Part shown: positions 1-64,000 of the stretch, piece by piece
Layout: every line of letters begins with the position of its first letter
Position numbering within the stretch: position 1 is the stretch's first letter
Source: an uncultured Gammaproteobacteria bacterium
GTDB lineage: Bacteria; Cyanobacteriota; Vampirovibrionia; LMEP-6097
Direction: 5' to 3'
DNA: 64,000 bases
Assembly: GCA_964438425.1 (NCBI GenBank)
Contig: CAYTKM010000001.1
Coordinates: forward strand, 590,603 to 654,602
Position numbers and translations under genes: made by a program
The notes under the pieces: generated by a model
Databases searched by the model: none
Told to the model about the DNA's origin: nothing
The model's input: only the letters and a program-made list of their open reading frames with translations

Positions 1-1
1 A

Positions 2-700
2 TTGAAGCATATCAGGATTAAAGCTATTGATCTTAATACTAATAAATTTATGGAACAGTCTTTTAAGATTATGATCCTAAGACCTCGCAATACTATTGAG
101 ATTATCGAAGATGAAAATGAAACAAATGATGGTCAGGATGAAGATTCTAAAGTTGATGATGTTTTAGAAGAGCAGTTACCAAATTTTATAGATACTAACT
201 CGAATAGTAAATTAGATTTTGGGGAAGTGGTAACAACCTTAGCTATTATCAATAAATCTAACAGTAAGCATAATCAATCCCAAGCAGAAATTAGACAAAA
301 ACTAGATTTTGATCGTGATGGTGAGTATACAGGTGATGATCTTAATAACATTTTTAAAATAATCAGCCAACATGAAAATTTTGATTATGCTAAGAATTTA
401 TTAGCTTTCATCGGACATAATATTCGAGGTCAAGTAACTTTCAGGCGCGCTTCAAAAGCTTTAAGACGTTTTAAAAAAATTAAATTAAGTTCAGAGCGCC
501 TTTTAGATTTTTCAGCTAAAAGACAGCTAAGAATACAAGAGCAGCTAAATTTAATGGATTTCGATCAAAGTGGTGTGCTAGATGATAGTGATCTTGAGCG
601 CTTAAAAGAAGTTTTAACCTTAGCTTTAGCTAAACCGCTTGATAATTCGGTAGCACGCCAACAAAGAATAAGAAAATTCTTACTGCTAAGTGAAAATTAA
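2..700 (+). CDS. 5'-truncated protein with three EF-hand/dockerin-like Ca-binding loops
   Basis: Open from the window edge; motifs DTNSNSKLDFGE, DFDRDGEYTGDD, DFDQSGVLDDSD fit the DxDxDG-type 12-residue loop. Confidence 0.55.
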   Translation: MKHIRIKAIDLNTNKFMEQSFKIMILRPRNTIEIIEDENETNDGQDEDSKVDDVLEEQLPNFIDTNSNSKLDFGEVVTTLAIINKSNSKHNQSQAEIRQKLDFDRDGEYTGDDLNNIFKIISQHENFDYAKNLLAFIGHNIRGQVTFRRASKALRRFKKIKLSSERLLDFSAKRQLRIQEQLNLMDFDQSGVLDDSDLERLKEVLTLALAKPLDNSVARQQRIRKFLLLSEN

Positions 701-785
701 ATTATTCTTTTAAACTTTTTGAATTAAAGTAAATTTATCAATTTTTCTAATTAAGTTGAGTTCACTAAGATATAATTTAGATTTA

Positions 786-1508
786 ATGGATATTAAATTT
801 AGACGTGTACTTTTAAAACTTAGCGGAGAAGCTTTAGTCGGAGAGGGGAGTTTAGGCATAGATTCTGCTGTCATTGGTAGAATCGCTGAAGAAATTTATC
901 TGGTATCTAGACTTGGTGTTCAGGTTTGTATAGTCGTAGGTGGTGGTAACATTTTCCGTGGTCTACAAAAATCTACAGAGCTGGGTATGGATCGAGCGGC
1001 GGCTGACTATGTTGGTATGATCGCAACAGTTATGAATTGTTTAGTACTTCAAGGAGTACTTGAAAAAAGAGGACTCGCTACACGCGTACAAACTGCTCTT
1101 ACTATGAATTCTATCGCTGAGCCTTATATTCGCCGCAAAGCTATGAGACATCTTGAAAAAGGTCGCATCGTGATCTTCGGTGCTGGTAGTGGTAACCCAT
1201 TTTTTACTACTGATACAGCAGCAGCCTTAAGAGCTTCAGAGATGGATTGTGATCTGTTAATGATGGCGAAAAATGGTATTGATGGTGTTTATACTGCTGA
1301 TCCGATGCTAGATTCTAGCGCTACTAAAATTGACGCGATGACCTACGATGATGTCATTCAAAAGAACCTAAAAGTTATGGATACTTCAGCGATTGCGTTA
1401 TGTAGAGATAATAAAGTACCGATCAGTGTTTTTGACTTCGGGCGTACAGGGGCTATTCGTGACATCGTGTATGGTTTGGATGTAGGTACTTTTATTACTG
1501 AAAATTAA
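786..1508 (+). CDS. pyrH: Uridylate kinase
   Basis: RVLLKLSGEAL, VVGGGNIFRG, GAGSGNPFFTTDTAAALRA, DGVYTADP. ATG at 786 preferred over the TTG at 756 because it matches the usual N-terminus and follows TATAAT at 771-776. Confidence 0.97.
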   Translation: MDIKFRRVLLKLSGEALVGEGSLGIDSAVIGRIAEEIYLVSRLGVQVCIVVGGGNIFRGLQKSTELGMDRAAADYVGMIATVMNCLVLQGVLEKRGLATRVQTALTMNSIAEPYIRRKAMRHLEKGRIVIFGAGSGNPFFTTDTAAALRASEMDCDLLMMAKNGIDGVYTADPMLDSSATKIDAMTYDDVIQKNLKVMDTSAIALCRDNKVPISVFDFGRTGAIRDIVYGLDVGTFITEN

Positions 1509-1605
1509 ATTTAGCTTTTTAGGTCGAATTTATTAGATGTAGGCAATTTAAAGATTTTAGGTATAGGTAAGCTTTACTATCATGCTCACAATGTCCACAT
1601 CTAAC

Positions 1606-1629
1606 TTTAATTAAGTGCACTTAATTAAA
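1606..1629. repeat. Perfect 24-bp palindrome between convergent pyrH and hisH; possible bidirectional terminator or protein site
   Basis: TTTAATTAAGTGCACTTAATTAAA equals its own reverse complement. Confidence 0.7.
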
Positions 1630-1665
1630 ATCAATTTTTAAAAGTGTTTTATAAAAAACTAACTA

Positions 1666-2313
1666 TTAAAGCTCAGCAAAGTTTTTTAATAGTTGTAAAC
1701 CAGCCTTGCCACTTTTTTCTGGATGAAACTGAGCTGCAAAGGTCTGCTTACCATTCCAGACTAAACCTGCAAAATCCTTAGTATAACTAGTCCAGGCTAC
1801 TTGGTCTGAATCTTTTTCTGTATTACTAACACTGGCTGCGTAGCTATGTACGTAGTAAACATCTACGCCAGGCTTTATATTTTTTAGTAATGGGTTGCAT
1901 GTATCTAAACGAAACTGCAACTGATTCCAGCCCATATGTGGAATTTTATATAAACAAGGGTCAGGACTAACAAACTTTGAAACTTGATAGGGAAACAGAT
2001 TTAAACCTTTAGATTCTGCTGGGTTTTCAGCTTCAGTACTAGACTTACATAAGACCTGCATGCCTACACAAATACCAAGTAGAGGCACTTCTTTAGCTTT
2101 TTCGGTGATAGCATCAGCTAAGGCTAGTGCGTGCACCTGTCTAATAGCCTGAGCGAAGCTACCTACACCAGGAAAGATGATTTTGCTAGCTTTTAAGACA
2201 TCTTCAGGAGTTTCTACTAGATGGCTTTTAATACCCAGGTGATCTAGTGAGTTTTGTAGTGAGAAAAGATTACCACCACCTTTGTAATTAATAATGCTAA
2301 TAGAATCAGGCAT
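1666..2313 (-). CDS. hisH: Imidazole glycerol phosphate synthase, glutamine amidotransferase subunit
   Basis: GGGNLFS, IFPGVGSF, LLGICVGMQ (catalytic Cys), IPHMGWNQ, YYVHSY, QFHPEKSG. Confidence 0.96.
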   Translation of the reverse strand: MPDSISIINYKGGGNLFSLQNSLDHLGIKSHLVETPEDVLKASKIIFPGVGSFAQAIRQVHALALADAITEKAKEVPLLGICVGMQVLCKSSTEAENPAESKGLNLFPYQVSKFVSPDPCLYKIPHMGWNQLQFRLDTCNPLLKNIKPGVDVYYVHSYAASVSNTEKDSDQVAWTSYTKDFAGLVWNGKQTFAAQFHPEKSGKAGLQLLKNFAEL

Positions 2314-2372
2314 GTTTAAAATATCTTACCAAGCTTACTAAAGTCACTGCTCTTTAAGTAAGATTTTACCTT

Positions 2373-3017
2373 CTATTTATTAGGTATAAGTGCAAAGTGC
2401 TTAGCATTCAGCCAAGAAACATTACCGTTATGTTTGATTTTATACCAACCAGCTTGATCTTTACTAAGCAGTTTGATTATATTTCCTTCTCTTAAAGTAT
2501 AAAGCTCTTGATAATTTTTACTATTACCAGCATAAGTGCTAGCTTCAACTGTGTTAATCACTGCATAGTGGATTAGCTGATTTTCAATATAAATATATGC
2601 AAAATTTAAAATCGAAATGAAAAATATAAATGAAAATAAAGATTTTAGTAGCAAATTTTTAAATTTCAAGCTTATTAAAAAAATGATATTTGCTACAAAC
2701 AAAATTATACTAGCTTCTAAAGCATTAAAATACTGAAAAGTATATAAGTGACTGGTATTTTCATGATGTTTACCGTGAATAACGGCTAGATTATTTAATA
2801 GCTCTTTATTACGTGGAATAAGCTTTTTAGCCTGATATAAGTTTGCTAGCGCGCTGCCTAGTTGCTGATCTTGATAGTCAGCGCTAGCCTGATTAATTAG
2901 CAGATATGGGTTTATCTGGTCCTGCTTGGAGCTGTACTGCTGATACTTTAAATTAGCCTGCTTAAAGTTTTTATTTTTATAGTAAGTGCCAGCTTCTTTA
3001 ATAAGTTTACTATCCAT
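2373..3017 (-). CDS. BatE-like TPR + transmembrane + SH3b protein
   Basis: N-terminal TPR (ALANLYQAKKLIPRNKELLNNL), two hydrophobic helices, C-terminal SH3b-like (LREGNIIKLL..GWYKI...SWL); overlaps the batD-like stop. Confidence 0.7.
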   Translation of the reverse strand: MDSKLIKEAGTYYKNKNFKQANLKYQQYSSKQDQINPYLLINQASADYQDQQLGSALANLYQAKKLIPRNKELLNNLAVIHGKHHENTSHLYTFQYFNALEASIILFVANIIFLISLKFKNLLLKSLFSFIFFISILNFAYIYIENQLIHYAVINTVEASTYAGNSKNYQELYTLREGNIIKLLSKDQAGWYKIKHNGNVSWLNAKHFALIPNK

Positions 3018-4749
3018 ATTTCACCTTCAAAGCCTTAACTAGTGAAAGTGCTTCTTCTTTTAGATCATTAGAAACTAAGTCAACCTCGGTGTTTTGCACT
3101 CCATAGTTAAATTTATTAGTTTTTTCGATAAATTTTTCATAAAGCTCTAAAGTTTCTGGAGTTAACTTTTCGCGCTTTTTCAGTTTCTGGATTAAAGTCT
3201 TAACTTCAGTTGAAATTTCAGTGGTAGAAACAGAACTTTTAATTTTTTTAGTAGTTTTTTTATAGTCTAAACCTTTAGTGTTACTTTTACCAGCCTGCAA
3301 GAGTTTATTTTTAAATTTACGGTTGAGATAATAGATTAGTGCAGCCAAATTCAATATGAAAATAGCGAAGCACACCTGATGAAAATGAATAGCACTCGCT
3401 TGATAACCTAAAATCTGCGCTTCAGGAATAATTAATAAAGCTCGCTTGCTGGCTTCTTTTTTCTTAGTTTTAGAGCCTAGAAATGAGCTTAGCTGCTCAT
3501 CATAGGCGCGCTTACTATGATCAATATTAATAGTAAATTCCTCTGCCGGTATTGTTTGGTATTGTTTTTTAGTAGGATCAAAGTAGCTTATTTCACGGGT
3601 TTTTAGGTTAAACCTGCTAGCATCAGTTTCAGTAATAATAGCGTTTTGAATTTTTTTATAAAAGACTTGTTTATTATTTTGAAAATCTAGATCTAAAATA
3701 TCTTTATCTGTATAAAGTTCATACTGATCACTTTCTTGAATAATGTCTTTAGCAGCGATGAGATTTGGATTACCGACACCTTCAATTTCACTTGCAAGCG
3801 TAATAGCTTCGCCATACAAAATATCTTTATTATCTAAATAGTTTTCTAGGCTAAGTGAACCTACATAGCCTGAAAAGTTTTCAGGAGTTGGCTGAGGTAA
3901 AGCCTGCACCTGCATATAGACAGGTGAAGTGTTTAAAGTTATGTCTTCATCGACTTTAAAACCGATACCAAAACTAAATAAATCACTGCCAGTCTGCGGG
4001 CTCATTAAAGCAACCACATCAACTTCTGTTGCTGGAATTTCCATTCTACCCGTATGGTGCGGATAGAGAATGTAATCTATTTCATAGACTAAATATTTAC
4101 GACCAGCATAAGTAGTTTCATACTCTTTAGTTTTATCCAGTCTCTCATGCAGAAAATCATCCAGTTTGACTTCAGGTAAGTTAATATTTCTCAAGTTACC
4201 TCGATGAAAGATCTTTAGCTTCATCACAACCTGCTGGTTAACATATGGTCTATAGTTACTAATTTCTACTTTTGCAAACAGGCTTTGGGCTGCTCTTTGA
4301 GCCTGGTTAAGTTTACGGCTGCTTTGGCTGACACTGGGTTTACTAATATTTATGCTTTGCGGGGCTGGTTTCGTGCTAACGCTAACAGCGATCGGCTGAC
4401 TGCGATAAATTAGGTTATTAATTTTAATAGAAGCAGAGGGGATGACTATATTTCCAGTTACTTTAGGCAGTAAAGTATAAGTAATTTTTTTAGTTTGGGT
4501 CATATCGCCATTGATCATCTCGATACTCGTACTAGCAGCTTTAGCGATAGCTTTATAACTAGCAGTCTCTACAGGAAACCTTAGATTTTTAGCCTGCTTA
4601 CTATTAATTTCAAAGTTAATAACGATTTTCTCATTTGCCTGGTAATTTTTTTTGTTGACTGAAGCGACAATTTTGTTTTCAGCCAGGCTAGCTGACATAA
4701 ATTGCCAGCACATCACAAATATTAAAATTATTCTAGGTACTTGGTTCAT
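3010..4749 (-). CDS. batD: BatD family protein (oxygen tolerance / Bat complex)
   Basis: Signal peptide; repeated Ig-like BatD units (YTLLPKVTGNIVIP, YILYPHHTGRMEIP, VQALPQP..FSGYVG, EGVGNPNL); C-terminal TM helix. Confidence 0.8.
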   Translation of the reverse strand: MNQVPRIILIFVMCWQFMSASLAENKIVASVNKKNYQANEKIVINFEINSKQAKNLRFPVETASYKAIAKAASTSIEMINGDMTQTKKITYTLLPKVTGNIVIPSASIKINNLIYRSQPIAVSVSTKPAPQSINISKPSVSQSSRKLNQAQRAAQSLFAKVEISNYRPYVNQQVVMKLKIFHRGNLRNINLPEVKLDDFLHERLDKTKEYETTYAGRKYLVYEIDYILYPHHTGRMEIPATEVDVVALMSPQTGSDLFSFGIGFKVDEDITLNTSPVYMQVQALPQPTPENFSGYVGSLSLENYLDNKDILYGEAITLASEIEGVGNPNLIAAKDIIQESDQYELYTDKDILDLDFQNNKQVFYKKIQNAIITETDASRFNLKTREISYFDPTKKQYQTIPAEEFTINIDHSKRAYDEQLSSFLGSKTKKKEASKRALLIIPEAQILGYQASAIHFHQVCFAIFILNLAALIYYLNRKFKNKLLQAGKSNTKGLDYKKTTKKIKSSVSTTEISTEVKTLIQKLKKREKLTPETLELYEKFIEKTNKFNYGVQNTEVDLVSNDLKEEALSLVKALKVKYG

Positions 4750-5069
4750 TTACTAAGCTAATTTAATTATAAGAGACTTTTTCATTATTATCTGCTGCTA
4801 CCATGATAAACTCCATTTTGATCAGGGTACTGTTTTTCGGTGAGGGTTTAAATATAAATTTTCCTATGGTATAGCTTTATTCGTTACTAGTGGCTTTATA
4901 CATTCCGCCAACTAGATTATACAGGTTATAGCCCTAACTACTAAAAACTAAAAATGAAATTATCAATTAATCATTAAGAATTTAACAAAAAATTAGGTAA
5001 TGTGACCTATTTTAGCTATAATTACATTTCGTGTACTTTATCTTGGTTGATCAAGACTAAGTTTTAAGT

Positions 5070-5146
5070 GGCTGGATAGCTCAGTTGGTTAGAGCGGTGG
5101 ATTCATACCCCACAGGTCGGCAGTTCAAATCTGCCTCCAGCTACCA
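5070..5146 (+). tRNA. tRNA-Met(CAT), elongator type, CCA encoded
   Basis: Acceptor GGCTGGA/TCCAGCT+ACCA, D arm GCTC/GAGC, anticodon loop TTCATAC, T arm GGCAG-TTCAAAT-CTGCC; no C1:A72 mismatch; G1-U72 and TTCATACC loop as in Firmicutes-type elongator tRNA-Met. Confidence 0.93.
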
Positions 5147-5301
5147 TTCTTTTAAGATTTTTAAAATTTAAATTAAGCGTAAATCTTAATAAATTACCTA
5201 AGATTATAGGACTAAAATTTACTAAAACCCTAGCTGGCATATTAAGTAACTTAGATTAGAACTATAGATCCCAAACAAGCTTACTGTTATTTTGATATAA
5301 C

Positions 5302-5811
5302 TTAACTCTTATTATAGAACTCAGATTTACTTTGCAGAGCAGCTAAATTCACCGCATAAGCATTTAAGTACTGTGGAGAGTTAATATCTTCTGTCCACAG
5401 AATTAAGGCAGCTTCATGGTTATCTTCATAATATTTTTTGCGAATACCCTGCCTAAAAAAGCCATACTTTTCATAAAGCTTCTGAGCTTTAATGTTGCTA
5501 ATACGCACTTCTAAAGTTAATGCTTTAATTTTATGTTCGTAGGCCTCGTAAATTAATTCAGCGAGTAAAGTTTCAGCTACACCTTTGCGTTTATATTTAT
5601 TAGAGCAAGCCAGAGTCGTAATATGCACTTCGTCTATAATTGACCAGGCGCCAATATAACCCATCACTGAGCCACTACGTTTATCTTCAAAAACTTTATA
5701 TAAACCGATACGATTATCTATTTCACTTGCAAAATTAGAGCGAGTCCAATGCACTTCACCGTAAGCTTCAGCCTCAATTACCATCACTTGATCAAGATCA
5801 GCTAGCTGCAT
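5302..5811 (-). CDS. rimI: Ribosomal protein S18 alanine N-acetyltransferase (GNAT)
   Basis: EVHITTLAC..YKRKGVAE, LTLEVRISNIKAQKLYEKYGF, GIRKKYYEDNHEAALIL. Confidence 0.9.
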   Translation of the reverse strand: MQLADLDQVMVIEAEAYGEVHWTRSNFASEIDNRIGLYKVFEDKRSGSVMGYIGAWSIIDEVHITTLACSNKYKRKGVAETLLAELIYEAYEHKIKALTLEVRISNIKAQKLYEKYGFFRQGIRKKYYEDNHEAALILWTEDINSPQYLNAYAVNLAALQSKSEFYNKS

Positions 5812-5860
5812 GCTGCGAACTTTATATTCGGGCTTGAGCTTGAATAATTCTTGATAGGCT

Positions 5861-6277
5861 TTATGTCTGGTATCCAGGGTAAATCTCCTTAAGTGGGGTC
5901 ATCACAAATTCACGATTAAGCATGCGTGGATGCGGAATGGTGAGTCGAGCATCATCTAAAGTAAGCTTATCGTATAAAAGTATATCAATATCTATAACGC
6001 GCGCACGTTTTCGACCGCGCGCGTCTCGCTCTAAATCAATTTCACGCTCTATCTGCTGGATAAAATCCAGCAATTTATATGAAGATAGCTCAGTAGTAAT
6101 TTCAACTACCGCATTTAAAAATTCGTGTGGACCTGCTGCTTCGATCGGAGGATTTGCCAGGAAACTTGAAATCTTAGTAACTTGTGTGCTTTTATTATTT
6201 AATAGCTTGATAGCCAAATTAAGATTTGCTTGACGATCACCGAGATTTGAGCCAAGAGCTAGGTAGGCGGTATGCAT
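5861..6277 (-). CDS. folK: 2-amino-4-hydroxy-6-hydroxymethyldihydropteridine diphosphokinase
   Basis: AYLALGSNLGDR, FLNAVV, RVIDIDILLY, LTIPHPRMLNREFVMTPLKEI. Confidence 0.95.
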   Translation of the reverse strand: MHTAYLALGSNLGDRQANLNLAIKLLNNKSTQVTKISSFLANPPIEAAGPHEFLNAVVEITTELSSYKLLDFIQQIEREIDLERDARGRKRARVIDIDILLYDKLTLDDARLTIPHPRMLNREFVMTPLKEIYPGYQT

Positions 6278-6307
6278 TACTAAATAGCATTATAGGACTT
6301 ATTTGCG

Positions 6308-7609
6308 TTGGCTTTACTAATATTTTCAATAATTTTTATAAGTCTGGCATTTGCCAGTTTTACAAGTGTACTGAGATATCGAATAGAGCATGATTTAAGT
6401 ATTTTTAAGCCAGCTAGATCTTTTTGTCCTGAGTGCCAGACCACTTTATATTGGTGGCACAACATACCAGTTATCAGTTATCTAATTTTAAAAGGTCGCT
6501 GCTATTTCAATAACTGTAAAATCTCACTAGGTTATTTAAGTTTAGAGCTAAGTTTTGCTGCTGGTATGTCGGCTTTACTAATTTACTTGCATTATTTAGG
6601 TGAGCTTGGTGCTTTAGCTTTACAAGCTGAATTTTATGTTTTTATTTTACTGTTTTTGGCACTTAGTAGTATTTTAGTAGCGCTTGCGCTAATTGACTAT
6701 AAACATAAGTTGATACCTCATAGTCTGAGTTATAGTGGCATTTTGATCGCTATGCTGCTGGCAGCTACGGTGTACCAGCATAATTTCTGGGATATTATCG
6801 CTAAATTCGGGCTTGGTTTTTATGTTTTAGATATGTGGGGTTATTTATTATATAAATTTTACGCTCGCCAGCATCAAGAGCTCTTTGTGCCGCGCGCACT
6901 AACTTTAAATATTAGTTTTTTAAAAAATAAGCCTGAACTGTGCTTGAATTTCTATTTACTAGTGTTTGTAGTGTTGTTTATGCTGGCTCAATATGAGCTT
7001 TTATTCGTGTATTGCAGGTATTTGGGGCTGGCTTATCTGTTTTTAGAGATTATTTGGGAGCTAGCTTGCGGTGATCTAAGTCTAAATTTAGCTTTAAAAA
7101 GTGAAGCGCGCGCGCGTAACTGTGAATCTGAAGCTGAAATCAGTGATATTAGCAGTGAAAATAAAAGTTTATACGAGGTTGCAGCTAATAATAGTGTAAG
7201 TGATATTAGCCCAGACTGTGATAATAAGTACAATCAGCTAAAAGATAAGTATTTACAGGAAAAAAACTCTTTTAAAGTTAATAATATTAACTTTAGTCAA
7301 ATTGAATTAAAATCTAATACATTAGATACCTCTAAACAATTGAAAACCAGCGATGAGCAGGTGAAAACTGCCTGGGGGGGCGGTGATACTGTCTGTCTAG
7401 TACTGCTACTTATGTTAAGTGAGGTTAATATTTTAATACCGATTTTTGTGGTAGCTTTGAGTTTGCAGCTGGTACTTACTTTACTTACGCGGCTTAACCA
7501 AAACTTACATAAAAAAACAGCAACTTCAGGAATTCCACTGGGTCCAGTATTTGCAGTTAGCGGCATACTTGCTATGATAGTTACATTCTTAAGTGACCGA
7601 TTATTTTAA
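6308..7609 (+). CDS. pilD: Prepilin peptidase (A24 family) with a long hydrophilic insertion
   Basis: RSFCPECQTTLYWWHNIPVISYLILKGRC (N-terminal Zn domain), IDYKHKLIP (Asp1), WGGGD (Asp2), IPLGPVFA. Confidence 0.85.
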   Translation: MALLIFSIIFISLAFASFTSVLRYRIEHDLSIFKPARSFCPECQTTLYWWHNIPVISYLILKGRCYFNNCKISLGYLSLELSFAAGMSALLIYLHYLGELGALALQAEFYVFILLFLALSSILVALALIDYKHKLIPHSLSYSGILIAMLLAATVYQHNFWDIIAKFGLGFYVLDMWGYLLYKFYARQHQELFVPRALTLNISFLKNKPELCLNFYLLVFVVLFMLAQYELLFVYCRYLGLAYLFLEIIWELACGDLSLNLALKSEARARNCESEAEISDISSENKSLYEVAANNSVSDISPDCDNKYNQLKDKYLQEKNSFKVNNINFSQIELKSNTLDTSKQLKTSDEQVKTAWGGGDTVCLVLLLMLSEVNILIPIFVVALSLQLVLTLLTRLNQNLHKKTATSGIPLGPVFAVSGILAMIVTFLSDRLF

Positions 7610-8933
7610 ACCAGAGTTAATAGTAGATCTAAGTGAAGAGTTTATCAGGCTTGTTGATGCTGGTAATAGCTATACTTTGCAGATTTTAAGTAAAGAGTTT
7701 TTTGATGCTAAAAACTTTATGGATAGTTTGTGCGACGCTGCCGAGTCGCTTAATTTAAAGCCTAAAGCTGCTAATTTAAAGCTAATTTTACCGAATAAAT
7801 ATCTGTTTTACCAGACTGTAACTTTGCCGGAAGATGCTGCTGATAAAGAGAGAATGACTTTACTAAATATCGAGCTCGATAAAGAATATATAAAAGATTC
7901 ACGCTTCGATTTAATTAGATTGGATTCAAGTGAGCGCAGCGAAGCTAATGAAAAGGTTTGTGATTATTTGGTCTGCGCGGCTAAAACCTCTATCGTAGAG
8001 CTAGTAAAAACCTATAACAAAAACGGTGAGCCTGAGATTATTAGTGCTATGCCAGCTTTCTATGCGTTATATCCACAACTAAAGCGCGCTAAGACCATGA
8101 CTGTGTACTTAGCTAAAGATTCGACCGAAGTTACTCTATGGCAACAAGGCGATCCGATTTCACTTTCTACCCTGCAAGCAAGTGGCGATTCAGCCAGCGA
8201 TATTAATCGTTATTTAGAGAAGTACAATGAGCAATTTGAAGAGTCTGTGTATATCGATAAAGTTGAATTATATGGTCCAGAGATCGATAACTTTTCTTCG
8301 ATGTCATTCAGGCATCCCTTTGCTAAGCACGAAGATTATGATGAGCAGGTTGTAGCTAATTTAGGCAGGATTAAAGAGCATAACGTTCTTAAAGTACATA
8401 AGCTACCACGCGCGCCCATTGTGATGAACACCGCTAACATGATCACTATCGGTGCTTTAAGTTTAACTGCTCTGCTGGTGCTGACGACTATTACTTTGCA
8501 GCTATTTGGCTTAGGTCTGAATAGTAAATATATGAACCTGAAAACCCAGGCAGATAGCTATAATAGTTTGCTAGCACGTCATAAAAGATTAGGACGCGAG
8601 CTGGCTGACCTTGAAAAAGAACACAGCTTTTATCTGGAAATTACTCGAAAAAGAGCGCCATGGAACTTGATTTTAACTGATTTAGCTAAGATGACACCTC
8701 AACAACTATGGTTTGAGCGAATTTCTGCTGCTAAAGATAGTATGACGATTCAGGGCAAAGCCTTAAGTGTAAATGATGTTTCTGCGCTTTCTGTAAACCT
8801 GAACTACAACTCTAAGTATTTCCGTGATGCTAATATCGTAGGCACCCGAGATTACGAAGACCGCCTTAAATATAAGGAGTTTCAAGTAAATACTAAGCTG
8901 AAATCTCCAGTTGATAAATATCAACAAAAGTAA
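7593..8933 (+). CDS. PilM-like + PilN fusion (GspL-type architecture), type IV pilus/T2SS alignment subunit
   Basis: About 270-aa cytoplasmic domain, one TM helix, coiled coil, then PilN signature (PWNLILTDLAKMTPQQLWFERIS...TIQGKA...NSKYFRDA); overlaps the pilD stop. Confidence 0.65.
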   Translation: MTDYFKPELIVDLSEEFIRLVDAGNSYTLQILSKEFFDAKNFMDSLCDAAESLNLKPKAANLKLILPNKYLFYQTVTLPEDAADKERMTLLNIELDKEYIKDSRFDLIRLDSSERSEANEKVCDYLVCAAKTSIVELVKTYNKNGEPEIISAMPAFYALYPQLKRAKTMTVYLAKDSTEVTLWQQGDPISLSTLQASGDSASDINRYLEKYNEQFEESVYIDKVELYGPEIDNFSSMSFRHPFAKHEDYDEQVVANLGRIKEHNVLKVHKLPRAPIVMNTANMITIGALSLTALLVLTTITLQLFGLGLNSKYMNLKTQADSYNSLLARHKRLGRELADLEKEHSFYLEITRKRAPWNLILTDLAKMTPQQLWFERISAAKDSMTIQGKALSVNDVSALSVNLNYNSKYFRDANIVGTRDYEDRLKYKEFQVNTKLKSPVDKYQQK

Positions 8934-8984
8934 AAAACTGTTATAATGATTACAGTACAAATTATTTAAAAATAGGTATTAATT

Positions 8985-9473
8985 ATGTCATTACAACAAA
9001 AAGAAAACATTAACATTGGTTTAGATAAAGCAGATGAAAAAGAAATCGCTGAAGGTTTGGTGGTTTTACTTGCTAATTCATACAGCTTATATCTAAGAAC
9101 TCAAAACTACCACTGGAATTTAACAGGCTCAATGTTTTTTAGTTTACATAATTTGTTTGAAGAGCAGTATACAGATTTAGCTTCAGCTATAGATAGTATC
9201 GCTGAAAGAATTAGAGCTTTAGGCTATAAGGCTCCAGCTACTTTTAAAGAATTTATTGATGTTAGAACTGTAACAGAAACTGATGATGGTGAGAACCAAA
9301 TGGCTAAAGTGGCAAATTTACTTAAAGGTCATGAAGAACTAATTTCAGCAGCACGCAAGACTTGTGCGGTAGCTGAAAAAGCTAATGATCAAGCCAGCGC
9401 TGATTTGATTACAGGTAGATTAGCTAAACATGAAATGGAAGCTTGGAAATTAAGATCTATCGCTGCTGAATAA
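8985..9473 (+). CDS. dps: Dps family DNA starvation/stationary phase protection protein
   Basis: LYLRTQNYHWNLTGSMFFSLHNLFEEQY, DSIAERIRALG, HEMEAWKLRS. Confidence 0.95.
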   Translation: MSLQQKENINIGLDKADEKEIAEGLVVLLANSYSLYLRTQNYHWNLTGSMFFSLHNLFEEQYTDLASAIDSIAERIRALGYKAPATFKEFIDVRTVTETDDGENQMAKVANLLKGHEELISAARKTCAVAEKANDQASADLITGRLAKHEMEAWKLRSIAAE

Positions 9474-9491
9474 GGTTATAAAAAATTTACT

Positions 9492-9821
9492 ATGGATAAA
9501 AAACAAAAAATCTTAACTTTAGTATTTTTTTCGGCTGTAATTTTAATGCTAGCAGCTAGTTACATTACAATTTCAGTTGATAATAAAAAAAATACTTCTG
9601 CTGTTAGCGATATTCATAATGAAGTAGAGTCAAATACTTCTACAGAGATTGAAAACCATGATAAGCAAAGTGCTAAAGCTGATGAAATGGTTATCTCTAA
9701 AGAGGCTCCGCAACGTATTGAAGATAAACTTCATAAAATTAATGCTAAGCATGACACTGATCAATATGAATTGCCTGGTACTAAGCAAAAAATGATTGAA
9801 GCAGTAAAAGGCTATGAGTAA
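9492..9821 (+). CDS. Hypothetical membrane-anchored protein
   Basis: 109 aa, N-terminal hydrophobic anchor then polar tail; in tandem between dps and the PRC-barrel gene. Confidence 0.6.
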   Translation: MDKKQKILTLVFFSAVILMLAASYITISVDNKKNTSAVSDIHNEVESNTSTEIENHDKQSAKADEMVISKEAPQRIEDKLHKINAKHDTDQYELPGTKQKMIEAVKGYE

Positions 9822-9825
9822 TTAG

Positions 9826-10548
9826 ATGAATTTTGTAGTGAAAACTATTTTGTCTTTTAAGATTAATTCGATAGATGACTACTTCGGTAGTATTTCTGAC
9901 TTTTATTTTAATATAAAAAATGGTCATATTGAATATATAGTTTTAAGTACAGCTTCACTACTACCTGGTAAAAAAGTGCTTTTAAAGCCAGCTAAAGTAG
10001 CAGGTTTAGACTTTGTAGATAGAGCCCTTAAAGTAGATTTAATTAAAAATCAAATCGAAGATTTACCTAATTTAGAAAAGCATCTAGATGTAAGCTCGCA
10101 AAGTAATGGAACTTTACCTTTAAGTCCTACAGGGGCTTTAGGTGAAGAGCAGCAAGCTAAGCTTAAGTCTGAAATTGCTACTGATAAAAATGCAATCTTG
10201 TTTTCGGTTAATTCTATTTTGAACTATAGTTTAGAGACTGTTGATAAAAATACCACTGGACATGTAGTAGATTTGATTTTAGATACAGAAAACTGGCGTA
10301 TTTCAGATCTGATAGTTACTACACATGACTGGCTTCCTGGTAAAAAAATAAAAATTTCATATGATCATGTACATCAGATTGATATAAATGCTAAGCATGT
10401 TGTATTTGATATTGATAGAAAAACCTTAGTGAAATTAGCTGAATTTGACGAATTTAGTCCAGTCAATAAGCAAGTTAAAGTTGAGTATATGGATTACCAC
10501 GGTCGCGTTCAATGTCATGATCACATGGTCGCTACTGAAACTAGCTAA
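9826..10548 (+). CDS. Tandem PRC-barrel domain protein
   Basis: Two units: FGSISDFYFN..NGHIEYIVLST.SLLPGKKVLL and TGHVVDLILDTENWRISDLIVTTHDWLPGKKI. Confidence 0.8.
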   Translation: MNFVVKTILSFKINSIDDYFGSISDFYFNIKNGHIEYIVLSTASLLPGKKVLLKPAKVAGLDFVDRALKVDLIKNQIEDLPNLEKHLDVSSQSNGTLPLSPTGALGEEQQAKLKSEIATDKNAILFSVNSILNYSLETVDKNTTGHVVDLILDTENWRISDLIVTTHDWLPGKKIKISYDHVHQIDINAKHVVFDIDRKTLVKLAEFDEFSPVNKQVKVEYMDYHGRVQCHDHMVATETS

Positions 10549-10657
10549 ATTTGACGAATTTAGTCCAGTCAATAAGCAAGTTAAAGTTGAGTATATGGAT
10601 GACCATGGTCGCGTTCAATGTCATGATCACATGGTCGCTACTTAAACTAGCTAAATT
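10431..10657. repeat. 106-bp tandem duplication (about 2.1 copies) of the PRC-barrel gene 3' end
   Basis: AATTTGACGAATTTAGTCCAG... starts at 10442 and 10548; junction word (G/T)AAA(T/C)TAGCT(G/A)AATT at 10431, 10537, 10643. Confidence 0.95.
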
Positions 10658-10690
10658 ACATTTATAGTAGCTAGTAGCTTCGATATGTGA

Positions 10691-10799
10691 TTTAAAATAT
10701 TTTTATAAATTTGGTAATAATTTATAAAAATCGTATAGATTCCACTATTATTTAGAAGAAAATTCTAAAAATTAACGTTTTTTATAAAAAAATTCTAAG
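10691..10799. repeat. 30-bp-period array of 19-bp palindromes (4 units)
   Basis: 10691 TTTAAAA-tattt-TTATAAA; 10721 TTTATAA-aaatc-GTATAGA; 10751 TTTAGAA-gaaaa-TTCTAAA; 10781 TTTATAA-aaaaa-TTCTAAG. Confidence 0.8.
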
Positions 10800-10904
10800 T
10801 TGTAATATTTTAGATTTTAGCAAACTAGCCGATGCTATCTGATAGGCTTTCAAAAATTTATATACTAGCTTTGATATAAATTTACATACCAATATTAGGT
10901 TGCT

Positions 10905-11447
10905 TTAGCCACCATACTGTGAGCTTGATTCATACTTTAGACTTGGAGGTAGGTTAAGCACTTTGTCACGGTAAGTGATCGAGATTTGATCTACGATATC
11001 TTTAATACTAAGCATAAAGCGCGGTGAACCGTTACGTGTGATCGGGATATGACGGTAAGAACCATCAGACATGCGATTTAAGGCAAAGGCGATCGGATCG
11101 TTTTCGTCAAGTGTCTTAGGATTTTTAGTCATAAAATCTTTAATTTTAGCTTGCTTGGTATCTAGTTCGGTTCTGAGCATGACTCTTCTTAAAATATCTC
11201 TTTCAGTGAAAATGCCACAGATTTTTTTGTTTTCATCCTGAATCGTGATACAGCCTTTGTTTTGTTCAGCCATAAACTGCATAGCTTCAAATAGACTAGC
11301 ATCAGCATCTATAAAATGAATATAATCAAGATTTAAAGTTTTAATCGGGTCATGGATGTTGATCGCAGCTGAAAGTGGCAATTCTTGCTCGCCGCTGTTA
11401 AGCTCTTCCATAATTTTTAATTCTTCATCAATGTAATCTGAAACCAT
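10905..11447 (-). CDS. Stand-alone CBS-pair (Bateman domain) protein
   Basis: GIFTERDILRRV, IKDFMTKNPKTL, ALNRMSDGSYRHIPI, LSIKDIV. Confidence 0.9.
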   Translation of the reverse strand: MVSDYIDEELKIMEELNSGEQELPLSAAINIHDPIKTLNLDYIHFIDADASLFEAMQFMAEQNKGCITIQDENKKICGIFTERDILRRVMLRTELDTKQAKIKDFMTKNPKTLDENDPIAFALNRMSDGSYRHIPITRNGSPRFMLSIKDIVDQISITYRDKVLNLPPSLKYESSSQYGG

Positions 11448-11860
11448 AGTACTATTTTAGCTTGTTTTAGTTGTAATGTTGCTAAAGTGAAATATTTGTA
11501 ATGAAAGTGCTTTTAATTATAGATGATAATATCTATTAAAAATTATCTGTTTATCAAACATATTAAGTTCATACTTTTTCTTTTAAAACTAAGATGGCAA
11601 TTAAACTAGATATAGATATTTAAACAAAGCTTGAATTTTATTTAAACCATATAGTTTAATTTAGGTATTTTTATTTACAAACCATCTAGAGTACCTTCTT
11701 AATTTAAGACTTTATGTATTAGCGTGAAAATTTGATGGCTGTAACTATTTTACTAGCGTAAAATAGTTATCGTAGTTGAGATAGTGCTTTAAGCTCTAAC
11801 TATTAGCTAAAGTTCAACAAAGTTATAACCTGCGCGCGCTTGGGTATATATTAAATACTT

Positions 11861-13015
11861 ATGAAAAACGATGAAGTGTATATTGTCGATCTGGCGCGCA
11901 CCCCGATGGGGCGCGGAAAACTAGGTTCGAGTTTATCTGACGTGCATCCCGTAGATCTTGGCGCTGAGCCAGTCAAAGCTCTGGTTAAACGTAATAATTT
12001 AGCAGCTAAAGCAATTGATGATGTGATTTATGGTTGCGTTACTCCGGTAGCTGATCAAGGCGCTAATATAGCTCGTTTAATAGCTCTAGTAGCTTTGGAT
12101 CAAAGTGTACCTGGCGTGCAGATAAATCGTATGTGCAGTTCAGGTTTGCAAGCTATCGATATGGCGCGTTATGCCATTTTAAGCGGCGAGCAGGATTTAG
12201 TTATCGCTGGTGGTGTTGAGCATATGGGACGCGTACCGATGGGTATGGATATGATGCCGATACCTATGTCACTAAACCAAGGTACAACTCTGCCAGACTC
12301 ATACCTAGCTAAATATAAAGTTAAAACCATGGGCGCTTCAGCCGAGATGATCGCAGAAAAATGGCAGCTTTCGCGCCAGCAGCTTGATGAATATAGTGCT
12401 GAATCTCATAGACGCGCTTACCATGCGCAGATTAATGATTATTTCGAGCGTGAAATTGTACCAGTAGCTGGTGTTACTTTAGATGAAGGTGTGCGCGCTG
12501 AACTAGATATGGAAAAAATGGCGACTTTAAAAACGCCATTTAAAGATGATGGCGTTATTACCGCAGCCAACGCCAGTCAGATAACTGATGGCGCTGCCGC
12601 GTGCCTGCTGGCAGGTACCCGCGCGCTGGAAAAATATCAGCTGAAAGCGCGCGCTAAAATAACTAAATCTTATGTTTGTGCTTTAGATCCTGAACTTCAG
12701 TTAACGGGACCTATTCCTGCGATAAATGGTATTTTAGAGCGAGCAGGGCTAACTTTAGCTGAGATAGATTTATTTGAGATTAATGAGGCTTTTGCTTCTG
12801 TGGTGCTAGCCACTACTGATGAACTTAAAATTCCACTTGAAAAAGTAAATGTAAATGGCGGCGCTATCGCGCTGGGTCATCCGCTAGGTTGCTCGGGAGC
12901 GCGCATCTTAACGACCCTCGTGCACGAATTAGAGCGCCGCAAACTAAAACGTGGTTTGGCTACCATGTGTGTAGGCTTCGGTCAGGGTATCGCTAGTATT
13001 GTAGAGTTGGTTTAG
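11861..13015 (+). CDS. Acetyl-CoA C-acyltransferase (thiolase)
   Basis: RTPMGRG, QINRMCSSGLQ (catalytic Cys), FEINEAFA, VNGGAIALGHPLGCSG, TMCVGFGQG. Confidence 0.96.
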   Translation: MKNDEVYIVDLARTPMGRGKLGSSLSDVHPVDLGAEPVKALVKRNNLAAKAIDDVIYGCVTPVADQGANIARLIALVALDQSVPGVQINRMCSSGLQAIDMARYAILSGEQDLVIAGGVEHMGRVPMGMDMMPIPMSLNQGTTLPDSYLAKYKVKTMGASAEMIAEKWQLSRQQLDEYSAESHRRAYHAQINDYFEREIVPVAGVTLDEGVRAELDMEKMATLKTPFKDDGVITAANASQITDGAAACLLAGTRALEKYQLKARAKITKSYVCALDPELQLTGPIPAINGILERAGLTLAEIDLFEINEAFASVVLATTDELKIPLEKVNVNGGAIALGHPLGCSGARILTTLVHELERRKLKRGLATMCVGFGQGIASIVELV

Positions 13016-16000
13016 TGTTTTAATAGCGGTTTGGTAAAATTCTGAATTGTACGCACTGTTAGCTGAGAAATCTCTTCCGCGTTTAAATTTTTATTTTCCA
13101 TACTTCGAGTTATGTCAGCACCTATCTTAGCAAGTTCTTTTACCTTAACTTTTTTAGTATTGCTGCTATCATTTTCAGTTACAAAGCTTAGATCAGTGTT
13201 AAAACTATTTAGTTGTTGTTTGGCTTTTTTTCTGTCTGATACTATAGGTTCGATCGGAGTGAAATAATTTACAATCTTTTCGCCTAATATTTGCTTGATT
13301 TTAGAGTTTATATTGATAGCACTACTGAACTGTTTTAAAACTCTATGGTACATATTGTAATAATCTAAAGTTAACAAGCGCTGTTTAAACTTTAAAAAAT
13401 CTTTTTTACCATTATTTAAATCTTTATTAGTAACAGTACCTGATGAATTTTTATAATGCAGACTGTCAATATTTTCTATTTTGCTTGCATAGTTAGCTAT
13501 AAATTGTTTGATATCTAAGTTCTCCATTTTTTTAGCGGCGACTAGAAAATTTTGCTTTTCTTCAAAATTCATTTTAGAAAATGGTTTAACTGGTTCGAAA
13601 TTTTCGTTTGCTGCATCAAAATATATACGATGGTACACTTGCTCTGTATTGATAGCACTTTCTTTAGCTTCATTCTTTAAGTTTGTAGCAGTAGATGAAT
13701 TAAATTTCATTTTGCTGATATCAGTTATTAAACCTTGAATTTTTTGGTAATCATTAAGGTTGATGGCACTGCGCTTAAGCGCTTCACCAACTGTACTATG
13801 CACGCTTTTCAAAAATCTACGCGTGCTTTCATAGTCTGGACGTTTCTTTAAAAAATCTTTAGATAATTTTACATATTTTTCGGCATCAAAAAGACTGTTT
13901 TCAGGTCTATCAGCAGTTTTAAGCAGCCTGCTATGTACTTGTTTGATATTATTAATGTCATCTAAAATATCAAGCTTAGTTTTAAATGTGCTATTTTCTG
14001 TAGGTTTAGCAGCATCTTCAATAACATTTATATTAGGTTCAAAATTAGCTAAATATGGTGGAAATTGTGTGAAATGTTTATCTACAGTATCCAGAATATT
14101 GTTTAGATTGATAGAGATGCTTGGCTCTAAATTCTCCTTAAATTTAGATTTTATATTATTGATACTTAGCTTAAATACGTCATAATCTTGATCATTTTCT
14201 TTAAGATTAGTAGCTTGGGGAACAAAAGCTTCATTAACTATATGGTGAACTTCATCCTCCTCGTTCATGAGTAGGTCATGAATTAAGCTATTGTATTTAT
14301 GTTCTATGCCATTGAAATTAAATGTTTGCTCTGTGTATCCAAATACATTTTCGTGTCCATAAAGTTCATAGTTATAATTAAATAATTGATCTACGATAAG
14401 CATTTTTTCGGTTTTATTAATAATTTTATCCGAGCTAATAATATTTTCGGTTAAAGCTAGTCCTTGCAATAATTTAGATAGATTATTGGTAAATTGATCG
14501 AAGCTATTAACTTGATGGCTTTCCTTATTTTTATCGGTATTTACTATTTTTAAAAGTTCGTTTTTAGCGTGTCCGGTTTTTAATTTACTAATAAAAATAG
14601 CTAAATTTAGTTCTATGTCATTTTGATCTTTTATATTATAGTTCTTAATAAATTTCTGTAAATCTGCTGCTAAAAACTGCTTATCAAATGTATCAAGTAG
14701 CTGGGTTAGAGTCATATCTTTTAAATTTTCTAGAGTATGAGAAGATAGGAAATCATCTTTTAAGAAATTTAGTATGCTTTGCTGCTCTTGAGTAAGACTG
14801 TTACTTTGCTTTTCATCAAAAACTTTTAAGTTTTTATTAGTTATTTGATTTAGATTAGCTTTAAAAATATAGTTTGCACACAGTTTCGCTTCATCCAGAA
14901 TCTTAAGCTGATCTAATCTAAAGTCAGCTTCATTTAAATTGTTAAGTATATTTTTAAGTTCAAGAGCTTTTTTGAGGCTGCTATCATTACTATCGATATC
15001 AAACATCTCTTTAGTTAATTCTGTAAATTTTTGTTGAATATCTTTTAAGTTGAATTTAGCTCGACTTTGTTTGTAAGGAATTTTTACCTGATAGTCACTT
15101 TTTAAGTAAGTTTTATCAGCCTTACTATTTAAGTTATTAATACTCTTTGATGTGCTTTTGTCGCTGGCGCCATTAGCTTCACTATGAGCGCTCACTTCAC
15201 TAAAGAGTAAACCTTGATTTACACCTTTGTGAACATGCTGTAATAGTTGTACGGTAGTATTTTTAAGTTGATCTTTGTTAATTAGCTGACCATAAAGTTT
15301 AGATTGACTTAAATTATTATTTGTTTTTAAGTCAGTTTGAAAGTTAGCACTTAAGCTTTTTAGACTTTTTAAATTAAACTTAAAAGTTTCTGGTAAATTT
15401 TCAAGATTTAATATTAAGGCTTTGATTGGGTTTTGATCGAGATTTAGTGGATGGTCTTTTTGTTTAAGAGCTTGCTGAATGCTTTGATGCAGCTCATCTG
15501 CCTGCTTAAGTGTCATTTGGGAACCTTCGGTGTTTTTATCATTATAAGCATTAGATTTATTTTCTTCTATACTAGCTTTCATATAGGTCGCTCCGAAAGC
15601 TTTCTGCAAGTTTATATAATCTGCATTTTTATAATGTTGATTATTTACTTCAGGGTTAGTTGCATAGCCAAGCTCTGCGATACTAGCTATATTTAATAGA
15701 GTTTGTGGTAGATCCTTGATTTGGTTGAGCTCGGCTTTAATTGTGGTATTATTTTTATTAATTGTACTTAGGCTATTTAAACTTTTAAGTAAAATATTTT
15801 TAGTGGACATAGCATCACTATTTGACTGAGAAGAATTAGTACTCTTAAGTTCTTTAAGACTTTTTTGTAGAATTATGCGCGCAATTTTTTTTTGTTGCTT
15901 AGCTAAATAATCATCAAGTGTGCAGTCAGGTGTTTCATTAAAAGATGTGATGCTAGATATTTCTTGATTCGCTAAAATATAAAATAGTTGATCAACGTTT

Positions 16001-16836
16001 AAAAGTTCTGAAGAGTTAGTTAAAGATACAAAATCTCTTTTATCTGAATTCTGAGCAGCTGGATAACTAAAGTGCACTTCATTTTTAAGCTCTACCTGGA
16101 GTTTATCTGCTTTATTAATTTGCTGATTATTATTAGCAAGTTTCTGTTTTTTGTTAAGCTCAGTTTTAGCTAATTCATTATCTTTTTTAGTCTCGGCGAT
16201 AACTGAATCTATAATATTTCCTGCTAATTCTATCAACTTAGGGTCATCAAGAATTTTATCCCATAATTTATTTTCTAAAGCACTTATATTGTTGAGTGAA
16301 GTTTGCACGTCACCGTTAATAACGGCATGCATAGGATCAAAATTCTTAGATTTAGTTAATTTATTAATATGATCTGTTAAATTTGAATTAGTTATATTAT
16401 ATAATTCAGTCTGACTATCAGCAGGTATATTAAAGCTCTTTAAAAGATTATTTGGTGAACTGTAATCTAGCTCTGGACTACTACTATGAAGATTTTCTTG
16501 TAAAGTTCGTAAAGTTAAGGGACCAGATTTTATTAAATTTTCGAGTTTTGGTGTAGATTCAGTGTCAGCTAAGCTAGAATTTTGGTTGTGAGAAATACGA
16601 TTGAATATTTGAGCTAGCTTAGTTGCAAGTGATCTTTGTTGGATGATACTCTCTCTGGAGTGAGGATCACTTTCCTTTAAATATTTAAATGAACCTTGTA
16701 TCTTTGTAGGCTGAGCTGAAGCACTTATATGAGCAAATGAAGTGCCATTTTCAGTATTATTGATCTGCTTTTTAACATTCTGAGTTAATTCACTTTTAGT
16801 CGTATCAGGATTAAAAAAGGTAATTTTGTTACTCAT
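13012..16836 (-). CDS. Large N/K/S/L-rich hypothetical protein, paralog of 17060..20407
   Basis: 1274-aa ORF, no signal peptide; shares ordered blocks with the neighbour (ENKLWDKIL, RIILQKSLKE, KDLPQTLLNIASIAELG, YINLQKAFG). Confidence 0.8.
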   Translation of the reverse strand: MSNKITFFNPDTTKSELTQNVKKQINNTENGTSFAHISASAQPTKIQGSFKYLKESDPHSRESIIQQRSLATKLAQIFNRISHNQNSSLADTESTPKLENLIKSGPLTLRTLQENLHSSSPELDYSSPNNLLKSFNIPADSQTELYNITNSNLTDHINKLTKSKNFDPMHAVINGDVQTSLNNISALENKLWDKILDDPKLIELAGNIIDSVIAETKKDNELAKTELNKKQKLANNNQQINKADKLQVELKNEVHFSYPAAQNSDKRDFVSLTNSSELLNVDQLFYILANQEISSITSFNETPDCTLDDYLAKQQKKIARIILQKSLKELKSTNSSQSNSDAMSTKNILLKSLNSLSTINKNNTTIKAELNQIKDLPQTLLNIASIAELGYATNPEVNNQHYKNADYINLQKAFGATYMKASIEENKSNAYNDKNTEGSQMTLKQADELHQSIQQALKQKDHPLNLDQNPIKALILNLENLPETFKFNLKSLKSLSANFQTDLKTNNNLSQSKLYGQLINKDQLKNTTVQLLQHVHKGVNQGLLFSEVSAHSEANGASDKSTSKSINNLNSKADKTYLKSDYQVKIPYKQSRAKFNLKDIQQKFTELTKEMFDIDSNDSSLKKALELKNILNNLNEADFRLDQLKILDEAKLCANYIFKANLNQITNKNLKVFDEKQSNSLTQEQQSILNFLKDDFLSSHTLENLKDMTLTQLLDTFDKQFLAADLQKFIKNYNIKDQNDIELNLAIFISKLKTGHAKNELLKIVNTDKNKESHQVNSFDQFTNNLSKLLQGLALTENIISSDKIINKTEKMLIVDQLFNYNYELYGHENVFGYTEQTFNFNGIEHKYNSLIHDLLMNEEDEVHHIVNEAFVPQATNLKENDQDYDVFKLSINNIKSKFKENLEPSISINLNNILDTVDKHFTQFPPYLANFEPNINVIEDAAKPTENSTFKTKLDILDDINNIKQVHSRLLKTADRPENSLFDAEKYVKLSKDFLKKRPDYESTRRFLKSVHSTVGEALKRSAINLNDYQKIQGLITDISKMKFNSSTATNLKNEAKESAINTEQVYHRIYFDAANENFEPVKPFSKMNFEEKQNFLVAAKKMENLDIKQFIANYASKIENIDSLHYKNSSGTVTNKDLNNGKKDFLKFKQRLLTLDYYNMYHRVLKQFSSAININSKIKQILGEKIVNYFTPIEPIVSDRKKAKQQLNSFNTDLSFVTENDSSNTKKVKVKELAKIGADITRSMENKNLNAEEISQLTVRTIQNFTKPLLKH

Positions 16837-17059
16837 AAGAATATTATATTAACAAGACTAAGGGCTAGTAACACTTTTTTTAAGCTTTTATTAAGATAAT
16901 AAGGTCTATTGTAATGCAAATATTACGAAATTATACTAGATCAATATCACTCTTCGCGATATAAAGGTCAGGATCTCTATCAATTTCTTGATCACTAATG
17001 ACTGCTTCAATTCGTTTAGCTGGAAAAATATCAGTTTAATTCAGGGTTCAAATCTTTGT

Positions 17060-20000
17060 TTATGAATTAAAATCATTTAACTGTTGTATTAATACTCTAA
17101 CTTCAAAGCTTTTATTTATATCATCAATAGTTATTTTACTAGTCAAGTTTCTATTTAGATTTGTCATGGTTTGCAGCTGACTATCATTGTTAGGTTCATC
17201 AGTACGTACTAATAAATCAGCATTTAGTCTAAGTAGTGCCTGCATACTAGCTTTAGCGACCTCTGTTTTATCAAAAGAGCATTGGTCAAGTTTACCTAAA
17301 ATCTCTATACCTTCATTTACTGCTTTAAACATTTCAGACTTTACCATGCTTGAATCTGGCAAATTTATGATAGTGGTACTGCTAGCATCGTTATCTTTGC
17401 CTGTAACTGAAACTCTTAATTTACTAGTAAGCTCACCTTTCATGTTTGAATTCATACCTATTGAGCCTGAGTTTATGTTTAATTTATTCAAATCACTCAA
17501 AAACCTTAGCTTGTTTAAAATTAGTAAAGTGTCTTTAGCTAACTTAGTATTACTGTCAGCTAAAGTGTCTTTAGCTAACTTAGTATTACTGTCAGCTGGC
17601 ATAGAATCAATTTTTTCGATCTGTTTCTTACGTTGTCCATTTACATTAATAATATCTAAAGTCGGTGTTAATTCAGATATCTGCTTTTTGTATTCTAGTA
17701 TCTTGGCTTCACGGCTTAAGGACTGATCAGCAAGAGTTAGAATATTTGAATCATTAATATATGAAATACTGCTATCTATAGCTAACTTTAGTTTACTTGT
17801 TAGTAGATCAAGTTCAGTTGATTTAGGTAATGACTCGCTAGTATCTTTTATGAAACTTTGTATAGTACTACGCTCATCTTTACTAATGATTCTGTTTGAT
17901 ATACCTAGTTTAGTTAACTCTTCAAACTTGCCTAATAACTTAGTTAAGTTAATCATAGCTCTGATCTTTTTCTTTTCTGAAGTGTTTGATAGGTCTACAT
18001 TGTTATTGAGATCTTGTTCTATATTTGATATTAAATCTTTAAAGTCTAAGTCTGTAGGTGGATACATATTTGTACCCTTGAATTGATTTAATGTTTTTAA
18101 AGCTGGGTCACTATTTATATTAGCTTCATAACTTTCAAGTATTTTATGCTCTAAAGTTAACTTTTGAGTAGTTGAAGCATCTACCTTGTTTAAAATATCT
18201 ACATTTTTAGAATTACTAAGTATATTATTTTGGATACCTAAAATTACATCGTAAGCTTTAGTAATTAAATCTGAATCTTCAGCTGTTAACTGTTCATGAT
18301 CTAAACCTTTAAATAGTAGATTTAACTTTTCAAGAGCTTGATCTGGGTTTGATGCTAAAGCTGGTGATAGCGAACTTGTATTACTTGTTAAAGCCTGATC
18401 TAAGTCTTTAATAAGTGATGCGGCATAATATTTATTAAATATACTGTGAGTAGCTTTTAGATTATCACTAATTAAATTATCAGTGGCATCAATATTATTT
18501 TTAGCTCGATAGTCGTTAAGTTCTGTTAAAACAGTAACACCAGCTTTATCTTCTAGCTGCTGGTTTATAACAGCGTCATCAATTGCTGTAATTTCATCTT
18601 CAGTAACATCAGTGTCTGTGCTTGCAAGTATAATGCTTCTAATCGCTAAAGGTTTGTTTTCGATGTTAAGAGATTTATGGTAAACCTGAGTTTTAAAATA
18701 TAATAACTTATCTTCGACTTCATTTTTTAGCTCAGAGTCTGCAAGCTCACTTACTTTGTTTTTCAAAAAACTTACATCTTCTTGAGCATTTAGTAAAACT
18801 CTAGTTTTAATAAGTTGATCAAGATTGTCTGAACTAACGAGTGCTAAATTAGTCTGATTAATCACTTTCAAAGATTTCTGAACTTCTCTAACTAAATTGT
18901 TTTGATTGGTTGCATTGATCTGCTTTAATGGTGTTGATGGTAGTGCCACCTCACTTTTTATTTCATTACTTTCTTTAATACTATTAGCTGTAACCTTGTT
19001 TCTAGTGATGGTAACTTCTGGATAATTTGCAGTTGAACCTGAAACTTTGTTATACCTCGTAATATCTACTTTTTCTCCATTTATTTTCGCTTTGCCATCT
19101 TCAAGGCGTATATATGGAGCTTTCAAAGACTTACTTTGGAAACTTTTAATATCAAGCTCTTCATCAGCAAGGCTCTTTGATTCAGTATTCCCAGCACTTT
19201 TAGCAAATCCATCAAAAGATTCCTGAATTTTTAATAAAGTGTGAGCGTTAAAGTTAACTTCTGGTACATTAATACTTTTTTTCGCTTTATTTACTATTGA
19301 TAGTACTTTAGGTAGGCTATCTAATGTTTTAAGTAAGTGGTTATCATTTGACTGGAGGGTTTCGGATAAAAAGAGGCGCTCACTATGAGTGAGATTAACT
19401 TCATTTACATTGCCTTCTGATTGGATTTTTAATATATTTTCTCCAAAAGCTTTCATTAAATTATTGTATTGAGGAATTTTTAATTTATCTGAGTAAACTT
19501 TTGAGTTTTTAGGTACTTGATCATCACTGATACCTAGATTGCTAATCAAAGATATATTGTGAATAATTTGAGGGATTTTTTTTATATCTTGGCTATTTAA
19601 AGGGGTTTCAATATTTTCTTTATTTGCGGTGCTTTGATGTTGCATTGTTGGCTGAATTATATCTAAACCATCTTTAAGAGTTTTTTGTAATATGATTCTC
19701 TCGACTAAATTTTTATATTCAGGTTTCTGAATATTATCGAAATCACTAATATCTTCAAGTATTATACGAACGCGCTCTTGTTTTTGGTGATCCGTAAAAC
19801 TAAACTCTAATGGCTTTGCATTTGCTGAATCCTGTTTATCGAGTTTATTTACTAAAAGTCTGCGAGCAGCTACTTGTAAGCTTTTGTCAGTAGATAAAAG
19901 CTTATCCCATAAATTGTTTTCAGTATTTTCAATTCTATTTTGAACTTGATCTAAATTACCTTGCAAAGTTACAATTTGATTTAGTTTTTTGTTTAATATT

Positions 20001-20407
20001 GTAAGTTTATTTTTAGTTTGAGTAGAACCTGACTCTAAACTATTAGCTATATCTGTTAAATCTTTTTTAACAGCTTCGATGATTTTAGGAACACTTCTAT
20101 CGTTCCTACTATTTAAAATACTCAATGCACTCGGCTCAGCATTTAAAATAACTTTAGCTTTACTAAATACTTTGGCTGTTAGCTCTGAAAGTGGTGCGTC
20201 CTTACTAATCTTTTCACGATTAAAACTAATAGTCATAGCAGTATTTCGGTTAGCTTCTTTATTCTGGTTTGTTTCCTGATTATTTATTTTCTGCCTGATA
20301 TCATTGAACTGCTCATAATCAGCGTTACTAGTTCTTGAAGTTGAACCTTTAACCGTGTGTTGGTTTGAACTAGAGTATTTTTTAAAATTTAGTAACTTAA
20401 CTTCCAT
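17060..20407 (-). CDS. Large N/K/S/L-rich hypothetical protein, paralog of 13012..16836
   Basis: 1115-aa ORF; blocks ENNLWDKLL, RIILQKTLKD, KKIPQIIHNISLISNLG, YNNLMKAFG. Confidence 0.8.
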   Translation of the reverse strand: MEVKLLNFKKYSSSNQHTVKGSTSRTSNADYEQFNDIRQKINNQETNQNKEANRNTAMTISFNREKISKDAPLSELTAKVFSKAKVILNAEPSALSILNSRNDRSVPKIIEAVKKDLTDIANSLESGSTQTKNKLTILNKKLNQIVTLQGNLDQVQNRIENTENNLWDKLLSTDKSLQVAARRLLVNKLDKQDSANAKPLEFSFTDHQKQERVRIILEDISDFDNIQKPEYKNLVERIILQKTLKDGLDIIQPTMQHQSTANKENIETPLNSQDIKKIPQIIHNISLISNLGISDDQVPKNSKVYSDKLKIPQYNNLMKAFGENILKIQSEGNVNEVNLTHSERLFLSETLQSNDNHLLKTLDSLPKVLSIVNKAKKSINVPEVNFNAHTLLKIQESFDGFAKSAGNTESKSLADEELDIKSFQSKSLKAPYIRLEDGKAKINGEKVDITRYNKVSGSTANYPEVTITRNKVTANSIKESNEIKSEVALPSTPLKQINATNQNNLVREVQKSLKVINQTNLALVSSDNLDQLIKTRVLLNAQEDVSFLKNKVSELADSELKNEVEDKLLYFKTQVYHKSLNIENKPLAIRSIILASTDTDVTEDEITAIDDAVINQQLEDKAGVTVLTELNDYRAKNNIDATDNLISDNLKATHSIFNKYYAASLIKDLDQALTSNTSSLSPALASNPDQALEKLNLLFKGLDHEQLTAEDSDLITKAYDVILGIQNNILSNSKNVDILNKVDASTTQKLTLEHKILESYEANINSDPALKTLNQFKGTNMYPPTDLDFKDLISNIEQDLNNNVDLSNTSEKKKIRAMINLTKLLGKFEELTKLGISNRIISKDERSTIQSFIKDTSESLPKSTELDLLTSKLKLAIDSSISYINDSNILTLADQSLSREAKILEYKKQISELTPTLDIINVNGQRKKQIEKIDSMPADSNTKLAKDTLADSNTKLAKDTLLILNKLRFLSDLNKLNINSGSIGMNSNMKGELTSKLRVSVTGKDNDASSTTIINLPDSSMVKSEMFKAVNEGIEILGKLDQCSFDKTEVAKASMQALLRLNADLLVRTDEPNNDSQLQTMTNLNRNLTSKITIDDINKSFEVRVLIQQLNDFNS
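17525..17597. repeat. Perfect in-frame 36-bp tandem duplication (ADSNTKLAKDTL x2)
   Basis: TAAAGTGTCTTTAGCTAACTTAGTATTACTGTCAGC at 17525 and 17561. Confidence 0.95.
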
Positions 20408-20572
20408 AACTTGCTTTTAACTTACGTCTAGATTTTATTTTAACAAATTGCATCTTATCTTGCTTGGGTATTTAGCCTGAGATCTACAATTTTATATGAA
20501 GCTAAAGAGATTTATGCAATTATGCTTAAATAATCTTGATATAGTATTAATATATTATTCATTATAAATTTC

Positions 20573-20604
20573 AGCTTTGTAGAATAAATAAATTCTACAA
20601 AGCT
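20573..20604. terminator. 13-bp stem hairpin downstream of the hydrolase gene; probable terminator
   Basis: AGCTTTGTAGAAT-aaataa-ATTCTACAAAGCT; U-tract weak. Confidence 0.5.
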
Positions 20605-20757
20605 ACATAGTGAGCTTTTAGTTTAAAGTAAAGTAGCCTCAAACTAAAGTTAGATTTATTATCTATGAAAATTTTTATATAGTAATAAATTGAGAACCAA
20701 ACTTAGACATTTAATTTACAGACGTTTTAATTCAAGCCGAGTAGAAAGCCATTCAAT

Positions 20758-21753
20758 TTAATAATAAAACTGACGTGGATCGTGTTTGAAACCGTCTAAT
20801 TCTACGAATTTAGTTTTAAGTTTTAATTTTCGGGCTGTTTTAACCAGCTTTTTACTTTGTTTAAAAGGGATCATTGGATCATCTTTACTGTGAATAATAG
20901 TGAGTTTCTCGATTTTAGTGTGCGCTTCTTGCAAAGCTTCTTCATTATTCCAAATATTAGTGAAATAGTTTGCTATAGAGGCTGGTATGACTTTTACAGT
21001 GTGTTCGGTCATATCTTGCATACTACTAAAAGGCGCAAATAAAGTGACTTTGGTGAATTTTTCATCATTCGAAGTAAGCTGATGCTTAGCGATCAGCTTA
21101 AGAACAATCGCACAACCAAGTGAATGACCTTCAAGCTCAATTTTATTTAATGGAATCTGCAAAGTGTTTAGAGCGTAATTTAAAACTGCGCGCGCATCGC
21201 AAAGTAAATTTTCTTCATTGGGCACACCAGCTTGAGACGAAAAACCACGGTAGGTAGTGAAAATTACGTTATAACCCTGCTCGTAATCATGTTTACCTTT
21301 ACGCATAAAATCTCTAATATCTGTTCTTTTACCATGAAAATAAATCTTGGTTTTAGCCTGCGGATTAATTTCAGACATAAATATATTTTGCTCGAAACCA
21401 TCTTTAGCAAGCACTTTTACCTGCATTAAACCCTTAAATTTTTTCTGAATTAAATTTCTACTGATAATTTCAAAAAAGTTAGCATTATAAATTTTTCTTT
21501 CGTAAAGTTGCTGATCTAAAATTGTGTTGAATAAAAATTGGGGGTGCACATAATTCGCTAAATACTTTAGCTTTTTGTAAAGTTTATTTGAGCTCAAATT
21601 AATTGTATTCCTAGATACTTTTTTAAGTAGGCTTAGTAGGTTTATGCCCTCGTCTGAGCTCTGAATATTATTTTTAAAGTTGAGACTAATAGGATTAATG
21701 ACGGCTGAATTGTCTAAATATTTTATTTCATTTTTAGTATTCAGCTGCTCCAT
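20758..21753 (-). CDS. Alpha/beta hydrolase (ABHD12/ABHD13-like serine hydrolase)
   Basis: IYFHGK, TYRGFSSQAGVPNEENLLCDA, nucleophile GHSLG, APFSSM, IIHSKDDPMIP (Asp), GFKHD (His). Confidence 0.85.
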   Translation of the reverse strand: MEQLNTKNEIKYLDNSAVINPISLNFKNNIQSSDEGINLLSLLKKVSRNTINLSSNKLYKKLKYLANYVHPQFLFNTILDQQLYERKIYNANFFEIISRNLIQKKFKGLMQVKVLAKDGFEQNIFMSEINPQAKTKIYFHGKRTDIRDFMRKGKHDYEQGYNVIFTTYRGFSSQAGVPNEENLLCDARAVLNYALNTLQIPLNKIELEGHSLGCAIVLKLIAKHQLTSNDEKFTKVTLFAPFSSMQDMTEHTVKVIPASIANYFTNIWNNEEALQEAHTKIEKLTIIHSKDDPMIPFKQSKKLVKTARKLKLKTKFVELDGFKHDPRQFYY

Positions 21754-22020
21754 ATTAGATAGATATTAGCAATAATTTATACTAAAAGTGTAGGAATGCA
21801 CAAGATATTAACATATTTTAACCTTGGTTAACTTTTAAAAGATAAAATTAAGTCATCTATAATATTTCCTTTATATAGACTATGACTTTCAGTTTAGCTC
21901 TTGAAACATAAGCTAGGTTATTTAGTTTAATTCTGTAAATAATTTTTTTGCTTGCTGTTTTAAAATAAGTATTAGAGCATGAGATGAATTATTTTAACTA
22001 ATGCTGATCTCGGTCTAAAC

Positions 22021-22896
22021 TTAACCTTTAGTATAAAAACTAAATCTGTCGATGCCACTATAATCTTTAATTACATGACTATTAGGGATAATTTCTTTTA
22101 GTTTGGCTGACTGGTCATAACCGTGTTCTAAAATAGAAAACCCTTTAGGTTTTAGCAGACCGAGTGATTGTTTATATAGCACTTTATATGGAAAACCGAC
22201 CAAAGCGTGTTTAGGCTCATGTTTCAGCTCATCAGCTAGGTTATCGTAATCGCTGGCATTAACATATGGTGGGTTAGATAAAACTACATCAAAATATGGT
22301 GGCTTGCCTCTAATAATCGGTAGCGCAAATGGATTTTCTAAGTGTTTAATAAAAGGCTCTAGTAGATCGCCAAGTACAAAGTGCACTTCACAATTATGGT
22401 TGCTCGCGTTAATTGAAGCTACACTTAAAGCCGCGCTTGAGATATCTGTAGCGTAAATAGTAGCGCTGGGTAAAGCTTTTTTTAAACTGATAGCGATGCA
22501 ACCTGAACCTGTGCCCACATCCACGATAACTGGCTGTCTGATTTTTAGGGCTCTAATCTTTGTCAAAGTCTGCTCAACTAAAATTTCAGTTTCTGGTCTG
22601 GGAACTAGAACGTCACTGTTTACAAAAAATCTATGACCATAAAAATATGCTTCTTCTAGTAAATAAGCCAATGGAACATGGTTTTGGTTGCGCTCGGTTA
22701 CTAAAGATAAAGAGTGTTGAATTTTGTTTAAATTTACTCTTTCATCTAAATTAGCGTAGATCTGAGATAAATTTTTATCCATCAGAGAAGCGATGATAAT
22801 CTTAGCTTCAAGCTCAGCTTCATCGTTAGTTAGTTTTACGGTCAGATAGTGGAGCAGGTCGCGGTAAGTTTTTATATGTTGCTTACTTTCCTGCAT
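22021..22896 (-). CDS. prmC: Release factor glutamine methyltransferase
   Basis: VLVPRPETEILVE, VDVGTGSGCIAISL, ATDISSAAL, SNPPYV. Confidence 0.95.
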   Translation of the reverse strand: MQESKQHIKTYRDLLHYLTVKLTNDEAELEAKIIIASLMDKNLSQIYANLDERVNLNKIQHSLSLVTERNQNHVPLAYLLEEAYFYGHRFFVNSDVLVPRPETEILVEQTLTKIRALKIRQPVIVDVGTGSGCIAISLKKALPSATIYATDISSAALSVASINASNHNCEVHFVLGDLLEPFIKHLENPFALPIIRGKPPYFDVVLSNPPYVNASDYDNLADELKHEPKHALVGFPYKVLYKQSLGLLKPKGFSILEHGYDQSAKLKEIIPNSHVIKDYSGIDRFSFYTKG

Positions 22897-24209
22897 TAAT
22901 TAATAGTTTTAATAGCACGCGCATGAGCCGCGATAGTTTTTTCTAAATCCTCATCACTATGCGCGTCACTTAAAAACCAGGCTTCATAAGATGATGGCGG
23001 TAGATAGACTCCTTCATGGAGCATCGCTCTATAATAAGTGCGAAACATTTTTTGATCTACTAGTTTAGCTTCATTAAAACTAAAGACTGTCTGATCTAGA
23101 AAGAACATACCAAGCATGGCACCGACATGGTGAACCTGCAAACTTGCTATTTTCGAATTAGGGTGCTTTTTAGATGCTGCGCGCAGACCTTCTAAAAGTT
23201 TTTTAGCACGCTGAGTTAGTTTTTCATAAAAACCTGCTGTCTGAATCTTCTTTAAAGCTGCCAAGCCAGCTGACATCGCAACTGGATTACCACTTAAAGT
23301 GCCAGCTTGATACATAGGACCTTCAGGCGCGACTAGTGACATAATTTTAGCGCTAGCACCATAGGCACCAACTGGCATACCACCACCAATCACTTTACCT
23401 AGGCAGGTAATGTCTGGAGTCACCTTAAATAAGCCTTGCGCGCAGTTAAGAGCAACTCTAAAGCCTGTCATAACTTCATCGAAGATTAGCAGCGCTTGGT
23501 ATTTATCACAAATATCTCTTAAAAATTGTAAAAAGCCAGCTTTAGGTAAAATACAACCTGAATTGCCAGCTACAGGTTCGACGATTAAGGCTGCAATCTG
23601 CTCGCCGTATTCTTCAAACACTCGGCTAACATCTTCAGGGTCATTATAATTAACCAGCAAAGTATTCGCAGTCGCTGCCTTAGTCACGCCTGGACTATCT
23701 GGCAAACCTAAAGTCGCCACACCAGAGCCCGCTTGCACGAGTAGTGAATCGACATGACCGTGATAACAACCAACAAACTTTACTATTTTATTTTTTTCAA
23801 CTGAAAAATTTAGGCTAGCATACGCTCTAGCTAGTCTGATAGCAGATAGCACAGCTTCAGTACCAGAATTTACCATGCGCACTTTTTCAATGCCTGGTAC
23901 TAGTTTTATGACTTCGCGCGCCATTTCAGATTCGATTTGAGATGGCGCGCCATAGCTGGTACCCTGCCTAACGGCATTGATGATCGCTGTTTCTACATCA
24001 GGATCAGCATGACCTAAGATCATCGGTCCCCAAGAACCGACATAATCTATATATTTATTATCATCTTCATCCCAAATATATGGGCCAGATGCTTTTTTTA
24101 TAAAAATGGGGTGAGTGCCAATAGACTTGAAAGCCCTTACTGGGGAATTTACGCCACCTGGCATAAGGGCTTTCGCTTCGTTAAATAAGTCAGCTGATCT
24201 ATTGAACAC
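22896..24209 (-). CDS. hemL: Glutamate-1-semialdehyde 2,1-aminomutase
   Basis: PGGVNSPVRAF, YIDYVGSWGPMILGH, NSGTEA, LIFDEVMTGFR, LGKVIGGGMPVGAYG, YQAGTLSGNP; 1-nt overlap with the prmC start. Confidence 0.97.
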   Translation of the reverse strand: MFNRSADLFNEAKALMPGGVNSPVRAFKSIGTHPIFIKKASGPYIWDEDDNKYIDYVGSWGPMILGHADPDVETAIINAVRQGTSYGAPSQIESEMAREVIKLVPGIEKVRMVNSGTEAVLSAIRLARAYASLNFSVEKNKIVKFVGCYHGHVDSLLVQAGSGVATLGLPDSPGVTKAATANTLLVNYNDPEDVSRVFEEYGEQIAALIVEPVAGNSGCILPKAGFLQFLRDICDKYQALLIFDEVMTGFRVALNCAQGLFKVTPDITCLGKVIGGGMPVGAYGASAKIMSLVAPEGPMYQAGTLSGNPVAMSAGLAALKKIQTAGFYEKLTQRAKKLLEGLRAASKKHPNSKIASLQVHHVGAMLGMFFLDQTVFSFNEAKLVDQKMFRTYYRAMLHEGVYLPPSSYEAWFLSDAHSDEDLEKTIAAHARAIKTIN

Positions 24210-24217
24210 TAGTTTTA

Positions 24218-24472
24218 CTATGCGTTAGCCGCGCTTGCTTTTTCCATTACGTAGTCAATAGCAGCTTTCACAGTTGTGATCTTTTCAGCATCTTCATCTG
24301 GGATTTCAACACCAAATTCATCTTCAAAGGCCATAACCAATTCAACTGTATCTAAAGAATCTGCACCAAGATCGCCAGTAAAACTCGCTTCCTCTTTAAC
24401 TTCTTCTTCGCTGATACTTAGTTGACCAGCAACAACTTTTGCAATTTTCTGTCTAGCTTCGTCTCTTGTCAT
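24218..24472 (-). CDS. acpP: Acyl carrier protein
   Basis: [35 protein letters not shown] (phosphopantetheine Ser). Confidence 0.97.
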
Positions 24473-24539
24473 TAGATTTTATCCTTTTCTAAAATTCAAA
24501 TTTTACCCGATAAGCATGCTTACTTACAAGTGCCTAAGG

Positions 24540-25319
24540 CTACATAAATAAACCGCCATCGATTTTCAGTATTTGACCTGTTATATATTTTGACGCATCA
24601 GTCGCTAAAAATAAAGCCGCTGAGGCAATATCTTCTGCTTCACCCATATCACCAAGTGGAATATTTTCTTTATATTTTGCCTGCACTTCTGCTGGAAGCT
24701 CGGCTGTCATCTCTGTTTTAATAAAACCAGGTGCGATTACATTGGCGCGAATCCCGCGTCTACCATACTCCTTAGCATATGACTTAGTGAAACCGATAAT
24801 ACCAGCCTTAGCTGAAGCGTAATTAATCTGTGCTGGGTTGCCGTGAACACCGACTACACTACTTAAATTAATAATTGAACCAGCACGCTGACGTGACATA
24901 CTTTTTAGAGCAGCCTGGCAAATATAAAATAAACTATTAAGATTTACATTTATTACATCATGCCATTCATCTTCTTTCATTCTAAGCAGTAAATTATCTT
25001 TAGTAATGCCAGCATTGTTAACTAAAATATCTAATTTAGAGTGCTCTTTTAAAATATCTTCGATTAAAGTTTTAATTTGTGATTTATCAGCCAGATCACA
25101 AGCCATATAAATTACTTTGCCAGCTTTAGAGCTATCTAAACTTGCGCTAATGTCTTCAGCAGCTGAGCTACTAGCACTTCTTCCTGTGATTATGGTAGTT
25201 GCACCTTCACTTGCATATAGTGTTGCGATAGCTTTACCGATACCACGAGTGCCACCTGTGACAAGTGCAATCTTGTCAGTTAAACTTCCTTGATACTTTA
25301 GATTTGACATAAAAGTCAT
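24540..25319 (-). CDS. fabG: 3-oxoacyl-ACP reductase
   Basis: TGGTRGIG, LVNNAGITKDNLLLRM, NYASAKAG (YxxxK), APGFIKTEMT; adjacent to acpP; start may be ATG at 25310. Confidence 0.95.
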   Translation of the reverse strand: MTFMSNLKYQGSLTDKIALVTGGTRGIGKAIATLYASEGATTIITGRSASSSAAEDISASLDSSKAGKVIYMACDLADKSQIKTLIEDILKEHSKLDILVNNAGITKDNLLLRMKEDEWHDVINVNLNSLFYICQAALKSMSRQRAGSIINLSSVVGVHGNPAQINYASAKAGIIGFTKSYAKEYGRRGIRANVIAPGFIKTEMTAELPAEVQAKYKENIPLGDMGEAEDIASAALFLATDASKYITGQILKIDGGLFM

Positions 25320-25370
25320 ATTATCATATGTAACTTTAGACTTAAAATTAGCTAAAATCCTTAATTGTAA

Positions 25371-25479
25371 TTTAGAAAATCTTTATAAAACAGCGTAAAA
25401 TTTAGAAAAATATTATAAAAATCGGTGAAATTTAGAATTATTTTCTAAAAGTGAGCGAAATTTGGAAAATTTTTCTAAG
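25371..25479. repeat. 30-bp-period array of 19-bp palindromes (4 units)
   Basis: 25371 TTTAGAA-aatct-TTATAAA; 25401 TTTAGAA-aaata-TTATAAA; 25431 TTTAGAA-ttatt-TTCTAAA; 25461 TTTGGAA-aattt-TTCTAAG. Confidence 0.9.
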
Positions 25480-25646
25480 TATGTTTAAGTTGAAAATTTT
25501 TAAACATAATCAATATTTTTGTTTAGGTTGATAGTTTTTAGATTTTCAAGTACAAAACGCTATGGATTTTGGAATTGAATAATATTACCCATAGACATAC
25601 AAAGATGCTTAAGTAACAAGTTTGACCTCGCTGCCTAGAAGATTTA

Positions 25647-26135
25647 TTAATACCTCTGACTTAAAGCCCGGTTGATATCACGCTGTTGGTCACGCTTCTT
25701 AAGGCTTTCACGCTTATCACCTTTCTTTTTACCTTCAGCCAAATGTAATAAGCACTTAGCATAATTTCTTTTAAAAAACACTTTGCTGGCTACCAAGGTT
25801 AAGTTTTTAAGTTGCATTTCATGAGCTAAACGCTCAATTTCGTATTTTTTTAATAAAAGTTTTTTCGCTCGATCTGGATCATGATTATGTCGGTTGCCGT
25901 GTTTATACTCAGCGATCACACAGTTAAACAAGAAAATCTCATCATCGATAATCTTGGCGTAAGCGTTTCTAAGCTGAACATTGCCAGCTCGCACTGATTT
26001 AACTTCAGTACCTTGCAGTACCATACCGGCTACAATTTCCTTACCTAAGTGGTAGTCAAAGTGAGCTTTACGGTTACTAGCTACGGTAGCCGAATCTTTA
26101 TGTTTCTTTTTAGCGCCATTGTTTTTCTTAGACAT
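25647..26135 (-). CDS. smpB: SsrA-binding protein
   Basis: NRKAHFDY, AGMVLQGTEVKSVR, NHDPDRAKKLLL, GKKKGDKRESLK. Confidence 0.97.
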   Translation of the reverse strand: MSKKNNGAKKKHKDSATVASNRKAHFDYHLGKEIVAGMVLQGTEVKSVRAGNVQLRNAYAKIIDDEIFLFNCVIAEYKHGNRHNHDPDRAKKLLLKKYEIERLAHEMQLKNLTLVASKVFFKRNYAKCLLHLAEGKKKGDKRESLKKRDQQRDINRALSQRY

Positions 26136-26263
26136 GCTGTACTCGCTGAAATTTAATGTACCTTATTATTGTAATATCTTTCCATATTATTTATTTGAAA
26201 GACTATGAATTAAAAAGATTCTATTAAAGTAAGTGTATTATCCTGAATCGGGTGTTAAGTTAA

Positions 26264-27424
26264 ATGTCTGTGAGTGTAATAAGTAATATTCGTAGTCAGC
26301 TAACTACTTTTAAAGCTAATGCTAGTAATAGTAGTAGGGCTAATGATAAAACGGGAGTGGCTAAGTCATCACCAGATAAAACTAAGTTAAAATATGAAGC
26401 TAACATTAATGATAAAGCGGAGTTAACTGACAGTAAATTAACTGAACCTAAATTGATAAGTAAATTTAGTTTAGCTAATACTGTAAATTCAAGTCTTAAT
26501 AAATTAGGTCTAACCGGTAAGCGCGAGCAAGCTAGCCAAATGAGCCAGTTTCATGGTAGACCGATTAATGAAATGACCTTAAACCGTTTACTCGATGGTG
26601 AAAAATTGAGCCCTCAAGAATTTATTAAAGCAAGGCTTTATAAACTTAGTTTAGACGAAACTTTAAATGAATTTAGACTAAGTGTTACTAAAAGTACTTT
26701 TAATATAAGACAAGTATTTCAAGAAAAGTTTGGTGATAATCTAAATAATGATTTACTTACTACTGAAATTAAAGTTGCTTATGTTAAGCAGCTGGGCGCT
26801 AACTTGCAGATAAATAATCAAGCTGATCTTGAGACGGTAGAGAAAAAATTTACTGAAGATTTAGTAGCTTTAAAAGCGGATGGCGCTACAGATAAGCTGC
26901 TTACGATTAAAGGAAGAGCACCTAATTTAATAAATGATTTACTAAATAAAGTAGATGAGGGCTTTAATTATCGAGAGTCTTCGTTTGAGATTAAAGAGTC
27001 AGGGCGCTCACCGCAAGAAAGTAATATATCTTTATCTCTGAAGCTTAAACAACAGTTAGTAAAAGCTTATTTAGAGTTTGCACCTGCTAATGTAAGAGAT
27101 TTATTAAGTTTAGATAGACTACCTGAACCTAGCTTACCAGTCTCTAATCTAAAAAAGGGCTATGATCATTTAACTAAGGCTGCACCAGTTGATTTTTTTG
27201 ATTTGACCTGGTCTAAAGATAATACAGGCGAAGTGAAACCTTATACTCAGTTTGACGAGCAGGTAGCTGAGCCTAAAGCTAATATTAAAACGTTTCTAAA
27301 TTCACTTAAAAAACTTGAAAATATTTTAGATTTTATCGAGCTAAAGCCCGCTGACAGGGATTTTGTAGAGAATTTACTTGAATTAAAGCTTGAGTATAAT
27401 ACTCCACTGCTAAAAGATCTTTAA
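26264..27424 (+). CDS. Hypothetical protein with S/N/K-rich N-terminus
   Basis: 386-aa ORF with genome-typical codon use; no recognisable motif. Confidence 0.7.
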   Translation: MSVSVISNIRSQLTTFKANASNSSRANDKTGVAKSSPDKTKLKYEANINDKAELTDSKLTEPKLISKFSLANTVNSSLNKLGLTGKREQASQMSQFHGRPINEMTLNRLLDGEKLSPQEFIKARLYKLSLDETLNEFRLSVTKSTFNIRQVFQEKFGDNLNNDLLTTEIKVAYVKQLGANLQINNQADLETVEKKFTEDLVALKADGATDKLLTIKGRAPNLINDLLNKVDEGFNYRESSFEIKESGRSPQESNISLSLKLKQQLVKAYLEFAPANVRDLLSLDRLPEPSLPVSNLKKGYDHLTKAAPVDFFDLTWSKDNTGEVKPYTQFDEQVAEPKANIKTFLNSLKKLENILDFIELKPADRDFVENLLELKLEYNTPLLKDL

Positions 27425-27704
27425 TAATTAAGATAGTTTGATAAATTTTATCAGTATATAAAGAGTTTCAGGGGAAAAGTTCTTAAAAGGCTGAAGCTAT
27501 CACTAAGCAACTGAAATATTTATGAATAATATCTAATTTTTAGTGGCATAAAATTATTAAAGCCAGTTTAGTTAAGCGCTATAGCGACTGAGTGGCTGGA
27601 TTTAAGAAAATAGAGTATTTGCAGTACAAATCTTTAGCTTATTCAACAGATTAAAGGTTTATTAGTTAAGCTAAAAGTGCTAAAATATAAGGTAATAAGA
27701 AATT

Positions 27705-28460
27705 ATGTCAAACGATCAAACCGTAGTTATTGAGGTAAAAAGACAGGATTCGAAAGAATCAAGTTCTTACTATCAAACTTTTGAACTGCCATACGAGCCA
27801 GGGATGAATATCACTTCGGCTTTGCAGGCGACGAAAGCTTATCCTAAGACGAAAGATGGTAAAAACACTTGTCCCGTAGCTTATGAATCAGGTTGTCTAG
27901 AAGAAGTTTGCGGTTCTTGTACTATGGTCATAAATGGTCAAGTGCGTCAGGCTTGTACTGCGCTAGTAGATAAATTACCTCAGCCGATTAAAATCGAGCC
28001 GATGTCTAAGTTCCCAGTGGTACGCGATTTAGTAGTTGATCGCTCACAAATGTTTAATGCTCTTAAGAAAGTGCATGCTTGGGTTGAAATTGATGGTGTT
28101 TATGATCTTGGTGAAGGTCCTAAGGTTCCTCAAAAAGAACAAGAACGTAATTATGCACTGTCCCGTTGTATGACTTGTGGTTGTTGTTTAGAAGTTTGCC
28201 CTCAGTGGGATAACGATCTTAATTTTATCGGTCCACAAGCTATTTCGCAAGCTGTTTTATTTAATAGTCACCCTAATGGTAAGAGTACTAAAGGTGATCG
28301 TACTAAGGCTTTAATCGATAATGGCTTACAGAACTGTGGTAATGCCCAGAACTGCGTGAAAGCTTGTCCTAAAGAAATTCCTTTAACAGATAGTATCGCG
28401 CGCGCTAATGGTGAGGCTACTGCTTACACTATCGAGCACTGGTTGATGGACGCGCACTAA
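27705..28460 (+). CDS. sdhB: Succinate dehydrogenase iron-sulfur subunit (Bacillus-like type)
   Basis: CLEEVCGSC...C (2Fe-2S), CMTCGCCLEVCP (4Fe-4S), CGNAQNCVKACPK (3Fe-4S), PVVRDLVVDRS. Confidence 0.93.
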   Translation: MSNDQTVVIEVKRQDSKESSSYYQTFELPYEPGMNITSALQATKAYPKTKDGKNTCPVAYESGCLEEVCGSCTMVINGQVRQACTALVDKLPQPIKIEPMSKFPVVRDLVVDRSQMFNALKKVHAWVEIDGVYDLGEGPKVPQKEQERNYALSRCMTCGCCLEVCPQWDNDLNFIGPQAISQAVLFNSHPNGKSTKGDRTKALIDNGLQNCGNAQNCVKACPKEIPLTDSIARANGEATAYTIEHWLMDAH

Positions 28461-28674
28461 AATAAATTTTGTTGTTTTAATTTAATTCTAAATTGGGCTT
28501 ATGAGTTCTATTCATTCTAAGTTAACTTAACACGACTTATTTTATCTAAGATTATTAATACTCTATTTGGTTATAGGCTAAGTTAATCATTAAATATTTA
28601 TATTTAAAAAAATACATAATTTAATAAAACTTTTCAATGTAGCAGTCTTTTTATAAAGCTGCTACATTTTAGTT

Positions 28675-29490
28675 ATGACTCAGCATCGCAATGCTCTGCT
28701 TTTTATCTTGCCCTGGCTACTTAGCTTCTTACTTTTTTTTATTGGACCAATTTTAGCGAGCTTTTGTTTAAGTTTTACTGTTTTTGATGGTTTCAGTGAA
28801 CCTAAAATAGTCGGCTTTAATAACTACACGCGTTTAGCTAATGATGGTAGCTTTTGGCAGTCACTAGTTGTAACTATGAAGTTTGCTTTTTTTAATTTGA
28901 CTATTGGTACTAGTCTGGCGCTCGGCTTAGCTATAATCTTAAATATAGATTTTAAAGGTCGTAGTTTGTTTAGAACACTTTTTTATTTACCGACAGTTAT
29001 ACCTATCGTAGCTAGTAGTATGGTGTGGATTTGGATTTTTAAAGAATTGCGTGACCCCAGTTTTTTATCTGATACCCAGCTGGCTTTGCCAGCGCTGGTA
29101 GTTATAAGTTTTTGGAGCTTGGGTAATCCGATGCTTATATATCTGGCTGGTTTGCAAAATATTTCAGAATCTATGTACGAATCAGCAGAGCTAGATGGCG
29201 CTTCACTGTGGCAAAAATTTGTGCATATTACTCTACCTAGTCTCGCGCCCGTGATTTTGTTTAATGTGATCATCGGTTTAATTCAGGTCTTTCAGTATTT
29301 CGTGCCAGCTTATATTATGACTAGTGGCGGACCGCAAAGCAGCACCCTGTTCTATTCTTTATATACTTACCAAAAAGCCTTCGAAGATTTTCAGTTTGGC
29401 TACGCAAGCACGCTTGCCTGGGTACTATTTTTTATAGTACTCGCTTTTAGCGCACTTGCTTTTAAAATTTCAAAGTCAGCTGAAAAATAA
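28675..29490 (+). CDS. Carbohydrate ABC transporter permease (MalF/UgpA type)
   Basis: FRTLFYLPTVIP, EAA motif YESAELDGASLWQKFVHITLPSLAP, FQFGYASTLAW. Confidence 0.9.
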   Translation: MTQHRNALLFILPWLLSFLLFFIGPILASFCLSFTVFDGFSEPKIVGFNNYTRLANDGSFWQSLVVTMKFAFFNLTIGTSLALGLAIILNIDFKGRSLFRTLFYLPTVIPIVASSMVWIWIFKELRDPSFLSDTQLALPALVVISFWSLGNPMLIYLAGLQNISESMYESAELDGASLWQKFVHITLPSLAPVILFNVIIGLIQVFQYFVPAYIMTSGGPQSSTLFYSLYTYQKAFEDFQFGYASTLAWVLFFIVLAFSALAFKISKSAEK

Positions 29491-29741
29491 TTTTAAGTTA
29501 ACTATAAAAATATTAGATTTAGCATAGAACACTTTTTTAATTGAATTCTGTGCACTTTAGACTGCTTGACAGTATTTCTATAAACTAAAGCTCAGTTTTG
29601 CCATTAAATACTAAGCATATTGATGGCTGCTATATAAATAATAATCATTAAATCTTAGTTGTATAGCTTTCTGATAAAAGGCTAAAATAATAATAGTACT
29701 AAAGTAATACTTTAAAGTTAATCAGTGGTGCAGAATTTTTA

Positions 29742-31694
29742 ATGAATGTAAAAACTCCAGAAATTGAAAATCAATTAAAACAAATCACCCAAGATCCTGG
29801 CGTTTATTTATTTTATGATCGCTTCGATAGAATTATTTATATAGGTAAGGCGATTAAACTTAGATCTAGAGTTGTTTCATACTGGAATCAGTCTAGCTGG
29901 AAAGATAGACCTAAACTTAGATTTATGGTGCCAAAAGTAAAGCGCATCGAAACCATCATTACTAAAAATGAAAAGGAAGCTTTAATCTTTGAAGCTAATT
30001 TAGTTTTTAAACATCAACCTCAGTATAATGTTCTTCTAAAAGATAATAAAACTTTCCCTTGGCTGGTAATAACTTATGATGAAAGTTTCCCGCGTCTGCT
30101 ACCTGTAAGAGATGTAGCTAAATTTAAAAGTAAAAAGAAATCTAAAAACAAATTTTTTGGACCATACACAAATACTGGTGCCATGTATGAAAATCTGGAG
30201 CTAGTAAACGAACTGTTCCCACTGCGTAAAAAACGTGTACCACAGTTTAGAGATAGACCATGCCTAAACTACCATTTAAATAAATGTCTGGGTCCCTGCC
30301 AGAATCTGGTTAGTGAAGATGAGTATAGTAATATGCTCTATCAGGTTGAAATGGTCTTAAATGGTAATCATAGTGATTTAAAAAAGCTGATGACAGAAGA
30401 AATGTACCGTCATAGCGAAGATCTGAACTTCGAGCGCGCAGCTAAATTAAGAGATCGAATTAAGGCTTTGGAGACTTTTAATGAGCACCAGAATGTAATT
30501 AGTGACGATGAAAATCTCGACCAGGATGTTTTTGCTTTAGTATATGATCAGGATAAAACACTTAATAAGGATGAAAAAGATCGCGAGCATGCTGAAATCG
30601 CTTGCTTGCAGGTTTTTAAAACTCGCAAAGGTAAACTTATTAACCGCGATAGCCTGGAAATCGAATTTACTGAAAATGATGATCATCATGAAGTTTTCGA
30701 ATCAACCTTTATTCAGTATTATACGAAGATTGCAGATGATGAGATTCCTAAAGACATTTTACTGAGCCAGGGTTTATATGATGCAGGCTTTAATGAAAGT
30801 CAAGCCGATCACTTGCTGATGATTGAAGACTGGTTATCTGAGCGCAAAGGCTCCAAGGTTAAAATAAGTATTCCACGTAAAGGTGATAAGTACGCGCAGA
30901 TTGAACTTGCGCGGCGTAATGCGAAGATGAATTTACATAAGATTAAATTAGATAATCTTGAAAGTGAATCTAAAAATATTAACCAGGCACTTGAAAACCT
31001 CCAAAAAGAATTAGATCTAATAAATTTACCTGCTCGCATTGAATGTTTTGACATTTCCCATATTCAGGGAACTAACGTGGTGGCTTCGATGGTTTGTTTT
31101 ATCGATGGTATGCCAGCTAAAAACGAATACAGACGTTTTAAAATGTCTAAAGAGCAAAACAATGACTTCGATAACATGAAGGAAGTAGTTTACAGGCGCT
31201 ACCGTCATTATGTACCCGATGAAGATAACCCGGAGATCATTTTTACTGGTCAGTATGACCCTGATACTATTCCTAACTTAATAATTATTGATGGCGGTAA
31301 GGGGCAGTTAAGCGCAGCGCAGGAAGTAATGAAAAATCTTAATCTATTACATATACCGATGGTTGGCTTGGCTAAAAGAGAAGAAGAAGTGTTTATGCCT
31401 GGCGAAAAGCGCCCAGTAATTTTGGAGCGCAAGTCGCCTGAACTATTTTTAATCCAAAGAATCCGTAACGAAGCTCACAGGTTTGCGATAACTTACCATC
31501 GTAAATTAAGAGCTAAGTCAGCTACGCTTAGTGTACTTGATGGTATTAAGGGACTTGGTCCAGCTAAAAAGAAGCGTCTATTAGATAAATTTTCTACCGT
31601 AGAGAACATCAAGAAAGCAAGTGAAGAAGAGCTTACAGCACTGCCTGGTTTTAATGATAAATTAGCTCAAAATATTAAAGAAGCTTTAGTCTAA
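29742..31694 (+). CDS. uvrC: Excinuclease ABC subunit C
   Basis: GIY-YIG (PGVYLF...IYIGKAIKLRSRV), UVR coil (LNFERAAKLRDRI), RIECFDISHIQG, LIIIDGGKGQL, IRNEAHRFA, HhH tail. Confidence 0.97.
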   Translation: MNVKTPEIENQLKQITQDPGVYLFYDRFDRIIYIGKAIKLRSRVVSYWNQSSWKDRPKLRFMVPKVKRIETIITKNEKEALIFEANLVFKHQPQYNVLLKDNKTFPWLVITYDESFPRLLPVRDVAKFKSKKKSKNKFFGPYTNTGAMYENLELVNELFPLRKKRVPQFRDRPCLNYHLNKCLGPCQNLVSEDEYSNMLYQVEMVLNGNHSDLKKLMTEEMYRHSEDLNFERAAKLRDRIKALETFNEHQNVISDDENLDQDVFALVYDQDKTLNKDEKDREHAEIACLQVFKTRKGKLINRDSLEIEFTENDDHHEVFESTFIQYYTKIADDEIPKDILLSQGLYDAGFNESQADHLLMIEDWLSERKGSKVKISIPRKGDKYAQIELARRNAKMNLHKIKLDNLESESKNINQALENLQKELDLINLPARIECFDISHIQGTNVVASMVCFIDGMPAKNEYRRFKMSKEQNNDFDNMKEVVYRRYRHYVPDEDNPEIIFTGQYDPDTIPNLIIIDGGKGQLSAAQEVMKNLNLLHIPMVGLAKREEEVFMPGEKRPVILERKSPELFLIQRIRNEAHRFAITYHRKLRAKSATLSVLDGIKGLGPAKKKRLLDKFSTVENIKKASEEELTALPGFNDKLAQNIKEALV

Positions 31695-31800
31695 AACATT
31701 AATTTCGTATGTTTAAGCTACTAATAAACTTACTGGCTATAGCCAGACTGAATAGGTAATATGAAGTTTTAAGCTTTCTTAACCAGCAGTTAGATTATTT

Positions 31801-31838
31801 TTGTTATTAAAATGAGAAGTTCAAATTCTATTTAGAAC
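31801..31838 (+). promoter_or_regulatory. Upstream motif shared with the paralog: TTGTTA-N15-CAAATTCTATTTAGAAC, then SD AAGGAAGG
   Basis: Same 17-mer at the same 21-nt offset from TTGTTA occurs at 34324-34361. Confidence 0.6.
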
Positions 31839-31861
31839 TAATATTACGAAGGAAGGTAAAC

Positions 31862-34066
31862 ATGAGCGAAATAAATGGACTTAGTCCGCAGGAAATAAAA
31901 TTACGCGAATTAGAACAAAAGAATGCACTTGAAAAATTTGCTGATTATTCGAAGACACTTTTTGAAACTGGTGAAATCGATATGGTAAATGATAGTGATT
32001 TATTAACGCAGGCATCTGTTGCATATAGAGGCACATTGAATGAAGTAGCAGAAACAGCAATTGACAATGCGACCAAGGATGGAGATATTTTATATGGCGA
32101 GCTAAGACAGTTGAATGATGTTTACATCGATTATGAAAAAGGTGCTAACAAAATTAATCAAGCTTTAAGCAGAGTTGATGGAGAGCAACCGAGAGATAAA
32201 TTAGCTGATCAAGATGTTAATTTAGGTGCTTTTATTGATTCTTTTGCAGCAAATCCTGAAAAAATGTATCGCAATGGTGTAAGTGAATTAATTAATGATA
32301 AAGGTGGAAAATTTAACACTACAGTCAATGATGCTGAAAGACGTAGAGATAACGATGTATATAAAGAAAATAGACAGAACTATTTTTCTTCTTTCTTTCA
32401 AACTGATAAAGAGTTTGGTATTGATGATTTTGAGATAGTCGAAAAAGCTTTTAATGAATATCAAGAAGCTGTCGGTGATAGAGGTGATCCGAATGAACTT
32501 TTTAAAGATTTGAAAAGAGGTTTAGAAACAGGAAATAGAACATTTTCTGATGAAGTGAAAGCTAAGATTGAACAGGCTGACCTGAAAGAGGGTGAATATG
32601 AAACTTTCGTTAAATCTCGAAATGCAGAAGGAGATCTTGGAGGTATAACTGATTTTGTTATATTCAATAATGCTCAAGATGGGTTGAAAATTGAAGCAGA
32701 TGAGATGCAACTATTAGCTGATAAATTTTTAATTAATGAATATGCTAAAAAGGACGCTACTGAAGTTCGTGGTGCGTCATATGAACAAACAGTGAAATTT
32801 GATGAGTTTATAGCTGATACACTTGCTTACAATAATTTAGAGGCAAGCGAAGTTTTAACAGAAGATGCTGCTGAGTTGCTAACACAAATTAGTGAAAACT
32901 TAGTAGTTCCACCAACATACGGTCAAAGCACAGAAGAAGTTGCTACAGAGCAAACTGGTGAGCTTGATTTAGAGGCACTTGCAAGTCAGGAAGCTATTGA
33001 TAAAGCAGTAGAAGATGGTATTTTAAAAGCTGAAATCGCTGAAGAATTTGCTGGTAAAATTACCAACCAAGGTTTAATTGACTTAGGAGCTGATCCAGCT
33101 TTCGCTAACCCAGATGAAGTGCCAGAAAAATTTCAGGCAGGGGTTGAAGACTTTTTAGCTTTAGATAAAACGAATGAGTTTTTAGGTCGTGATGAAATTA
33201 GAGATGTTGAAAGCGTAGATGAGGTTGCCGGCATAGAGACCACTGATGAAGTTGTAGAGACTGAAAATGCTGAGCAAACTGGTGAGCTAGATCCAACAGC
33301 TTTAGCAAGTCAAGAAGCTATCGATAAAGCAGTAGAAGCTGGTATTTTAGATGCTGGTTTAGCAGAAGAGTTCGCTGGTAAATTGACTAATCAAAATTTA
33401 ATCGATTTAGGTGCTGAACCTGCTTTAATTAATCCAGATGAAGTACCTGAAGAATTTCAGGCTGGCGTAGATGAGTTTATCGAATCAGATCTGATAAATG
33501 AATTTCTTGGACGTGATGGTGCCACTGAAACTACTAGTGAGCCAGCAGCAGAAGGCGTAGGACAATATAATAACGTCTTTCGTGAAGGCGATTTTGCCTC
33601 AGATTTCCAAGAATCTTTAAATGATAATGGAGTGATTTCTGGTGGTGAGTTTACTCGTCTAAAAGGTAAATTTGAAGCGCAAGCTGATGATACGCAACAA
33701 AGCTTCGAGCAATATATGCTTGCTGCTATCGCTGAAGGTTCTGTAAGTGTTACTGACGAAGTAATGACTACTATTAACGAGACTTCAGGCTTAGTTGAAA
33801 TGAGTAATGAAGTAGCCTTAGAAACAATTGCTAACGATTCTTTCTCAGCAGAAGTTAAGCAGGCTATTAGTGATGGTGTCTTGTCTGTTGATGAAGCGCG
33901 TAGCCGAGGCGGTAATATTAGTACAGAAGCGCTCGCTGATCTATACAATGATCCATTGTTAAGTGGTTTAACAGCAGGCGTCATGGAAGTGCCAGATATG
34001 TACCAGGCTAGTGTTGATGATCTGACTAATTCAGAAGAAATGCAAAGATATATAAGTAGATCTTAA
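31862..34066 (+). CDS. Highly acidic modular protein A (three copies of an approx. 80-aa module; EF-hand-like loops)
   Basis: 734 aa, D/E-rich; module ASQEAIDKAVEDGIL..AEEFAGKITNQ.LIDLGA.P...NPDEVPE.FQAGV..F occurs twice plus a divergent C-terminal copy; strong SD. Confidence 0.85.
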   Translation: MSEINGLSPQEIKLRELEQKNALEKFADYSKTLFETGEIDMVNDSDLLTQASVAYRGTLNEVAETAIDNATKDGDILYGELRQLNDVYIDYEKGANKINQALSRVDGEQPRDKLADQDVNLGAFIDSFAANPEKMYRNGVSELINDKGGKFNTTVNDAERRRDNDVYKENRQNYFSSFFQTDKEFGIDDFEIVEKAFNEYQEAVGDRGDPNELFKDLKRGLETGNRTFSDEVKAKIEQADLKEGEYETFVKSRNAEGDLGGITDFVIFNNAQDGLKIEADEMQLLADKFLINEYAKKDATEVRGASYEQTVKFDEFIADTLAYNNLEASEVLTEDAAELLTQISENLVVPPTYGQSTEEVATEQTGELDLEALASQEAIDKAVEDGILKAEIAEEFAGKITNQGLIDLGADPAFANPDEVPEKFQAGVEDFLALDKTNEFLGRDEIRDVESVDEVAGIETTDEVVETENAEQTGELDPTALASQEAIDKAVEAGILDAGLAEEFAGKLTNQNLIDLGAEPALINPDEVPEEFQAGVDEFIESDLINEFLGRDGATETTSEPAAEGVGQYNNVFREGDFASDFQESLNDNGVISGGEFTRLKGKFEAQADDTQQSFEQYMLAAIAEGSVSVTDEVMTTINETSGLVEMSNEVALETIANDSFSAEVKQAISDGVLSVDEARSRGGNISTEALADLYNDPLLSGLTAGVMEVPDMYQASVDDLTNSEEMQRYISRS

Positions 34067-34121
34067 TAGTTAATATAAGTGGTTTAAATCACTTAGCTTG
34101 AACTGTTGAAAATCTGTAAAT

Positions 34122-34180
34122 AAACATTTGACCCTGACGTGAAGTTTTAGCTTTAAGTCGGGGTTTTATGTTTATTTTGT
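34122..34180 (+). terminator. Probable intrinsic terminator
   Basis: ACCCTGAC...GTCGGGGT stem followed by TTTATGTTTATTTTGT. Confidence 0.55.
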
Positions 34181-34323
34181 TTTATAGGAGACATCAAATT
34201 ATTTAATGTCTGAATCTGAAAATTAGTATAGGGCTTTTTTCATTAGTATAATTGCTATGTTAAGAGCTTATTTGTAAATCTGCTGAATTAGGTTAAGTCT
34301 CTTAACCTGCATTTAGAAAATAT

Positions 34324-34361
34324 TTGTTAGATTACGAGTATATCCAAATTCTATTTAGAAC
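34324..34361 (+). promoter_or_regulatory. Second copy of the shared upstream motif
   Basis: TTGTTA-gattacgagtatatc-CAAATTCTATTTAGAAC, then AAGGAAGGTAAA before the ATG. Confidence 0.6.
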
Positions 34362-34377
34362 AAAAGGAAGGTAAAAT

Positions 34378-36660
34378 ATGGACATTAATAGTTTAAAAGC
34401 CGAAGAGCTTAAACTACAACAAACTAGAGAAAGGCAAAATGCCTCTGAAATGCTTGATAATAACGGTAAAGCGTTTGAATCAGGAATGGTAGATATGGTT
34501 GAAACCACAACTGCACTGCCAGCTGAAGCATTTCAGACGGGTGGTCTTGAAAGCCAAAGTGGCATGGTGCCAGTTCAAAGCGAGCAACTACCACAAGATA
34601 TTGAAGCTAGCATGCAAACTTTATCAGACTCAGTCGCTTCTAAAGGTGAAGCAGCGCAAGCTACAGGCTTTACAGAATCAGAAGATAGATTAAATGAATT
34701 ATCTATTGGTTATGCAGTTGAATTTTTTGAAGCTCGTTCAAATGACGGTAAAATTGATTTGACTGAATATGAAAGTCTTAGAGCTGCTTATAGAGATAAA
34801 TTAGGCGCTATTCAGAATGTACAGCAAGAAAGTGGCGTAGCTGTATATGAAGATAAGTTTGCTTTTGAAAAAGATATGCAATTTGCAGTTGAAAACTATG
34901 GTCTTGAAGTTGCTGATGACGTTGCTGCTAAGCAAGATGAAGCTATCAATAGACTTGTTCCAGAAGGCGAGTATGAAACATTTAGTGCTTCTCAGTCTGC
35001 CAAAGCTGAATTCGCTGATGCTTTCGGGTTAGCGATCGGTTCAGAAGGTAAAATTGACCTTGACGAATTTAATTCACTTGAAGACAAATTCATGCTTAAA
35101 GAGTATGCTCGTAAAGATGAGATCGAAGTTAGAGGTGGCGCGTTTGAACCTACTAATATGGATAAGTTTGTTGCAGATTATGCTAATGCTCTGGGTCTTG
35201 AAGTAAGTGATATTCTGGAACCAGAAGTATTAGAAATTGTTACCGCTGCTGATAGAGAGCCGCCAGAAGTGCCTCCTACATACGGAGTAGGTAATGCTGC
35301 TGAAGTAATGCCAGACCAAACCATTAACCAAGTTATGGAGCAAGGTGAAATTACTGCTGGCGAGGAAACTGACGAAGTTGCAGCTACCGATGAAGTTGCT
35401 GGTACAGATGAAGCCGAAGCTACTGGTGAGACTGAAGAATTAGATCCTACAGCTTTAGCTAGTGATGATGCTATTGCAAAAGCAGTTGAAGATGGAATCT
35501 TAGATGCTGGCTTAGCAGAAGAATTTGCTGGTACACTTACTAACCAAAATCTAATCGATTTAGGAGCAGAGCCTGCTTTAACTAACCCAGATGAAATACC
35601 TGAAGAATTTCAAGCTGGCGTAGATGAGTTTATCGAGTCAGACCTGATAAATGAATTTTTAGGACGCGATGGTGTGACTGAAGCTGAAGGCATAGATGCT
35701 GTTACTGAAACTGACGAAGTCACAACTACCGATGAGGTTGCTGGTACAGATGAAGCTGAGACTGATGAACTAAATACTGCAGCAGTATTAACCCCTGAAG
35801 AGCAGGCTGCTAAAGCTAAAGAAGACTATACTGTAGCGTTTAATGATTTCTTGGATGATTTTTCAGCTTCAACTGAAGAAGATGGTTTACTTTCTGGTAT
35901 AGAATACGGTAGATTAAAAGAAAAATATGAACAGCAGGTAGAACTTCAAAATGAATCTTTAGCATTTGAGGGACAAAACGCTGCTGCACAGTCTTTTGAT
36001 AGATTTCTAGAAAAAGCATATACCAGAGGTGATTTAGAAATTTCTGATGATGTGTTAGCTGCGATGGAAGATTCTGTAGACGCTATGTCAGCTGATGAAA
36101 TCGCTGTTGAAGATGAATTTGTTAACACTAAGTTAGCTTTTTATGATGCAGTCGCTAACTTAGGTGGTGAAGTGAATGCTGATAATATTGGTGATTTGGT
36201 GAAAATGTACACTGAAAAAGAAGAAGCTAAGAAAGCTATGCATACTTCATTAGGTGCAGATTATACAGCTTATGGTTTAGATGAATTGTTAGCTCTAGAA
36301 GGTGTTGAAATTACTGATGATGTAATGGCAATTATTAATGATGCTCAAAAACCTGCTGATAACGTAATCGATGCTGCGGTAGCTGATGCTTCAGGTGTTG
36401 CTCAGATGAGTGATAGCATAGCAACAGAAACTGTCACAAGTGAATTTTCAAGTGAAGTTCAAAAAGCTGTTGATGATGGTGTTTTATCAGAAGAAGTAGC
36501 AAGAAGTATGGGTGGTAGTATTAGCGCCGAAGCACTTGCTCAGCTATATAACGAGCCATTACTAAACGGTATTTTTGAAGTGCCAGATCAATTTCAAGCA
36601 GGTACTGATGATTTCATGAACTCTGAAGAAATCCAAAAGTATCTTGGTAGAGCTTCGTAA
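34378..36660 (+). CDS. Highly acidic modular protein B, paralog of 31862..34066
   Basis: 760 aa; aligned N-terminus (FESGMVDMV vs FETGEIDMV), EGEYETF, KEYARKD..EVRGG, VPPTYG, shared module and C-terminus; TDEVA(A/G) linkers. Confidence 0.85.
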   Translation: MDINSLKAEELKLQQTRERQNASEMLDNNGKAFESGMVDMVETTTALPAEAFQTGGLESQSGMVPVQSEQLPQDIEASMQTLSDSVASKGEAAQATGFTESEDRLNELSIGYAVEFFEARSNDGKIDLTEYESLRAAYRDKLGAIQNVQQESGVAVYEDKFAFEKDMQFAVENYGLEVADDVAAKQDEAINRLVPEGEYETFSASQSAKAEFADAFGLAIGSEGKIDLDEFNSLEDKFMLKEYARKDEIEVRGGAFEPTNMDKFVADYANALGLEVSDILEPEVLEIVTAADREPPEVPPTYGVGNAAEVMPDQTINQVMEQGEITAGEETDEVAATDEVAGTDEAEATGETEELDPTALASDDAIAKAVEDGILDAGLAEEFAGTLTNQNLIDLGAEPALTNPDEIPEEFQAGVDEFIESDLINEFLGRDGVTEAEGIDAVTETDEVTTTDEVAGTDEAETDELNTAAVLTPEEQAAKAKEDYTVAFNDFLDDFSASTEEDGLLSGIEYGRLKEKYEQQVELQNESLAFEGQNAAAQSFDRFLEKAYTRGDLEISDDVLAAMEDSVDAMSADEIAVEDEFVNTKLAFYDAVANLGGEVNADNIGDLVKMYTEKEEAKKAMHTSLGADYTAYGLDELLALEGVEITDDVMAIINDAQKPADNVIDAAVADASGVAQMSDSIATETVTSEFSSEVQKAVDDGVLSEEVARSMGGSISAEALAQLYNEPLLNGIFEVPDQFQAGTDDFMNSEEIQKYLGRAS

Positions 36661-36716
36661 AGAAAGACTATAAATAGACAACGGTATGAGATAGTCTCAT
36701 AAATATATACAATGTT

Positions 36717-36750
36717 AAACGTCCATCTTTAAGGTGGACGTTTTGTTTTA
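36717..36750 (+). terminator. Intrinsic terminator
   Basis: AAACGTCCATCT-tta-AGGTGGACGTTT then TGTTTT. Confidence 0.75.
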
Positions 36751-37030
36751 ATGATATTAAAAACTTACTAGTTTATAAAAGTAATTAACCAGGGAATTAA
36801 ACTAATCAGTACTGTTTAGATCTTTGCTTTATCCTAAGTAATTTAAAGAGGATTTAAGGTATATAGAATCAGTCTATTAAATATATAGTAGTTTAATGAA
36901 ACACTGAGACGACTTAGCTCTTCATGGAAATATTAGTTTATAAAGGTGAGTCTAAAATTTCTAATATAACTAGATTTAATTAAAGCAGATTTTAACTAGT
37001 TTTAAAAAAACACTAATGATGGGCTTAGTG

Positions 37031-37270
37031 TTAGACTTCTTTAAAAACAAAACTTTCCTCATCAGTTTGTTTACTGTTTAGCTCCGTTGCTTCAATGTCT
37101 ATCACACCTGAATTATTATGATCTCTGGTAGTTTTATTTTTGAAAAAATGATTTTTACTTTTTGTAAATATATCTTTTAAGATTAAAAATAAAAAGAGAA
37201 CTAAAATTAGCTGCCAAAATTTAAAGACCAGTGCTATTAAGATTAGGCTTGTAATTAAGATAACTATCAT
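37031..37270 (-). CDS. Small single/dual-TM membrane protein
   Basis: 79 aa, hydrophobic N-terminal third, polar tail with GVIDIEA; own extended -10 (TGTTAAAAT) 6 nt before the ATG. Confidence 0.6.
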   Translation of the reverse strand: MIVILITSLILIALVFKFWQLILVLFLFLILKDIFTKSKNHFFKNKTTRDHNNSGVIDIEATELNSKQTDEESFVFKEV

Positions 37271-37308
37271 GTTGCTATTTTAACAAAATTTGGTTTATAG
37301 TGTACTGA

Positions 37309-46732: not shown

Positions 46733-48463
46733 TTAAGCTCCTACTTTATCAGCATGAACTAGTAAAGTCGGTCGTTTACCAATCTGCTGTCGAATTATCT
46801 TTTCCATATAGTTTTTAACTACTTTTTCGCACTCGTTTAAATTAGTATTAGGGTTGTGTGTAAATAACTCTTCAACTGAATCAATAATAGGCTGAGTGTT
46901 CATCATACAAAAGGCACGCCACTCACGGTTTTTACTAAAAGTGCAGGCTTTAGAATTAAAAATAGGTCCGGCAATAATTTTATTTTTCTTATCAATCGTA
47001 AATGTAATCACTACTATGCCTTCTCTTGACATCAAGTCACGCTCATCGATCACTTCTCCGCTCACTTCATAGTGCACGCTAGAACTAAAGTAAATCTCTT
47101 TATTATCTACTTGATCAACGACTCTTAAAATGTCACCGTCAAACTCTACTTTATCACCATTTTCTAAAATTAAAATTGAGCCAGGATCAAAACTAGCTTC
47201 AACTGCAAGCTTCGCGTGCTGCACTAGATGTCTGGTTTCACCGATAGCTGGGATTAAGTATCTACTTTTAACTACGTTAAACATAAACTTCATCTCTTCA
47301 GTTAAAGCGTAAGATTCAACATTTATACCAGCATTGCGCCCACCGATTAATTTCACTTTCTTTAAAAACAACTGATCAGCAATCTGTGCCATCATACGCA
47401 CAGTACCTGGCGGCAAGTCAGCACTGTTAACTACGGTATCACCAGCTTTTAAACTAGCCTCAGCACTACGATCAAAAGCCAGCGCTTTTAAGCTATCAAT
47501 AGCCTGCATTTCAGGCGCGCTACTTAAAATAAGCACTTTATCATCATCGTAATTTTCAGTATCAAAAATATCAATAAACAGGTCATCTGGTACCTCTAAC
47601 ATGCCTAAATTACGCATTACTTTAAAGCTACGACGTACATGATAATTAAATAAAGCGATTTTTCGTCCATGTTTCAAAGCGATTTTCACCATGGTTTGTA
47701 AACGCAGAAAATTACAATTATAAGTATTGAAAAAGATCCTACCTGGAGCTGTTTTAACTATTTTAGTTAATGGTTCGATCAATTCAAGCTCAGATTTAGA
47801 GTAACCTTCTACTTCTACATTAGCTGAGCAAGCGATAAATAGATCAAATCTACGATCCATCTCAGTTTTATAATCGATATACTCGAAAAAGTGACCTAAA
47901 TCAAACTTACGTTTATCAACAGGGCTTTGGTCAAGCTTATATGAACTAGTATAAAATACTTTATTACCAGCAGCATTTACCATTAAGGCGTATGAATCAG
48001 AATACGGGCTGGTAATATGAAAAGGTACCACTTCAAAACCACCAATATGTAAAGAGATGCCAGTTTCAAAGTCAACCCACTCTATTTTATCGACTAATTT
48101 ATCGGGTAAGTCTAGTCTTATCATCTCTAAAGCTACTTTAGAGCCATAAACTTTTTTAAGATGTAACTTTTCGATGATATGAGTCGCCGCGCCAGCATGG
48201 TGCTCGTGAGTGTTAGTGATTAAAAGTGCTTTGATTTTATCGACCTTATCTTCTTTACATAAGAAGCGATAATCAGCTACACCATAATCTATACTAGGAT
48301 CATCATCACCGTAGTATTTTAAACCAGCATCGACTATTAAATATTCTGTTTCTTCAGGCTTTTGCTTATTAGACAGCTCAAACAGATGCATAGCCTTACC
48401 AATTTCATGTAAGCCACCTAAGGCAGTATATTTTAGACTAGTTTTAGATTGTTTGTTTGACAT
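46733..48463 (-). CDS. rnj: RNase J family protein with a degenerate catalytic site (probable pseudo-enzyme)
   Basis: LGGLHEIGKAM, YKLDQSPVD, beta-CASP and C-terminal MSREGIVVI / IRQQIGKRP are RNase J-like; HxHxDH reads NTHEHH. Confidence 0.8.
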   Translation of the reverse strand: MSNKQSKTSLKYTALGGLHEIGKAMHLFELSNKQKPEETEYLIVDAGLKYYGDDDPSIDYGVADYRFLCKEDKVDKIKALLITNTHEHHAGAATHIIEKLHLKKVYGSKVALEMIRLDLPDKLVDKIEWVDFETGISLHIGGFEVVPFHITSPYSDSYALMVNAAGNKVFYTSSYKLDQSPVDKRKFDLGHFFEYIDYKTEMDRRFDLFIACSANVEVEGYSKSELELIEPLTKIVKTAPGRIFFNTYNCNFLRLQTMVKIALKHGRKIALFNYHVRRSFKVMRNLGMLEVPDDLFIDIFDTENYDDDKVLILSSAPEMQAIDSLKALAFDRSAEASLKAGDTVVNSADLPPGTVRMMAQIADQLFLKKVKLIGGRNAGINVESYALTEEMKFMFNVVKSRYLIPAIGETRHLVQHAKLAVEASFDPGSILILENGDKVEFDGDILRVVDQVDNKEIYFSSSVHYEVSGEVIDERDLMSREGIVVITFTIDKKNKIIAGPIFNSKACTFSKNREWRAFCMMNTQPIIDSVEELFTHNPNTNLNECEKVVKNYMEKIIRQQIGKRPTLLVHADKVGA

Positions 48464-48514
48464 TAAAATTAAAGCTTTAGCTCCAAAGCTGACTAGCCTG
48501 ACTGAGCTAAATTA

Positions 48515-49684
48515 TTATTTTATCATTTGAACCAGTTCTTTAGTGTGACTTGTCATAAATTCATGATAAGCCTTCAATGAAGCGCCCATTTTAAAGTCAT
48601 AACCAAGCTTCGCAAGTGACATTTCAAGTGTACTTAAACCCATTAGCACATCGCGATCTGTAACGAAGCCTAAGTGACCAATTCTAAAGATTTTATCCTT
48701 AAGTTCTTTTTGACCGTTAGCAACTGTAATATGCCAGTCATTTTTAAAACCGGCACGTAGATCAGGAATACTGATACCCTCTGGAGCGTGAATCGCGGTT
48801 ATCGCTGCTGAAGCGCTACTATCCTCTGTTAAAAGCTTTAAGTCTAAAGCTTTTAAACCCGCGCGTAGTGAATCACGCAAGCGCGCGTGTCTCTTATGGA
48901 TGTTTTCTTTACCTTCAGCTTTCATTAGCTGCAAAGCATGCTCTAAAGCTACAATGTGACTGACATTTGGTGTCCATGGTGTCGTGTCGTTTTCAAGAGC
49001 CTTGCGCGCTTGCTGCCAGCAAAAGTAATAATTAGGTGTTTTGCATTCTGATTTAGCTTTTAGTGCTTCTTTAGAAACAAAGATAAAACTTAGACCTGGA
49101 GGAATCATAAAGCCTTTTTGTGAGCCTGAAACCAGTACATCGATACCAAGTTTATCCATTTCAAGTGGCATGCAACCTAAACTAGTTACTGCATCTACCA
49201 TCAGCAGCGCACCATGCTGTTTAATAATAGGAGCGAGCTCAACTAAATCATTAGCAGTGCCAGTGGAGGTTTCAGAGTGAGTAATGGTAACAGCTTTATA
49301 CTGTTTACTCGCTAAAGCAGCTTCCAAGTCAGCTTTTTGAATGCACTCACCAGGCTGCATTTTAATTACATCTTGCTCAGCGCCATATAGTTTAGCGATA
49401 TCAGCAAAACGCTGACCGAAAACACCAATGACCAGTGAAAGCACCTTATCACCTGGGTTAATAGTGTTAGCGATGCCTGCTTCCATAGCACCAGTGCCAC
49501 TTGCAGTATAAATATAGACATCGTTTTTAGTGCCAGCTAGATCTTTTAGCATTTGGTTGGCACTAACGAAAATTTTAGAAAATTCTTTGGAGCGATGACC
49601 GATCGGATGCTTGGCTAATTCAAGCAATACTGATTCGGGTACTGGAGTAGGTCCAGGTATCATTAGAAAATCTTTTTCCTGCAT
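48515..49684 (-). CDS. Class V aminotransferase (alanine-glyoxylate / serine-pyruvate family)
   Basis: LMIPGPTPVP, SGTGAMEA, THSETSTG, VDAVTSLG, SGSQKG (PLP Lys), FRIGHLG. Confidence 0.93.
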   Translation of the reverse strand: MQEKDFLMIPGPTPVPESVLLELAKHPIGHRSKEFSKIFVSANQMLKDLAGTKNDVYIYTASGTGAMEAGIANTINPGDKVLSLVIGVFGQRFADIAKLYGAEQDVIKMQPGECIQKADLEAALASKQYKAVTITHSETSTGTANDLVELAPIIKQHGALLMVDAVTSLGCMPLEMDKLGIDVLVSGSQKGFMIPPGLSFIFVSKEALKAKSECKTPNYYFCWQQARKALENDTTPWTPNVSHIVALEHALQLMKAEGKENIHKRHARLRDSLRAGLKALDLKLLTEDSSASAAITAIHAPEGISIPDLRAGFKNDWHITVANGQKELKDKIFRIGHLGFVTDRDVLMGLSTLEMSLAKLGYDFKMGASLKAYHEFMTSHTKELVQMIK

Positions 49685-49779
49685 TATGTAAGCTATTATA
49701 TCAAGATAAAAAAGCTCATCTTAACGAAATTGAAGATAATTTAATAAATCTTTATGATGCTTTTAGCTAAAATATTTGG

Positions 49780-50706
49780 ATGTCAGCAGCTAGTCTAAAG
49801 CGAGAGGTACAACTAAGAATCAGCGACCCGCGGATTTTGTTAAATGAATTTTTTGGCTATACATCTTTTATTACAGGTTTACTGACAGCTTTATTTCTAG
49901 TTTTAGGTAATGAGCAGATGTATCAGATTTTAAATCAGATCGTGCTGGCTTCATCTGGTTTGCAAAACATTCCGCTTTTAATGGTCTATATTCCCCAGTA
50001 CCGTCTCTTGCTAGTGACTGGTATTTTAGGTATCATCGTTACTAATTATTTTGCAACTAATCCTATCGGTAATGCTTTTAGGGAAGGATTATTTGTAGCG
50101 TTTGTCAAGCTGGATTATAGCTACGAAGCCTTAGTTAAGTATTACCCTGAAAAATATAAACCAGAGAAATCTTTTCTAAAAGGTTCACTATTAATTAAAA
50201 ACTTTTTTAAATATATAAGCTTAACAGTTGATGAAGCTATTAAGCGTAGTTTAGAAATGAGTTTAAAACTCTTAAAGGGTGATTTTAAAAGTCTAGTAAC
50301 TGATGCTGTGCGCTCACAATACTTTAGTAGTGTACTTAGAATTATTAGTGCTTCGCCTTTGTTTGCGATCGCAGCTATCGAAACGCTCGCTTACTTTAAC
50401 CTGGTTGAAAAAAGTCAAAGCTACGAGCAAATATCTCAGTACTGGACGACAGTTTCAGTAAGAGCACTTGCTTTTAGTAGTTTTATCGATGGTCTATCTA
50501 AGGTGGCTTTCGGTTTTATGCGTGAAAGCTTTATGATGAAACTGGGCGGAGTAATTTTCGCGCTTGCTCAGCTGTATCTAATGTTTATGGGTGAAAGTAG
50601 TTTGCAGTTAGTTATTCCACTATCACTTGCTGGTCTCGCTGCCTATCCGATTGTAGAAAGTGAGAGACTTAGAAAGTTAAGTTTAGAGCCGATAGCTGGT
50701 GAGTAA
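49780..50706 (+). CDS. Hypothetical integral membrane protein
   Basis: 308 aa with several hydrophobic helices; TAAAAT 6 nt before the ATG. Confidence 0.7.
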   Translation: MSAASLKREVQLRISDPRILLNEFFGYTSFITGLLTALFLVLGNEQMYQILNQIVLASSGLQNIPLLMVYIPQYRLLLVTGILGIIVTNYFATNPIGNAFREGLFVAFVKLDYSYEALVKYYPEKYKPEKSFLKGSLLIKNFFKYISLTVDEAIKRSLEMSLKLLKGDFKSLVTDAVRSQYFSSVLRIISASPLFAIAAIETLAYFNLVEKSQSYEQISQYWTTVSVRALAFSSFIDGLSKVAFGFMRESFMMKLGGVIFALAQLYLMFMGESSLQLVIPLSLAGLAAYPIVESERLRKLSLEPIAGE

Positions 50707-50906
50707 AGCTAGTTTTAGTTTAAGTTACTGCGGGCTCATATTAAAAGAGGCTTAAAAAAACTTTTCTTAGCTGGTATTAAATTTAGTAAAAAACCTTTAT
50801 CTCGCTTATCTAGGTAATTGTATGAAAATGAGCTAAGATTTGTCAAATCGATGATCTAGCTGGCATTAATTTGTTTAATCTAAGACTTAGCGATATTCAT
50901 TTTATA

Positions 50907-51015
50907 CTTCTATGAAATTTTCTAAAAAAGCCTAAAATCTGTAATTTTATTCTAAATTAGGCGCTAAATTATAAAATAATTCTAACTTTGGCATGAATTT
51001 AGAATTATTTTATAA
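50907..51015. repeat. 30-bp-period array of 19-bp palindromes (4 units, left arms of the first two degenerate)
   Basis: Right arms TTCTAAA 50919, TTCTAAA 50949, TTCTAAC 50979, TTATAAT 51009; full units at 50967 ATTATAA-aataa-TTCTAAC and 50997 TTTAGAA-ttatt-TTATAAT. Confidence 0.8.
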
Positions 51016-51254
51016 TTTATGTTTTTTTGCAAAGCTATTAAATGTGTGAACTTATAAACACTTTAGGTAAGCAGCACAGCGAGTTAAATAAAATATTTGA
51101 CTCTTAGCGCATCCTTAATCTTTAATTCATAATAAATCTAAGGATAAAACTTACTTAGGTATATAAAGTGCACTTGATAGTTCAAGCTGAGCACTTATCA
51201 TTAAAGTATCAACTTTTATGAAAGCCACATAAAAAGTAGGTTAAAATTAAAACT

Positions 51255-51521
51255 ATGAAAAAATCAATAATCTTAGTATCAGGTGTCTTAGCTTTAGGTT
51301 TGGTAATGTTCGGACCATTAAAAGCTGATGAAGTGAATTCATTAGATAGTATTACCGAAACTGTAGAAACTGAAACTACGCATAAGACTAGTCATCGTGA
51401 TGGTCATGACATGCACGAACATTCAGTAGAAACTAAGCATAAGCATAGTGTGAAAACTCATGAAGCCGATATGGCTGCTGACGTAGATGTTGAAGCTGAT
51501 GTCGATTTAGAAGACGAGTAA
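51255..51521 (+). CDS. Small secreted His-rich / acidic protein
   Basis: Signal peptide MKKSIILVSGVLALGLVMFGPLKA; THKTSHRDGHDMHEHSVETKHKHSVKTHE; acidic tail. Confidence 0.7.
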   Translation: MKKSIILVSGVLALGLVMFGPLKADEVNSLDSITETVETETTHKTSHRDGHDMHEHSVETKHKHSVKTHEADMAADVDVEADVDLEDE

Positions 51522-51576
51522 ACTTCTTAGCTAGCACTAAATTAAAAAAGCAGATAAGCTGTAATTAGATTATAAA

Positions 51577-53514
51577 ATGTATCTAGCTCCGCTTATATTT
51601 GCAATCGTCTATTATTTAGCAGCGCCAATTACTTTAAGCTATGTAAGTGGTCACGCGCTAGCACTATTAGTTAGTCTAACTCAGCTACATAAACTAAGCT
51701 CTAAATTAGTATTTTGGTTAGTATTTATTTTTACTAATCTTTTTTCAGCGCACTCTAGACTTAGTTTAGAGTACTTATTAATTATAAGTTCGATGCTGAT
51801 GATAGCTGATTCTAAATCATGGCTAAAGCTAAAATTTACTAAACAAATCACTGTATTGATTCTGTGTTTTAGTGCATTGTGGCTAGCAGATAATCTGAGG
51901 CATGTATATTATGAAAGAGGTAGCCTGGTAGTATGGTTACCTCTTTTTTTGGCTCTGTATTTAAATCAACCACTTTTTAAAGCTAAAGTGAGCGATCAGC
52001 AGGTTGCTGCTAATCAAGCTGACGCTAAAAATGAAACGGTTTTGCAAAAATGGTCTTTGTTTAAGATAGGAGAAGGATTTTTTAAAAGCGCTGCGAAGTT
52101 TTTACCTCAATTTAGACATATAATAAATTTTATTGCTGCTATTTTAAGTGTCATTAATAACAAAAAAACCACTTTAATCGCTTTTGGCGCTCATTTATAC
52201 TTAAATTATAAAAATAAATTTATAACTGGACTATTATTAATAAGCTTGCCAGCAGCTTTTTTCGTTAAAGATAGTTTAGCTAGATTCTGGAAAGTGTCGA
52301 TGGAAGCCAGGTTATATGTGTATCAAGCGGTTTTTAACGGTATTTTAGCTAAACCTTTAACTGGACACGGCTTTGGTACTTTTACTCTTGACTTTCCTAA
52401 ATATCGTTTGCATGCAGGGGCGTTTGGCACGCATGCTAGCGAGCAAGTCGGGCACGCGCATAATTTATGGTTGCATTTTGCTTTTGAGCTGGGAATGCTA
52501 GGGCTGGTATTAATGCTTGCTTTAAGTTATCTAGTATTCAAGCTTGAAAAAAAAGCCTTAGTACCTTTTTTAGTTATTACGCTGTTTGATATGCCACTTT
52601 CAGGCTTTAATCACTACGCTTTACTTGGCTTGATCCTAGCGCCTTTAATTTACCAAAAACTTTATTTAGCTGCTGGTTTAGGTGAAAATAGTGATGTTGC
52701 TAATTTAAAAAGTGAATCTGACTTCCGTGATGTGAAAGTAGCGGCTGATAGCAGTTATAGTGCTAATTTGAAAAGTGAGGCTAGCTTTAATACTTCTCAG
52801 AAATTAGCTAGTGATAGTAATAGCAGTGAGCTTAATAATAAAGTTTATATTAGAAACACTGTGGGTGTTACCGAAAAACAGCTATCAAGTACAGCAAATA
52901 GAGACCCAATTTTAAAATACTTATTTTATGATATTAGTCACTGGGGCTGGCATTTAAGATTTGCTTTAAAACTTAGTTTATATATAATCGCACTTTATAT
53001 TTTTATACCAAGTTTAATTGGGCACTTTTATTATGATGCTGGCAAGTTAAATCAGGCTTTAAGGTGGGATAGCCAGCAACCTTTATATTATTTTGCGCGC
53101 GCCTCGCGCGATCTTGAAAGTGCGCCGGCGCGCGCGCTAACAGATTTAAGGCATGCGGTAAAGCTGGCACCGAGCGTGCCTTATTTTCATGGTTTTTTAG
53201 CTGCGGCTGAACTTAAGGCTGGTACATTAATAGCAGCAGCTAGGCACAGTAAACTTGCCTTGAAACTAGGAGGACGTGATAGCTACTGGCTTTTACTTCA
53301 TGGTATTAGTCTGCAAGCTTTAGATAAAAAATCTCAAGCTGACTTTTATTTGAAAAAAGCTTTTAAAAAAGATATTCACCTAAAAGATGTACTAGCTAAC
53401 CCTAAGCTCGGTTCATATAAATTTATCGGCTCTAAAAAAGCTGATCCACGTATAGCAAGCTTTTACCGTCAGGGAGATAAAGTTTATCTGCCACTGCCGT
53501 ATATAGAACACTAA
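51577..53514 (+). CDS. O-antigen ligase (Wzy_C)-like membrane protein with C-terminal TPR
   Basis: Multi-TM; RLYVYQ...KPLTGHGFGTF...HAHNLWLHFAFELGMLGL; TPR-like tail (ALTDLRHAVKLAPSVPYFH). Confidence 0.75.
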   Translation: MYLAPLIFAIVYYLAAPITLSYVSGHALALLVSLTQLHKLSSKLVFWLVFIFTNLFSAHSRLSLEYLLIISSMLMIADSKSWLKLKFTKQITVLILCFSALWLADNLRHVYYERGSLVVWLPLFLALYLNQPLFKAKVSDQQVAANQADAKNETVLQKWSLFKIGEGFFKSAAKFLPQFRHIINFIAAILSVINNKKTTLIAFGAHLYLNYKNKFITGLLLISLPAAFFVKDSLARFWKVSMEARLYVYQAVFNGILAKPLTGHGFGTFTLDFPKYRLHAGAFGTHASEQVGHAHNLWLHFAFELGMLGLVLMLALSYLVFKLEKKALVPFLVITLFDMPLSGFNHYALLGLILAPLIYQKLYLAAGLGENSDVANLKSESDFRDVKVAADSSYSANLKSEASFNTSQKLASDSNSSELNNKVYIRNTVGVTEKQLSSTANRDPILKYLFYDISHWGWHLRFALKLSLYIIALYIFIPSLIGHFYYDAGKLNQALRWDSQQPLYYFARASRDLESAPARALTDLRHAVKLAPSVPYFHGFLAAAELKAGTLIAAARHSKLALKLGGRDSYWLLLHGISLQALDKKSQADFYLKKAFKKDIHLKDVLANPKLGSYKFIGSKKADPRIASFYRQGDKVYLPLPYIEH

Positions 53515-53646
53515 AACATAATAGCGCCATCGACGAATAAAAGTGCACAATAGAAAAACTAATTTTTCAGTCTTCGTTAAAAACAGTGCCGTTATCTAGG
53601 TTTAGGATGTAATAATCTAATAGCGTAAGCTTATTTAAAGTGTGGT

Positions 53647-54021
53647 TTAAGCTTTTTTAGTTTCATCAGGCTTTTGTTTACCAAATTCACTAACTACCTT
53701 TTTAAGTTCAGAAACTTCTTTAACTTCTTCAGGCGAAACTTGCAAACCTTGCTCTATAGCTTCAATATTATGATTTTCATTAATATTATACTTTTGCATA
53801 AATTGTTCCAGTGCTTTACTAGGCACAGCTAGCTCACTCATCTGATCTCTAAGTGTTTCTAGTAATTTTTTTTGCTGATCAAATCCAGTTTCAAGTTTTA
53901 AAACTTTATTTTCAAGCTTGGTTTGATCATGCTCGGTTTTTTTACTACTTTTTTTAATTAATGCAACAGATCCCAATAACGATAATAATGGCAAAGCGCC
54001 ATGAAAAATAATACCTTTCAT
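53647..54021 (-). CDS. Hypothetical membrane-anchored coiled-coil protein
   Basis: 124 aa, N-terminal hydrophobic stretch, SD GAGGGAG. Confidence 0.6.
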   Translation of the reverse strand: MKGIIFHGALPLLSLLGSVALIKKSSKKTEHDQTKLENKVLKLETGFDQQKKLLETLRDQMSELAVPSKALEQFMQKYNINENHNIEAIEQGLQVSPEEVKEVSELKKVVSEFGKQKPDETKKA

Positions 54022-54276
54022 ATAGATACTCCCTCTTTAAATATTTTGTACTCTTAATTCTAACTTAACCCAAAAGTAATTTGGTAAAGTTTTTTATCAC
54101 TAAAGATAACTGAAGTACCAGTTTTTTAAAGTGCTTTATGCTAAAGGCTATGATTCAACTTTTTAAGATAAGCCGGCTCATATAAGATGACAGCGAGTTT
54201 AGTATAATTTAATTTTTAAGTTAAATTTAAGATTAATGTATCTTATCGATGCCGTCTTAGAGGTTTACTAACTAAA

Positions 54277-55092
54277 TTATTTACCATCAAACATGTTTGT
54301 AATCATGTTTAAACCACCAACATTGTTATCGCGGGCACTAGCATTAGCATGTCCAGGCAATTTAATACGTGAAACAATCTGCGCAGCTAAGTTAGAAAAT
54401 GGCATAGACTGCAAGTAAATTTTACCTGGCCCTTTTAAGGTTGCTAAAAACAAACCTTCACCACCAAAGATCATACTGGAGATGCCGCGTACCATCTGGA
54501 TGTCATAACTAACACTAGGCTCAAAAGCGACTATCGCGCCAGTATCTACTTTTAAAACTTCACCAGGCTCTAAAGTTCTTTCATAAATTGCACCGCAGGC
54601 GTGCAAGAAAGCGAGTCCATCTCCTTTAAGTTTTTCTAAGATAAAACCTTCACCGCCAAATAGACCAGTTAAAATTTTCTTTTGAAAGGCAATGCCTACT
54701 GAAACACCTTTAGCAGCGCATAAAAAACTATCTCGCTGACATAAAATCTCACCACCCTGAGTTTTAAGATCTACCGGGATGATTTTTCCAGGATAAGGAG
54801 CTGCAAAAGATAGCTTTTTTTTACCAGAATTAGCTGAATTCTTAAAAACTGTAAAAAATAAACTCTCGCCAGCTACTAAGCGCTGTCCAGCACTCCACAA
54901 AGAGCCTAAAAAACCTTTATTTTGCTCGGAACCATCACCAAAAATGGTTTTCATTTCAATTCCATCATCCATAAACATCATGGCGCCAGCTTCAGCAACT
55001 ACACCCTCTTCGGGATCAAGCTCAACTTCTACAAATTGTAGGTCTGAGCCATGAATTTTATAATCAATTACATCAGCAGAAAGTGGATTCAT
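54277..55092 (-). CDS. TIGR00266 / AIM24 family protein
   Basis: IHGSDLQFVEVELDPEEGVVAEAGAM, LCQRDSFLCAAKGV, FGGEGFILEKL, FGGEGLFLATLKGPGKIYLQSMPF; ATG at 55092 preferred over the TTG at 55125. Confidence 0.92.
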   Translation of the reverse strand: MNPLSADVIDYKIHGSDLQFVEVELDPEEGVVAEAGAMMFMDDGIEMKTIFGDGSEQNKGFLGSLWSAGQRLVAGESLFFTVFKNSANSGKKKLSFAAPYPGKIIPVDLKTQGGEILCQRDSFLCAAKGVSVGIAFQKKILTGLFGGEGFILEKLKGDGLAFLHACGAIYERTLEPGEVLKVDTGAIVAFEPSVSYDIQMVRGISSMIFGGEGLFLATLKGPGKIYLQSMPFSNLAAQIVSRIKLPGHANASARDNNVGGLNMITNMFDGK

Positions 55093-55250
55093 ATCATTAA
55101 TTATGGAAGATTTTAGCTGCTGCAAGCAAGTTTATAGGTGATATTCTCAACTATTTTTTGTCTTATAAATTAAAACCTAGTGATAGTCACTGAAAAGCTG
55201 GATTATTAAAACTAACTTGGCTAGTAATATAATTCGACTTTATGATAATT

Positions 55251-55880
55251 CTAGTACTGAAGCTTACGAATCATGTCAGTATCTTCAAAACCTAAACCTC
55301 TATTTAGAAAAGCTTGGTTGCGATCTAAATCTTCTTTAGCCACTTTTTCGTTATTAGTATCGGCGATACGCGCAAAGTCAATATCGGCTGTGGCATTAGA
55401 TGTTAAATCCAGGTTTTGCACCTGATTTAAATATGCCTGTTTGTCTTTAAACTCTTGTTTACTGCTTTCCAGTTTATCAAGCTCAGCATTAAATCTAACT
55501 TCGAAATTATTCATCTCAGCTTCGTATTTACGAATTGTTTCTTGAGCTAAAGCCTGCTGCACGATAATATCCTGATTTTTAGAATTACCGACACCATGCA
55601 TACCGATATCAGTTTCTAAACCACTAAAGTCGTTTAAAGTAGCTTCTGCATTTGAAATTTTAGTCTCTGCTTGTACAAGATCACCTTGTTTATTTGAAGC
55701 TTCACTACTAATTTTAGTAATTTTATCCTTTTGTAGGTTTACTTGTAGATCTGCAACCTTAATTTTTAAGCTGTGTTTTTCATTATCACTAACTTTTTGA
55801 TGATCTAATCCTTTGTAAGCTTGTAAATTACTAAAACTTTGCTCTTTTCTGATTACTTCTGACTGACTTTTACTATCCAT
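55251..55880 (-). CDS. Hypothetical coiled-coil protein
   Basis: 209 aa, heptad-like Q/K/E/N-rich. Confidence 0.65.
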   Translation of the reverse strand: MDSKSQSEVIRKEQSFSNLQAYKGLDHQKVSDNEKHSLKIKVADLQVNLQKDKITKISSEASNKQGDLVQAETKISNAEATLNDFSGLETDIGMHGVGNSKNQDIIVQQALAQETIRKYEAEMNNFEVRFNAELDKLESSKQEFKDKQAYLNQVQNLDLTSNATADIDFARIADTNNEKVAKEDLDRNQAFLNRGLGFEDTDMIRKLQY

Positions 55881-56114
55881 TTACTCTAATTAAATATATG
55901 CTTTCATTGCTTGCTGATGATTTGCTTGATTTTAGCTGCTAATTTAATTGAAACACTCTAATAATGCTTAATTAGTTTAGCTTCTCTAAATAAAAACTAG
56001 TAAACCATTATTTATTTTCTTACAAACCTGAAATACATATTAACCTCTAACTTTAACTTATAGCATTTTTTTTAATTGTAAGTTAAGGTGGGATTAAATA
56101 ATTTTCAAAGCTAT

Positions 56115-59100
56115 TTAAACTAGTTTGTCATAGAGGTCAGATAACTGTTGCAAAGTATTATTATCATTTTTTTCAACTAAGATGCTAACAAATTTAGAGA
56201 ATGCCTGAGTTTCATCAACAGGCTCTTCAAATGCTCTATCAAACATTTCCATGAGTTCTTGATATGAATTTCCTAAATCATCTACAATATCAGTGATTTC
56301 GTTAGCTTGAGTTAAAATATTTAAAGCTGCTTTTTGATGACTAACATCATATGAGCTAAATAGAATTTTTAGTGCTAACAAGTTACTGAGTTGTTCAATC
56401 TCAGGATCGTTATTTTCGTAGCTTAGTCCTTTACCTAGTTCAACTAAAGCTTGGCTATCCTGCTTTGTTAATCTTTTTTCGAAGTTGGCTATAAGATGGT
56501 CTTTTAGATCATAAAAAGCATCTTCATCATTAAGTACTTGACTGGTAGTAAGCTCAGTTATATCAAAGTTAGCTGTCTTGCCATCATACAATTGATCATT
56601 AAATAGGTTCGCCAGCTTGGGGCTGTAGATAGTGTCTAAGCTATTATCGTTTTCTGGTTTAATCGAATTTCTATTAACTTCTCCAGTGACACTGTCTATA
56701 AGAGAGTTCATAATATTTTTATCCGAAACACCTAAGAAATTTTTATCGTAATCTTGAAGTAATCTGATTTGAGCAGGAAGAAGGCTTGTTTCAAGTATAT
56801 TTTGGAAATTCTCAGATAACTCAATTCCTTCACGCTCTTCAACAGGTAATCTATTTAAAATTTCAAGTAGATCATTGTTTAATTTGGTTTGCTCTAAAAT
56901 ATGTTGCTCAAATTTTTCTTTAAGAAAATTATCGTCCGTAATATTCCCGTTATCTATATCATCAAAAAAACTGCTCAGTGTGTCTAATCTGTCGTAAATT
57001 TCTTGACCCATTTTACTTATGACCTCTTTCCCAGATTCGTTTTGCATAAGTGTCATTTGTAACTCTTTAGCACTATGACCAGTTTTAAAGTCAAAGTCTG
57101 CTTTAAGGTCTATAAGCTTAGGGGCTGTAGATATTTTGAGCATTTGTTCAAGTGAAGCTCTGAGTCTATTTTGGAAATTATTAGTACCAAGCTTATCTGC
57201 TGTTTCTAGCTCTAGGTAATCACTAATCGCTGAACTTAGGTAATCTATAACCTGTAGTTTTAACTTTGAATTATCAGGGGTATCATCTGCTGATTTTAGA
57301 CTGATTTTAATTAGAGAATCTGTTAAGGTAATTTTATTGTTGATATGATTTCTAGCATTGATGATGCCACTATCAGCTTTGAGTTCTCCTAAAACCTCAG
57401 GTGTGTCAAATCTGTCCTGATAGCTTTCAAGTGCTGTACTAATTAATTTAACTAAATCAGGATTAAAATCTATTTTTAAACCCTGGACTAAATTTAGCAT
57501 CAGGTTTTCAAAGTTTGCTGGCTTGCTATTTATTTGATTGATGATCTGTTGATTTAGTAAGTTTTTTAGTAATGGAAAGTTTGAGAGTTGATTACTAATT
57601 TTTAGCTTGGAGATTAAATCTGTATCGTTATTTTGCGTTTCTATTACATGCTTAGCTATATGTTCTATGCCTGGAGCTGACTGAGATAGCGTGGCTTGCT
57701 TATCTTGCGTGCTTGCGTGCAAATAAAGCAAGCTTTCAGCAGCACTAAGATTTTGATATTTTAAAAACTTTTGCTGCCAGTCAACTGGACTTAGTTTTGG
57801 ACTAAGAATACTAAATGAATCTATTTTATGTATTAAGCTATTAACTGCGCTTATGTTTTCATGGTTTAAAGTCTTTTTTAACTCTTTAGCTAAGTTTCTA
57901 ACAGTAGAATCATCATGATTATTTGCTACTTTAGCTAGATTACTCGTGACAGTGGCTTGAAGTTTGTTTATAAATTGGCTTTCTTCTGTAGGGTCACTTA
58001 AATGTAATTTAGTTTTAATTAGAAAATTTATCACAGAGCGTTGTTTAGCTGAGTTCAAGCTATCTAAATTCATTAAATTATAAGTATCTTGATAGTTAGT
58101 TATATTCTTAATAAATTCATTTAACATACCTTTAAAAGATCTGAGGTCACTTGCTTTTGGTTCGTTTTTTTTGGCTGGAGTTGTTTTGGAGATTCTAGTT
58201 CTAAACTGTGATTCAGGTTGAGCGAAACTATCATCTAAATGTCTAGAATATGTAAGCTCAGCTAAGTGATCTAAAATAAAGTTTTGATATGATTTTCTGA
58301 GTTTAGGATCATTAGGCGGGAAGCGGTCAACAGATTCTGCTGGGAAATCTGCTGTTTTACCAACTGTGCCTTTAACAGAACTAATTAGATCAAACCAGTC
58401 TTGAAATTTTTCAGTAGCTGGAGCAGTTGAGTACTGTTTAAAAATTAAGCTAGCGATATCATTCCTTAAAGTAGTATCGTTGATGCTTAGGGCTAAATCA
58501 GAATCTTCCCAAGCTCTAGAAGCTAACTCTTGAAACTGAATAAAATGGAATTTATAACTATTAGCTAAATCGCTAGAGTAGTCTAGTTCAGCTAATTGCT
58601 GAGCTTTTTTTATTTGCAGGTCTATTGCAGCAGGATATTGTTTTAACTCTATCAACTTGCTTAATAAATCTTTACTTTCAAGCTGAGCCTTAAATCTGCT
58701 TTCAATATTTAAATAATCAGCTTTAACATCTCGCACGTCAGTTAATTCTATTTCAGAGACTTTATCTTTTAGAAGTTGACTGATTTCTGGTTTATCGAGT
58801 TGGTTAGCTGTACTATCACTATTAAGAAAATTAAATAAATCATTCTCTGTTTTAATGTCATTTAAAGGATTTAAAGATATAGAACCGTTTGTAGTTCCTA
58901 CAAGTCGATTTAAATCACTTACGATATCAGCATGATCTAAAGTTAAATGTGGTTTTTCATAACAACGTAGTATTTTTAAGTCTGCATCATCTAAATTATG
59001 TTTTGCAAGTTTACTTGCTTGCGCTCGATTATTTAATAAGTTTGGAACTAATTTAAAAGTAGTTTTATTGTTTGAATTTTGGTTCTTAATAGAGTTAAGT

Positions 59101-59267
59101 GCTTGAAGGTCTGATCTAGTAGTTGTTTTTTTCTTATTATCTAAGATATTTTTTTCACTAGAAGAGTTATTTTTTTTAGCTGTTATCAGGTAAGTTTTTT
59201 TAATTCTGTCTAAAAGCCTAATGCGCGCAGAATCGTTATTTCCTAAAAATTTTTGTATGTTGAGCAA
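56115..59267 (-). CDS. Large N/K/S/L/D-rich helical hypothetical protein
   Basis: 1050-aa ORF, no signal peptide, composition like the 13012-20407 pair. Confidence 0.75.
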   Translation of the reverse strand: MLNIQKFLGNNDSARIRLLDRIKKTYLITAKKNNSSSEKNILDNKKKTTTRSDLQALNSIKNQNSNNKTTFKLVPNLLNNRAQASKLAKHNLDDADLKILRCYEKPHLTLDHADIVSDLNRLVGTTNGSISLNPLNDIKTENDLFNFLNSDSTANQLDKPEISQLLKDKVSEIELTDVRDVKADYLNIESRFKAQLESKDLLSKLIELKQYPAAIDLQIKKAQQLAELDYSSDLANSYKFHFIQFQELASRAWEDSDLALSINDTTLRNDIASLIFKQYSTAPATEKFQDWFDLISSVKGTVGKTADFPAESVDRFPPNDPKLRKSYQNFILDHLAELTYSRHLDDSFAQPESQFRTRISKTTPAKKNEPKASDLRSFKGMLNEFIKNITNYQDTYNLMNLDSLNSAKQRSVINFLIKTKLHLSDPTEESQFINKLQATVTSNLAKVANNHDDSTVRNLAKELKKTLNHENISAVNSLIHKIDSFSILSPKLSPVDWQQKFLKYQNLSAAESLLYLHASTQDKQATLSQSAPGIEHIAKHVIETQNNDTDLISKLKISNQLSNFPLLKNLLNQQIINQINSKPANFENLMLNLVQGLKIDFNPDLVKLISTALESYQDRFDTPEVLGELKADSGIINARNHINNKITLTDSLIKISLKSADDTPDNSKLKLQVIDYLSSAISDYLELETADKLGTNNFQNRLRASLEQMLKISTAPKLIDLKADFDFKTGHSAKELQMTLMQNESGKEVISKMGQEIYDRLDTLSSFFDDIDNGNITDDNFLKEKFEQHILEQTKLNNDLLEILNRLPVEEREGIELSENFQNILETSLLPAQIRLLQDYDKNFLGVSDKNIMNSLIDSVTGEVNRNSIKPENDNSLDTIYSPKLANLFNDQLYDGKTANFDITELTTSQVLNDEDAFYDLKDHLIANFEKRLTKQDSQALVELGKGLSYENNDPEIEQLSNLLALKILFSSYDVSHQKAALNILTQANEITDIVDDLGNSYQELMEMFDRAFEEPVDETQAFSKFVSILVEKNDNNTLQQLSDLYDKLV

Positions 59268-59435
59268 GATAAAACCTCGGTGTATTATCTTAGCGCGTTT
59301 TCAGATAACAACTTTAAATTTTGATTAAAATTTGTTATAACATAATTGTGAGCTAGTGAAACTGATCTAAGGCTTTAAACTATGACTTAGCAGGACAGTT
59401 AAATTTTAAAATTTTTTAGGGGAATGAAGCTTTTT

Positions 59436-59483
59436 GTACGCCGGCTTTAATTTTTAACTTCTTTAATGTTGAAGCCGGCGTAC
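59436..59483. repeat. GC-rich 12-bp perfect inverted repeat in a long AT-rich intergenic region
   Basis: GTACGCCGGCTT-N24-AAGCCGGCGTAC. Confidence 0.75.
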
Positions 59484-60149
59484 CCTACCTTAAGCTTTTA
59501 TCCACTTGGATACAAGACTTATAAGCCTAGCTCTGTTTATGAAAAAGTTAATTAACATAATATTTTCAGTATATCAGTCTTAAGATGAGAGTTTAACTTA
59601 ACTAACTCAAGCTAGCAAAGCTTTTTGGATTGCACTAAAACCGGCAAGCCAATTTACTGCTGTTATTTCTGAAGTAAGTGGCAGCGCGGAATCCGTATTA
59701 CAAATGATTAAGTTAACTTTACTTTCAGGTGAAAGCTTGAGTACTAGTGCACTTTTTATAGACATTATTTTATACCATATTTAAGTGCAACTTTAATTTG
59801 GTATAAATTTATTTAAGTAACTTTAACTGATTTATAGCTTTAAATTTAATAAGTTTCAAGAAATTGATAGCCTGAGTATCTATAAAATTATATTTCTAAG
59901 GCTTATATAGATATCTTGGCATTTATTGAGGGCTTAGTGAATTTTTCGGGGTGGCAACTTATCTTTCAGGGCTTGCAAGCGAAATTATATGTTGTTTATA
60001 AAATGCTTTAAAACGTAGATTTCTGCATTTTAAAGCACGCTAAGCTTCTTGCGAAATATTTATTTATTCTATAAAAGTCTGCAAACTTACCTGCAAGAAT
60101 GTGTATATTTAAAGCATCACAAAACCTGAATGTTAAAATCATCTTTACT

Positions 60150-60668
60150 GTGAGCAATATAAGATTTATAAATTCAGCAGATGACTCTTATAAGTTAAAT
60201 AAGAATGCCGCTAGCGAAAATATAACTGTTCAGGCAGCTGTAAGTCTTAAAGATAATCAGGATGAAGATGATAAAAAAGCTCGGACTGCTGTCAGTATGA
60301 GTAAACATATTTTAGATGTGCATGCCAGAAAAGAAAATCAGGAAGCATTAATAGATCCTCTGGGTGCTCTTTTAGATGCAGTTTTAATCCAAAGAACTAA
60401 CATAGAAATGTCAAAGCCTATGAAGCATCATGACTTAATTCAGGTGCTAGAAGCGCGCAAAAAGCTTTCACCTGTATCAGCTAAAACTAGTAATATGATA
60501 AATTTAATGCTTAATTTTTTGAATCTTAAAACTAAGACAAGCATCAGCTCTGATGAAAAAATTGCGTTGACTAATATGCTTGAAAAACTTAAACATACTG
60601 TCGAGTCTTATACTGAAAATTATTCAGCTGATGACGCTAAATTTTTAAAAGAGCTTTTTGCTGAGTAA
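60150..60668 (+). CDS. Hypothetical protein
   Basis: ORF track start 60099; GTG at 60150 preferred because TGTTAAAAT lies 10 nt upstream. Confidence 0.55.
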   Translation: MSNIRFINSADDSYKLNKNAASENITVQAAVSLKDNQDEDDKKARTAVSMSKHILDVHARKENQEALIDPLGALLDAVLIQRTNIEMSKPMKHHDLIQVLEARKKLSPVSAKTSNMINLMLNFLNLKTKTSISSDEKIALTNMLEKLKHTVESYTENYSADDAKFLKELFAE

Positions 60669-60826
60669 CATTTTTCTGCCGATACTTCATTAGTTTGCAG
60701 CTGATAGTTTTTTTACTAGCGTGAATCGAATCCAAGCTTTGAGTTATGATATGGTGAGCGCTATCATAAGGGTTGCAGGATATATCTTCATCTTATTTAT
60801 TACTGAATAATTTCCCGCAAAGGTCT

Positions 60827-61528
60827 TTACTCTGGCGACTCAAGAGTTTTAGTGCATTCTGCGCCACCTGAAAAATTAATTTTCTGGTAACAGTTTTTAC
60901 GGTAGTTAATTATGTAACCCTGCTCGAAAGGTATAGTTAAGGTGTAAAACAGATTTTTCTCTTTAATCACACTGCGCTTTTCACCATTAGCATCGACTCT
61001 GTACCATTTACCGTTAAGAGTTTCACCTTCTACAACTATAGTTGGCCAACCTGTCGTAGGATCATTACCTACACCGACTGTACCAGTTGATGAAGTAGCT
61101 TCAAACTTTCGGCGACCTTTTTTAGTGGTGATGGCGATATAAACTAATACACGGTCAGCTGGAGTGGCAAAGTTTCTAGATATAGTATGTGCCTTACCTA
61201 AAGCGTAATCTTCTGGTTCACGAAAACTGACTCTAGCGTAAGTTCTGTTTTTCTTTTTAGACCGATTGAAAATAAAATTATGTACGTTAGCGGTTCCTGT
61301 AGGAGCGATCGTGTACTGCGCGCGTGTACTTTTGCGACCTTCGATATCGAAAAACGCACGTGGAGCGAACTTATTTTTCTTCTTTTTATTTTTTTTAGCT
61401 GAAACAGTATAGCTTTTCGTATTTAAATACTGACTCACCTGACCTAATAGATTATCATGACTAGCATTTAGAGCTATAAATAGAGGAGCGATTAATATTA
61501 AAGCAAGTAAAAGTGACTTATTAAACAT
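60827..61528 (-). CDS. Secreted basic beta-rich hypothetical protein
   Basis: Signal peptide MFNKSLLLALILIAPLFIALNA, Lys run KKNKKKKNK, C-terminal Cys pair. Confidence 0.7.
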   Translation of the reverse strand: MFNKSLLLALILIAPLFIALNASHDNLLGQVSQYLNTKSYTVSAKKNKKKKNKFAPRAFFDIEGRKSTRAQYTIAPTGTANVHNFIFNRSKKKNRTYARVSFREPEDYALGKAHTISRNFATPADRVLVYIAITTKKGRRKFEATSSTGTVGVGNDPTTGWPTIVVEGETLNGKWYRVDANGEKRSVIKEKNLFYTLTIPFEQGYIINYRKNCYQKINFSGGAECTKTLESPE

Positions 61529-61618
61529 TAGAGTCTTATTTTAACAAAAGTGGGTTTCATAAATGTTAAGAACTTTTAGTCTAAAGTTTTAAATGGTTGG
61601 TAAGAATTAAAACTTGCC

Positions 61619-62335
61619 TTAACTGGCTATATCAAATACTAAAAAATGACTATCTGTTAGCGCTTTTATGGAAAGCTGACTTTTATTCATGAAAGCTAGC
61701 GCGTCTCCAGTTTTAAGCTGCTGACCATTAACATTTAATGTTCCAGAAATCAATTGCAGCCAGCTTCTATCTTTAGTAGTGTTAAAGTCTAAGTTTAGGT
61801 CTTTATCTAACATAGCAGCGTAAATATTAGTATCTTGCTTTATAGCTATCGAATCTTGCGCGCCAGTTTTAGAAACTATAAGCTTAAGTTGGTTTTGCAG
61901 GTCTTCAGGTTTAAAGCTGTTTTGCGTGTATTCAGGCTCAGTTTGCTTTACTTCAGGTGTAATCCAGATCTGCAACATATGCACTTCTTCAGTAGCTGAG
62001 ATGTTTTCTTCGCTATGCAAAATACCAGAGCCTGCACTGATTCTTTGTACATCACCTGCTTTGATCACATACTCATTACCAGCACTATCTTTATGTTGCA
62101 GGTTACCTTTAACTAAATAGGTGATAATTTCCATATCTCGGTGTGGGTGGGTATTGAACTTGCCGCCTGGCGCGATAAAATCTTCGTTAATTACTCTAAG
62201 TGAGCCCCAACCAGTATTTTCAGGATGATAATGCTCGCCAAATGAAAAGCTATGAAAGCTTTTTAGCCAGCTGATTTCAGTTAAATACCTGTCGCTAGAA
62301 TTAACGGTTTTTAAGTTTGTATCTTTAATGGTCAT
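61619..62335 (-). CDS. Pirin family protein (YhhW-like)
   Basis: SFHSFSFGEHY, LRVINEDFI, HPHRDMEIITY, HKDSAGN, SAGSGILHSE, LQIWI; start 62335 has SD AAGGAG. Confidence 0.95.
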   Translation of the reverse strand: MTIKDTNLKTVNSSDRYLTEISWLKSFHSFSFGEHYHPENTGWGSLRVINEDFIAPGGKFNTHPHRDMEIITYLVKGNLQHKDSAGNEYVIKAGDVQRISAGSGILHSEENISATEEVHMLQIWITPEVKQTEPEYTQNSFKPEDLQNQLKLIVSKTGAQDSIAIKQDTNIYAAMLDKDLNLDFNTTKDRSWLQLISGTLNVNGQQLKTGDALAFMNKSQLSIKALTDSHFLVFDIAS

Positions 62336-62731
62336 AAATTGTATCTCCTTAAACAAGCATAGCTTTATGATAAGCAAAGTCGCTAAATATATGAAAATAA
62401 ATGAGCTGAGTATGTTAACTGAATAGTTAACATTTAGGTGTTTGAATATAGTTTTTATGCTTATATTTATATTTTAACAAACATTGTTGCTTGTAAAGTG
62501 AACAATATAGGTGTATGATGTTCTGAAAATAGAACAAGCGAGCTTGAGATGAAGGTAGTAGTATATTTTAATCCAATAAAATCAAAGGTGATCACTTTCT
62601 GCTGAGTAGTAGCCCTTACTAACCAGCTAGTCTAATGTTTTAGAAAACTTATAACTAAATTAGTTTGTTTGGATAGGCGTTATATAGTTTTATATAAAAT
62701 GAATTTTTTATAACTCGTACCTAGTTTAAAC

Positions 62732-63133
62732 TTACTTGCCATCAATTGCATTAGATTTAATAAACTTATACAGCCCAAAGATCATTAAGAACTGTGCCAG
62801 TAGACGTAAGTAAAATAGGACTATCGGGTATGGCATATGATCTTTTAAATGATGTTTTTGAATGAAAACTTCACTTTCAGTAAGCATATAAATATGCACT
62901 GGTAAATAAGAAATCAACATAGCTAAAGTTAGGTAAAGGGCATATCTTCTAGTAGCTTTAAAGAATATTAGTATCCCTAAGATTATTTCTAAAATACCCG
63001 TCAGATAAACTAAAGTTAGCTTTAGTGGTAAATAAGGCGGCACAATTGTGACAAGAAAATTACTTAGTGGAAAATGACTGATGCCGATTATGATTAAAGA
63101 AAAGGCAATTATAATAGAGAGTAGATTTAACAT
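62732..63133 (-). CDS. DoxX-like membrane protein
   Basis: GISHF....FLVTIVPPYLP....VYLTGILEIILG, P.HIYM, RLLAQ. Confidence 0.8.
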   Translation of the reverse strand: MLNLLSIIIAFSLIIIGISHFPLSNFLVTIVPPYLPLKLTLVYLTGILEIILGILIFFKATRRYALYLTLAMLISYLPVHIYMLTESEVFIQKHHLKDHMPYPIVLFYLRLLAQFLMIFGLYKFIKSNAIDGK

Positions 63134-63294
63134 TAGAGTTTATTTGGAAAGATGGGTGCTTACTCAGAGTGCCAACTTTAAAGTCTATAATTAGAATATC
63201 ACTATCTGCTATTATCTACCAAAGGCTATTCAATTCATTAAGGTAAGTTTCATGTTGCATATTAATTGATTTCCTTGGAATTATTTAACTGAAA

Positions 63295-64000
63295 CTAATT
63301 TGAATGAGCAAAGTACTCCCAGATAAATTGCATAATCTTACTTTCAGGATGAGACTTTCTTTTGGCTAGATATATATTCACAACTTTGCTAGCTTCAATA
63401 TCTTTAAGGTGAACAAGTTGATTGCTTGAGATATATCTCTGGCTTATGTCTTGGGGTAAACGTCCCCAACCTATACTGTTAAGTATTAACTCACTTTTTG
63501 ATAAATCATCATAAACAATCATTTTGGGGCTATCATCATAAACAAAACCCTTATTTAAGTCTTCGCTTAAAGTGCTTTTAATAACAATTTGAGGTAGTTT
63601 CTTTAAATTATCTATATTTTGCTGATCTTTAGGTAACTTTAGAAAATCATGATCTGCAGATATTAATAAATCCATTTTAGAGACTGAGATTTTTTTAAAG
63701 TCTAAATTAGCGTCATCGTTAATAGTTTCAGAGATTGATAAATCAATAACTTTGTTTTTTAGCATTTTTTCACCACTTAAAGTTTCTCGGAAAAAATTAA
63801 ACTGAGTGTTTGGAAATTTTTTAGTTAGTACTTTGAGTAATTTGATTGACTTTTCTGTAGGGTAAATAATTGAGATACCAATTTCAAATAATACTTCTAC
63901 ATTGTTTTTGATTAACTTAGCCATTTTAGCTAAGTCATTATGAGCATTAACCAGTTGCGCTGCATTATTTAATAAAAACTTTGCCTGTCTGGTAAGTTTT
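63295..64000 (-). CDS. LysR-type transcriptional regulator, 5' end outside the window
   Basis: Frame stays open to 64000 (KLTRQAKFLLNNAAQLV, the helix after the HTH); substrate domain DLSISE, IGWGRLP, GQLV-like NQLV. Confidence 0.75.
   Translation of the reverse strand, partial: KLTRQAKFLLNNAAQLVNAHNDLAKMAKLIKNNVEVLFEIGISIIYPTEKSIKLLKVLTKKFPNTQFNFFRETLSGEKMLKNKVIDLSISETINDDANLDFKKISVSKMDLLISADHDFLKLPKDQQNIDNLKKLPQIVIKSTLSEDLNKGFVYDDSPKMIVYDDLSKSELILNSIGWGRLPQDISQRYISSNQLVHLKDIEASKVVNIYLAKRKSHPESKIMQFIWEYFAHSN

Follow-up and report, generated by a model that had tools for sequence, protein, structure and literature searches.

HIP1 (GCGATCGC) of Cyanobacteria is a GC-flanked palindrome with a G-[core]-C architecture that occurs independently of frame in coding DNA; its origin is unexplained, and genomes that carry it avoid genuine restriction words, GGCC among them. 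This octamer is ancient, phylum-wide, conserved between species and 15- to 300-fold over-represented (PMC5861425). Alternate HIPs, namely GGCGCC in Calothrix PCC 7103, GCsGC in Cyanothece PCC 7822 and rCCGGy in Oscillatoria PCC 10802, occur sporadically in single HIP1-less lineages, have 75–100% G+C, reach 1000–2000 copies per Mb and are accompanied by a cognate methyltransferase; a ratchet or biased gene conversion was proposed for HIP1 and alternate HIPs (Elhai 2015, PMC4390886). The DUS of Neisseria and USS of Pasteurellaceae are 9–12 nt long and non-palindromic, with an experimentally shown uptake bias; they occur about once per 1–2 kb, mostly within genes and in all frames, form lineage-specific 'dialects', shape the encoded peptides and accumulate by drive rather than site-by-site function. 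In the Dcm/Vsr footprint of Escherichia coli (CCWGG excess, CTAG deficit), a methylated palindrome is over-represented via biased repair, with a small effect, transitions only and depleted near-cognates; very-short-patch (VSP) repair has been proposed to act in this way on CCWGG.

We analysed a window of 64 kb (the whole stretch of DNA under study) from a Caenarcaniphilales (Melainabacteria) MAG of a microbial mat, which represents an uncultured, non-photosynthetic member of the sister lineage of Cyanobacteria with 35% G+C. The word GCGCGC occurs 50 times, overlaps counted, in 39 separate alternating G/C runs (Table 1), at a density of ~0.6–0.8 per kb or ~780 matches per Mb; canonical HIP1 is present in one copy. 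Forty-eight matches lie in CDS, and 38 of the 39 runs are in frame within genes. The positions listed in the first-pass annotation of this DNA (445, 5999, 6017, 7106-7116, 11832-11839, 28398, 39573, 39597, 53095, 53128-53137) were all correct, as was its estimate that base composition predicts only one or two copies (1.75 computed). Like the alternate HIPs (5–6 nt), GCGCGC is a short palindrome, all or mostly G/C, that lies within genes, is a gross outlier among palindromes of its length, is confined to one lineage in a HIP1-less genome, and is of similar order in density. It differs in being another word, one that the cited HIP literature does not list; in its host, which is not a cyanobacterium; in that a cognate methyltransferase was not found in the window and 16.7 kb of flanks; and in being self-overlapping, by which it grows into (GC)4–5 runs. 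With HIP1 it shares the G-[core]-C architecture, frame-independent placement in coding DNA, an unexplained origin and a genome in which GGCC is avoided. Compared with HIP1 it is a hexamer, less over-represented, apparently young and absent from relatives.

Table 1. Alternating G/C runs containing GCGCGC in the window. Strands are those of the CDS; none is given for the word.
Run	Position	Location	Peptide	Remarks
GCGCGC	445..450	CDS 2-700(+)	RRA (frame 2)	
GCGCGC	2849..2854	CDS 2373-3017(-)	SAL (frame 1)	
GCGCGC	3506..3511	BatD-like CDS 3010-4749(-)	KRA (frame 2)	
CGCGCGC	5998..6004	HPPK CDS 5861-6277(-)	ARV	Word starts 18 bp from that of next run, 11-nt gap between
CGCGCGCG	6016..6023	HPPK CDS 5861-6277(-)	DARG	
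CGCGCGC	6891..6897	Prepilin-peptidase-like CDS 6308-7609(+)	PRA	
GCGCGCGCGCG	7106..7116	Prepilin-peptidase-like CDS 6308-7609(+)	ARAR	Longest run, 11 nt
GCGCGC	8084..8089	PilN-domain CDS 7593-8933(+)	KRA	
CGCGCGC	8409..8415	PilN-domain CDS 7593-8933(+)	RAP	
GCGCGCGC	11832..11839	Intergenic		Sole intergenic run, 22 nt upstream of thiolase ATG
GCGCGC	11894..11899	Thiolase CDS 11861-13015(+)	AR	Ala12; relatives V54/I50/A2
GCGCGC	12493..12498	Thiolase CDS 11861-13015(+)	VRA	Val211 (GTG); relatives I110/V8
CGCGCGC	12620..12626	Thiolase CDS 11861-13015(+)	RAL	Arg254; relatives S/K/A/D/E/H
GCGCGCGC	12647..12654	Thiolase CDS 11861-13015(+)	ARA	Ala263; relatives P103/A14
GCGCGC	12899..12904	Thiolase CDS 11861-13015(+)	AR	Purely synonymous; GCT/GCA-AGA in 5 relatives
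GCGCGC	15877..15882	1274-aa orphan CDS 13012-16836(-)	AR	
GCGCGCGC	21188..21195	Hydrolase CDS 20758-21753(-)	ARA	
GCGCGC	23179..23184	Class-III aminotransferase CDS 22896-24209(-)	LRA	
GCGCGC	23438..23443	Class-III aminotransferase CDS 22896-24209(-)	CAQ	
CGCGCGC	23915..23921	Class-III aminotransferase CDS 22896-24209(-)	ARE	
GCGCGC	23945..23950	Class-III aminotransferase CDS 22896-24209(-)	GAP	
CGCGCGCGC	28397..28405	Fe-S subunit CDS 27705-28460(+)	IARA	
GCGCGC	30434..30439	UvrC CDS 29742-31694(+)	ERA	
GCGCGCGCG	39573..39581	793-aa CDS 37309-39690(-)	TRAH	Word starts 24 bp from that of next run, 14-nt gap between
CGCGCGCGCG	39596..39605	793-aa CDS 37309-39690(-)	PRAR	
GCGCGC	39967..39972	1007-aa CDS 39691-42714(-)	AR	
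GCGCGC	41220..41225	1007-aa CDS 39691-42714(-)	GAL	
CGCGCGC	41373..41379	1007-aa CDS 39691-42714(-)	ARE	
GCGCGCG	42313..42319	1007-aa CDS 39691-42714(-)	TAR	
GCGCGCG	43276..43282	mfd CDS 43176-46730(-)	TRA	Word missing in 3 relatives
GCGCGC	47515..47520	RNase J CDS 46733-48463(-)	SAP	Word missing in 4 relatives
GCGCGCG	48881..48887	Class-V aminotransferase CDS 48515-49684(-)	HAR	Relatives GCA-CGC or GCA-CGT
GCGCGC	49004..49009	Class-V aminotransferase CDS 48515-49684(-)	AR	Relatives Ala-Lys (GCT AAA)
GCGCGCGC	53095..53102	Wzy_C CDS 51577-53514(+)	ARA	
GCGCGCGCGC	53128..53137	Wzy_C CDS 51577-53514(+)	ARAL	
GCGCGC	59223..59228	1050-aa orphan CDS 56115-59267(-)	AR	
GCGCGC	60453..60458	CDS 60099-60668(+)	AR	
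GCGCGCG	61318..61324	CDS 60827-61528(-)	RAQ	
GCGCGC	61858..61863	Pirin CDS 61619-62377(-)	GAQ	Beyond the end coordinate of the first-pass annotation

GCGCGC is over-represented ~7- to 9-fold relative to what codon habits permit. Dinucleotide-preserving shuffles of the window gave 5.6 ± 2.2 copies (maximum 11 across 100 shuffles), whole-codon shuffling gave 4.7, and shuffling of synonymous codons within genes gave 6.8 ± 2.7 against the 48 in CDS (7-fold). The excess persisted under a synonymous shuffle that also preserved dinucleotides (21.4 ± 4.0 expected, 2.2-fold), in which 0 of 500 replicates reached 48. Alanine is encoded by GCT in 58% and by GCG in only 12% of cases, yet GCG-CGC is the most frequent Ala-Arg codon pair (19/60), in agreement with the GCG/CGC usage noticed earlier. 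Coding contexts able to carry the word are ~30% filled overall and to a similar extent in each frame (19/60 AR, 13/53 [SCRG]A[LPHQR], 16/53 xRA), and frames 1 and 2, in which the word spans three codons, are enriched as much as frame 0. With an all-G/C palindrome in excess under codon- and dinucleotide-aware nulls and in all three frames, the suggestion of a HIP-like system with a different word is borne out.

The signal is specific to this hexamer. Among 36 all-G/C hexamer classes the only outliers were GCGCGC (6.7x), the one-off class GGCGCG/CGCGCC (3.6x) and CGCGCG (6.0x), which overlaps GCGCGC where runs are longer. Alternating runs of just 4 or 5 nt that stand alone occur at 0.7–1.4x (isolated CGCG at 0.73x) and the excess begins at 6 nt, with isolated GCGCGC at 19 vs 4.2 expected and isolated CGCGCG at 3 vs 2.5; runs of at least 7 nt (7 to 11 nt), taken together, are enriched 7.6–12x over codon shuffling, and the rarest lengths individually reach observed/expected ratios of up to ~100. 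The parity preference for GCGCGC over CGCGCG reaches significance with the codon-shuffle null alone, and under the dinucleotide-preserving null it could belong to a general GpC > CpG bias. A directional process acting on DNA, not on codons, peptides or mRNA, thus fixed word-completing substitutions at GC.CG. seeds supplied by Ala/Arg-type codons, and overlapping copies grew into 8–11 nt runs.

Comparison with relatives, the nearest of which has only 69–73% protein identity, shows that this word-specific drive at the DNA level is derived in one lineage. About 168 kb from some ten relatives contained 13 GCGCGC vs 7.5 expected, an almost negligible excess, as against 50 vs 5.6 in the window, and at nine sites with orthologues the word was present in 0 of 36 comparisons. 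The excess therefore appears to be young and limited to one Caenarcaniphilales lineage, relatives at ~70% protein identity being without it. The earlier notion that the sister lineage of Cyanobacteria has a HIP system of its own accordingly narrows to the lineage of this host; GCGCGC may be viewed as a young, lineage-specific counterpart, in an AT-rich non-photosynthetic relative, of cyanobacterial HIPs that are themselves still unexplained. One hundred of the 114 differences from relatives at the nine loci are AT-to-GC, and 81 (71%) are transversions (A>C 45, T>G 22, C>G 10, G>C 4), the other 33 being A>G or T>C transitions. In places accumulation of the word has changed even conserved amino acids: at four of the five thiolase loci a needed base comes from a residue that is in the minority among relatives (A12, V211, R254, A263), and the thiolase has 13 permissive contexts vs 6.1 ± 2.0 in 118 relatives.

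As a tentative first choice among the explanations, we regard GCGCGC as a genuine highly iterated palindrome of recent origin in one Caenarcaniphilales lineage, possibly driven by an orphan methyltransferase together with biased repair or recombination. The word would be read by a protein that recognises this 6-bp palindrome; by analogy with cyanobacterial HIPs the reader would most likely be a GCGCGC-specific (BssHII-type) orphan cytosine methyltransferase that the lineage has acquired. A strand or allele with the methylated word would then have the advantage in mismatch repair and/or homologous recombination, so that every type of word-completing mutation would be preferentially retained and GCGCGC would build up against AT pressure. 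Genuine restriction targets are strongly under-represented in this DNA (GGCC 7 vs 66 expected, CTGCAG 2 vs 14) while GCGCGC is abundant, which argues that it is not a restriction target here and fits an orphan enzyme. The general CpG methyltransferase offered as an option by the first-pass annotation does not fit the scarcity of isolated CGCG and a rho(CG) of 0.82. Several observations count against methyltransferase-linked drive: no DNA methyltransferase (including C5), Vsr or nicking enzyme is encoded in the window or its 16.7 kb flanks; one-off neighbours are not depleted (0.8–2.0x) and show no bias toward end positions, unlike HIP1 variants, which deviate chiefly at the ends, and contrary to the core-plus-flank version (CGCG core) of Elhai's model; distances between copies are over-dispersed (CV 1.25, with gaps of up to 9.1 kb) instead of evenly saturated at ~1 kb; and the parity preference depends on the null.

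A possible but less likely alternative is that GCGCGC is a DNA-uptake signal and/or recombination hotspot (DUS/USS- or Chi-like) spread by molecular drive, word-bearing fragments or alleles being preferentially taken up or recombined with or without methylation; if methylation is the thing read, this merges with the reading preferred above. HIP1 abundance tracks secretion and transformation genes phylogenetically and HIP1 was proposed as an uptake sequence (PMC13756078). GCGCGC also resembles DUS and USS in its density and in lying mostly within genes in all frames. Such drive would account for the equal use of frames, the involvement of every type of mutation, sites that alter proteins, the mild excess of one-offs and lineage specificity, and type IV pilus genes (prepilin-peptidase-like and PilN-domain) lie in the window, but word-free relatives carry pilus genes too, and 6 bp discriminates self from non-self poorly compared with 9–12 nt. 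We consider it improbable that the sites are individually selected for binding by a chromosome-organising or regulatory protein. A 6-bp palindrome would suit a dimeric DNA-binding protein, and HIP1 sites are conserved and quasi-periodic in cyanobacteria (PMC5861425), with a nucleoid-structure role proposed by Xu et al. 2018; GCGCGC spacing is instead clustered and random, and the uniform per-context occupancy across genes (P = 0.90) resembles a blind process limited by seed locations rather than positional selection. Selection on one site among thousands is also unlikely to outweigh replacement of the conserved proline that 103 of 118 relatives have at thiolase position 263.

Vsr-type very-short-patch T:G repair at methylated GCGCGC, converting TG/CA near-cognates to the word, has the right direction, as in Dcm/Vsr, and could explain the transitions; as a sole cause it is very unlikely, given a transversion majority beyond T:G-specific repair and undepleted deamination-type neighbours (GTGCGC/GCGCAC 1.56x, GCACGC/GCGTGC 2.0x, ACGCGC/GCGCGT 1.56x). 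Very unlikely too is (GC)n microsatellite slippage or selection of tracts for Z-DNA formation, in spite of the enriched longer runs and five run pairs at most 30 bp apart vs 2.0 expected (P = 0.03). Alternations of AT, AC, GT, AG and CT are not enriched at any length, slippage by 2 nt would be lethal within genes, where nearly all runs lie in frame, onset at 6 nt is abrupt, CGCGCG, the classic Z-former, is at expectation when isolated, and purine-pyrimidine alternation does not extend into the sequence around the runs; moreover, Z-DNA needs more than 6 bp. We reject a compositional, codon-usage or codon-pair artefact lacking a word-specific cause as barely credible. Under an order-4 Markov model 88 of the 100 two-strand counts are expected and rho(GC) is high genome-wide (1.68), but most GCGCG pentamers are part of a GCGCGC, which is the only reason why high-order models account for the signal, and four codon- or dinucleotide-aware nulls, none of which attains the observed count, the equality of frames and the run-length profile with 4- and 5-nt runs at expectation all speak against it.

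Three stretches described earlier as nearly free of the word (13012-20407, 31862-36660, 56115-59267) indeed hold 1, 0 and 1 match. Recent acquisition of these ORFs, one reason then suggested, is not supported: the stretches offer just 20 permissive peptide contexts in ~4,900 aa, compared with 146 elsewhere, and occupancy (2/20 vs 46/146, Fisher p = 0.064) does not differ significantly, in line with the lack of significant heterogeneity across genes. Word-poor ORFs are mostly just short of Ala-Arg/Arg-Ala contexts.

The window (34.7% G+C) contains 50 matches to GCGCGC, counted with overlaps, against 1.75 expected from base composition alone and 5.6 ± 2.2 (maximum 11) in dinucleotide-preserving shuffles of the window (n = 100). 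They form 39 distinct runs of alternating G and C, 6-11 nt long, of which 38 lie within ORFs and one is intergenic, 22 nt ahead of the thiolase start codon; the densities are about 0.78 matches and 0.61 loci per kb. The first-pass annotation had described GCGCGC as over-represented, and all positions that it quoted were correct when rechecked in the window. Under an order-1 model, GCGCGC and the overlapping CGCGCG occur at 9.0 and 11.3 times their expectation and the other 62 hexamer palindromes at no more than 2.8 times; GCGCGC ranks top of the 4096 hexamers under both order 1 and order 3. Genes were called as simple longest ORFs (n = 46, 87% of the window), and their 48 matches were compared with three codon-aware null models of 500 shuffles each. 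Permutation of synonymous codons within each gene gave 6.8 ± 2.7 matches, permutation of whole codons 4.7, and a very conservative null in which the protein and all dinucleotide counts stay fixed 21.4 ± 4.0, with none of 500 shuffles reaching 48; the reported enrichment thus persists under dinucleotide control. Intergenic DNA (27% G+C) holds two matches at one locus, about 12 times the 0.17 expected. The analysis covered one 64-kb window and 16.7 kb of flanks, of which the 7.6 kb before the window start have three matches and the 9.1 kb beyond its end have none.

Matches in coding sequences are distributed over the three reading frames as 19, 13 and 16. Of the Ala codons in the window genes just 12% are GCG, and of the Arg codons 21% are CGC, yet GCG-CGC is the commonest codon pair for Ala-Arg (19 of 60 dipeptides). 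The word is likewise present in 13 of 53 [S/C/R/G]-Ala-[L/P/H/Q/R] contexts and 16 of 53 x-Arg-Ala contexts. Such uniform occupancy (25-32%) of permissive peptide contexts, over frames spanning two to three codons, cannot be produced by translation-level codon-pair effects, and the force must therefore act on DNA. An order-4 Markov model predicts 88 of 100 two-strand GCGCGC counts, because its pentamers occur mostly within the word itself. We removed this circularity by classifying maximal alternating runs by length. Relative to the synonymous shuffle, isolated CGCG (0.73-fold), isolated GCGC (1.37-fold) and 5-nt runs (1.38-fold) are near expectation, isolated GCGCGC is found 19 times against 4.2 and isolated CGCGCG 3 times against 2.5, and runs of at least 7 nt, all with GCGCGC inside, are enriched 7.6-12-fold. 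The dinucleotide-preserving null likewise leaves an excess only in GCGCGC-containing runs. Were CGCGCG equally enriched, 11 isolated copies would be expected under the codon null, significantly more than the 3 seen; under the stricter null the comparison is 3 against about 5 and is not independent of a general GpC > CpG bias. That the enriched word is GCGCGC proper and not CGCGCG has good support but falls short of proof. Of the 36 strand-merged all-G/C hexamers, only GCGCGC (6.7-fold), CGCGCG (6.0-fold) and the one-off variant GGCGCG/CGCGCC (3.6-fold) stand out, and other G/C palindromes are near 1 (GGCGCC 1.6-fold, GCCGGC 0.9-fold, CCGCGG 1.2-fold). No wider consensus surrounds the runs, and the purine-pyrimidine alternation does not carry on into their flanks.

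The best matches of the Mfd protein are "Candidatus Caenarcanales"/Melainabacteria MAGs (69-71% identity). The same strain was recovered from two JGI metagenomes (0 and 1 mismatches) and in runs from a microbial-mat metagenome. No closer relative above 69% (Mfd) or 73% (thiolase) was found among 5.8 billion proteins, and scans of genome and metagenome contigs found nothing nearer than 69-73% protein identity, contigs with identical proteins being of the same strain (0-1 SNP). In 167.5 kb from about ten related genomes there are 13 GCGCGC against 7.5 expected, and nine of eleven relative loci hold 0-2 each. Since relatives have almost no excess, the excess is specific to this lineage. Two more distant relatives, L006 (JACCDV010000213.1; 4 against 1.1) and L011 (JGI 3300036770; 6 against 2.1), have a weak excess and also a higher rho(GC), and the trait may turn up sporadically in other members of the order.

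Orthologous DNA covers nine GCGCGC loci, in mfd, the RNase J gene, a class-V aminotransferase gene and the thiolase gene. None of 36 comparisons with relatives carries the word; at 59-73% protein identity, these relatives are wholly devoid of the trait and usually read GCT/GCA-AGA. Of the 114 differences at these loci, 81 are transversions (A>C 45, T>G 22, C>G 10, G>C 4) and 33 are transitions, and 100 go from AT to GC; because synonymous sites are saturated between genomes this far apart, they are not polarised substitutions. The usual codons of the clade cannot reach GCGCGC without transversions, and at several sites amino-acid differences supply the needed base. An Ala-Lys (GCT AAA) of relatives is Ala-Arg (GCG CGC) in the window aminotransferase, and four thiolase residues were compared in an alignment with 118 thiolases (table). 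Word-linked replacements of conserved residues imply a process able to rival purifying selection on proteins. Permissive contexts in the thiolase number 13, against 6.1 ± 2.0 in relatives, of which one in 118 reaches 13; Mfd has no such rise over its relatives. Compared with the average over its 118 relatives, the thiolase is also richer in Ala (47 against 38) and Arg (19 against 15), a surplus that is possibly a side-effect of the GCGCGC drive.

Positions of features in the window and adjoining DNA, and of thiolase residues compared with relatives
Feature	Position	This genome	Relatives
Close pair of runs	5998-6023
Type IV pilus genes	6308-8933	prepilin-peptidase-like (PilD-like) protein with unusually long C-terminal half; 446-aa protein with C-terminal PilN domain
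Segment differing from the same-strain copy L016 (JGI 3300040789)	10495-10551; L016 1763-1887
Place compared for mutL	10905-13015
Intergenic run	11832-11839
Thiolase gene	11861-13015	most G+C-rich gene of the window (45.9%)
Thiolase residue	12	Ala	V54/I50/A2
Thiolase residue	211	Val (GTG)	I110/V8
Thiolase residue	254	Arg	S/K/A/D/E/H
Thiolase residue	263	Ala; change creates GCGCGCGC	Pro in 103
Close pair of runs	12620-12654
PrmC/HemK-like methyltransferase gene	22021-22896
Close pair of runs	23915-23950
Close pair of runs	39573-39605
mfd	43176-46730
Close pair of runs	53095-53137
Block beyond the window end	L014 1-9133

Spacing between loci is over-dispersed (mean gap 1.6 kb, CV 1.25, maximum 9.1 kb) and uneven, and the word has no positional bias within genes. 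Five run pairs lie at most 30 bp apart against 2.0 expected (P = 0.03), a marginal excess over context-matched chance, mostly because the Ala/Arg contexts themselves cluster. The five close pairs (word starts 18-33 bp apart, 11-25 nt between runs) could form G/C-clamped hairpins in mRNA or single-stranded DNA, with complementarity stopping at the run ends. ORFs nearly devoid of the word had been proposed as recent acquisitions in the first-pass annotation, a proposal that we do not endorse because these ORFs mainly lack seeds: they have 20 permissive contexts in about 4,900 aa, with an occupancy of 2/20 against 46/146 elsewhere (Fisher p = 0.064), and occupancy per context cluster over all genes fits a single rate (dispersion test P = 0.90). 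In the block beyond the window end (L014), none of 21 permissive contexts is filled. Its genes look accessory (TetR, MAPEG, Spond_N, a 989-aa ArabFuran-catal protein and part of a 1409-aa protein). Younger DNA is suggested here, with a gene-level dispersion test that is not significant.

The bias is thus word-specific, frame-independent, derived and AT-to-GC directed; it fixes transitions and transversions alike, fills about a third of the seeds and extends into overlapping copies. A codon or composition artefact is rejected by the shuffles, the frame-wide occupancy and the run classes. Slippage, which the first-pass annotation had raised as (GC)n slippage, and Z-DNA do not account for an excess that starts at 6 nt, with isolated CGCGCG and 4-5-nt runs near expectation (the latter 0.73-1.38-fold) and AT, AC, GT, AG and CT alternations at or below expectation and unenriched at any length in the window. 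General G/C clustering or quasi-palindrome correction is rejected on the unenriched GGCGCC, GCCGGC and CCGCGG. Very-short-patch repair of T:G mismatches only is out as the sole mechanism, since transversions outnumber transitions, and deamination-type near-cognates occur at 1.6-2.0 times expectation where its footprint would be depletion. GCGCGC is not a restriction target either, as this DNA avoids genuine restriction words: GGCC is nearly missing (7 against 66 expected) and CTGCAG (PstI type) is depleted in this genome only (2 against 14). The GGCC depletion is common to every Caenarcaniphilales relative examined (L001-L013) and reflects either avoidance of restriction (HaeIII type) or methylation of GGCC.

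As the best explanation we tentatively put forward that an orphan cytosine methyltransferase marks GCGCGC and that repair or recombination favours the marked strand or allele. The lineage would have gained a protein that recognises a 6-bp palindrome, most probably an orphan cytosine methyltransferase with BssHII-like specificity; this protein would mark GCGCGC, and mismatch repair and/or recombination would then prefer the marked strand or allele. A ratchet of this type was proposed by Elhai for HIP1 and alternate HIPs (PMC4390886). Against it, one-off variants of the word are not depleted and lack the end-position bias expected under the core-plus-flank version of Elhai, and the spacing of sites is not regular. 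Pfam/NCBIfam scans of 40 window ORFs revealed no DNA methyltransferase, the sole methyltransferase in the window being PrmC/HemK-like, and no candidate GCGCGC-marking enzyme lies within the 81 kb of window and flanks. The main rival, which we regard as unlikely, is a signal for uptake or recombination that spreads by molecular drive; this is the role now preferred for HIP1, and methylation could still be the feature read. The word has only 6 nt against 9-12 nt for DUS/USS, and the two type IV pilus genes, neighbours in the window, would bear on this rival if the word proved to be connected with DNA uptake. Site-by-site selection for a nucleoid protein is quite improbable, being a poor fit to uniform, seed-limited occupancy and protein-altering sites.

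With alternate HIPs (GGCGCC, GCsGC, rCCGGy), GCGCGC shares a sporadic, single-lineage occurrence, a G/C-rich word of 5-6 nt and a host without HIP1; alternate HIPs have about 1-2 sites per kb, and the window has about 0.78 matches per kb. It differs in the word itself, in its non-photosynthetic melainabacterial host, in being self-overlapping and hence able to grow into longer runs, and in that its associated methyltransferase is putative. Site conservation between related genomes above matched controls has been shown for HIP1 only (PMC5861425). A literature search retrieved no report of GCGCGC as a HIP, nor of any HIP in Melainabacteria. That this is an independently evolved, young HIP system in a non-photosynthetic sister lineage, in which a single newly gained GCGCGC-reading factor would bias fixation so strongly that conserved residues are rewritten, strikes us as somewhat doubtful. 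How HIPs originate and what they do has been an open question for about 30 years, in part because HIP1 is so old, and so universal among cyanobacteria, that it offers no before/after comparison. The GCGCGC word is young: relatives of the same order are without it, and ancestral codons are still readable in them. The process visibly overrides protein conservation (Pro to Ala, Ile to Val, Lys to Arg), a clear demonstration that DNA-level drive, not site-by-site function, can install such words, and any mechanism has to be capable of fixing both transversions and transitions. Looking for genes gained by the word-bearing lineage is a tractable comparative approach to the responsible enzyme; if the system is indeed a young HIP, a gene-content comparison with relatives that lack the word could pinpoint the causal gene and decide how HIPs arise. 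Annotators should be aware that codon-pair or amino-acid oddities of such genomes, such as the thiolase Ala and Arg excess, can be side-effects of a DNA word.

Around the thiolase gene, three relatives (L010, L011 and L013) have the order mutL, CBS-pair gene, thiolase, and mutL is not at that place in this genome or in its closest relative, L009. Upstream, the same-strain copy L016 has about 106 extra nt and a mismatch cluster at the 3' end of a PRC-barrel gene, adjoining a 30-bp dyad array, which is a local structural difference between strains that are otherwise identical.

Follow-up and report, generated by a model that had tools for sequence, protein, structure and literature searches.

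The closest known system to the repeat array described here is that of the Lrp/AsnC site clusters, which include those of E. coli ilvIH and pap, the three-box operator of Sulfolobus Ss-LrpB and Pyrococcus FL11. Sites of this family are imperfect inverted repeats of 13-17 bp with an AT-rich centre, clustered on one face of the helix with their centres two or three turns apart, such that about 100 bp of DNA is wrapped round three dimers, or an octamer constrains a supercoil (PMC2995911). For E. coli Lrp, a SELEX consensus of yAGhAwATTwTdCTr has been determined (quoted in PMC5554404), and at many sites the protein is known to bind with no regulatory effect (‘NAP-type’ sites), mostly at promoters (10.1101/276808). 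The array that forms the subject of this analysis lies in a genome assigned to Candidatus Caenarcaniphilales (Melainabacteria). To our knowledge, no such Lrp-type array has been described in this group.

Within the window, that is, the whole 64-kb stretch of DNA that was analysed, the array at 10691-10799 consists of four dyad units (Table 1) that recur with a period of exactly 30 bp. Each unit is made up of a 19-bp imperfect dyad, for which the family consensus is TTTAGAAAA-N-TTTTCTAAA, together with an 11-bp linker, with three to four units per array. The core of the dyad can be written as TAGAAAA-W-TTTTCTA, and its centre (positions 9-10) is A or T in 100% of 15 units. Unit 3 has 2 mismatches to yAGhAwATTwTdCTr and 1 to AGAATwwwATTCT, and the degenerate unit 2 has an out-of-phase alternative at 10710 that scores 13.7 bits.

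Table 1 Features of the array locus and the other dyad sites of the window.
Feature	Position	Strand	Remarks
PRC-barrel gene	9826..10548	+	PF05239, E 1e-11; 3' end faces array
Tandem duplication, 106 bp, 2.2 copies	10430..10657	+	TRF score 421; spans PRC stop; 33 bp before array
Whole array with linkers, predicted curved tract	10688..10810	.	three wedge models; lag-30 self-identity 0.61
Unit 1	10691..10709	.	dyad TTTAAAATATTTTTATAAA; 16.3 bits (matrix without array 10691); 2 mismatches to Lrp consensus
Unit 2	10721..10739	.	degenerate dyad TTTATAAAAATCGTATAGA; in phase, weak: 6.6 bits; 4 mismatches to Lrp consensus
Unit 3, best unit	10751..10769	.	dyad TTTAGAAGAAAATTCTAAA; 16.2 bits
Unit 4	10781..10799	.	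dyad TTTATAAAAAAATTCTAAG; 15.2 bits; 2 mismatches to Lrp consensus
CBS-pair gene	10905..11447	-	PF00571, E 2e-18; 3' end faces array
Sister array, 4 units, cleanest copy	25371..25479	.	between smpB stop and SDR (fabG-like) start
Solitary dyad site	42751..42769	.	20.7 bits; 37 bp upstream of 1007-aa gene start; 1 mismatch to Lrp consensus
Sister array, 3 units	43097..43175	.	flush with mfd stop codon
Sister array, 4 units	50908..51016	.	unit 4 overlaps promoter-like TTGGCA-17-TATAAT

When the window was scored with a weight matrix trained on the other arrays only, from which array 10691 (arrays are named by their start coordinates) had been excluded, the phased sum for this array was 54.3 bits, versus 5.4 at the best non-array position. 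Likewise, the best phased sum in 200 Markov-1 randomisations was 3.2, compared with 66.2 for array 10691 under a matrix to which three of its units had contributed. The loose dyad pattern was matched 26 times in the window, versus 3.4 ± 2.0 times in shuffles. By a motif-free measure, lag-30 self-identity over 90 bp, the four arrays take the top four places in the window, with array 10691 second at 0.61 over a background of at most 0.49; the same scan gave no periodic signal at lags 27-29 and 31-33. Tandem Repeats Finder (score 30) did not call array 10691, because conservation is confined to the dyad positions. Matrix score, randomisations and self-identity thus confirm the four-unit, 30-bp array that the initial annotation had picked out from the letters and open reading frames. 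That annotation had also placed the array downstream of both a PRC-barrel gene and a CBS gene, and here too it was right: Pfam matches, together with JGI gene calls that agree on independent contigs for both genes, show a true convergent gap, in which the array begins 142 bp past the PRC stop and ends 105 bp before the CBS stop. Of the nearest start codons, that of CBS lies at a distance of 648 bp and that of PRC at 865 bp.

Four DNA runs of the same microbial-mat sample yielded Logan contigs with one and the same array sequence, and it is unchanged in two JGI contigs under two other JGI metagenome ids, possibly from the same study. Beside it lies a 106-bp tandem duplication (Table 1). As 106 bp do not make up whole codons, the PRC protein gains a three-residue tail (…VATETS), giving a product of 240 aa, compared with 237 aa without the duplication (JGI contigs). 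The duplication junction is found in Logan unitigs of 4/4 DNA runs, as a separate unitig (10507-10577) in runs X1 and X2 and within longer, spanning unitigs in X3 and X4, and is missing from the otherwise 100% identical JGI contig L114. Either the duplication is polymorphic in the population, or it has been collapsed in one assembly.

The three sister arrays and the solitary sites of the dyad provide the wider setting. Between the end of array 25371 and a start codon there are 52 bp. At array 50908, the promoter-like element at 50988-51016 (an 11/12 sigma-70-like match) draws on the G/C patch of the linker and on the right-hand half of unit 4, which supplies the -10; downstream lies a well-expressed gene whose product is a His-rich protein of 88 aa that has a signal peptide, and the RNA contigs of this gene begin at 51154-51170, about 140 bp 3' of the array. 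In addition to the solitary site in Table 1, a near-perfect solitary dyad of 22 bits, TTTAGAAAAAAATTCTAAA, was found about 3.4 kb to the left of the window start (L119:4158-4176), between the stop of an S-adenosylhomocysteinase gene and the start of a sigma-70 gene, some 120 bp before the latter. Arrays recur about every 15-20 kb in the window; no further array was seen in the ~17 kb walked beyond its ends. Of the 25 intergenic gaps in the window that measure 110 bp or more, 17 are tandem, 5 convergent and 3 divergent, and the observed placement of the arrays among them, three tandem, one convergent and none divergent, equals the random expectation.

When the four arrays were aligned together with their flanks, conservation was seen at the phased cores only, the flanks and linkers being unalignable. 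The lack of conserved flanks argues against a mobile element, and the divergence of flanks and linkers alike implies that the core positions have been kept by selection, not by recent copying. Neither conserved flanks nor a target-site duplication was detected at array 10691; a 13/15 direct repeat that flanks it is about what chance would give (by our own estimate, ~0.4 expected).

The 15-bp cores of the four units differ from the E. coli Lrp consensus, which derives from another phylum than the host and is independent of this genome, at 2, 4, 2 and 2 positions, in order. Across the family, mismatches range from 0 to 4, unit 43097 being a perfect match. Two mismatches or fewer are found in 12/16 units. 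Elsewhere in the window, 0.07% of 15-mers fit this well, and among random 15-mers that match the arrays in composition, 0.2% do so. The array therefore combines features known from Lrp sites: an AT-rich inverted repeat, a match to the consensus, and clustering on one face of the helix three turns apart. Compared by eye, the sites of Fur/PerR/Zur, CodY, CtrA, LysR (T-N11-A), Fis, ArgR and CRP/FNR all gave a much worse fit to the dyad than Lrp did.

No gene for a putative binder was identified nearby. A tblastn search with E. coli Lrp found no homologue in the 64-kb window, no DNA-binding Pfam domain was present in the 29 window ORFs scanned, and nothing DNA-binding was seen in three candidate proteins of the window (the His-rich 88-aa protein, a 308-aa membrane protein and a 124-aa protein). 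In the ~17 kb beyond the window ends, the regulators encoded are LysR, TetR and sigma-70 only, with no Lrp/AsnC gene among them. A literature search on the dyad string returned nothing relevant.

We also looked at the predicted shape of the DNA. In the 30-bp register (15 units), G+C frequency reaches 0.53-0.60 at positions 5, 15 and 23-25, and is 0-0.2 almost throughout the rest, apart from a shoulder of 0.27-0.33 at positions 26-27, so that the strongest Fourier term of the profile has a period of 10. Even in the non-conserved linkers, a patch of G/C stands at a distance of one and a half turns from the centre of the dyad. Such a 10-bp G/C rule is as expected for DNA that is bent continuously towards one face. 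Consistent with this, dinucleotide wedge models, in which curvature is modelled only, gave array 10691, a sequence of ~84% A+T, an end-to-end ratio of 0.75-0.78 versus a window median of 0.96-0.97 (0.17-0.48 percentile, three models). When 120-bp stretches of the window are ranked by predicted curvature, all four arrays come within the top 3-6 in the three models. The handedness of the predicted path agrees in all models with that of a 10-bp-phased A-tract control, not with that of an 11-bp one, and in one of them the path is near-planar.

Taken together, we lean, on balance, towards an account in which an oligomeric, Lrp-like wrapping protein is seated on a pre-bent, four-site platform and acts architecturally at 10691. 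Under this account, the family would consist of dispersed modules of ~110 bp, in which three to four imperfect dyads stand exactly 30 bp apart on pre-bent DNA. Each module would seat one oligomer of a dimeric helix-turn-helix protein, with one dimer per unit, and the three to four dimers would wrap the module DNA, as Lrp/AsnC (feast/famine) proteins do. Array 10691 itself would then be an architectural site of the nucleoid type, a piece of DNA that is bound and wrapped where two transcription units converge; with no promoter within reach, this copy would act architecturally and not as an operator. The presence of promoter-sited members in the family, the match to Lrp and the occupancy of sites by Lrp without regulation (10.1101/276808) mean that the family is best read as the site set of a dual regulator/nucleoid protein, of which array 10691 is a non-regulatory member.

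An alternative, which we regard as unlikely, is that array 10691 is a stranded relic: an array that once lay upstream of a gene, came by rearrangement to lie between two 3' ends and, though perhaps still bound, is now functionless. Comparison with relatives gives this idea some footing. CBS orthologues with 58-65% identity are found in MAGs of the same order, and Caenarcaniphilales contigs preserve the divergent pair of thiolase and CBS genes. On the other side of CBS, the downstream neighbour differs in each of three relatives (a 149-aa gene, a 167-aa gene and ATP synthase beta), the PRC neighbour is absent, and the gap is 0-54 bp, which leaves no room for an array. Conservation of the array at the syntenic position, for which the initial annotation had proposed to look, was accordingly not found in these three relatives (58-65% protein identity); nor were there arrays in ~53 kb of relatives’ DNA of similar G+C, by matrix or by motif-free lag scan. 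Because the relatives have no array and changed neighbours, array 10691 appears to be lineage-restricted and to lie at a synteny break; its only other copies are in 100% identical strains. Furthermore, this array keeps the fewest half-site G/C contacts (3/8, followed by 4/8 in array 50908), which suggests that it could be decaying, and it has one weak unit; the adjoining 106-bp duplication, taken as polymorphic, would likewise mark the locus as unstable. Against a relic, however, 3/4 units reach 15-20 bits even now, the lag-30 identity is exceeded at just one other place in the window, and the tract retains its predicted curvature, whereas an unselected pattern of 110 bp would blur fast in a genome of 35% G+C. 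Since the placement of the arrays fits indifference to gene polarity, a special history for this copy is also unneeded.

A further possibility is a hidden promoter, with the array serving as the operator of an unannotated small RNA, or of an antisense transcript of CBS, that starts in or beside it. Sigma-70-like matches are indeed present around the array, including two weak ones on the + strand (10692-10721 and 10839-10866, each 9/12), and a TTTATA-17-AATATT preceded by TG can be made out by eye at 10781-10809, pointing into the 3' end of CBS. The number of matches is nevertheless at the level of chance (4 versus 3.7 ± 2.2 expected). An Rfam search with E values up to 1 gave no match in the gap (one spurious snoRNA match was obtained elsewhere), and no credible small ORF was found in it, the longest frames being the duplicated PRC tail and a 36-codon TTG frame. 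Folding of the array is weak on the two strands (z -2.5 and -1.2) and is accounted for by the palindromes themselves.

RNA data were available as shallow, unstranded assembled contigs from three metatranscriptomes of the same sample. These cover dps, a 109-aa gene, the PRC gene up to 10259, CBS from 10951 to 11387 and the thiolase gene. In these shallow contigs no RNA was found over 10260-10950, though both flanking genes are covered, nor over arrays 25371, 43097 and 50908. As the data are sparse and unstranded, those over CBS included, rare antisense RNA at the array may still occur. Separately, RNA contigs from two independent runs both start at 8978, 7 nt 5' of the dps ATG, and end at 10258/10259 within the PRC gene; these positions may be real RNA ends or low-coverage breaks.

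Dyad sites of at least 9 bits were absent near the promoters of neighbouring operons, and this lack of a partner site makes local looping unlikely. Lrp clusters lie in the control region of a target promoter, and array 10691 does not. Given the convergent gap, the distant start codons and the lack of any promoter excess, RNA or partner site, it is very unlikely that array 10691 is a promoter operator, and we consider the hidden promoter distinctly improbable. The initial annotation had argued that there is no promoter here for the array to control, and had named an sRNA or antisense promoter over the array as the observation that would restore an operator role. The first point is borne out by promoter matches at chance level and by the want of a terminator, Rfam family, ORF or RNA contig in the gap; as to the second, the search turned up chance-level matches and no RNA contig. 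Its broader inference, that the arrays are not ordinary operators, holds for copy 10691 and goes too far for the family, which has promoter-sited members and whose placement among gap types equals the random expectation.

If an architectural Lrp-like complex is the preferred reading, a bolder version of it can also be set out, in which the arrays are sequence-encoded seats of nucleosome-like particles: ~110 bp of pre-bent DNA, wrapped by one oligomer, following a left-handed or near-planar path, indifferent to promoters and set down roughly every 15-20 kb as a chromosomal punctuation that would serve both as topological-domain barriers and as transcription roadblocks, in a genome with no excess of intrinsic terminators. 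We hold this to be a long shot, on a par with the hidden promoter. If true, the convergent copy would be its plainest example, separating colliding units and absorbing supercoiling.

Slightly less probable again, in our judgement, is a dedicated boundary element, in which the bound array, as a roadblock or topological barrier, would prevent read-through and buffer the supercoiling between the two converging genes. The gap does lack an intrinsic terminator (no G+C-rich stem-loop followed by a T-run in 10350-11050, which also rejects the array itself as such a terminator), no RNA contig crosses it, and 4/4 arrays follow the 3' end of a gene, one of them flush with the stop codon. Nor is there an excess of terminators more widely: in 60 kb, terminator-like sites number 10 versus 10.7 in shuffles, 14 versus 12.7 and 10 versus 12.9. 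This absence may leave room for a roadblock role of the arrays, and does not demonstrate it. (Only one convincing terminator with hairpin and T-run was seen in window positions 1-60000, at 36717-36743.) On the other hand, the distances from array to preceding stop (0, 142, 168 and 202 bp) and to next start (52, 239 and 380 bp) are heterogeneous and reveal no fixed relation, placement across gap types is that expected at random, four of the five convergent gaps that measure 110 bp or more are without an array, and the RNA coverage is too thin for 3' ends to be mapped.

The least probable of the alternatives, and a decidedly doubtful one, is an element that works without a specific binder, whether curved A-tract-phased DNA or a decayed 30-bp minisatellite, since, for all the strong predicted curvature, the high A+T content and the common occurrence of unrelated 30-bp minisatellites in a metagenome scan, the four arrays share the same dyad positions, including the core’s only G and C, across unalignable linkers and flanks, solitary copies of the dyad stand at promoters, the dyad equals an experimental consensus for a protein of another phylum, and curvature alone does not need a palindrome.

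The scan just mentioned, in which metagenome contigs were searched for a strict three-unit pattern, yielded nothing but unrelated 30-bp minisatellites, a weak result in that the collection evidently does not include this organism’s JGI sample: array 25371 fits the strict pattern and would be expected, by coordinates, on Ga0450789_081345, yet was not returned. In genome contigs, a loose two-unit pattern (60-bp spacing) gave, among the matches listed, chance matches in AT-rich taxa. Two observations made along the way concern other repeats of this period. A different 30-bp-phased array occurs in Lachnospiraceae and Clostridia genomes (L062:3729-3820; also L021, L071, L072 and L113), where each of three units holds two direct GTTATAAAA repeats 11 bp apart and where, in the two copies that were read (L062 and L113), a strong hairpin adjoins the array. 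A 3.9-kb JGI contig with no ORF longer than 64 aa (Ga0209629_10055792) carries at least 11 tandem 30-bp units of AAAATTACAATAATATTGTAAAACGCCTAT, each with a dyad core (L112:2055-2384), and appears satellite-like.

Several established classes of repeat element were also considered and rejected. A minisatellite or VNTR is contradicted by the absence of a call from Tandem Repeats Finder at score 30, the lag-30 identity of 0.61 and the restriction of conservation to shared dyad positions. CRISPR arrays have repeats of at least 23 bp and unique spacers of at least 26 bp, compared with the 19-bp core, 11-bp linker and 3-4 units seen here. Iterons or centromeres of the parC/parS type do not agree with four unlinked chromosomal copies beside the housekeeping genes smpB, mfd and an SDR/fabG-like gene, and no rep or par domains were detected in the window ORFs scanned. 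Finally, REP/BIME elements were set aside because the dyads are AT-rich, their folds are weak, no RNA contig covers them, and flanks and linkers are not conserved.

If the account of an architectural, Lrp-like complex is true, the almost unstudied Caenarcaniphilales, non-photosynthetic sisters of the Cyanobacteria, would dock proteins throughout the genome on a stereotyped module of four sites in pre-curved DNA, and at some copies there would be no promoter to regulate. This would provide a sequence-defined system for proteins of the feast/famine type that double as chromatin proteins, and would allow one to ask whether bacteria put wrapped particles at the ends of transcription units. The sharp motif and the short modules make the proposal directly testable, and the convergent copy offers a natural promoter-free case.

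Among described systems, REP/BIME elements are dispersed extragenic palindromes of E. coli that are found at gene 3' ends and contain IHF and gyrase sites. REPs are GC-rich, are transcribed as mRNA-stabilising hairpins and are conserved over their whole sequence. The array family resembles REP/BIME elements, which often lie between convergent genes, in being dispersed, extragenic and a putative recruiter of an architectural protein; unlike REPs, its units are AT-rich, fold weakly, have no RNA contig over them and are conserved at dyad positions only. In Caulobacter, GapR binds AT-rich, overtwisted DNA at the 3' ends of highly transcribed and convergent genes. Here the similarity lies in a proposed protein-DNA complex at a place where converging transcription builds positive supercoils, and the difference in the mode of recognition, since GapR reads DNA shape and torsion, whereas the array consists of phased dyads.

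The NAP-type (‘poised’) sites of E. coli Lrp (10.1101/276808) share with array 10691 the status, here a predicted one, of a sequence-specific site without a transcriptional effect; the E. coli sites are enriched at promoters, whereas array 10691 lies in a promoter-less convergent gap. The likeness is closest with the Lrp/AsnC clusters. As in these, the array dyads are 15-19 bp with an AT-rich centre, the core fits both yAGhAwATTwTdCTr and AGAA-N5-TTCT, and three to four sites lie on one helical face over ~100-110 bp of DNA that is predicted to be bent, a length described as sufficient to wrap round three or four dimers (PMC2995911). Unlike in these clusters, the spacing is always exactly 30 bp, the linkers obey a 10-bp G/C rule, and a stereotyped module recurs every ~15-20 kb, with two of its copies, 10691 and 43097 (at the mfd stop), situated at gene 3' ends instead of in control regions. 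On present evidence, the array therefore represents a familiar kind of site put to unusual use, and not a new kind of system.

Follow-up and report, generated by a model that had tools for sequence, protein, structure and literature searches.

Exactly phased intergenic dyad arrays in an uncultured relative of cyanobacteria resemble Lrp/AsnC operator clusters

Results

Four intergenic arrays are built from one dyad at a constant interval

The window, the whole 64,000-nucleotide stretch of DNA that was analysed, carries four intergenic arrays, at 10691, 25371, 43097 and 50908, each composed of three or four units of the 19-bp dyad TTTAGAAAAWTTTTCTAAA with an 11-bp linker. The unit-to-unit interval is exactly 30 bp in 11 of 11 cases, all four arrays included, and the constant spacing put forward in the initial annotation thus holds without exception. 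The cleanest of the arrays, array B (25371..25479), comprises four units at 25371, 25401, 25431 and 25461, with PWM scores of 20.7-23.8. Its sequence and unit positions were recovered as first described by re-reading, by a pattern scan and by TRF (period 30, 3.7 copies). Array B lies downstream of smpB, whose stop codon is 168 bp away, and upstream of fabG, whose ATG is 51 bp away, all on the minus strand; fabG is followed there by acpP and hemL (fabG-acpP-hemL). Array A (10691..10799), with four 19-bp units at 10691, 10721, 10751 and 10781 (PWM 17.0-20.9), sits where a PRC-barrel gene (9826-10548, plus strand) and a CBS-domain gene (10905-11447, minus strand) converge with their 3' ends, a position that supports the earlier proposal of gene-independent sites.

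Array C (43097..43175) has three units, at 43097, 43127 and 43157 (PWM 18.9-23.1). Its final unit borders directly on the mfd stop codon (gene at 43176-46730, minus strand), and the array is located 382 bp upstream of a gene encoding a 1007-aa protein (39691-42714, minus strand). Array D (50908..51016), with units at 50908, 50938, 50968 and 50998, is found 201 bp downstream of a gene for a 308-aa membrane protein; an 88-aa ORF, which is expressed, begins 238 bp beyond it. The three arrays that had been reported in addition to array B are all present, but the last one begins at 50908 and not at 50907, and its first unit is degenerate, with a PWM score of 4.5 versus 17-24 for all other units. 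In addition to the arrays, an isolated single site, GTTAGAAAAATTTTATAAA (42751-42769; PWM 18.0), precedes the start codon (ATG) of the expressed 1007-aa gene by 37 bp. This placement, where the promoter of the 1007-aa gene is expected, is typical of an operator overlapping a core promoter.

Arrays occur about every 16 kb in the window. Each of the four is intergenic and adjoins at least one gene 3' end, and none is located in a divergent gap; with n = 4, this placement is not significant. Three of the four lie 51-382 bp upstream of co-directional genes, two of which are present in RNA contigs. The neighbouring genes (smpB/fabG, mfd/1007-aa gene, PRC-barrel/CBS, membrane proteins) have no common function, and none belongs to amino-acid metabolism.

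Two other repeats were observed next to the arrays. A different A/T palindrome, ATGTTTAA-N11-TTAAACAT, occupies positions 25481-25507, adjacent to array B and facing smpB. The other is a 106-bp tandem repeat just upstream of array A (10430-10657; 2.2 copies with 95% matches). It repeats the terminal ~35 codons of the PRC-barrel gene (KLAEFDEFSPVNKQVKVEYMD.HGRVQCHDHMVAT), and DNA contigs from the source runs break at this repeat.

The phased design exceeds chance expectation and is not an assembly artefact

The pattern TTTAKAA-N5-TTMTAAA, with at most one mismatch, was found 15 times in the window, versus 0.80 expected and a maximum of four in 100 shuffles, and PWM scores of 17 or more were reached only by the arrays and by the site at 42751. 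Within the 8.4 kb of intergenic DNA, nine PWM pairs were detected at a lag of 30 and five at a lag of 60, compared to none in 500 dinucleotide-preserving shuffles, a test that is partly circular in that the PWM was built from the same units. As an independent check, a motif-blind detector searching for two similar 7-N5-7 dyads returned 12 matches at period 30 and no more than three at any other period between 18 and 45. Shuffling of the kind proposed in the initial annotation does not reproduce 30-bp-phased pairs.

Three independent assemblies of sister samples contain array B without a single letter changed, and Logan contigs from two DNA runs span it unchanged, indicating that it is not an artefact of assembly. 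The sequencing runs that contain the window come from a microbial mat. SmpB and a second protein of the window are found letter for letter on contigs of the JGI metagenomes 3300040787-98, and the second protein is present in Logan assemblies as well.

Half-sites and phase are constrained, whereas linkers and flanks are not

Within the units, the half-sites TTTAGAA and TTCTAAA are near-invariant (TTTA.AA / TT.TAAA) and the N5 centre is A/T. Identity between 19-mers is 0.30 for random sequences but 0.68 for units of the same array and 0.70 for units of different arrays. Since units are as similar between as within arrays, they are neither recent tandem copies nor copies of one mobile sequence. 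The linkers are less alike, with identities of 0.46 within and 0.36 between arrays. In the flanks, shared words do not exceed 11 bp, which is at the chance level, and occur at inconsistent positions. TAGCTAA-like flank words were considered as a feature of the arrays and rejected, this word being common throughout the genome.

The sole variable mirror pair of the dyad is 5/15, with G or T at position 5 and C or A at position 15. It is complementary in 5 of 15 units, compared to 6.8 expected if both positions were independent. Given this lack of covariation, a hairpin is not what is kept, and the half-sites drift independently, as expected for a dimer reading double-stranded DNA. Unit orientation is not preferred either, with a mean identity of 12.9/19 for direct and 13.6/19 for reverse-complement comparisons, as expected for a symmetric dimer site. 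Taken together, the independence of the half-sites, the likeness of units across arrays and the lack of conservation of linkers and flanks argue that selection acts on double-stranded half-sites and on phase, and not on an RNA fold or on a mobile element. The initial proposal that half-site identity and phasing are conserved, rather than the repeat as a whole, is therefore upheld.

One pair of units has a particular structure. Units 3 and 4 of array D (50968-51016) are each poor palindromes (10/19) and are near-perfect reverse complements of one another (18/19), forming a 49-bp inverted repeat centred on the linker, with an RNA fold of -24.7 kcal/mol. This inverted repeat may reflect a local inverted duplication or quasi-palindrome correction.

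The 30-bp repeat follows the helical turn and is predicted to be curved

The G+C of the 30-bp repeat is concentrated at positions 5, 15 and 23-27, that is, once per helical turn, and the strongest Fourier term of the repeat is 10 bp. The A/T tracts of the arrays are thus phased with the helical repeat, as in intrinsically curved A-tract DNA. In a wedge model, the output of which is used as a ranking only, the arrays fall within the top 0.02-0.5% of the 110-bp segments of the window: array A is in the top 0.5%, array B in the top 0.09%, and no 110-bp segment is more curved than array C. The predicted ratio of end-to-end distance to contour length is 0.58-0.79 for the arrays versus a median of 0.96.

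The units match the Lrp box and their arrangement resembles Lrp/AsnC operator clusters

The central 15 bp of the units were compared with the Escherichia coli Lrp consensus yAGhAwATTwTdCTr, as quoted in PMC5554404. The units match at 11-15 of the 15 positions (mean 13.0), and the single site at 42751 at 13 or more, compared to an average of 7.3 for the other intergenic 15-mers of the window, 0.76% of which reach 12. Proteins of the Lrp family bind clusters of imperfect sites located on one face of the DNA, with centre-to-centre distances of two or three helical turns, and wrap ~100 bp around three interacting dimers or an octamer (PMC2995911), and the operators of BarR comprise four to five regularly spaced sites (PMC10201364). 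The arrays share with Lrp/AsnC clusters, such as those of E. coli Lrp and BarR and the three-box operator of Sulfolobus Ss-LrpB, a 15-bp A/T-rich dyad whose G and C are separated by 10 bp, and the grouping of several imperfect boxes (three to five in these systems, three or four here) on the same face of the helix at intervals of two or three turns. The number of boxes per array also fits the three to four dimers of Lrp-type oligomers, and the length of the arrays is comparable to the ~100 bp wrapped by three dimers or an octamer in these systems; the DNA may be wrapped here as well. The initial annotation took the arrays for a candidate undescribed system and missed that the motif fits the published Lrp box and that phased clusters of imperfect boxes are known for this family.

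The arrays also differ from Lrp/AsnC clusters in several respects. Naturally occurring Lrp sites do not show the regularity of the arrays, in which 11 of 11 intervals measure exactly 30 bp, and the arrays combine this exact phase with strong predicted pre-curvature in a stereotyped module found about every 16 kb. In addition, Lrp/AsnC operators often control the regulator's own gene or genes of amino-acid metabolism, whereas the arrays adjoin unrelated genes outside amino-acid metabolism, and array A, located between convergent gene ends, has no promoter to control; both the excess regularity and this genomic setting count against the Lrp reading. Moreover, the Lrp consensus is A/T-rich and degenerate, and hence convergence could account for the fit of an A/T-rich dyad whose G and C are separated by 10 bp.

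We searched for a protein that could bind the arrays. A tblastn search with E. coli Lrp, run on the window, the 10 kb that follow its end and the corresponding loci of relatives, returned no Lrp-like gene, and no AsnC-type protein was identified by Pfam among 28 scanned ORFs of the window. The same three sets of sequence yielded no other candidate binder. Our claim is therefore limited to the arrays being candidate counterparts of Lrp operator clusters that may work like them. Several other families were set aside, namely CRISPR, iterons, the parS, matS, SlmA and Noc sites, and the Fur, ArgR, CodY, NrdR and ComK boxes, the sequence or spacing of which presumably does not fit.

Some units may touch promoters

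A promoter-like site, TTGGCA-17-TATAAT (50988..51016, plus strand), was identified by its consensus match alone (11/12) in array D. Its -35 element lies in the last linker and its -10 element coincides with the right half-site of unit 4. The site is directed at the 88-aa ORF, which is expressed; RNA contigs there begin at 51154-51249 and do not reach the start site itself. This promoter-like site and the placement of the site at 42751 suggest that some units may touch promoters. The 88-aa ORF itself (51255-51521, plus strand) is below the usual size cut-offs; its product has a signal peptide and a tail rich in His, Asp and Glu (MKKSIILVSGVLALGLVMFGPLKA...). Each of the three metatranscriptome runs has RNA contigs over 51154-51919, and the ORF is apparently co-expressed with the start of a Wzy_C-domain gene.

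The RNA contigs, from three runs of the same sample, also cover acpP, a ferritin-like gene, the small ORF that follows it, the PRC-barrel, CBS and thiolase genes, and the 1007-aa gene, at which they reach position 42700. None of the four arrays is covered in these low-depth runs, in which contigs show presence and not absence, and this speaks only weakly against an abundant RNA role. Single strands of the arrays fold better than shuffles (z -1.6 to -5.2), as any palindrome array would. The arrays have no Rfam match and no terminator-like site made of a G+C stem with a T-run.

The arrays are multiple in the source population and were not found in relatives

The host is an uncultured relative of cyanobacteria. 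Its nearest Mfd homologues, 69-71% identical, come from MAGs labelled Caenarcaniphilales or Melainabacteria, and no Mfd between 69% and 100% identity was found among 5.8 billion proteins, indicating that the lineage is isolated. Two-unit stretches with at least 80% similarity occur on 11 further contigs of the source metagenome, and on several of them the overhanging letters reveal one or more further units in the 30-bp register. For the six of these contigs with a stated depth, the values are 4.7-10.6x (five at 8.8-10.6x), close to the 9.3x of the contig of the window.

In four relatives whose Mfd is 58-71% identical (loci L176-L180, ~80 kb around mfd), neither an array nor phased dyads of any motif were detected, where about five arrays would be expected at the density of the window. 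As the relatives have no orthologous arrays, conservation over evolutionary time cannot be claimed. No array was found in the 10 kb beyond the end of the window either. A strict two-unit pattern had no match in 185,579 reference genomes, and a relaxed pattern had 58 matches in JGI metagenome contigs, almost all of which were TTATAA-type simple or tandem repeats, with no multi-unit array of this design; the contig collection scanned evidently does not include the source samples. In viral contigs, a fixed-gap pattern gave no match; matches to a variable-gap pattern were rejected, consisting only of A/T-rich giant-virus repeats with 11-bp multiples.

Three of the loci from relatives (L178-L180; CAZKFA01, CAYQSL01 and CAZFCF01) belong to MAGs labelled 'uncultured Gammaproteobacteria'. 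Their Mfd proteins are 58-61% identical to the Melainabacteria-type Mfd of the window, and the loci contain 34-39% G+C; these labels look wrong.

Discussion

We infer that the arrays are bound by a protein, and the reading offered at the outset, cooperative binding of a dimeric protein on one face of the DNA, is still the best one. The best explanation in specific terms, which we judge about equally likely to hold or to fail, is that the arrays are pre-bent docking platforms that seat three or four dimers of an Lrp/AsnC-like oligomer; within it, the assignment to the Lrp family is less certain than protein binding in general. According to this model, each array would be a pre-bent double-stranded platform of ~80-110 bp with three or four dyad-symmetric boxes. 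The key G and C of the half-sites are 10 bp apart, so the half-sites would occupy successive major grooves; adjacent boxes are separated by exactly three helical turns, so all of them would lie on one face of the helix; and A/T tracts and G/C alternate at 10 bp, so the DNA is predicted to be curved towards the face that bears the boxes. One helix-turn-helix dimer would bind each box, and the dimers would be part of, or assemble into, one oligomer, with four dimers giving the kind of octamer known from Lrp/AsnC (feast/famine) proteins. The DNA would wrap around this oligomer, yielding a particle at the borders between transcription units. Near a promoter, as at fabG, the 88-aa ORF and the single site of the 1007-aa gene, such a particle may occlude or stimulate transcription depending on its position. 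Where there is no promoter, for instance between convergent genes, it may act as an architectural element or as a roadblock. An ideal seat for an Lrp-type oligomer would thus look like these arrays, with three or four boxes phased at 30 bp and pre-bent DNA.

A dispersed and partly non-regulatory set of sites has a precedent, since an estimated 400-500 Lrp octamers are bound in E. coli, many of them at sites without regulatory effect, and no sequence determinants were found there that explain the action of Lrp at its targets (bioRxiv 10.1101/276808). E. coli Lrp behaves in this respect as a nucleoid-associated protein, with hundreds of dispersed octamer places in ChIP-seq ('NAP-type' or poised sites), many without evident effect. 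By contrast with those degenerate and irregular sites, for which no sequence rule was found, the sites described here are near-ideal and regularly phased. An extended version of the model, which we put forward as doubtful, would make the arrays sequence-encoded positioning modules for a chromatin-like particle, each ~110-bp pre-curved tract carrying exactly one octamer-type wrapper, about every 16 kb at transcription-unit borders. The particles would insulate transcription units and organise the nucleoid, and the system would be recent in one Caenarcaniphilales-like lineage.

Other readings account for part of these observations. The curvature itself could be the function: a structural, UP-element-like tract with no dedicated sequence-specific protein might draw the alpha-CTD of RNA polymerase or nucleoid proteins, or fix the tips of supercoil loops. 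The strong predicted curvature and the 10-bp alternation of A/T and G/C agree with this explanation, as does an apparent resemblance of the unit core AAAAATTTTCTAAA to the UP-element consensus, AAAWWTWTTTTnnnAAA; co-directional genes also begin 51-382 bp downstream of three of the four arrays, and two of these genes are present in RNA contigs. We nevertheless consider it unlikely, as curvature needs neither near-invariant half-sites with a specific G and C, nor dyad symmetry, nor a 30-bp super-period, and as one array lies between convergent gene ends and a good isolated single site is present at 42751. Ordinary operators of a single regulon, on which a local factor, not necessarily of the Lrp type, would act through phased multiple operators like ArgR, NrdR or BarR, would fit array B, 51 bp before the fabG start, the site at 42751, where a core promoter is expected, and the overlap of the last unit of array D with the 11/12 promoter-like site. 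The functionally unrelated neighbours, the array between convergent 3' ends and a density of about one array per 16 kb in the window, far above the need of one regulon, render this reading quite improbable.

Two further explanations draw on the palindromes and on the proximity of gene ends. Extragenic repeats that behave selfishly or semi-selfishly, like REP/BIME or MITE elements, would produce many copies in one lineage and none in relatives; a transposase whose gene lies elsewhere would have dispersed them, and their presence at gene ends would be tolerated. The arrays resemble REP/BIME elements in being extragenic clusters of palindromic units at a fixed distance, each adjoining at least one gene 3' end; neighbouring units also pair into long hairpins (z -1.6 to -5.2), and one unit pair is a near-perfect inverted duplicate (18/19). 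Unlike such elements, the arrays display no compensatory change in their stems (5 of 15 units versus 6.8 expected), no alternating orientation and no conserved linker types; units no more alike within than between arrays give no sign of recent copying, and neither RAYT nor any Y1 or other transposase was detected by Pfam in the window. As for MITE or transposon ends, the arrays have no conserved flanks, no TIRs, no target-site duplication and no conserved full-length copies, and four DNA runs contained no presence/absence or unit-number variants, although contigs can hide rare ones. We therefore hold a selfish origin improbable and do not retain the earlier suggestion of relic mobile-element ends. 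RNA-level elements, that is, transcribed hairpin arrays serving as terminators, mRNA stabilisers or small RNA, would benefit from the better-than-shuffled folding (z down to -5.2) and from the location of arrays after gene 3' ends. This explanation appears very unlikely to us: the stems are 7 bp long, almost pure A-U and without covariation, there is neither a terminator with a G+C stem and T-run nor an Rfam match, and metatranscriptome contigs that cover neighbouring genes miss all four arrays, a weak argument in that contigs do not show absence.

If a protein of the proposed Lrp/AsnC-like type wraps these modules, they would provide a clean natural example of sequence alone positioning an oligomeric bacterial DNA-wrapper, combining, in contrast to E. 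coli Lrp, exact phase, near-ideal boxes and built-in curvature. A 110-bp array would then be a ready substrate for the structure of a whole Lrp-type nucleoprotein particle, and arrays located between convergent genes would offer a test for architectural or roadblock roles beyond promoter control. The occurrence of the family in one lineage, and its absence from the nearest sampled relatives, shows how fast a genome-wide set of sites can arise.

Additional repeats in the window

Two repeats located away from the arrays were also recorded. The 8-bp palindrome TTAGCTAA occurs at 18 places in the window (e.g., 626, 8109, 25348 and 49763), versus ~2-3 predicted by base composition; most copies are inside genes, and the excess may correspond to a codon effect (Leu-Ala-Lys). 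A perfect tandem repeat of two 36-bp copies (17525-17597) lies within a 1115-aa ORF (17060-20407, minus strand) for which no Pfam match is recorded.

Follow-up and report, generated by a model that had tools for sequence, protein, structure and literature searches.

The gene at 46733..48463 (reverse strand) of the window, the whole 64,000-nucleotide stretch of DNA that was analysed, encodes a degenerate paralog of RNase J, here called degJ. Our best explanation is that degJ is a pseudo-enzyme from one old duplication that most likely serves the cell's canonical RNase J (canJ), without catalysis of its own, as a partner or regulatory subunit acting through its C-terminal domain; we put the probability of this reading at roughly 0.55. 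RNase J is an RNA-degrading enzyme, and the Mfd protein encoded next to degJ removes stalled polymerases. The host (genome G000) belongs to a group of non-photosynthetic relatives of cyanobacteria.

Architecture of degJ and its former metal site

The degJ ORF has an ATG start and encodes 576 aa. The three-domain architecture of RNase J (MBL, beta-CASP and C-terminal) is collinear over its full length, with the MBL domain at residues about 1-235 and 371-455, the beta-CASP domain at residues about 236-370, and a linker and C-terminal domain at residues about 456-576. Pfam RNase_J_b_CASP matched residues 241-365 (6.8e-20) and RNase_J_C residues 471-569 (3e-9), and Lactamase_B_2 scored 24.7 bits, under its 27-bit cut-off. 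The NCBIfam model TIGR00649 spans the protein end to end (model positions 2-544 of 546) with 281.9 bits, below its curated cut-off of 400, and the J1 model NF047419 scored 302.6 bits, short of its cut-off of 820. In sequence matches to solved structures, the closest relatives were H. pylori RNase J (9.8e-58) and B. subtilis J1 (7.8e-57), and S. epidermidis J2 matched at about 1e-55. The AF2 model of degJ had a mean pLDDT of 91.6 and a pTM of 0.83. Foldseek aligned this model with RNase J chains at TM 0.77-0.88 over about 570 columns, with the J2-J1 integrative model 9a5v at TM 0.82-0.85 and with J2 chains at a TMt of about 0.9. A preliminary description of this DNA had called the architecture intact and full-length, which the TIGR00649 match and the AF2 model bear out.

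The active-site motifs were read against canJ of G000 and against H. pylori RNase J. Motif II, canonically HGHEDH, reads NTHEHH in degJ; motif IV changes from HSGDFK to YTSSYK, motif B from HVSGHA to NVESYA and motif C from PCHGE to PAIGE. All four degJ readings had been given in the preliminary description and are exact, and it had overlooked two further losses, those of the motif III His (NHS to TSP) and the motif A Asp (SDSTN to ACSAN). In the two-metal scheme contained in an excerpt of PMC4477667, the seven ligands come from motif II (HxHxDH), the motif III His, the motif IV Asp and the motif C His: metal 1 is held by motif II His1 and His3 and the motif III His, metal 2 by motif II Asp5 and His6 and the motif C His, and the motif IV Asp bridges. 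Placed on this excerpted scheme, the metal 1 positions of G000 degJ are N, H and S, those of metal 2 are H, H and I, and the bridging position is S. Two of the seven ligands are thus unchanged, a third has gone from D to H and the others are substituted, which does not make up a two-metal site.

This pattern is not a product of chance, as it recurs in 35/35 members of one clade while every ligand is kept in 34/34 canonical sequences. His at the first position of motif II, the motif III His and the motif IV Asp are each found in 0/35 degenerate copies, and the motif C His and motif II Asp are both absent from 22/22 copies of the host's order. The preliminary description had named a site rebuilt from alternative ligands as something that would speak against a pseudo-nuclease. 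We rejected such a site because the replacing residues vary among orthologs and no alternative set is conserved: motif II reads SPNYRH, SVHEYN, SVDDFH or NTHEHH, and its Asp position holds seven different residues within the order. The sole active-site position conserved across the 35 degenerate copies is the motif I Asp. Certain substituted positions are conserved within the order (Ser at motif III in 22/22 copies and at the first position of motif II in 21/22; an acidic residue, Glu or Asp, in place of the motif B Ser in 18/22), which leaves room for a different chemistry in degJ. From its sequence, degJ is predicted to be catalytically inactive. Databases name proteins of this type plainly 'ribonuclease J', and their function is thereby overstated.

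Origin, retention and selective constraint

The canonical gene is encoded on contig C5 of the same genome, where it scored 561.5 bits and has all motifs intact. A second, intact rnj, for which the preliminary description had advised looking, is therefore present, and degJ is not the only rnj; together with the lack of a rebuilt ligand set, this lends support to its reading of degJ as a pseudo-nuclease. We found degJ in 23/24 genomes of the same family and, counting that family, in six families of the class, nearly always beside one canonical copy. At least two RNase J matches occur in 68 of the 73 genomes of the class (Melainabacteria/Vampirovibrionia by record titles) that have any match, and 90/90 genomes of the phylum outside the class have a single RNase J gene. 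RNase J is absent from 48/48 genomes of four families of the class, which indicates that both copies were lost together there. One genome (G053, 93% complete) has a degenerate-type copy only, in a search that included the canonical profile; either the canonical copy fell into an assembly gap or the genome is a genuine counter-example.

To place these copies we used a quick LG+G4 tree search with SH-aLRT support only and without Firmicute J2 rows. In this phylogeny across relatives, which the preliminary description had proposed as a check, the 35 degenerate copies form one clade (SH-aLRT 100) inside the cyanobacterial RNase J clade (support 99), and they branch in the same order as the canonical copies. 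According to this tree, degJ goes back to an ancient duplication that took place once within the Vampirovibrionia (Melainabacteria). Family f3 has a single copy with canonical motifs, which sits beside the degenerate clade on a long branch (support 92), and forcing it into the canonical clade was not rejected by the AU test (p-AU 0.338).

Pairwise dN/dS of degJ was 0.035-0.108 over eight pairs, and the least saturated pairs gave 0.059 at a dS of 0.36 and 0.046 at a dS of 0.49. For comparison, dN/dS was 0.034-0.060 for canJ and 0.019-0.065 for mfd. degJ evolves at about twice the rate of canJ (median tree-distance ratio 1.95; above 1 in 152/153 species pairs), and no complete locus has an interrupted or shortened degJ frame. 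The two paralogs differ in where they are conserved, as seen from mean identities over 21 pairs of the same seven species. The N-terminal MBL part (0.52 in degJ versus 0.75 in canJ) and the beta-CASP domain (0.51 versus 0.75) are less conserved in degJ, whereas the linker and C-terminal domain (0.59 versus 0.44), and residues 496-520 above all (0.83 versus 0.34), are more conserved. It is in the C-terminal domain that degJ is best conserved relative to canJ, and W515 is invariant in 35/35 degenerate copies. Constraint on degJ has thus shifted away from the catalytic domains and towards the C-terminal (dimerisation) domain.

The mfd junction and the genomic neighbourhood

Directly downstream of degJ lies mfd (43176..46730, reverse strand), which encodes the transcription-repair coupling factor (1184 aa when read from a TTG start). 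It was identified with TIGR00580 (1000.5 bits versus a cut-off of 800) and contains the Pfam domains UvrB_inter, CarD_TRCF_RID, DEAD, Helicase_C and TRCF. The junction (46728..46742, reverse strand) reads TAA-AG-TTG: the degJ stop TAA (46735..46733) is followed by a 2-nt spacer and the putative mfd start TTG (46730..46728), which is the choice of the ORF lister, and an AGGAG (46742..46738) stands within the last degJ codons, 7 nt before the TTG. This layout suggests translational coupling. The two genes are adjacent on the same strand in 21/21 order-level loci, with spacers of about -4 to +23 nt as given by first-start-codon calls. In a search of genome contigs from 26 close relatives, mfd adjoins degJ in 23/23 informative loci, many of which are the same contigs as the 21. 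In this order degJ is probably co-expressed and translationally coupled with Mfd, and any functional tie between the two proteins is putative. No mfd was found in the flanks of 54 more distant degenerate loci or near six annotated class-level degenerate loci, so that the link is confined to one order and is not class-wide. The coupling to mfd claimed in the preliminary description thus stands as regards the 2-nt spacer, which is real, and holds order-wide, but it was absent from the more distant loci examined in the class. An alignment of 12 order-level Mfd proteins with five from other families revealed no indel particular to the order and just 21 fixed substitutions, mostly conservative, and gave no lead to a docking innovation in the Mfd of the order.

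A class-V aminotransferase gene (48515..49684, reverse strand; Pfam Aminotran_5, 1.7e-35) lies 51 nt upstream of degJ. The cluster probably begins with this gene, which is found upstream of degJ in only 4/21 loci (L016-L019). The best promoter-like match (49724..49695, reverse strand; 10/12, with TG) is located upstream of the aminotransferase gene. Within 42500..50200, neither promoter-like sites (21 versus 23.2 expected from shuffles) nor terminator-like sites (3 versus 4.6 expected) were enriched. The neighbours of the degenerate copy differ by family: a SpoU methylase is present in 2/2 loci of family f8, and elsewhere the copy adjoins RNase III, CofD, an HD-GAF protein or DNA ligase. Beyond the SpoU methylase of f8, no shared context was found among 24 flanking ORFs at six loci of other families. 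No Rho above the cut-off was found in the G000 genome, and next to none of the sampled sequence words were present in three metatranscriptome runs. In a limited literature collection, no paper was found on RNase J in Melainabacteria or in Vampirovibrio.

Known systems and the role of degJ

Firmicute RNase J2 (rnjB) resembles degJ in that it is a second paralog beside a fully active one (J1), with a weakened active site, and the degJ model predicts the same three-domain fold in Foldseek comparisons. J2 retains nuclease activity, whereas degJ appears to be inactive as judged from its motifs. The origin of degJ is probably independent of J2: the degenerate clade nests inside cyanobacterial RNase J (support 99) in the J2-free tree, and the sequence scores of degJ against the solved structures of J2, J1 and H. 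pylori RNase J are alike. We know of no mfd link for Firmicute J2. Degeneration is also far deeper in degJ. The S. aureus J2 motif is HGHEHA in an excerpt of PMC3937233, and an excerpt of PMC11815676 describes one Mn in J2 that is bound by five ligands, H76, H78, H80, H144 and E166. G000 degJ has N, H, H, S and S at the corresponding positions and so retains 2/5. The preliminary description had described J2 as usually less degenerate than degJ, and both excerpts agree with this.

In eukaryotes, inactive beta-CASP partners such as CPSF100 and IntS9 are central to 3'-end processing; in bacteria the main known example is Firmicute J2, itself still weakly active. In the pairs CPSF100/CPSF73 and IntS9/IntS11, an inactive beta-CASP/MBL paralog without ligands is the obligate partner of an active one. 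Like CPSF100 and IntS9, degJ has lost catalytic ligands and has an active paralog in the same genome. The CPSF73/CPSF100 and Integrator complexes act on nascent transcripts at RNA polymerase. However, degJ is only distantly homologous to them (Foldseek TM of about 0.5 to CPSF73 and to a chain of the Integrator cleavage module), its C-terminal domain differs from those of the CPSF100/IntS9 types, and a degJ heterodimer is putative. The CPSF analogy with J1/J2 has been drawn in PMC8501993, an excerpt of which already notes active:inactive beta-CASP pairs in bacteria. The excerpt includes M. genitalium MG139/MG423, S. aureus SA0940/SA1118 and D. radiodurans DRA0069/DR2417m and no pair from Cyanobacteriota or Melainabacteria.

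The preliminary description had offered a scaffold, an RNA-binding regulator or a heteromer subunit as candidate roles. We propose that the two-metal centre of degJ was lost after the duplication, and that purifying selection has kept the protein for a non-catalytic job, most likely to assist or regulate canJ as one of its subunits or partners. Contact between the two proteins would be made by the C-terminal domain, through which RNase J dimerises and which the RNase J homodimer requires according to an excerpt of PMC4477667; the greater conservation of this domain in degJ than in canJ is an indirect hint of such contact. In S. aureus, an active-site mutant of J2 had no phenotype, a deletion of J2 had one, and a structural role was proposed (excerpt of PMC3937233). 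On this reading degJ and canJ would form a heteromer. This heteromer model leaves the order-wide link between degJ and mfd without explanation, and the conserved C-terminal patch of degJ could also bind a partner other than RNase J.

degJ may instead be a stand-alone non-catalytic RNA-binding or regulatory protein that works without either the active RNase J or Mfd. The predicted preservation of the fold and RNA-channel architecture would fit this, as would the strong selection, the varying neighbours and the apparent presence of a degenerate copy only in G053. We consider it unlikely, because the motif B residues (HVSGH; 5'-phosphate and scissile-phosphate) are also degenerate, with the Glu or Asp at the Ser position in most copies of the order being unfavourable for phosphate binding, because constraint is strongest in the dimerisation domain and not in the RNA cleft domains, and because the two RNase J copies are nearly always present or absent together. 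That degJ is still a nuclease or hydrolase, with one metal as in staphylococcal J2 or with a metal-free site, is very unlikely. Of the five J2 Mn ligands (excerpt of PMC11815676) only two equivalents are left in G000, the equivalent of E166, which is essential in J2, is Ser, Thr or Asn in 22/22 copies of the order, and beyond the motif I Asp no active-site position is conserved across the 35 copies. Altered catalysis would nevertheless agree with the motif II His residues often kept in the order (position 3 in 17/22 and position 6 in 19/22), with the conserved Ser, Ser, Ser/Thr and Glu/Asp that line the former site within it, and with the His that replaces the motif II Asp in G000, as in the HGHEHA of S. 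aureus J2 (excerpt of PMC3937233). A decaying gene, or pseudogene in the making, is exceedingly improbable: the faster evolution of degJ and its score under the TIGR00649 cut-off could be read this way, but the open frames, the low dN/dS, the retention across six families and the confident AF2 model contradict it. We rejected decay on dN/dS and retention, as the preliminary description had anticipated.

The position of mfd raises the question of whether degJ works with Mfd, as an RNA- or RNAP-binding adaptor that ties the release of stalled RNAP to transcript disposal, with or without recruitment of the active RNase J. Such a role is compatible with the partner model as an added one, and it accords with the adjacency of the two genes in all order-level and informative loci, with the spacer and AGGAG at the window junction and with the absence of Rho above the cut-off. 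RNase J1 uses a torpedo mechanism to take stalled elongation complexes apart (excerpt of PMC8501993), and in cyanobacteria, which lack Rho, read-through at defined 3' ends rises when Mfd is lost (excerpt of the preprint PMC12642595). Nonetheless, we regard the adaptor role as unlikely. The link is limited to one order (0/54 distant and 0/6 class-level loci with mfd), the conserved C-terminal residues W515, A506 and F509 are older than it, the Mfd of the order has no specific indel and few, mostly conservative fixed substitutions, and operon neighbours frequently do not bind one another.

degJ is a strongly selected RNase J paralog of long standing in Melainabacteria, probably of independent origin and apparently disabled far more thoroughly than J2, and thereby a clean natural case for the role of a non-catalytic RNase J subunit. 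The order-wide coupling to mfd is a lead on how bacteria without Rho clear stalled polymerases and transcripts. One quite unlikely arrangement of this kind is a Rho-less 'torpedo plus pusher', in which degJ, at a fixed ratio with Mfd, would bind nascent RNA or RNAP at stalled complexes and recruit the active RNase J. If true, RNAP release by Mfd would be coupled to 5'-3' destruction of the transcript, and bacteria would have their own equivalent of the CPSF73/CPSF100 arrangement that operates when transcription terminates in eukaryotes and archaea.

Loss of metal ligands in a full-length RNase J paralog

The degenerate RNase J paralog (degJ) is encoded at window positions 46733..48463 (-) by an ORF of 576 aa with an ATG start. 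Pfam places an RNase J beta-CASP domain at residues 241-365 (6.8e-20) and an RNase J C-terminal domain at residues 471-569 (3e-9), and the metallo-beta-lactamase model reaches 24.7 bits, under its 27-bit cut-off. TIGR00649, the RNase J family of NCBIfam, spans the protein end to end with 281.9 bits versus a curated cut-off of 400. The nearest solved structures by sequence are H. pylori RNase J (9.8e-58), B. subtilis J1 (7.8e-57) and S. epidermidis J2 (~1e-55), with no preference for J2 among them. An AlphaFold2 model (mean pLDDT 91.6, pTM 0.83) superposed on RNase J chains over ~570 columns with TM scores of 0.77-0.88; as the 79-row alignment behind it included canonical homologs, a good fold model was expected. 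The predicted architecture is intact, in agreement with the preliminary description, and the model carries no information on activity.

For D. radiodurans RNase J, a two-metal site is reported in which the first two His of motif II coordinate one metal together with the motif III His; the motif II Asp and last His coordinate the other together with the motif C His, and the motif IV Asp bridges both (PMC4477667). We compared degJ with canJ, the canonical RNase J of the same genome, to which it shows 23% identity over 566 collinear residues. Where canJ has HGHEDH (motif II), NHS (III), HSGDFK (IV), SDSTN (A), HVSGHA (B) and PCHGE (C), degJ has NTHEHH, TSP, YTSSYK, ACSAN, NVESYA and PAIGE, and alignment with H. 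pylori RNase J gives the same picture. Of the seven metal ligands, two are unchanged, one Asp has become His and the bridging Asp is lost. The preliminary description had read motifs II, IV, B and C exactly; its list was incomplete, as the losses in motifs III and A had been overlooked.

The first His of motif II, the motif III His and the motif IV Asp are each absent from all 35 degenerate copies, so loss of the first metal site and of the bridge came early. The motif C His is retained in 6/13 degenerate copies outside the order containing this genome and in 0/22 inside it, and the motif II Asp position is occupied by seven different residues among the 22 copies of the order. Decay of the second metal site was later and uneven. 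The preliminary description had raised the possibility that alternative ligands rebuild a two-metal site, and the variety of replacing residues among the 35 copies argues against this.

For S. aureus J2 (motif HGHEHA), an active-site mutant is reported to grow like the wild type, and a structural role was proposed (PMC3937233). J2 is also described as holding one Mn by five ligands, with H80 and E166 essential (PMC11815676). Unlike J2, degenerate copies of the order carry Ser, Thr or Asn at the E166 equivalent (22/22), and a J2-like one-metal site in degJ is therefore unlikely. Judged from its motifs, two-metal nuclease activity is very unlikely.

Distribution and origin of the degenerate copies

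The genome carrying degJ (2.78 Mb, 20 contigs, 92.65% complete) holds the second, intact rnj that the preliminary description proposed to look for: canJ, a 611-aa ORF on contig C5 (561.5 bits; Pfam Lactamase_B and RMMBL) with every motif intact. Orthologs of degJ with 41-51% identity were found in 23 of 24 same-family genomes, the one without being G021 (88% complete), as well as in the only other genome of the order that was searched. Close homologs are annotated 'ribonuclease J' and come from Melainabacteria or Cyanobacteria MAGs, and the records of close relatives are labelled Caenarcanales/Caenarcaniphilales, Melainabacteria or Vampirovibrionia. Several records with this Melainabacteria-type degenerate rnj (L077, L080-L082, L109, L111, L121, L122, L129, L150 and others) bear Gammaproteobacteria, Chloroflexota, Proteobacteria, Actinobacteria, Bryobacterales or Planktothrix labels, probably through mislabelling or misbinning.

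Across 121 sampled genomes of the class (Vampirovibrionia/Melainabacteria), RNase J matches were found in 73, with two or more in 68 of these. Families f1, f2, f4, f7, f8 and f9 typically pair a match above the canonical score with another far below it. Among the five class genomes with a single match, G015 has part of the canonical copy at a contig end, and G053 (93% complete) showed the degenerate type alone. Family f3 has a single copy in 2/2 genomes. Elsewhere in the phylum, all 90 genomes examined show a single RNase J gene, one of them split across two contig ends. Families f5, f6, f10 and f11 gave RNase J matches in 0/48 genomes (mostly 92-99% complete), active and dead copies being absent together. 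The genome carrying degJ keeps one RNase E/G (C1:832139-833296, 378 bits); RNase Y was not found in it (19 bits).

We placed the copies in a tree of 69 chosen sequences (22 order-level and 13 other-family degenerate, 28 canonical from within the phylum and 6 from outside it; no Firmicute J2), made by a quick IQ-TREE run under LG+G4 with SH-aLRT as its sole support measure. The degenerate copies, all 35 of them, group in one clade (support 100) within a clade of cyanobacterial RNase J (support 99), and they branch there in an order (f4+f9; f8; f7; f2+f1) that parallels the canonical copies. The simplest reading of this tree is that a single duplication near the root of the class was followed by vertical inheritance. 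The sole RNase J of f3 (G026, L049 5965..7674) has canonical motifs (HAHEDH, GDFK, HVSGH, HGD) and branches beside the degenerate clade on a long branch (SH-aLRT 92). It may represent the second paralog line in a form that has stayed active; its placement with the canonical copies was not rejected by the AU test (p 0.338).

The link to mfd

The transcription-repair coupling factor gene mfd (43176..46730 (-)) is complete (TIGR00580, 1000.5 bits) and follows degJ at a junction reading TAA-AG-TTG, the 2-nt spacing given in the preliminary description, with AGGAG 7 nt ahead of the TTG; the arrangement is probably translationally coupled. A ~460-nt AT-rich gap follows mfd. The two genes stand in this order on the same strand in 21/21 order-level loci fetched, and a separate scan found mfd after degJ in 23 of 26 close relatives, with the contig breaking off right after degJ in the remaining three; these counts are not independent, as many contigs are common to both. 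No mfd was found in the flanks of 54 more distant degenerate loci, and the neighbours of degenerate rnj differ in other families. The mfd link is thus a feature of the order, younger than the paralog and its conserved C-terminal residues. No order-specific indel was found in Mfd.

Several further features were noted. In one of the 21 order-level loci (L036, genome G009), mfd is split into ORFs 2316..4007 and 4319..5998 (563 and 559 aa), which may reflect a frameshift, a misassembly or a genuine interruption. In both f8 loci (L037 6945..7460 and L039 5434..5964), a SpoU-family RNA methylase gene comes directly after degenerate rnj or overlaps it, and a periplasmic-binding-protein gene precedes rnj; this context is conserved in f8 and distinct from the mfd link. 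Between an aminotransferase gene and degJ lies a hairpin (48476..48511 (-)) with an 8-bp outer stem (UUUAGCUC / GAGCUAAA), an inner 5-bp stem and a U-rich stretch after it. The 71-nt fold (-15.4 kcal/mol, z -2.0) was equalled by 6/200 shuffles, and the hairpin may act as a weak attenuator or serve RNA processing or stability. Downstream of the mfd cluster, two abutting ORFs (39691..42714 (-), 1007 aa, and 37309..39690 (-), 793 aa) matched no Pfam family at E <= 1e-5. A 645-aa membrane protein (51577..53514 (+)) carries an O-antigen-ligase (Wzy_C) domain in the N-terminal half (2.1e-11), and its long C-terminal half is unassigned.

Selection, shift of constraint and possible role

Pairwise Nei-Gojobori dN/dS was 0.035-0.108 in eight degJ pairs, 0.019-0.065 in seven mfd pairs and 0.034-0.060 in two canJ pairs, with saturation (dS above 1) in several; the two least saturated degJ pairs gave 0.059 and 0.046. 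This supports the view of the preliminary description that degJ is not decaying. Between the same species degJ evolves at about twice the rate of canJ (median tree-distance ratio 1.95; above 1 in 152/153 pairs), and its constraint is redistributed. Over the same seven species (21 pairs), mean identity in degJ and canJ was 0.52 against 0.75 in the N-terminal MBL part, 0.51 against 0.75 in beta-CASP, 0.59 against 0.44 in the linker plus C-terminal domain, and 0.83 against 0.34 in residues 496-520. This last stretch bears the order-wide motif GP.F.A.ACTFS.NKEW..FC, in which W515 is invariant in 35/35 degenerate copies, and in the model it covers a strand end, a loop and the start of a long helix (513-536). 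The D. radiodurans RNase J homodimer is reported to be abolished once the C-terminal domain is removed (PMC4477667).

The arrangement with mfd, which is conserved and probably translationally coupled, suggests an added or alternative role of degJ at stalled transcription complexes. RNase J1 is described as able to act as a torpedo that dissociates stalled elongation complexes (review PMC8501993). According to a preprint, Rho is absent from cyanobacteria, and Mfd loss gives moderately more read-through at defined 3' ends (PMC12642595); in the present genome no Rho scored above the family cut-off (best match 66 bits versus 509). Gene order is the sole evidence for such a role, which we regard as unlikely, and a full adaptor model as slightly less likely still.

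Inactive paralogs of RNase J or other beta-CASP proteins that accompany active ones are already in print, and active:inactive beta-CASP pairs are noted in several bacteria (review PMC8501993). In the literature searched for RNase J in Melainabacteria or Vampirovibrio, we found nothing on such a paralog in this lineage, on ligand loss of this depth, on constraint moving to the C-terminal domain or on coupling with mfd. The reading that fits best is that degJ would be a non-catalytic partner of active RNase J (probability about 0.55; we infer the binding itself), because it combines strong selection, near-obligate co-occurrence with the canonical copy and constraint concentrated in the dimerisation domain.
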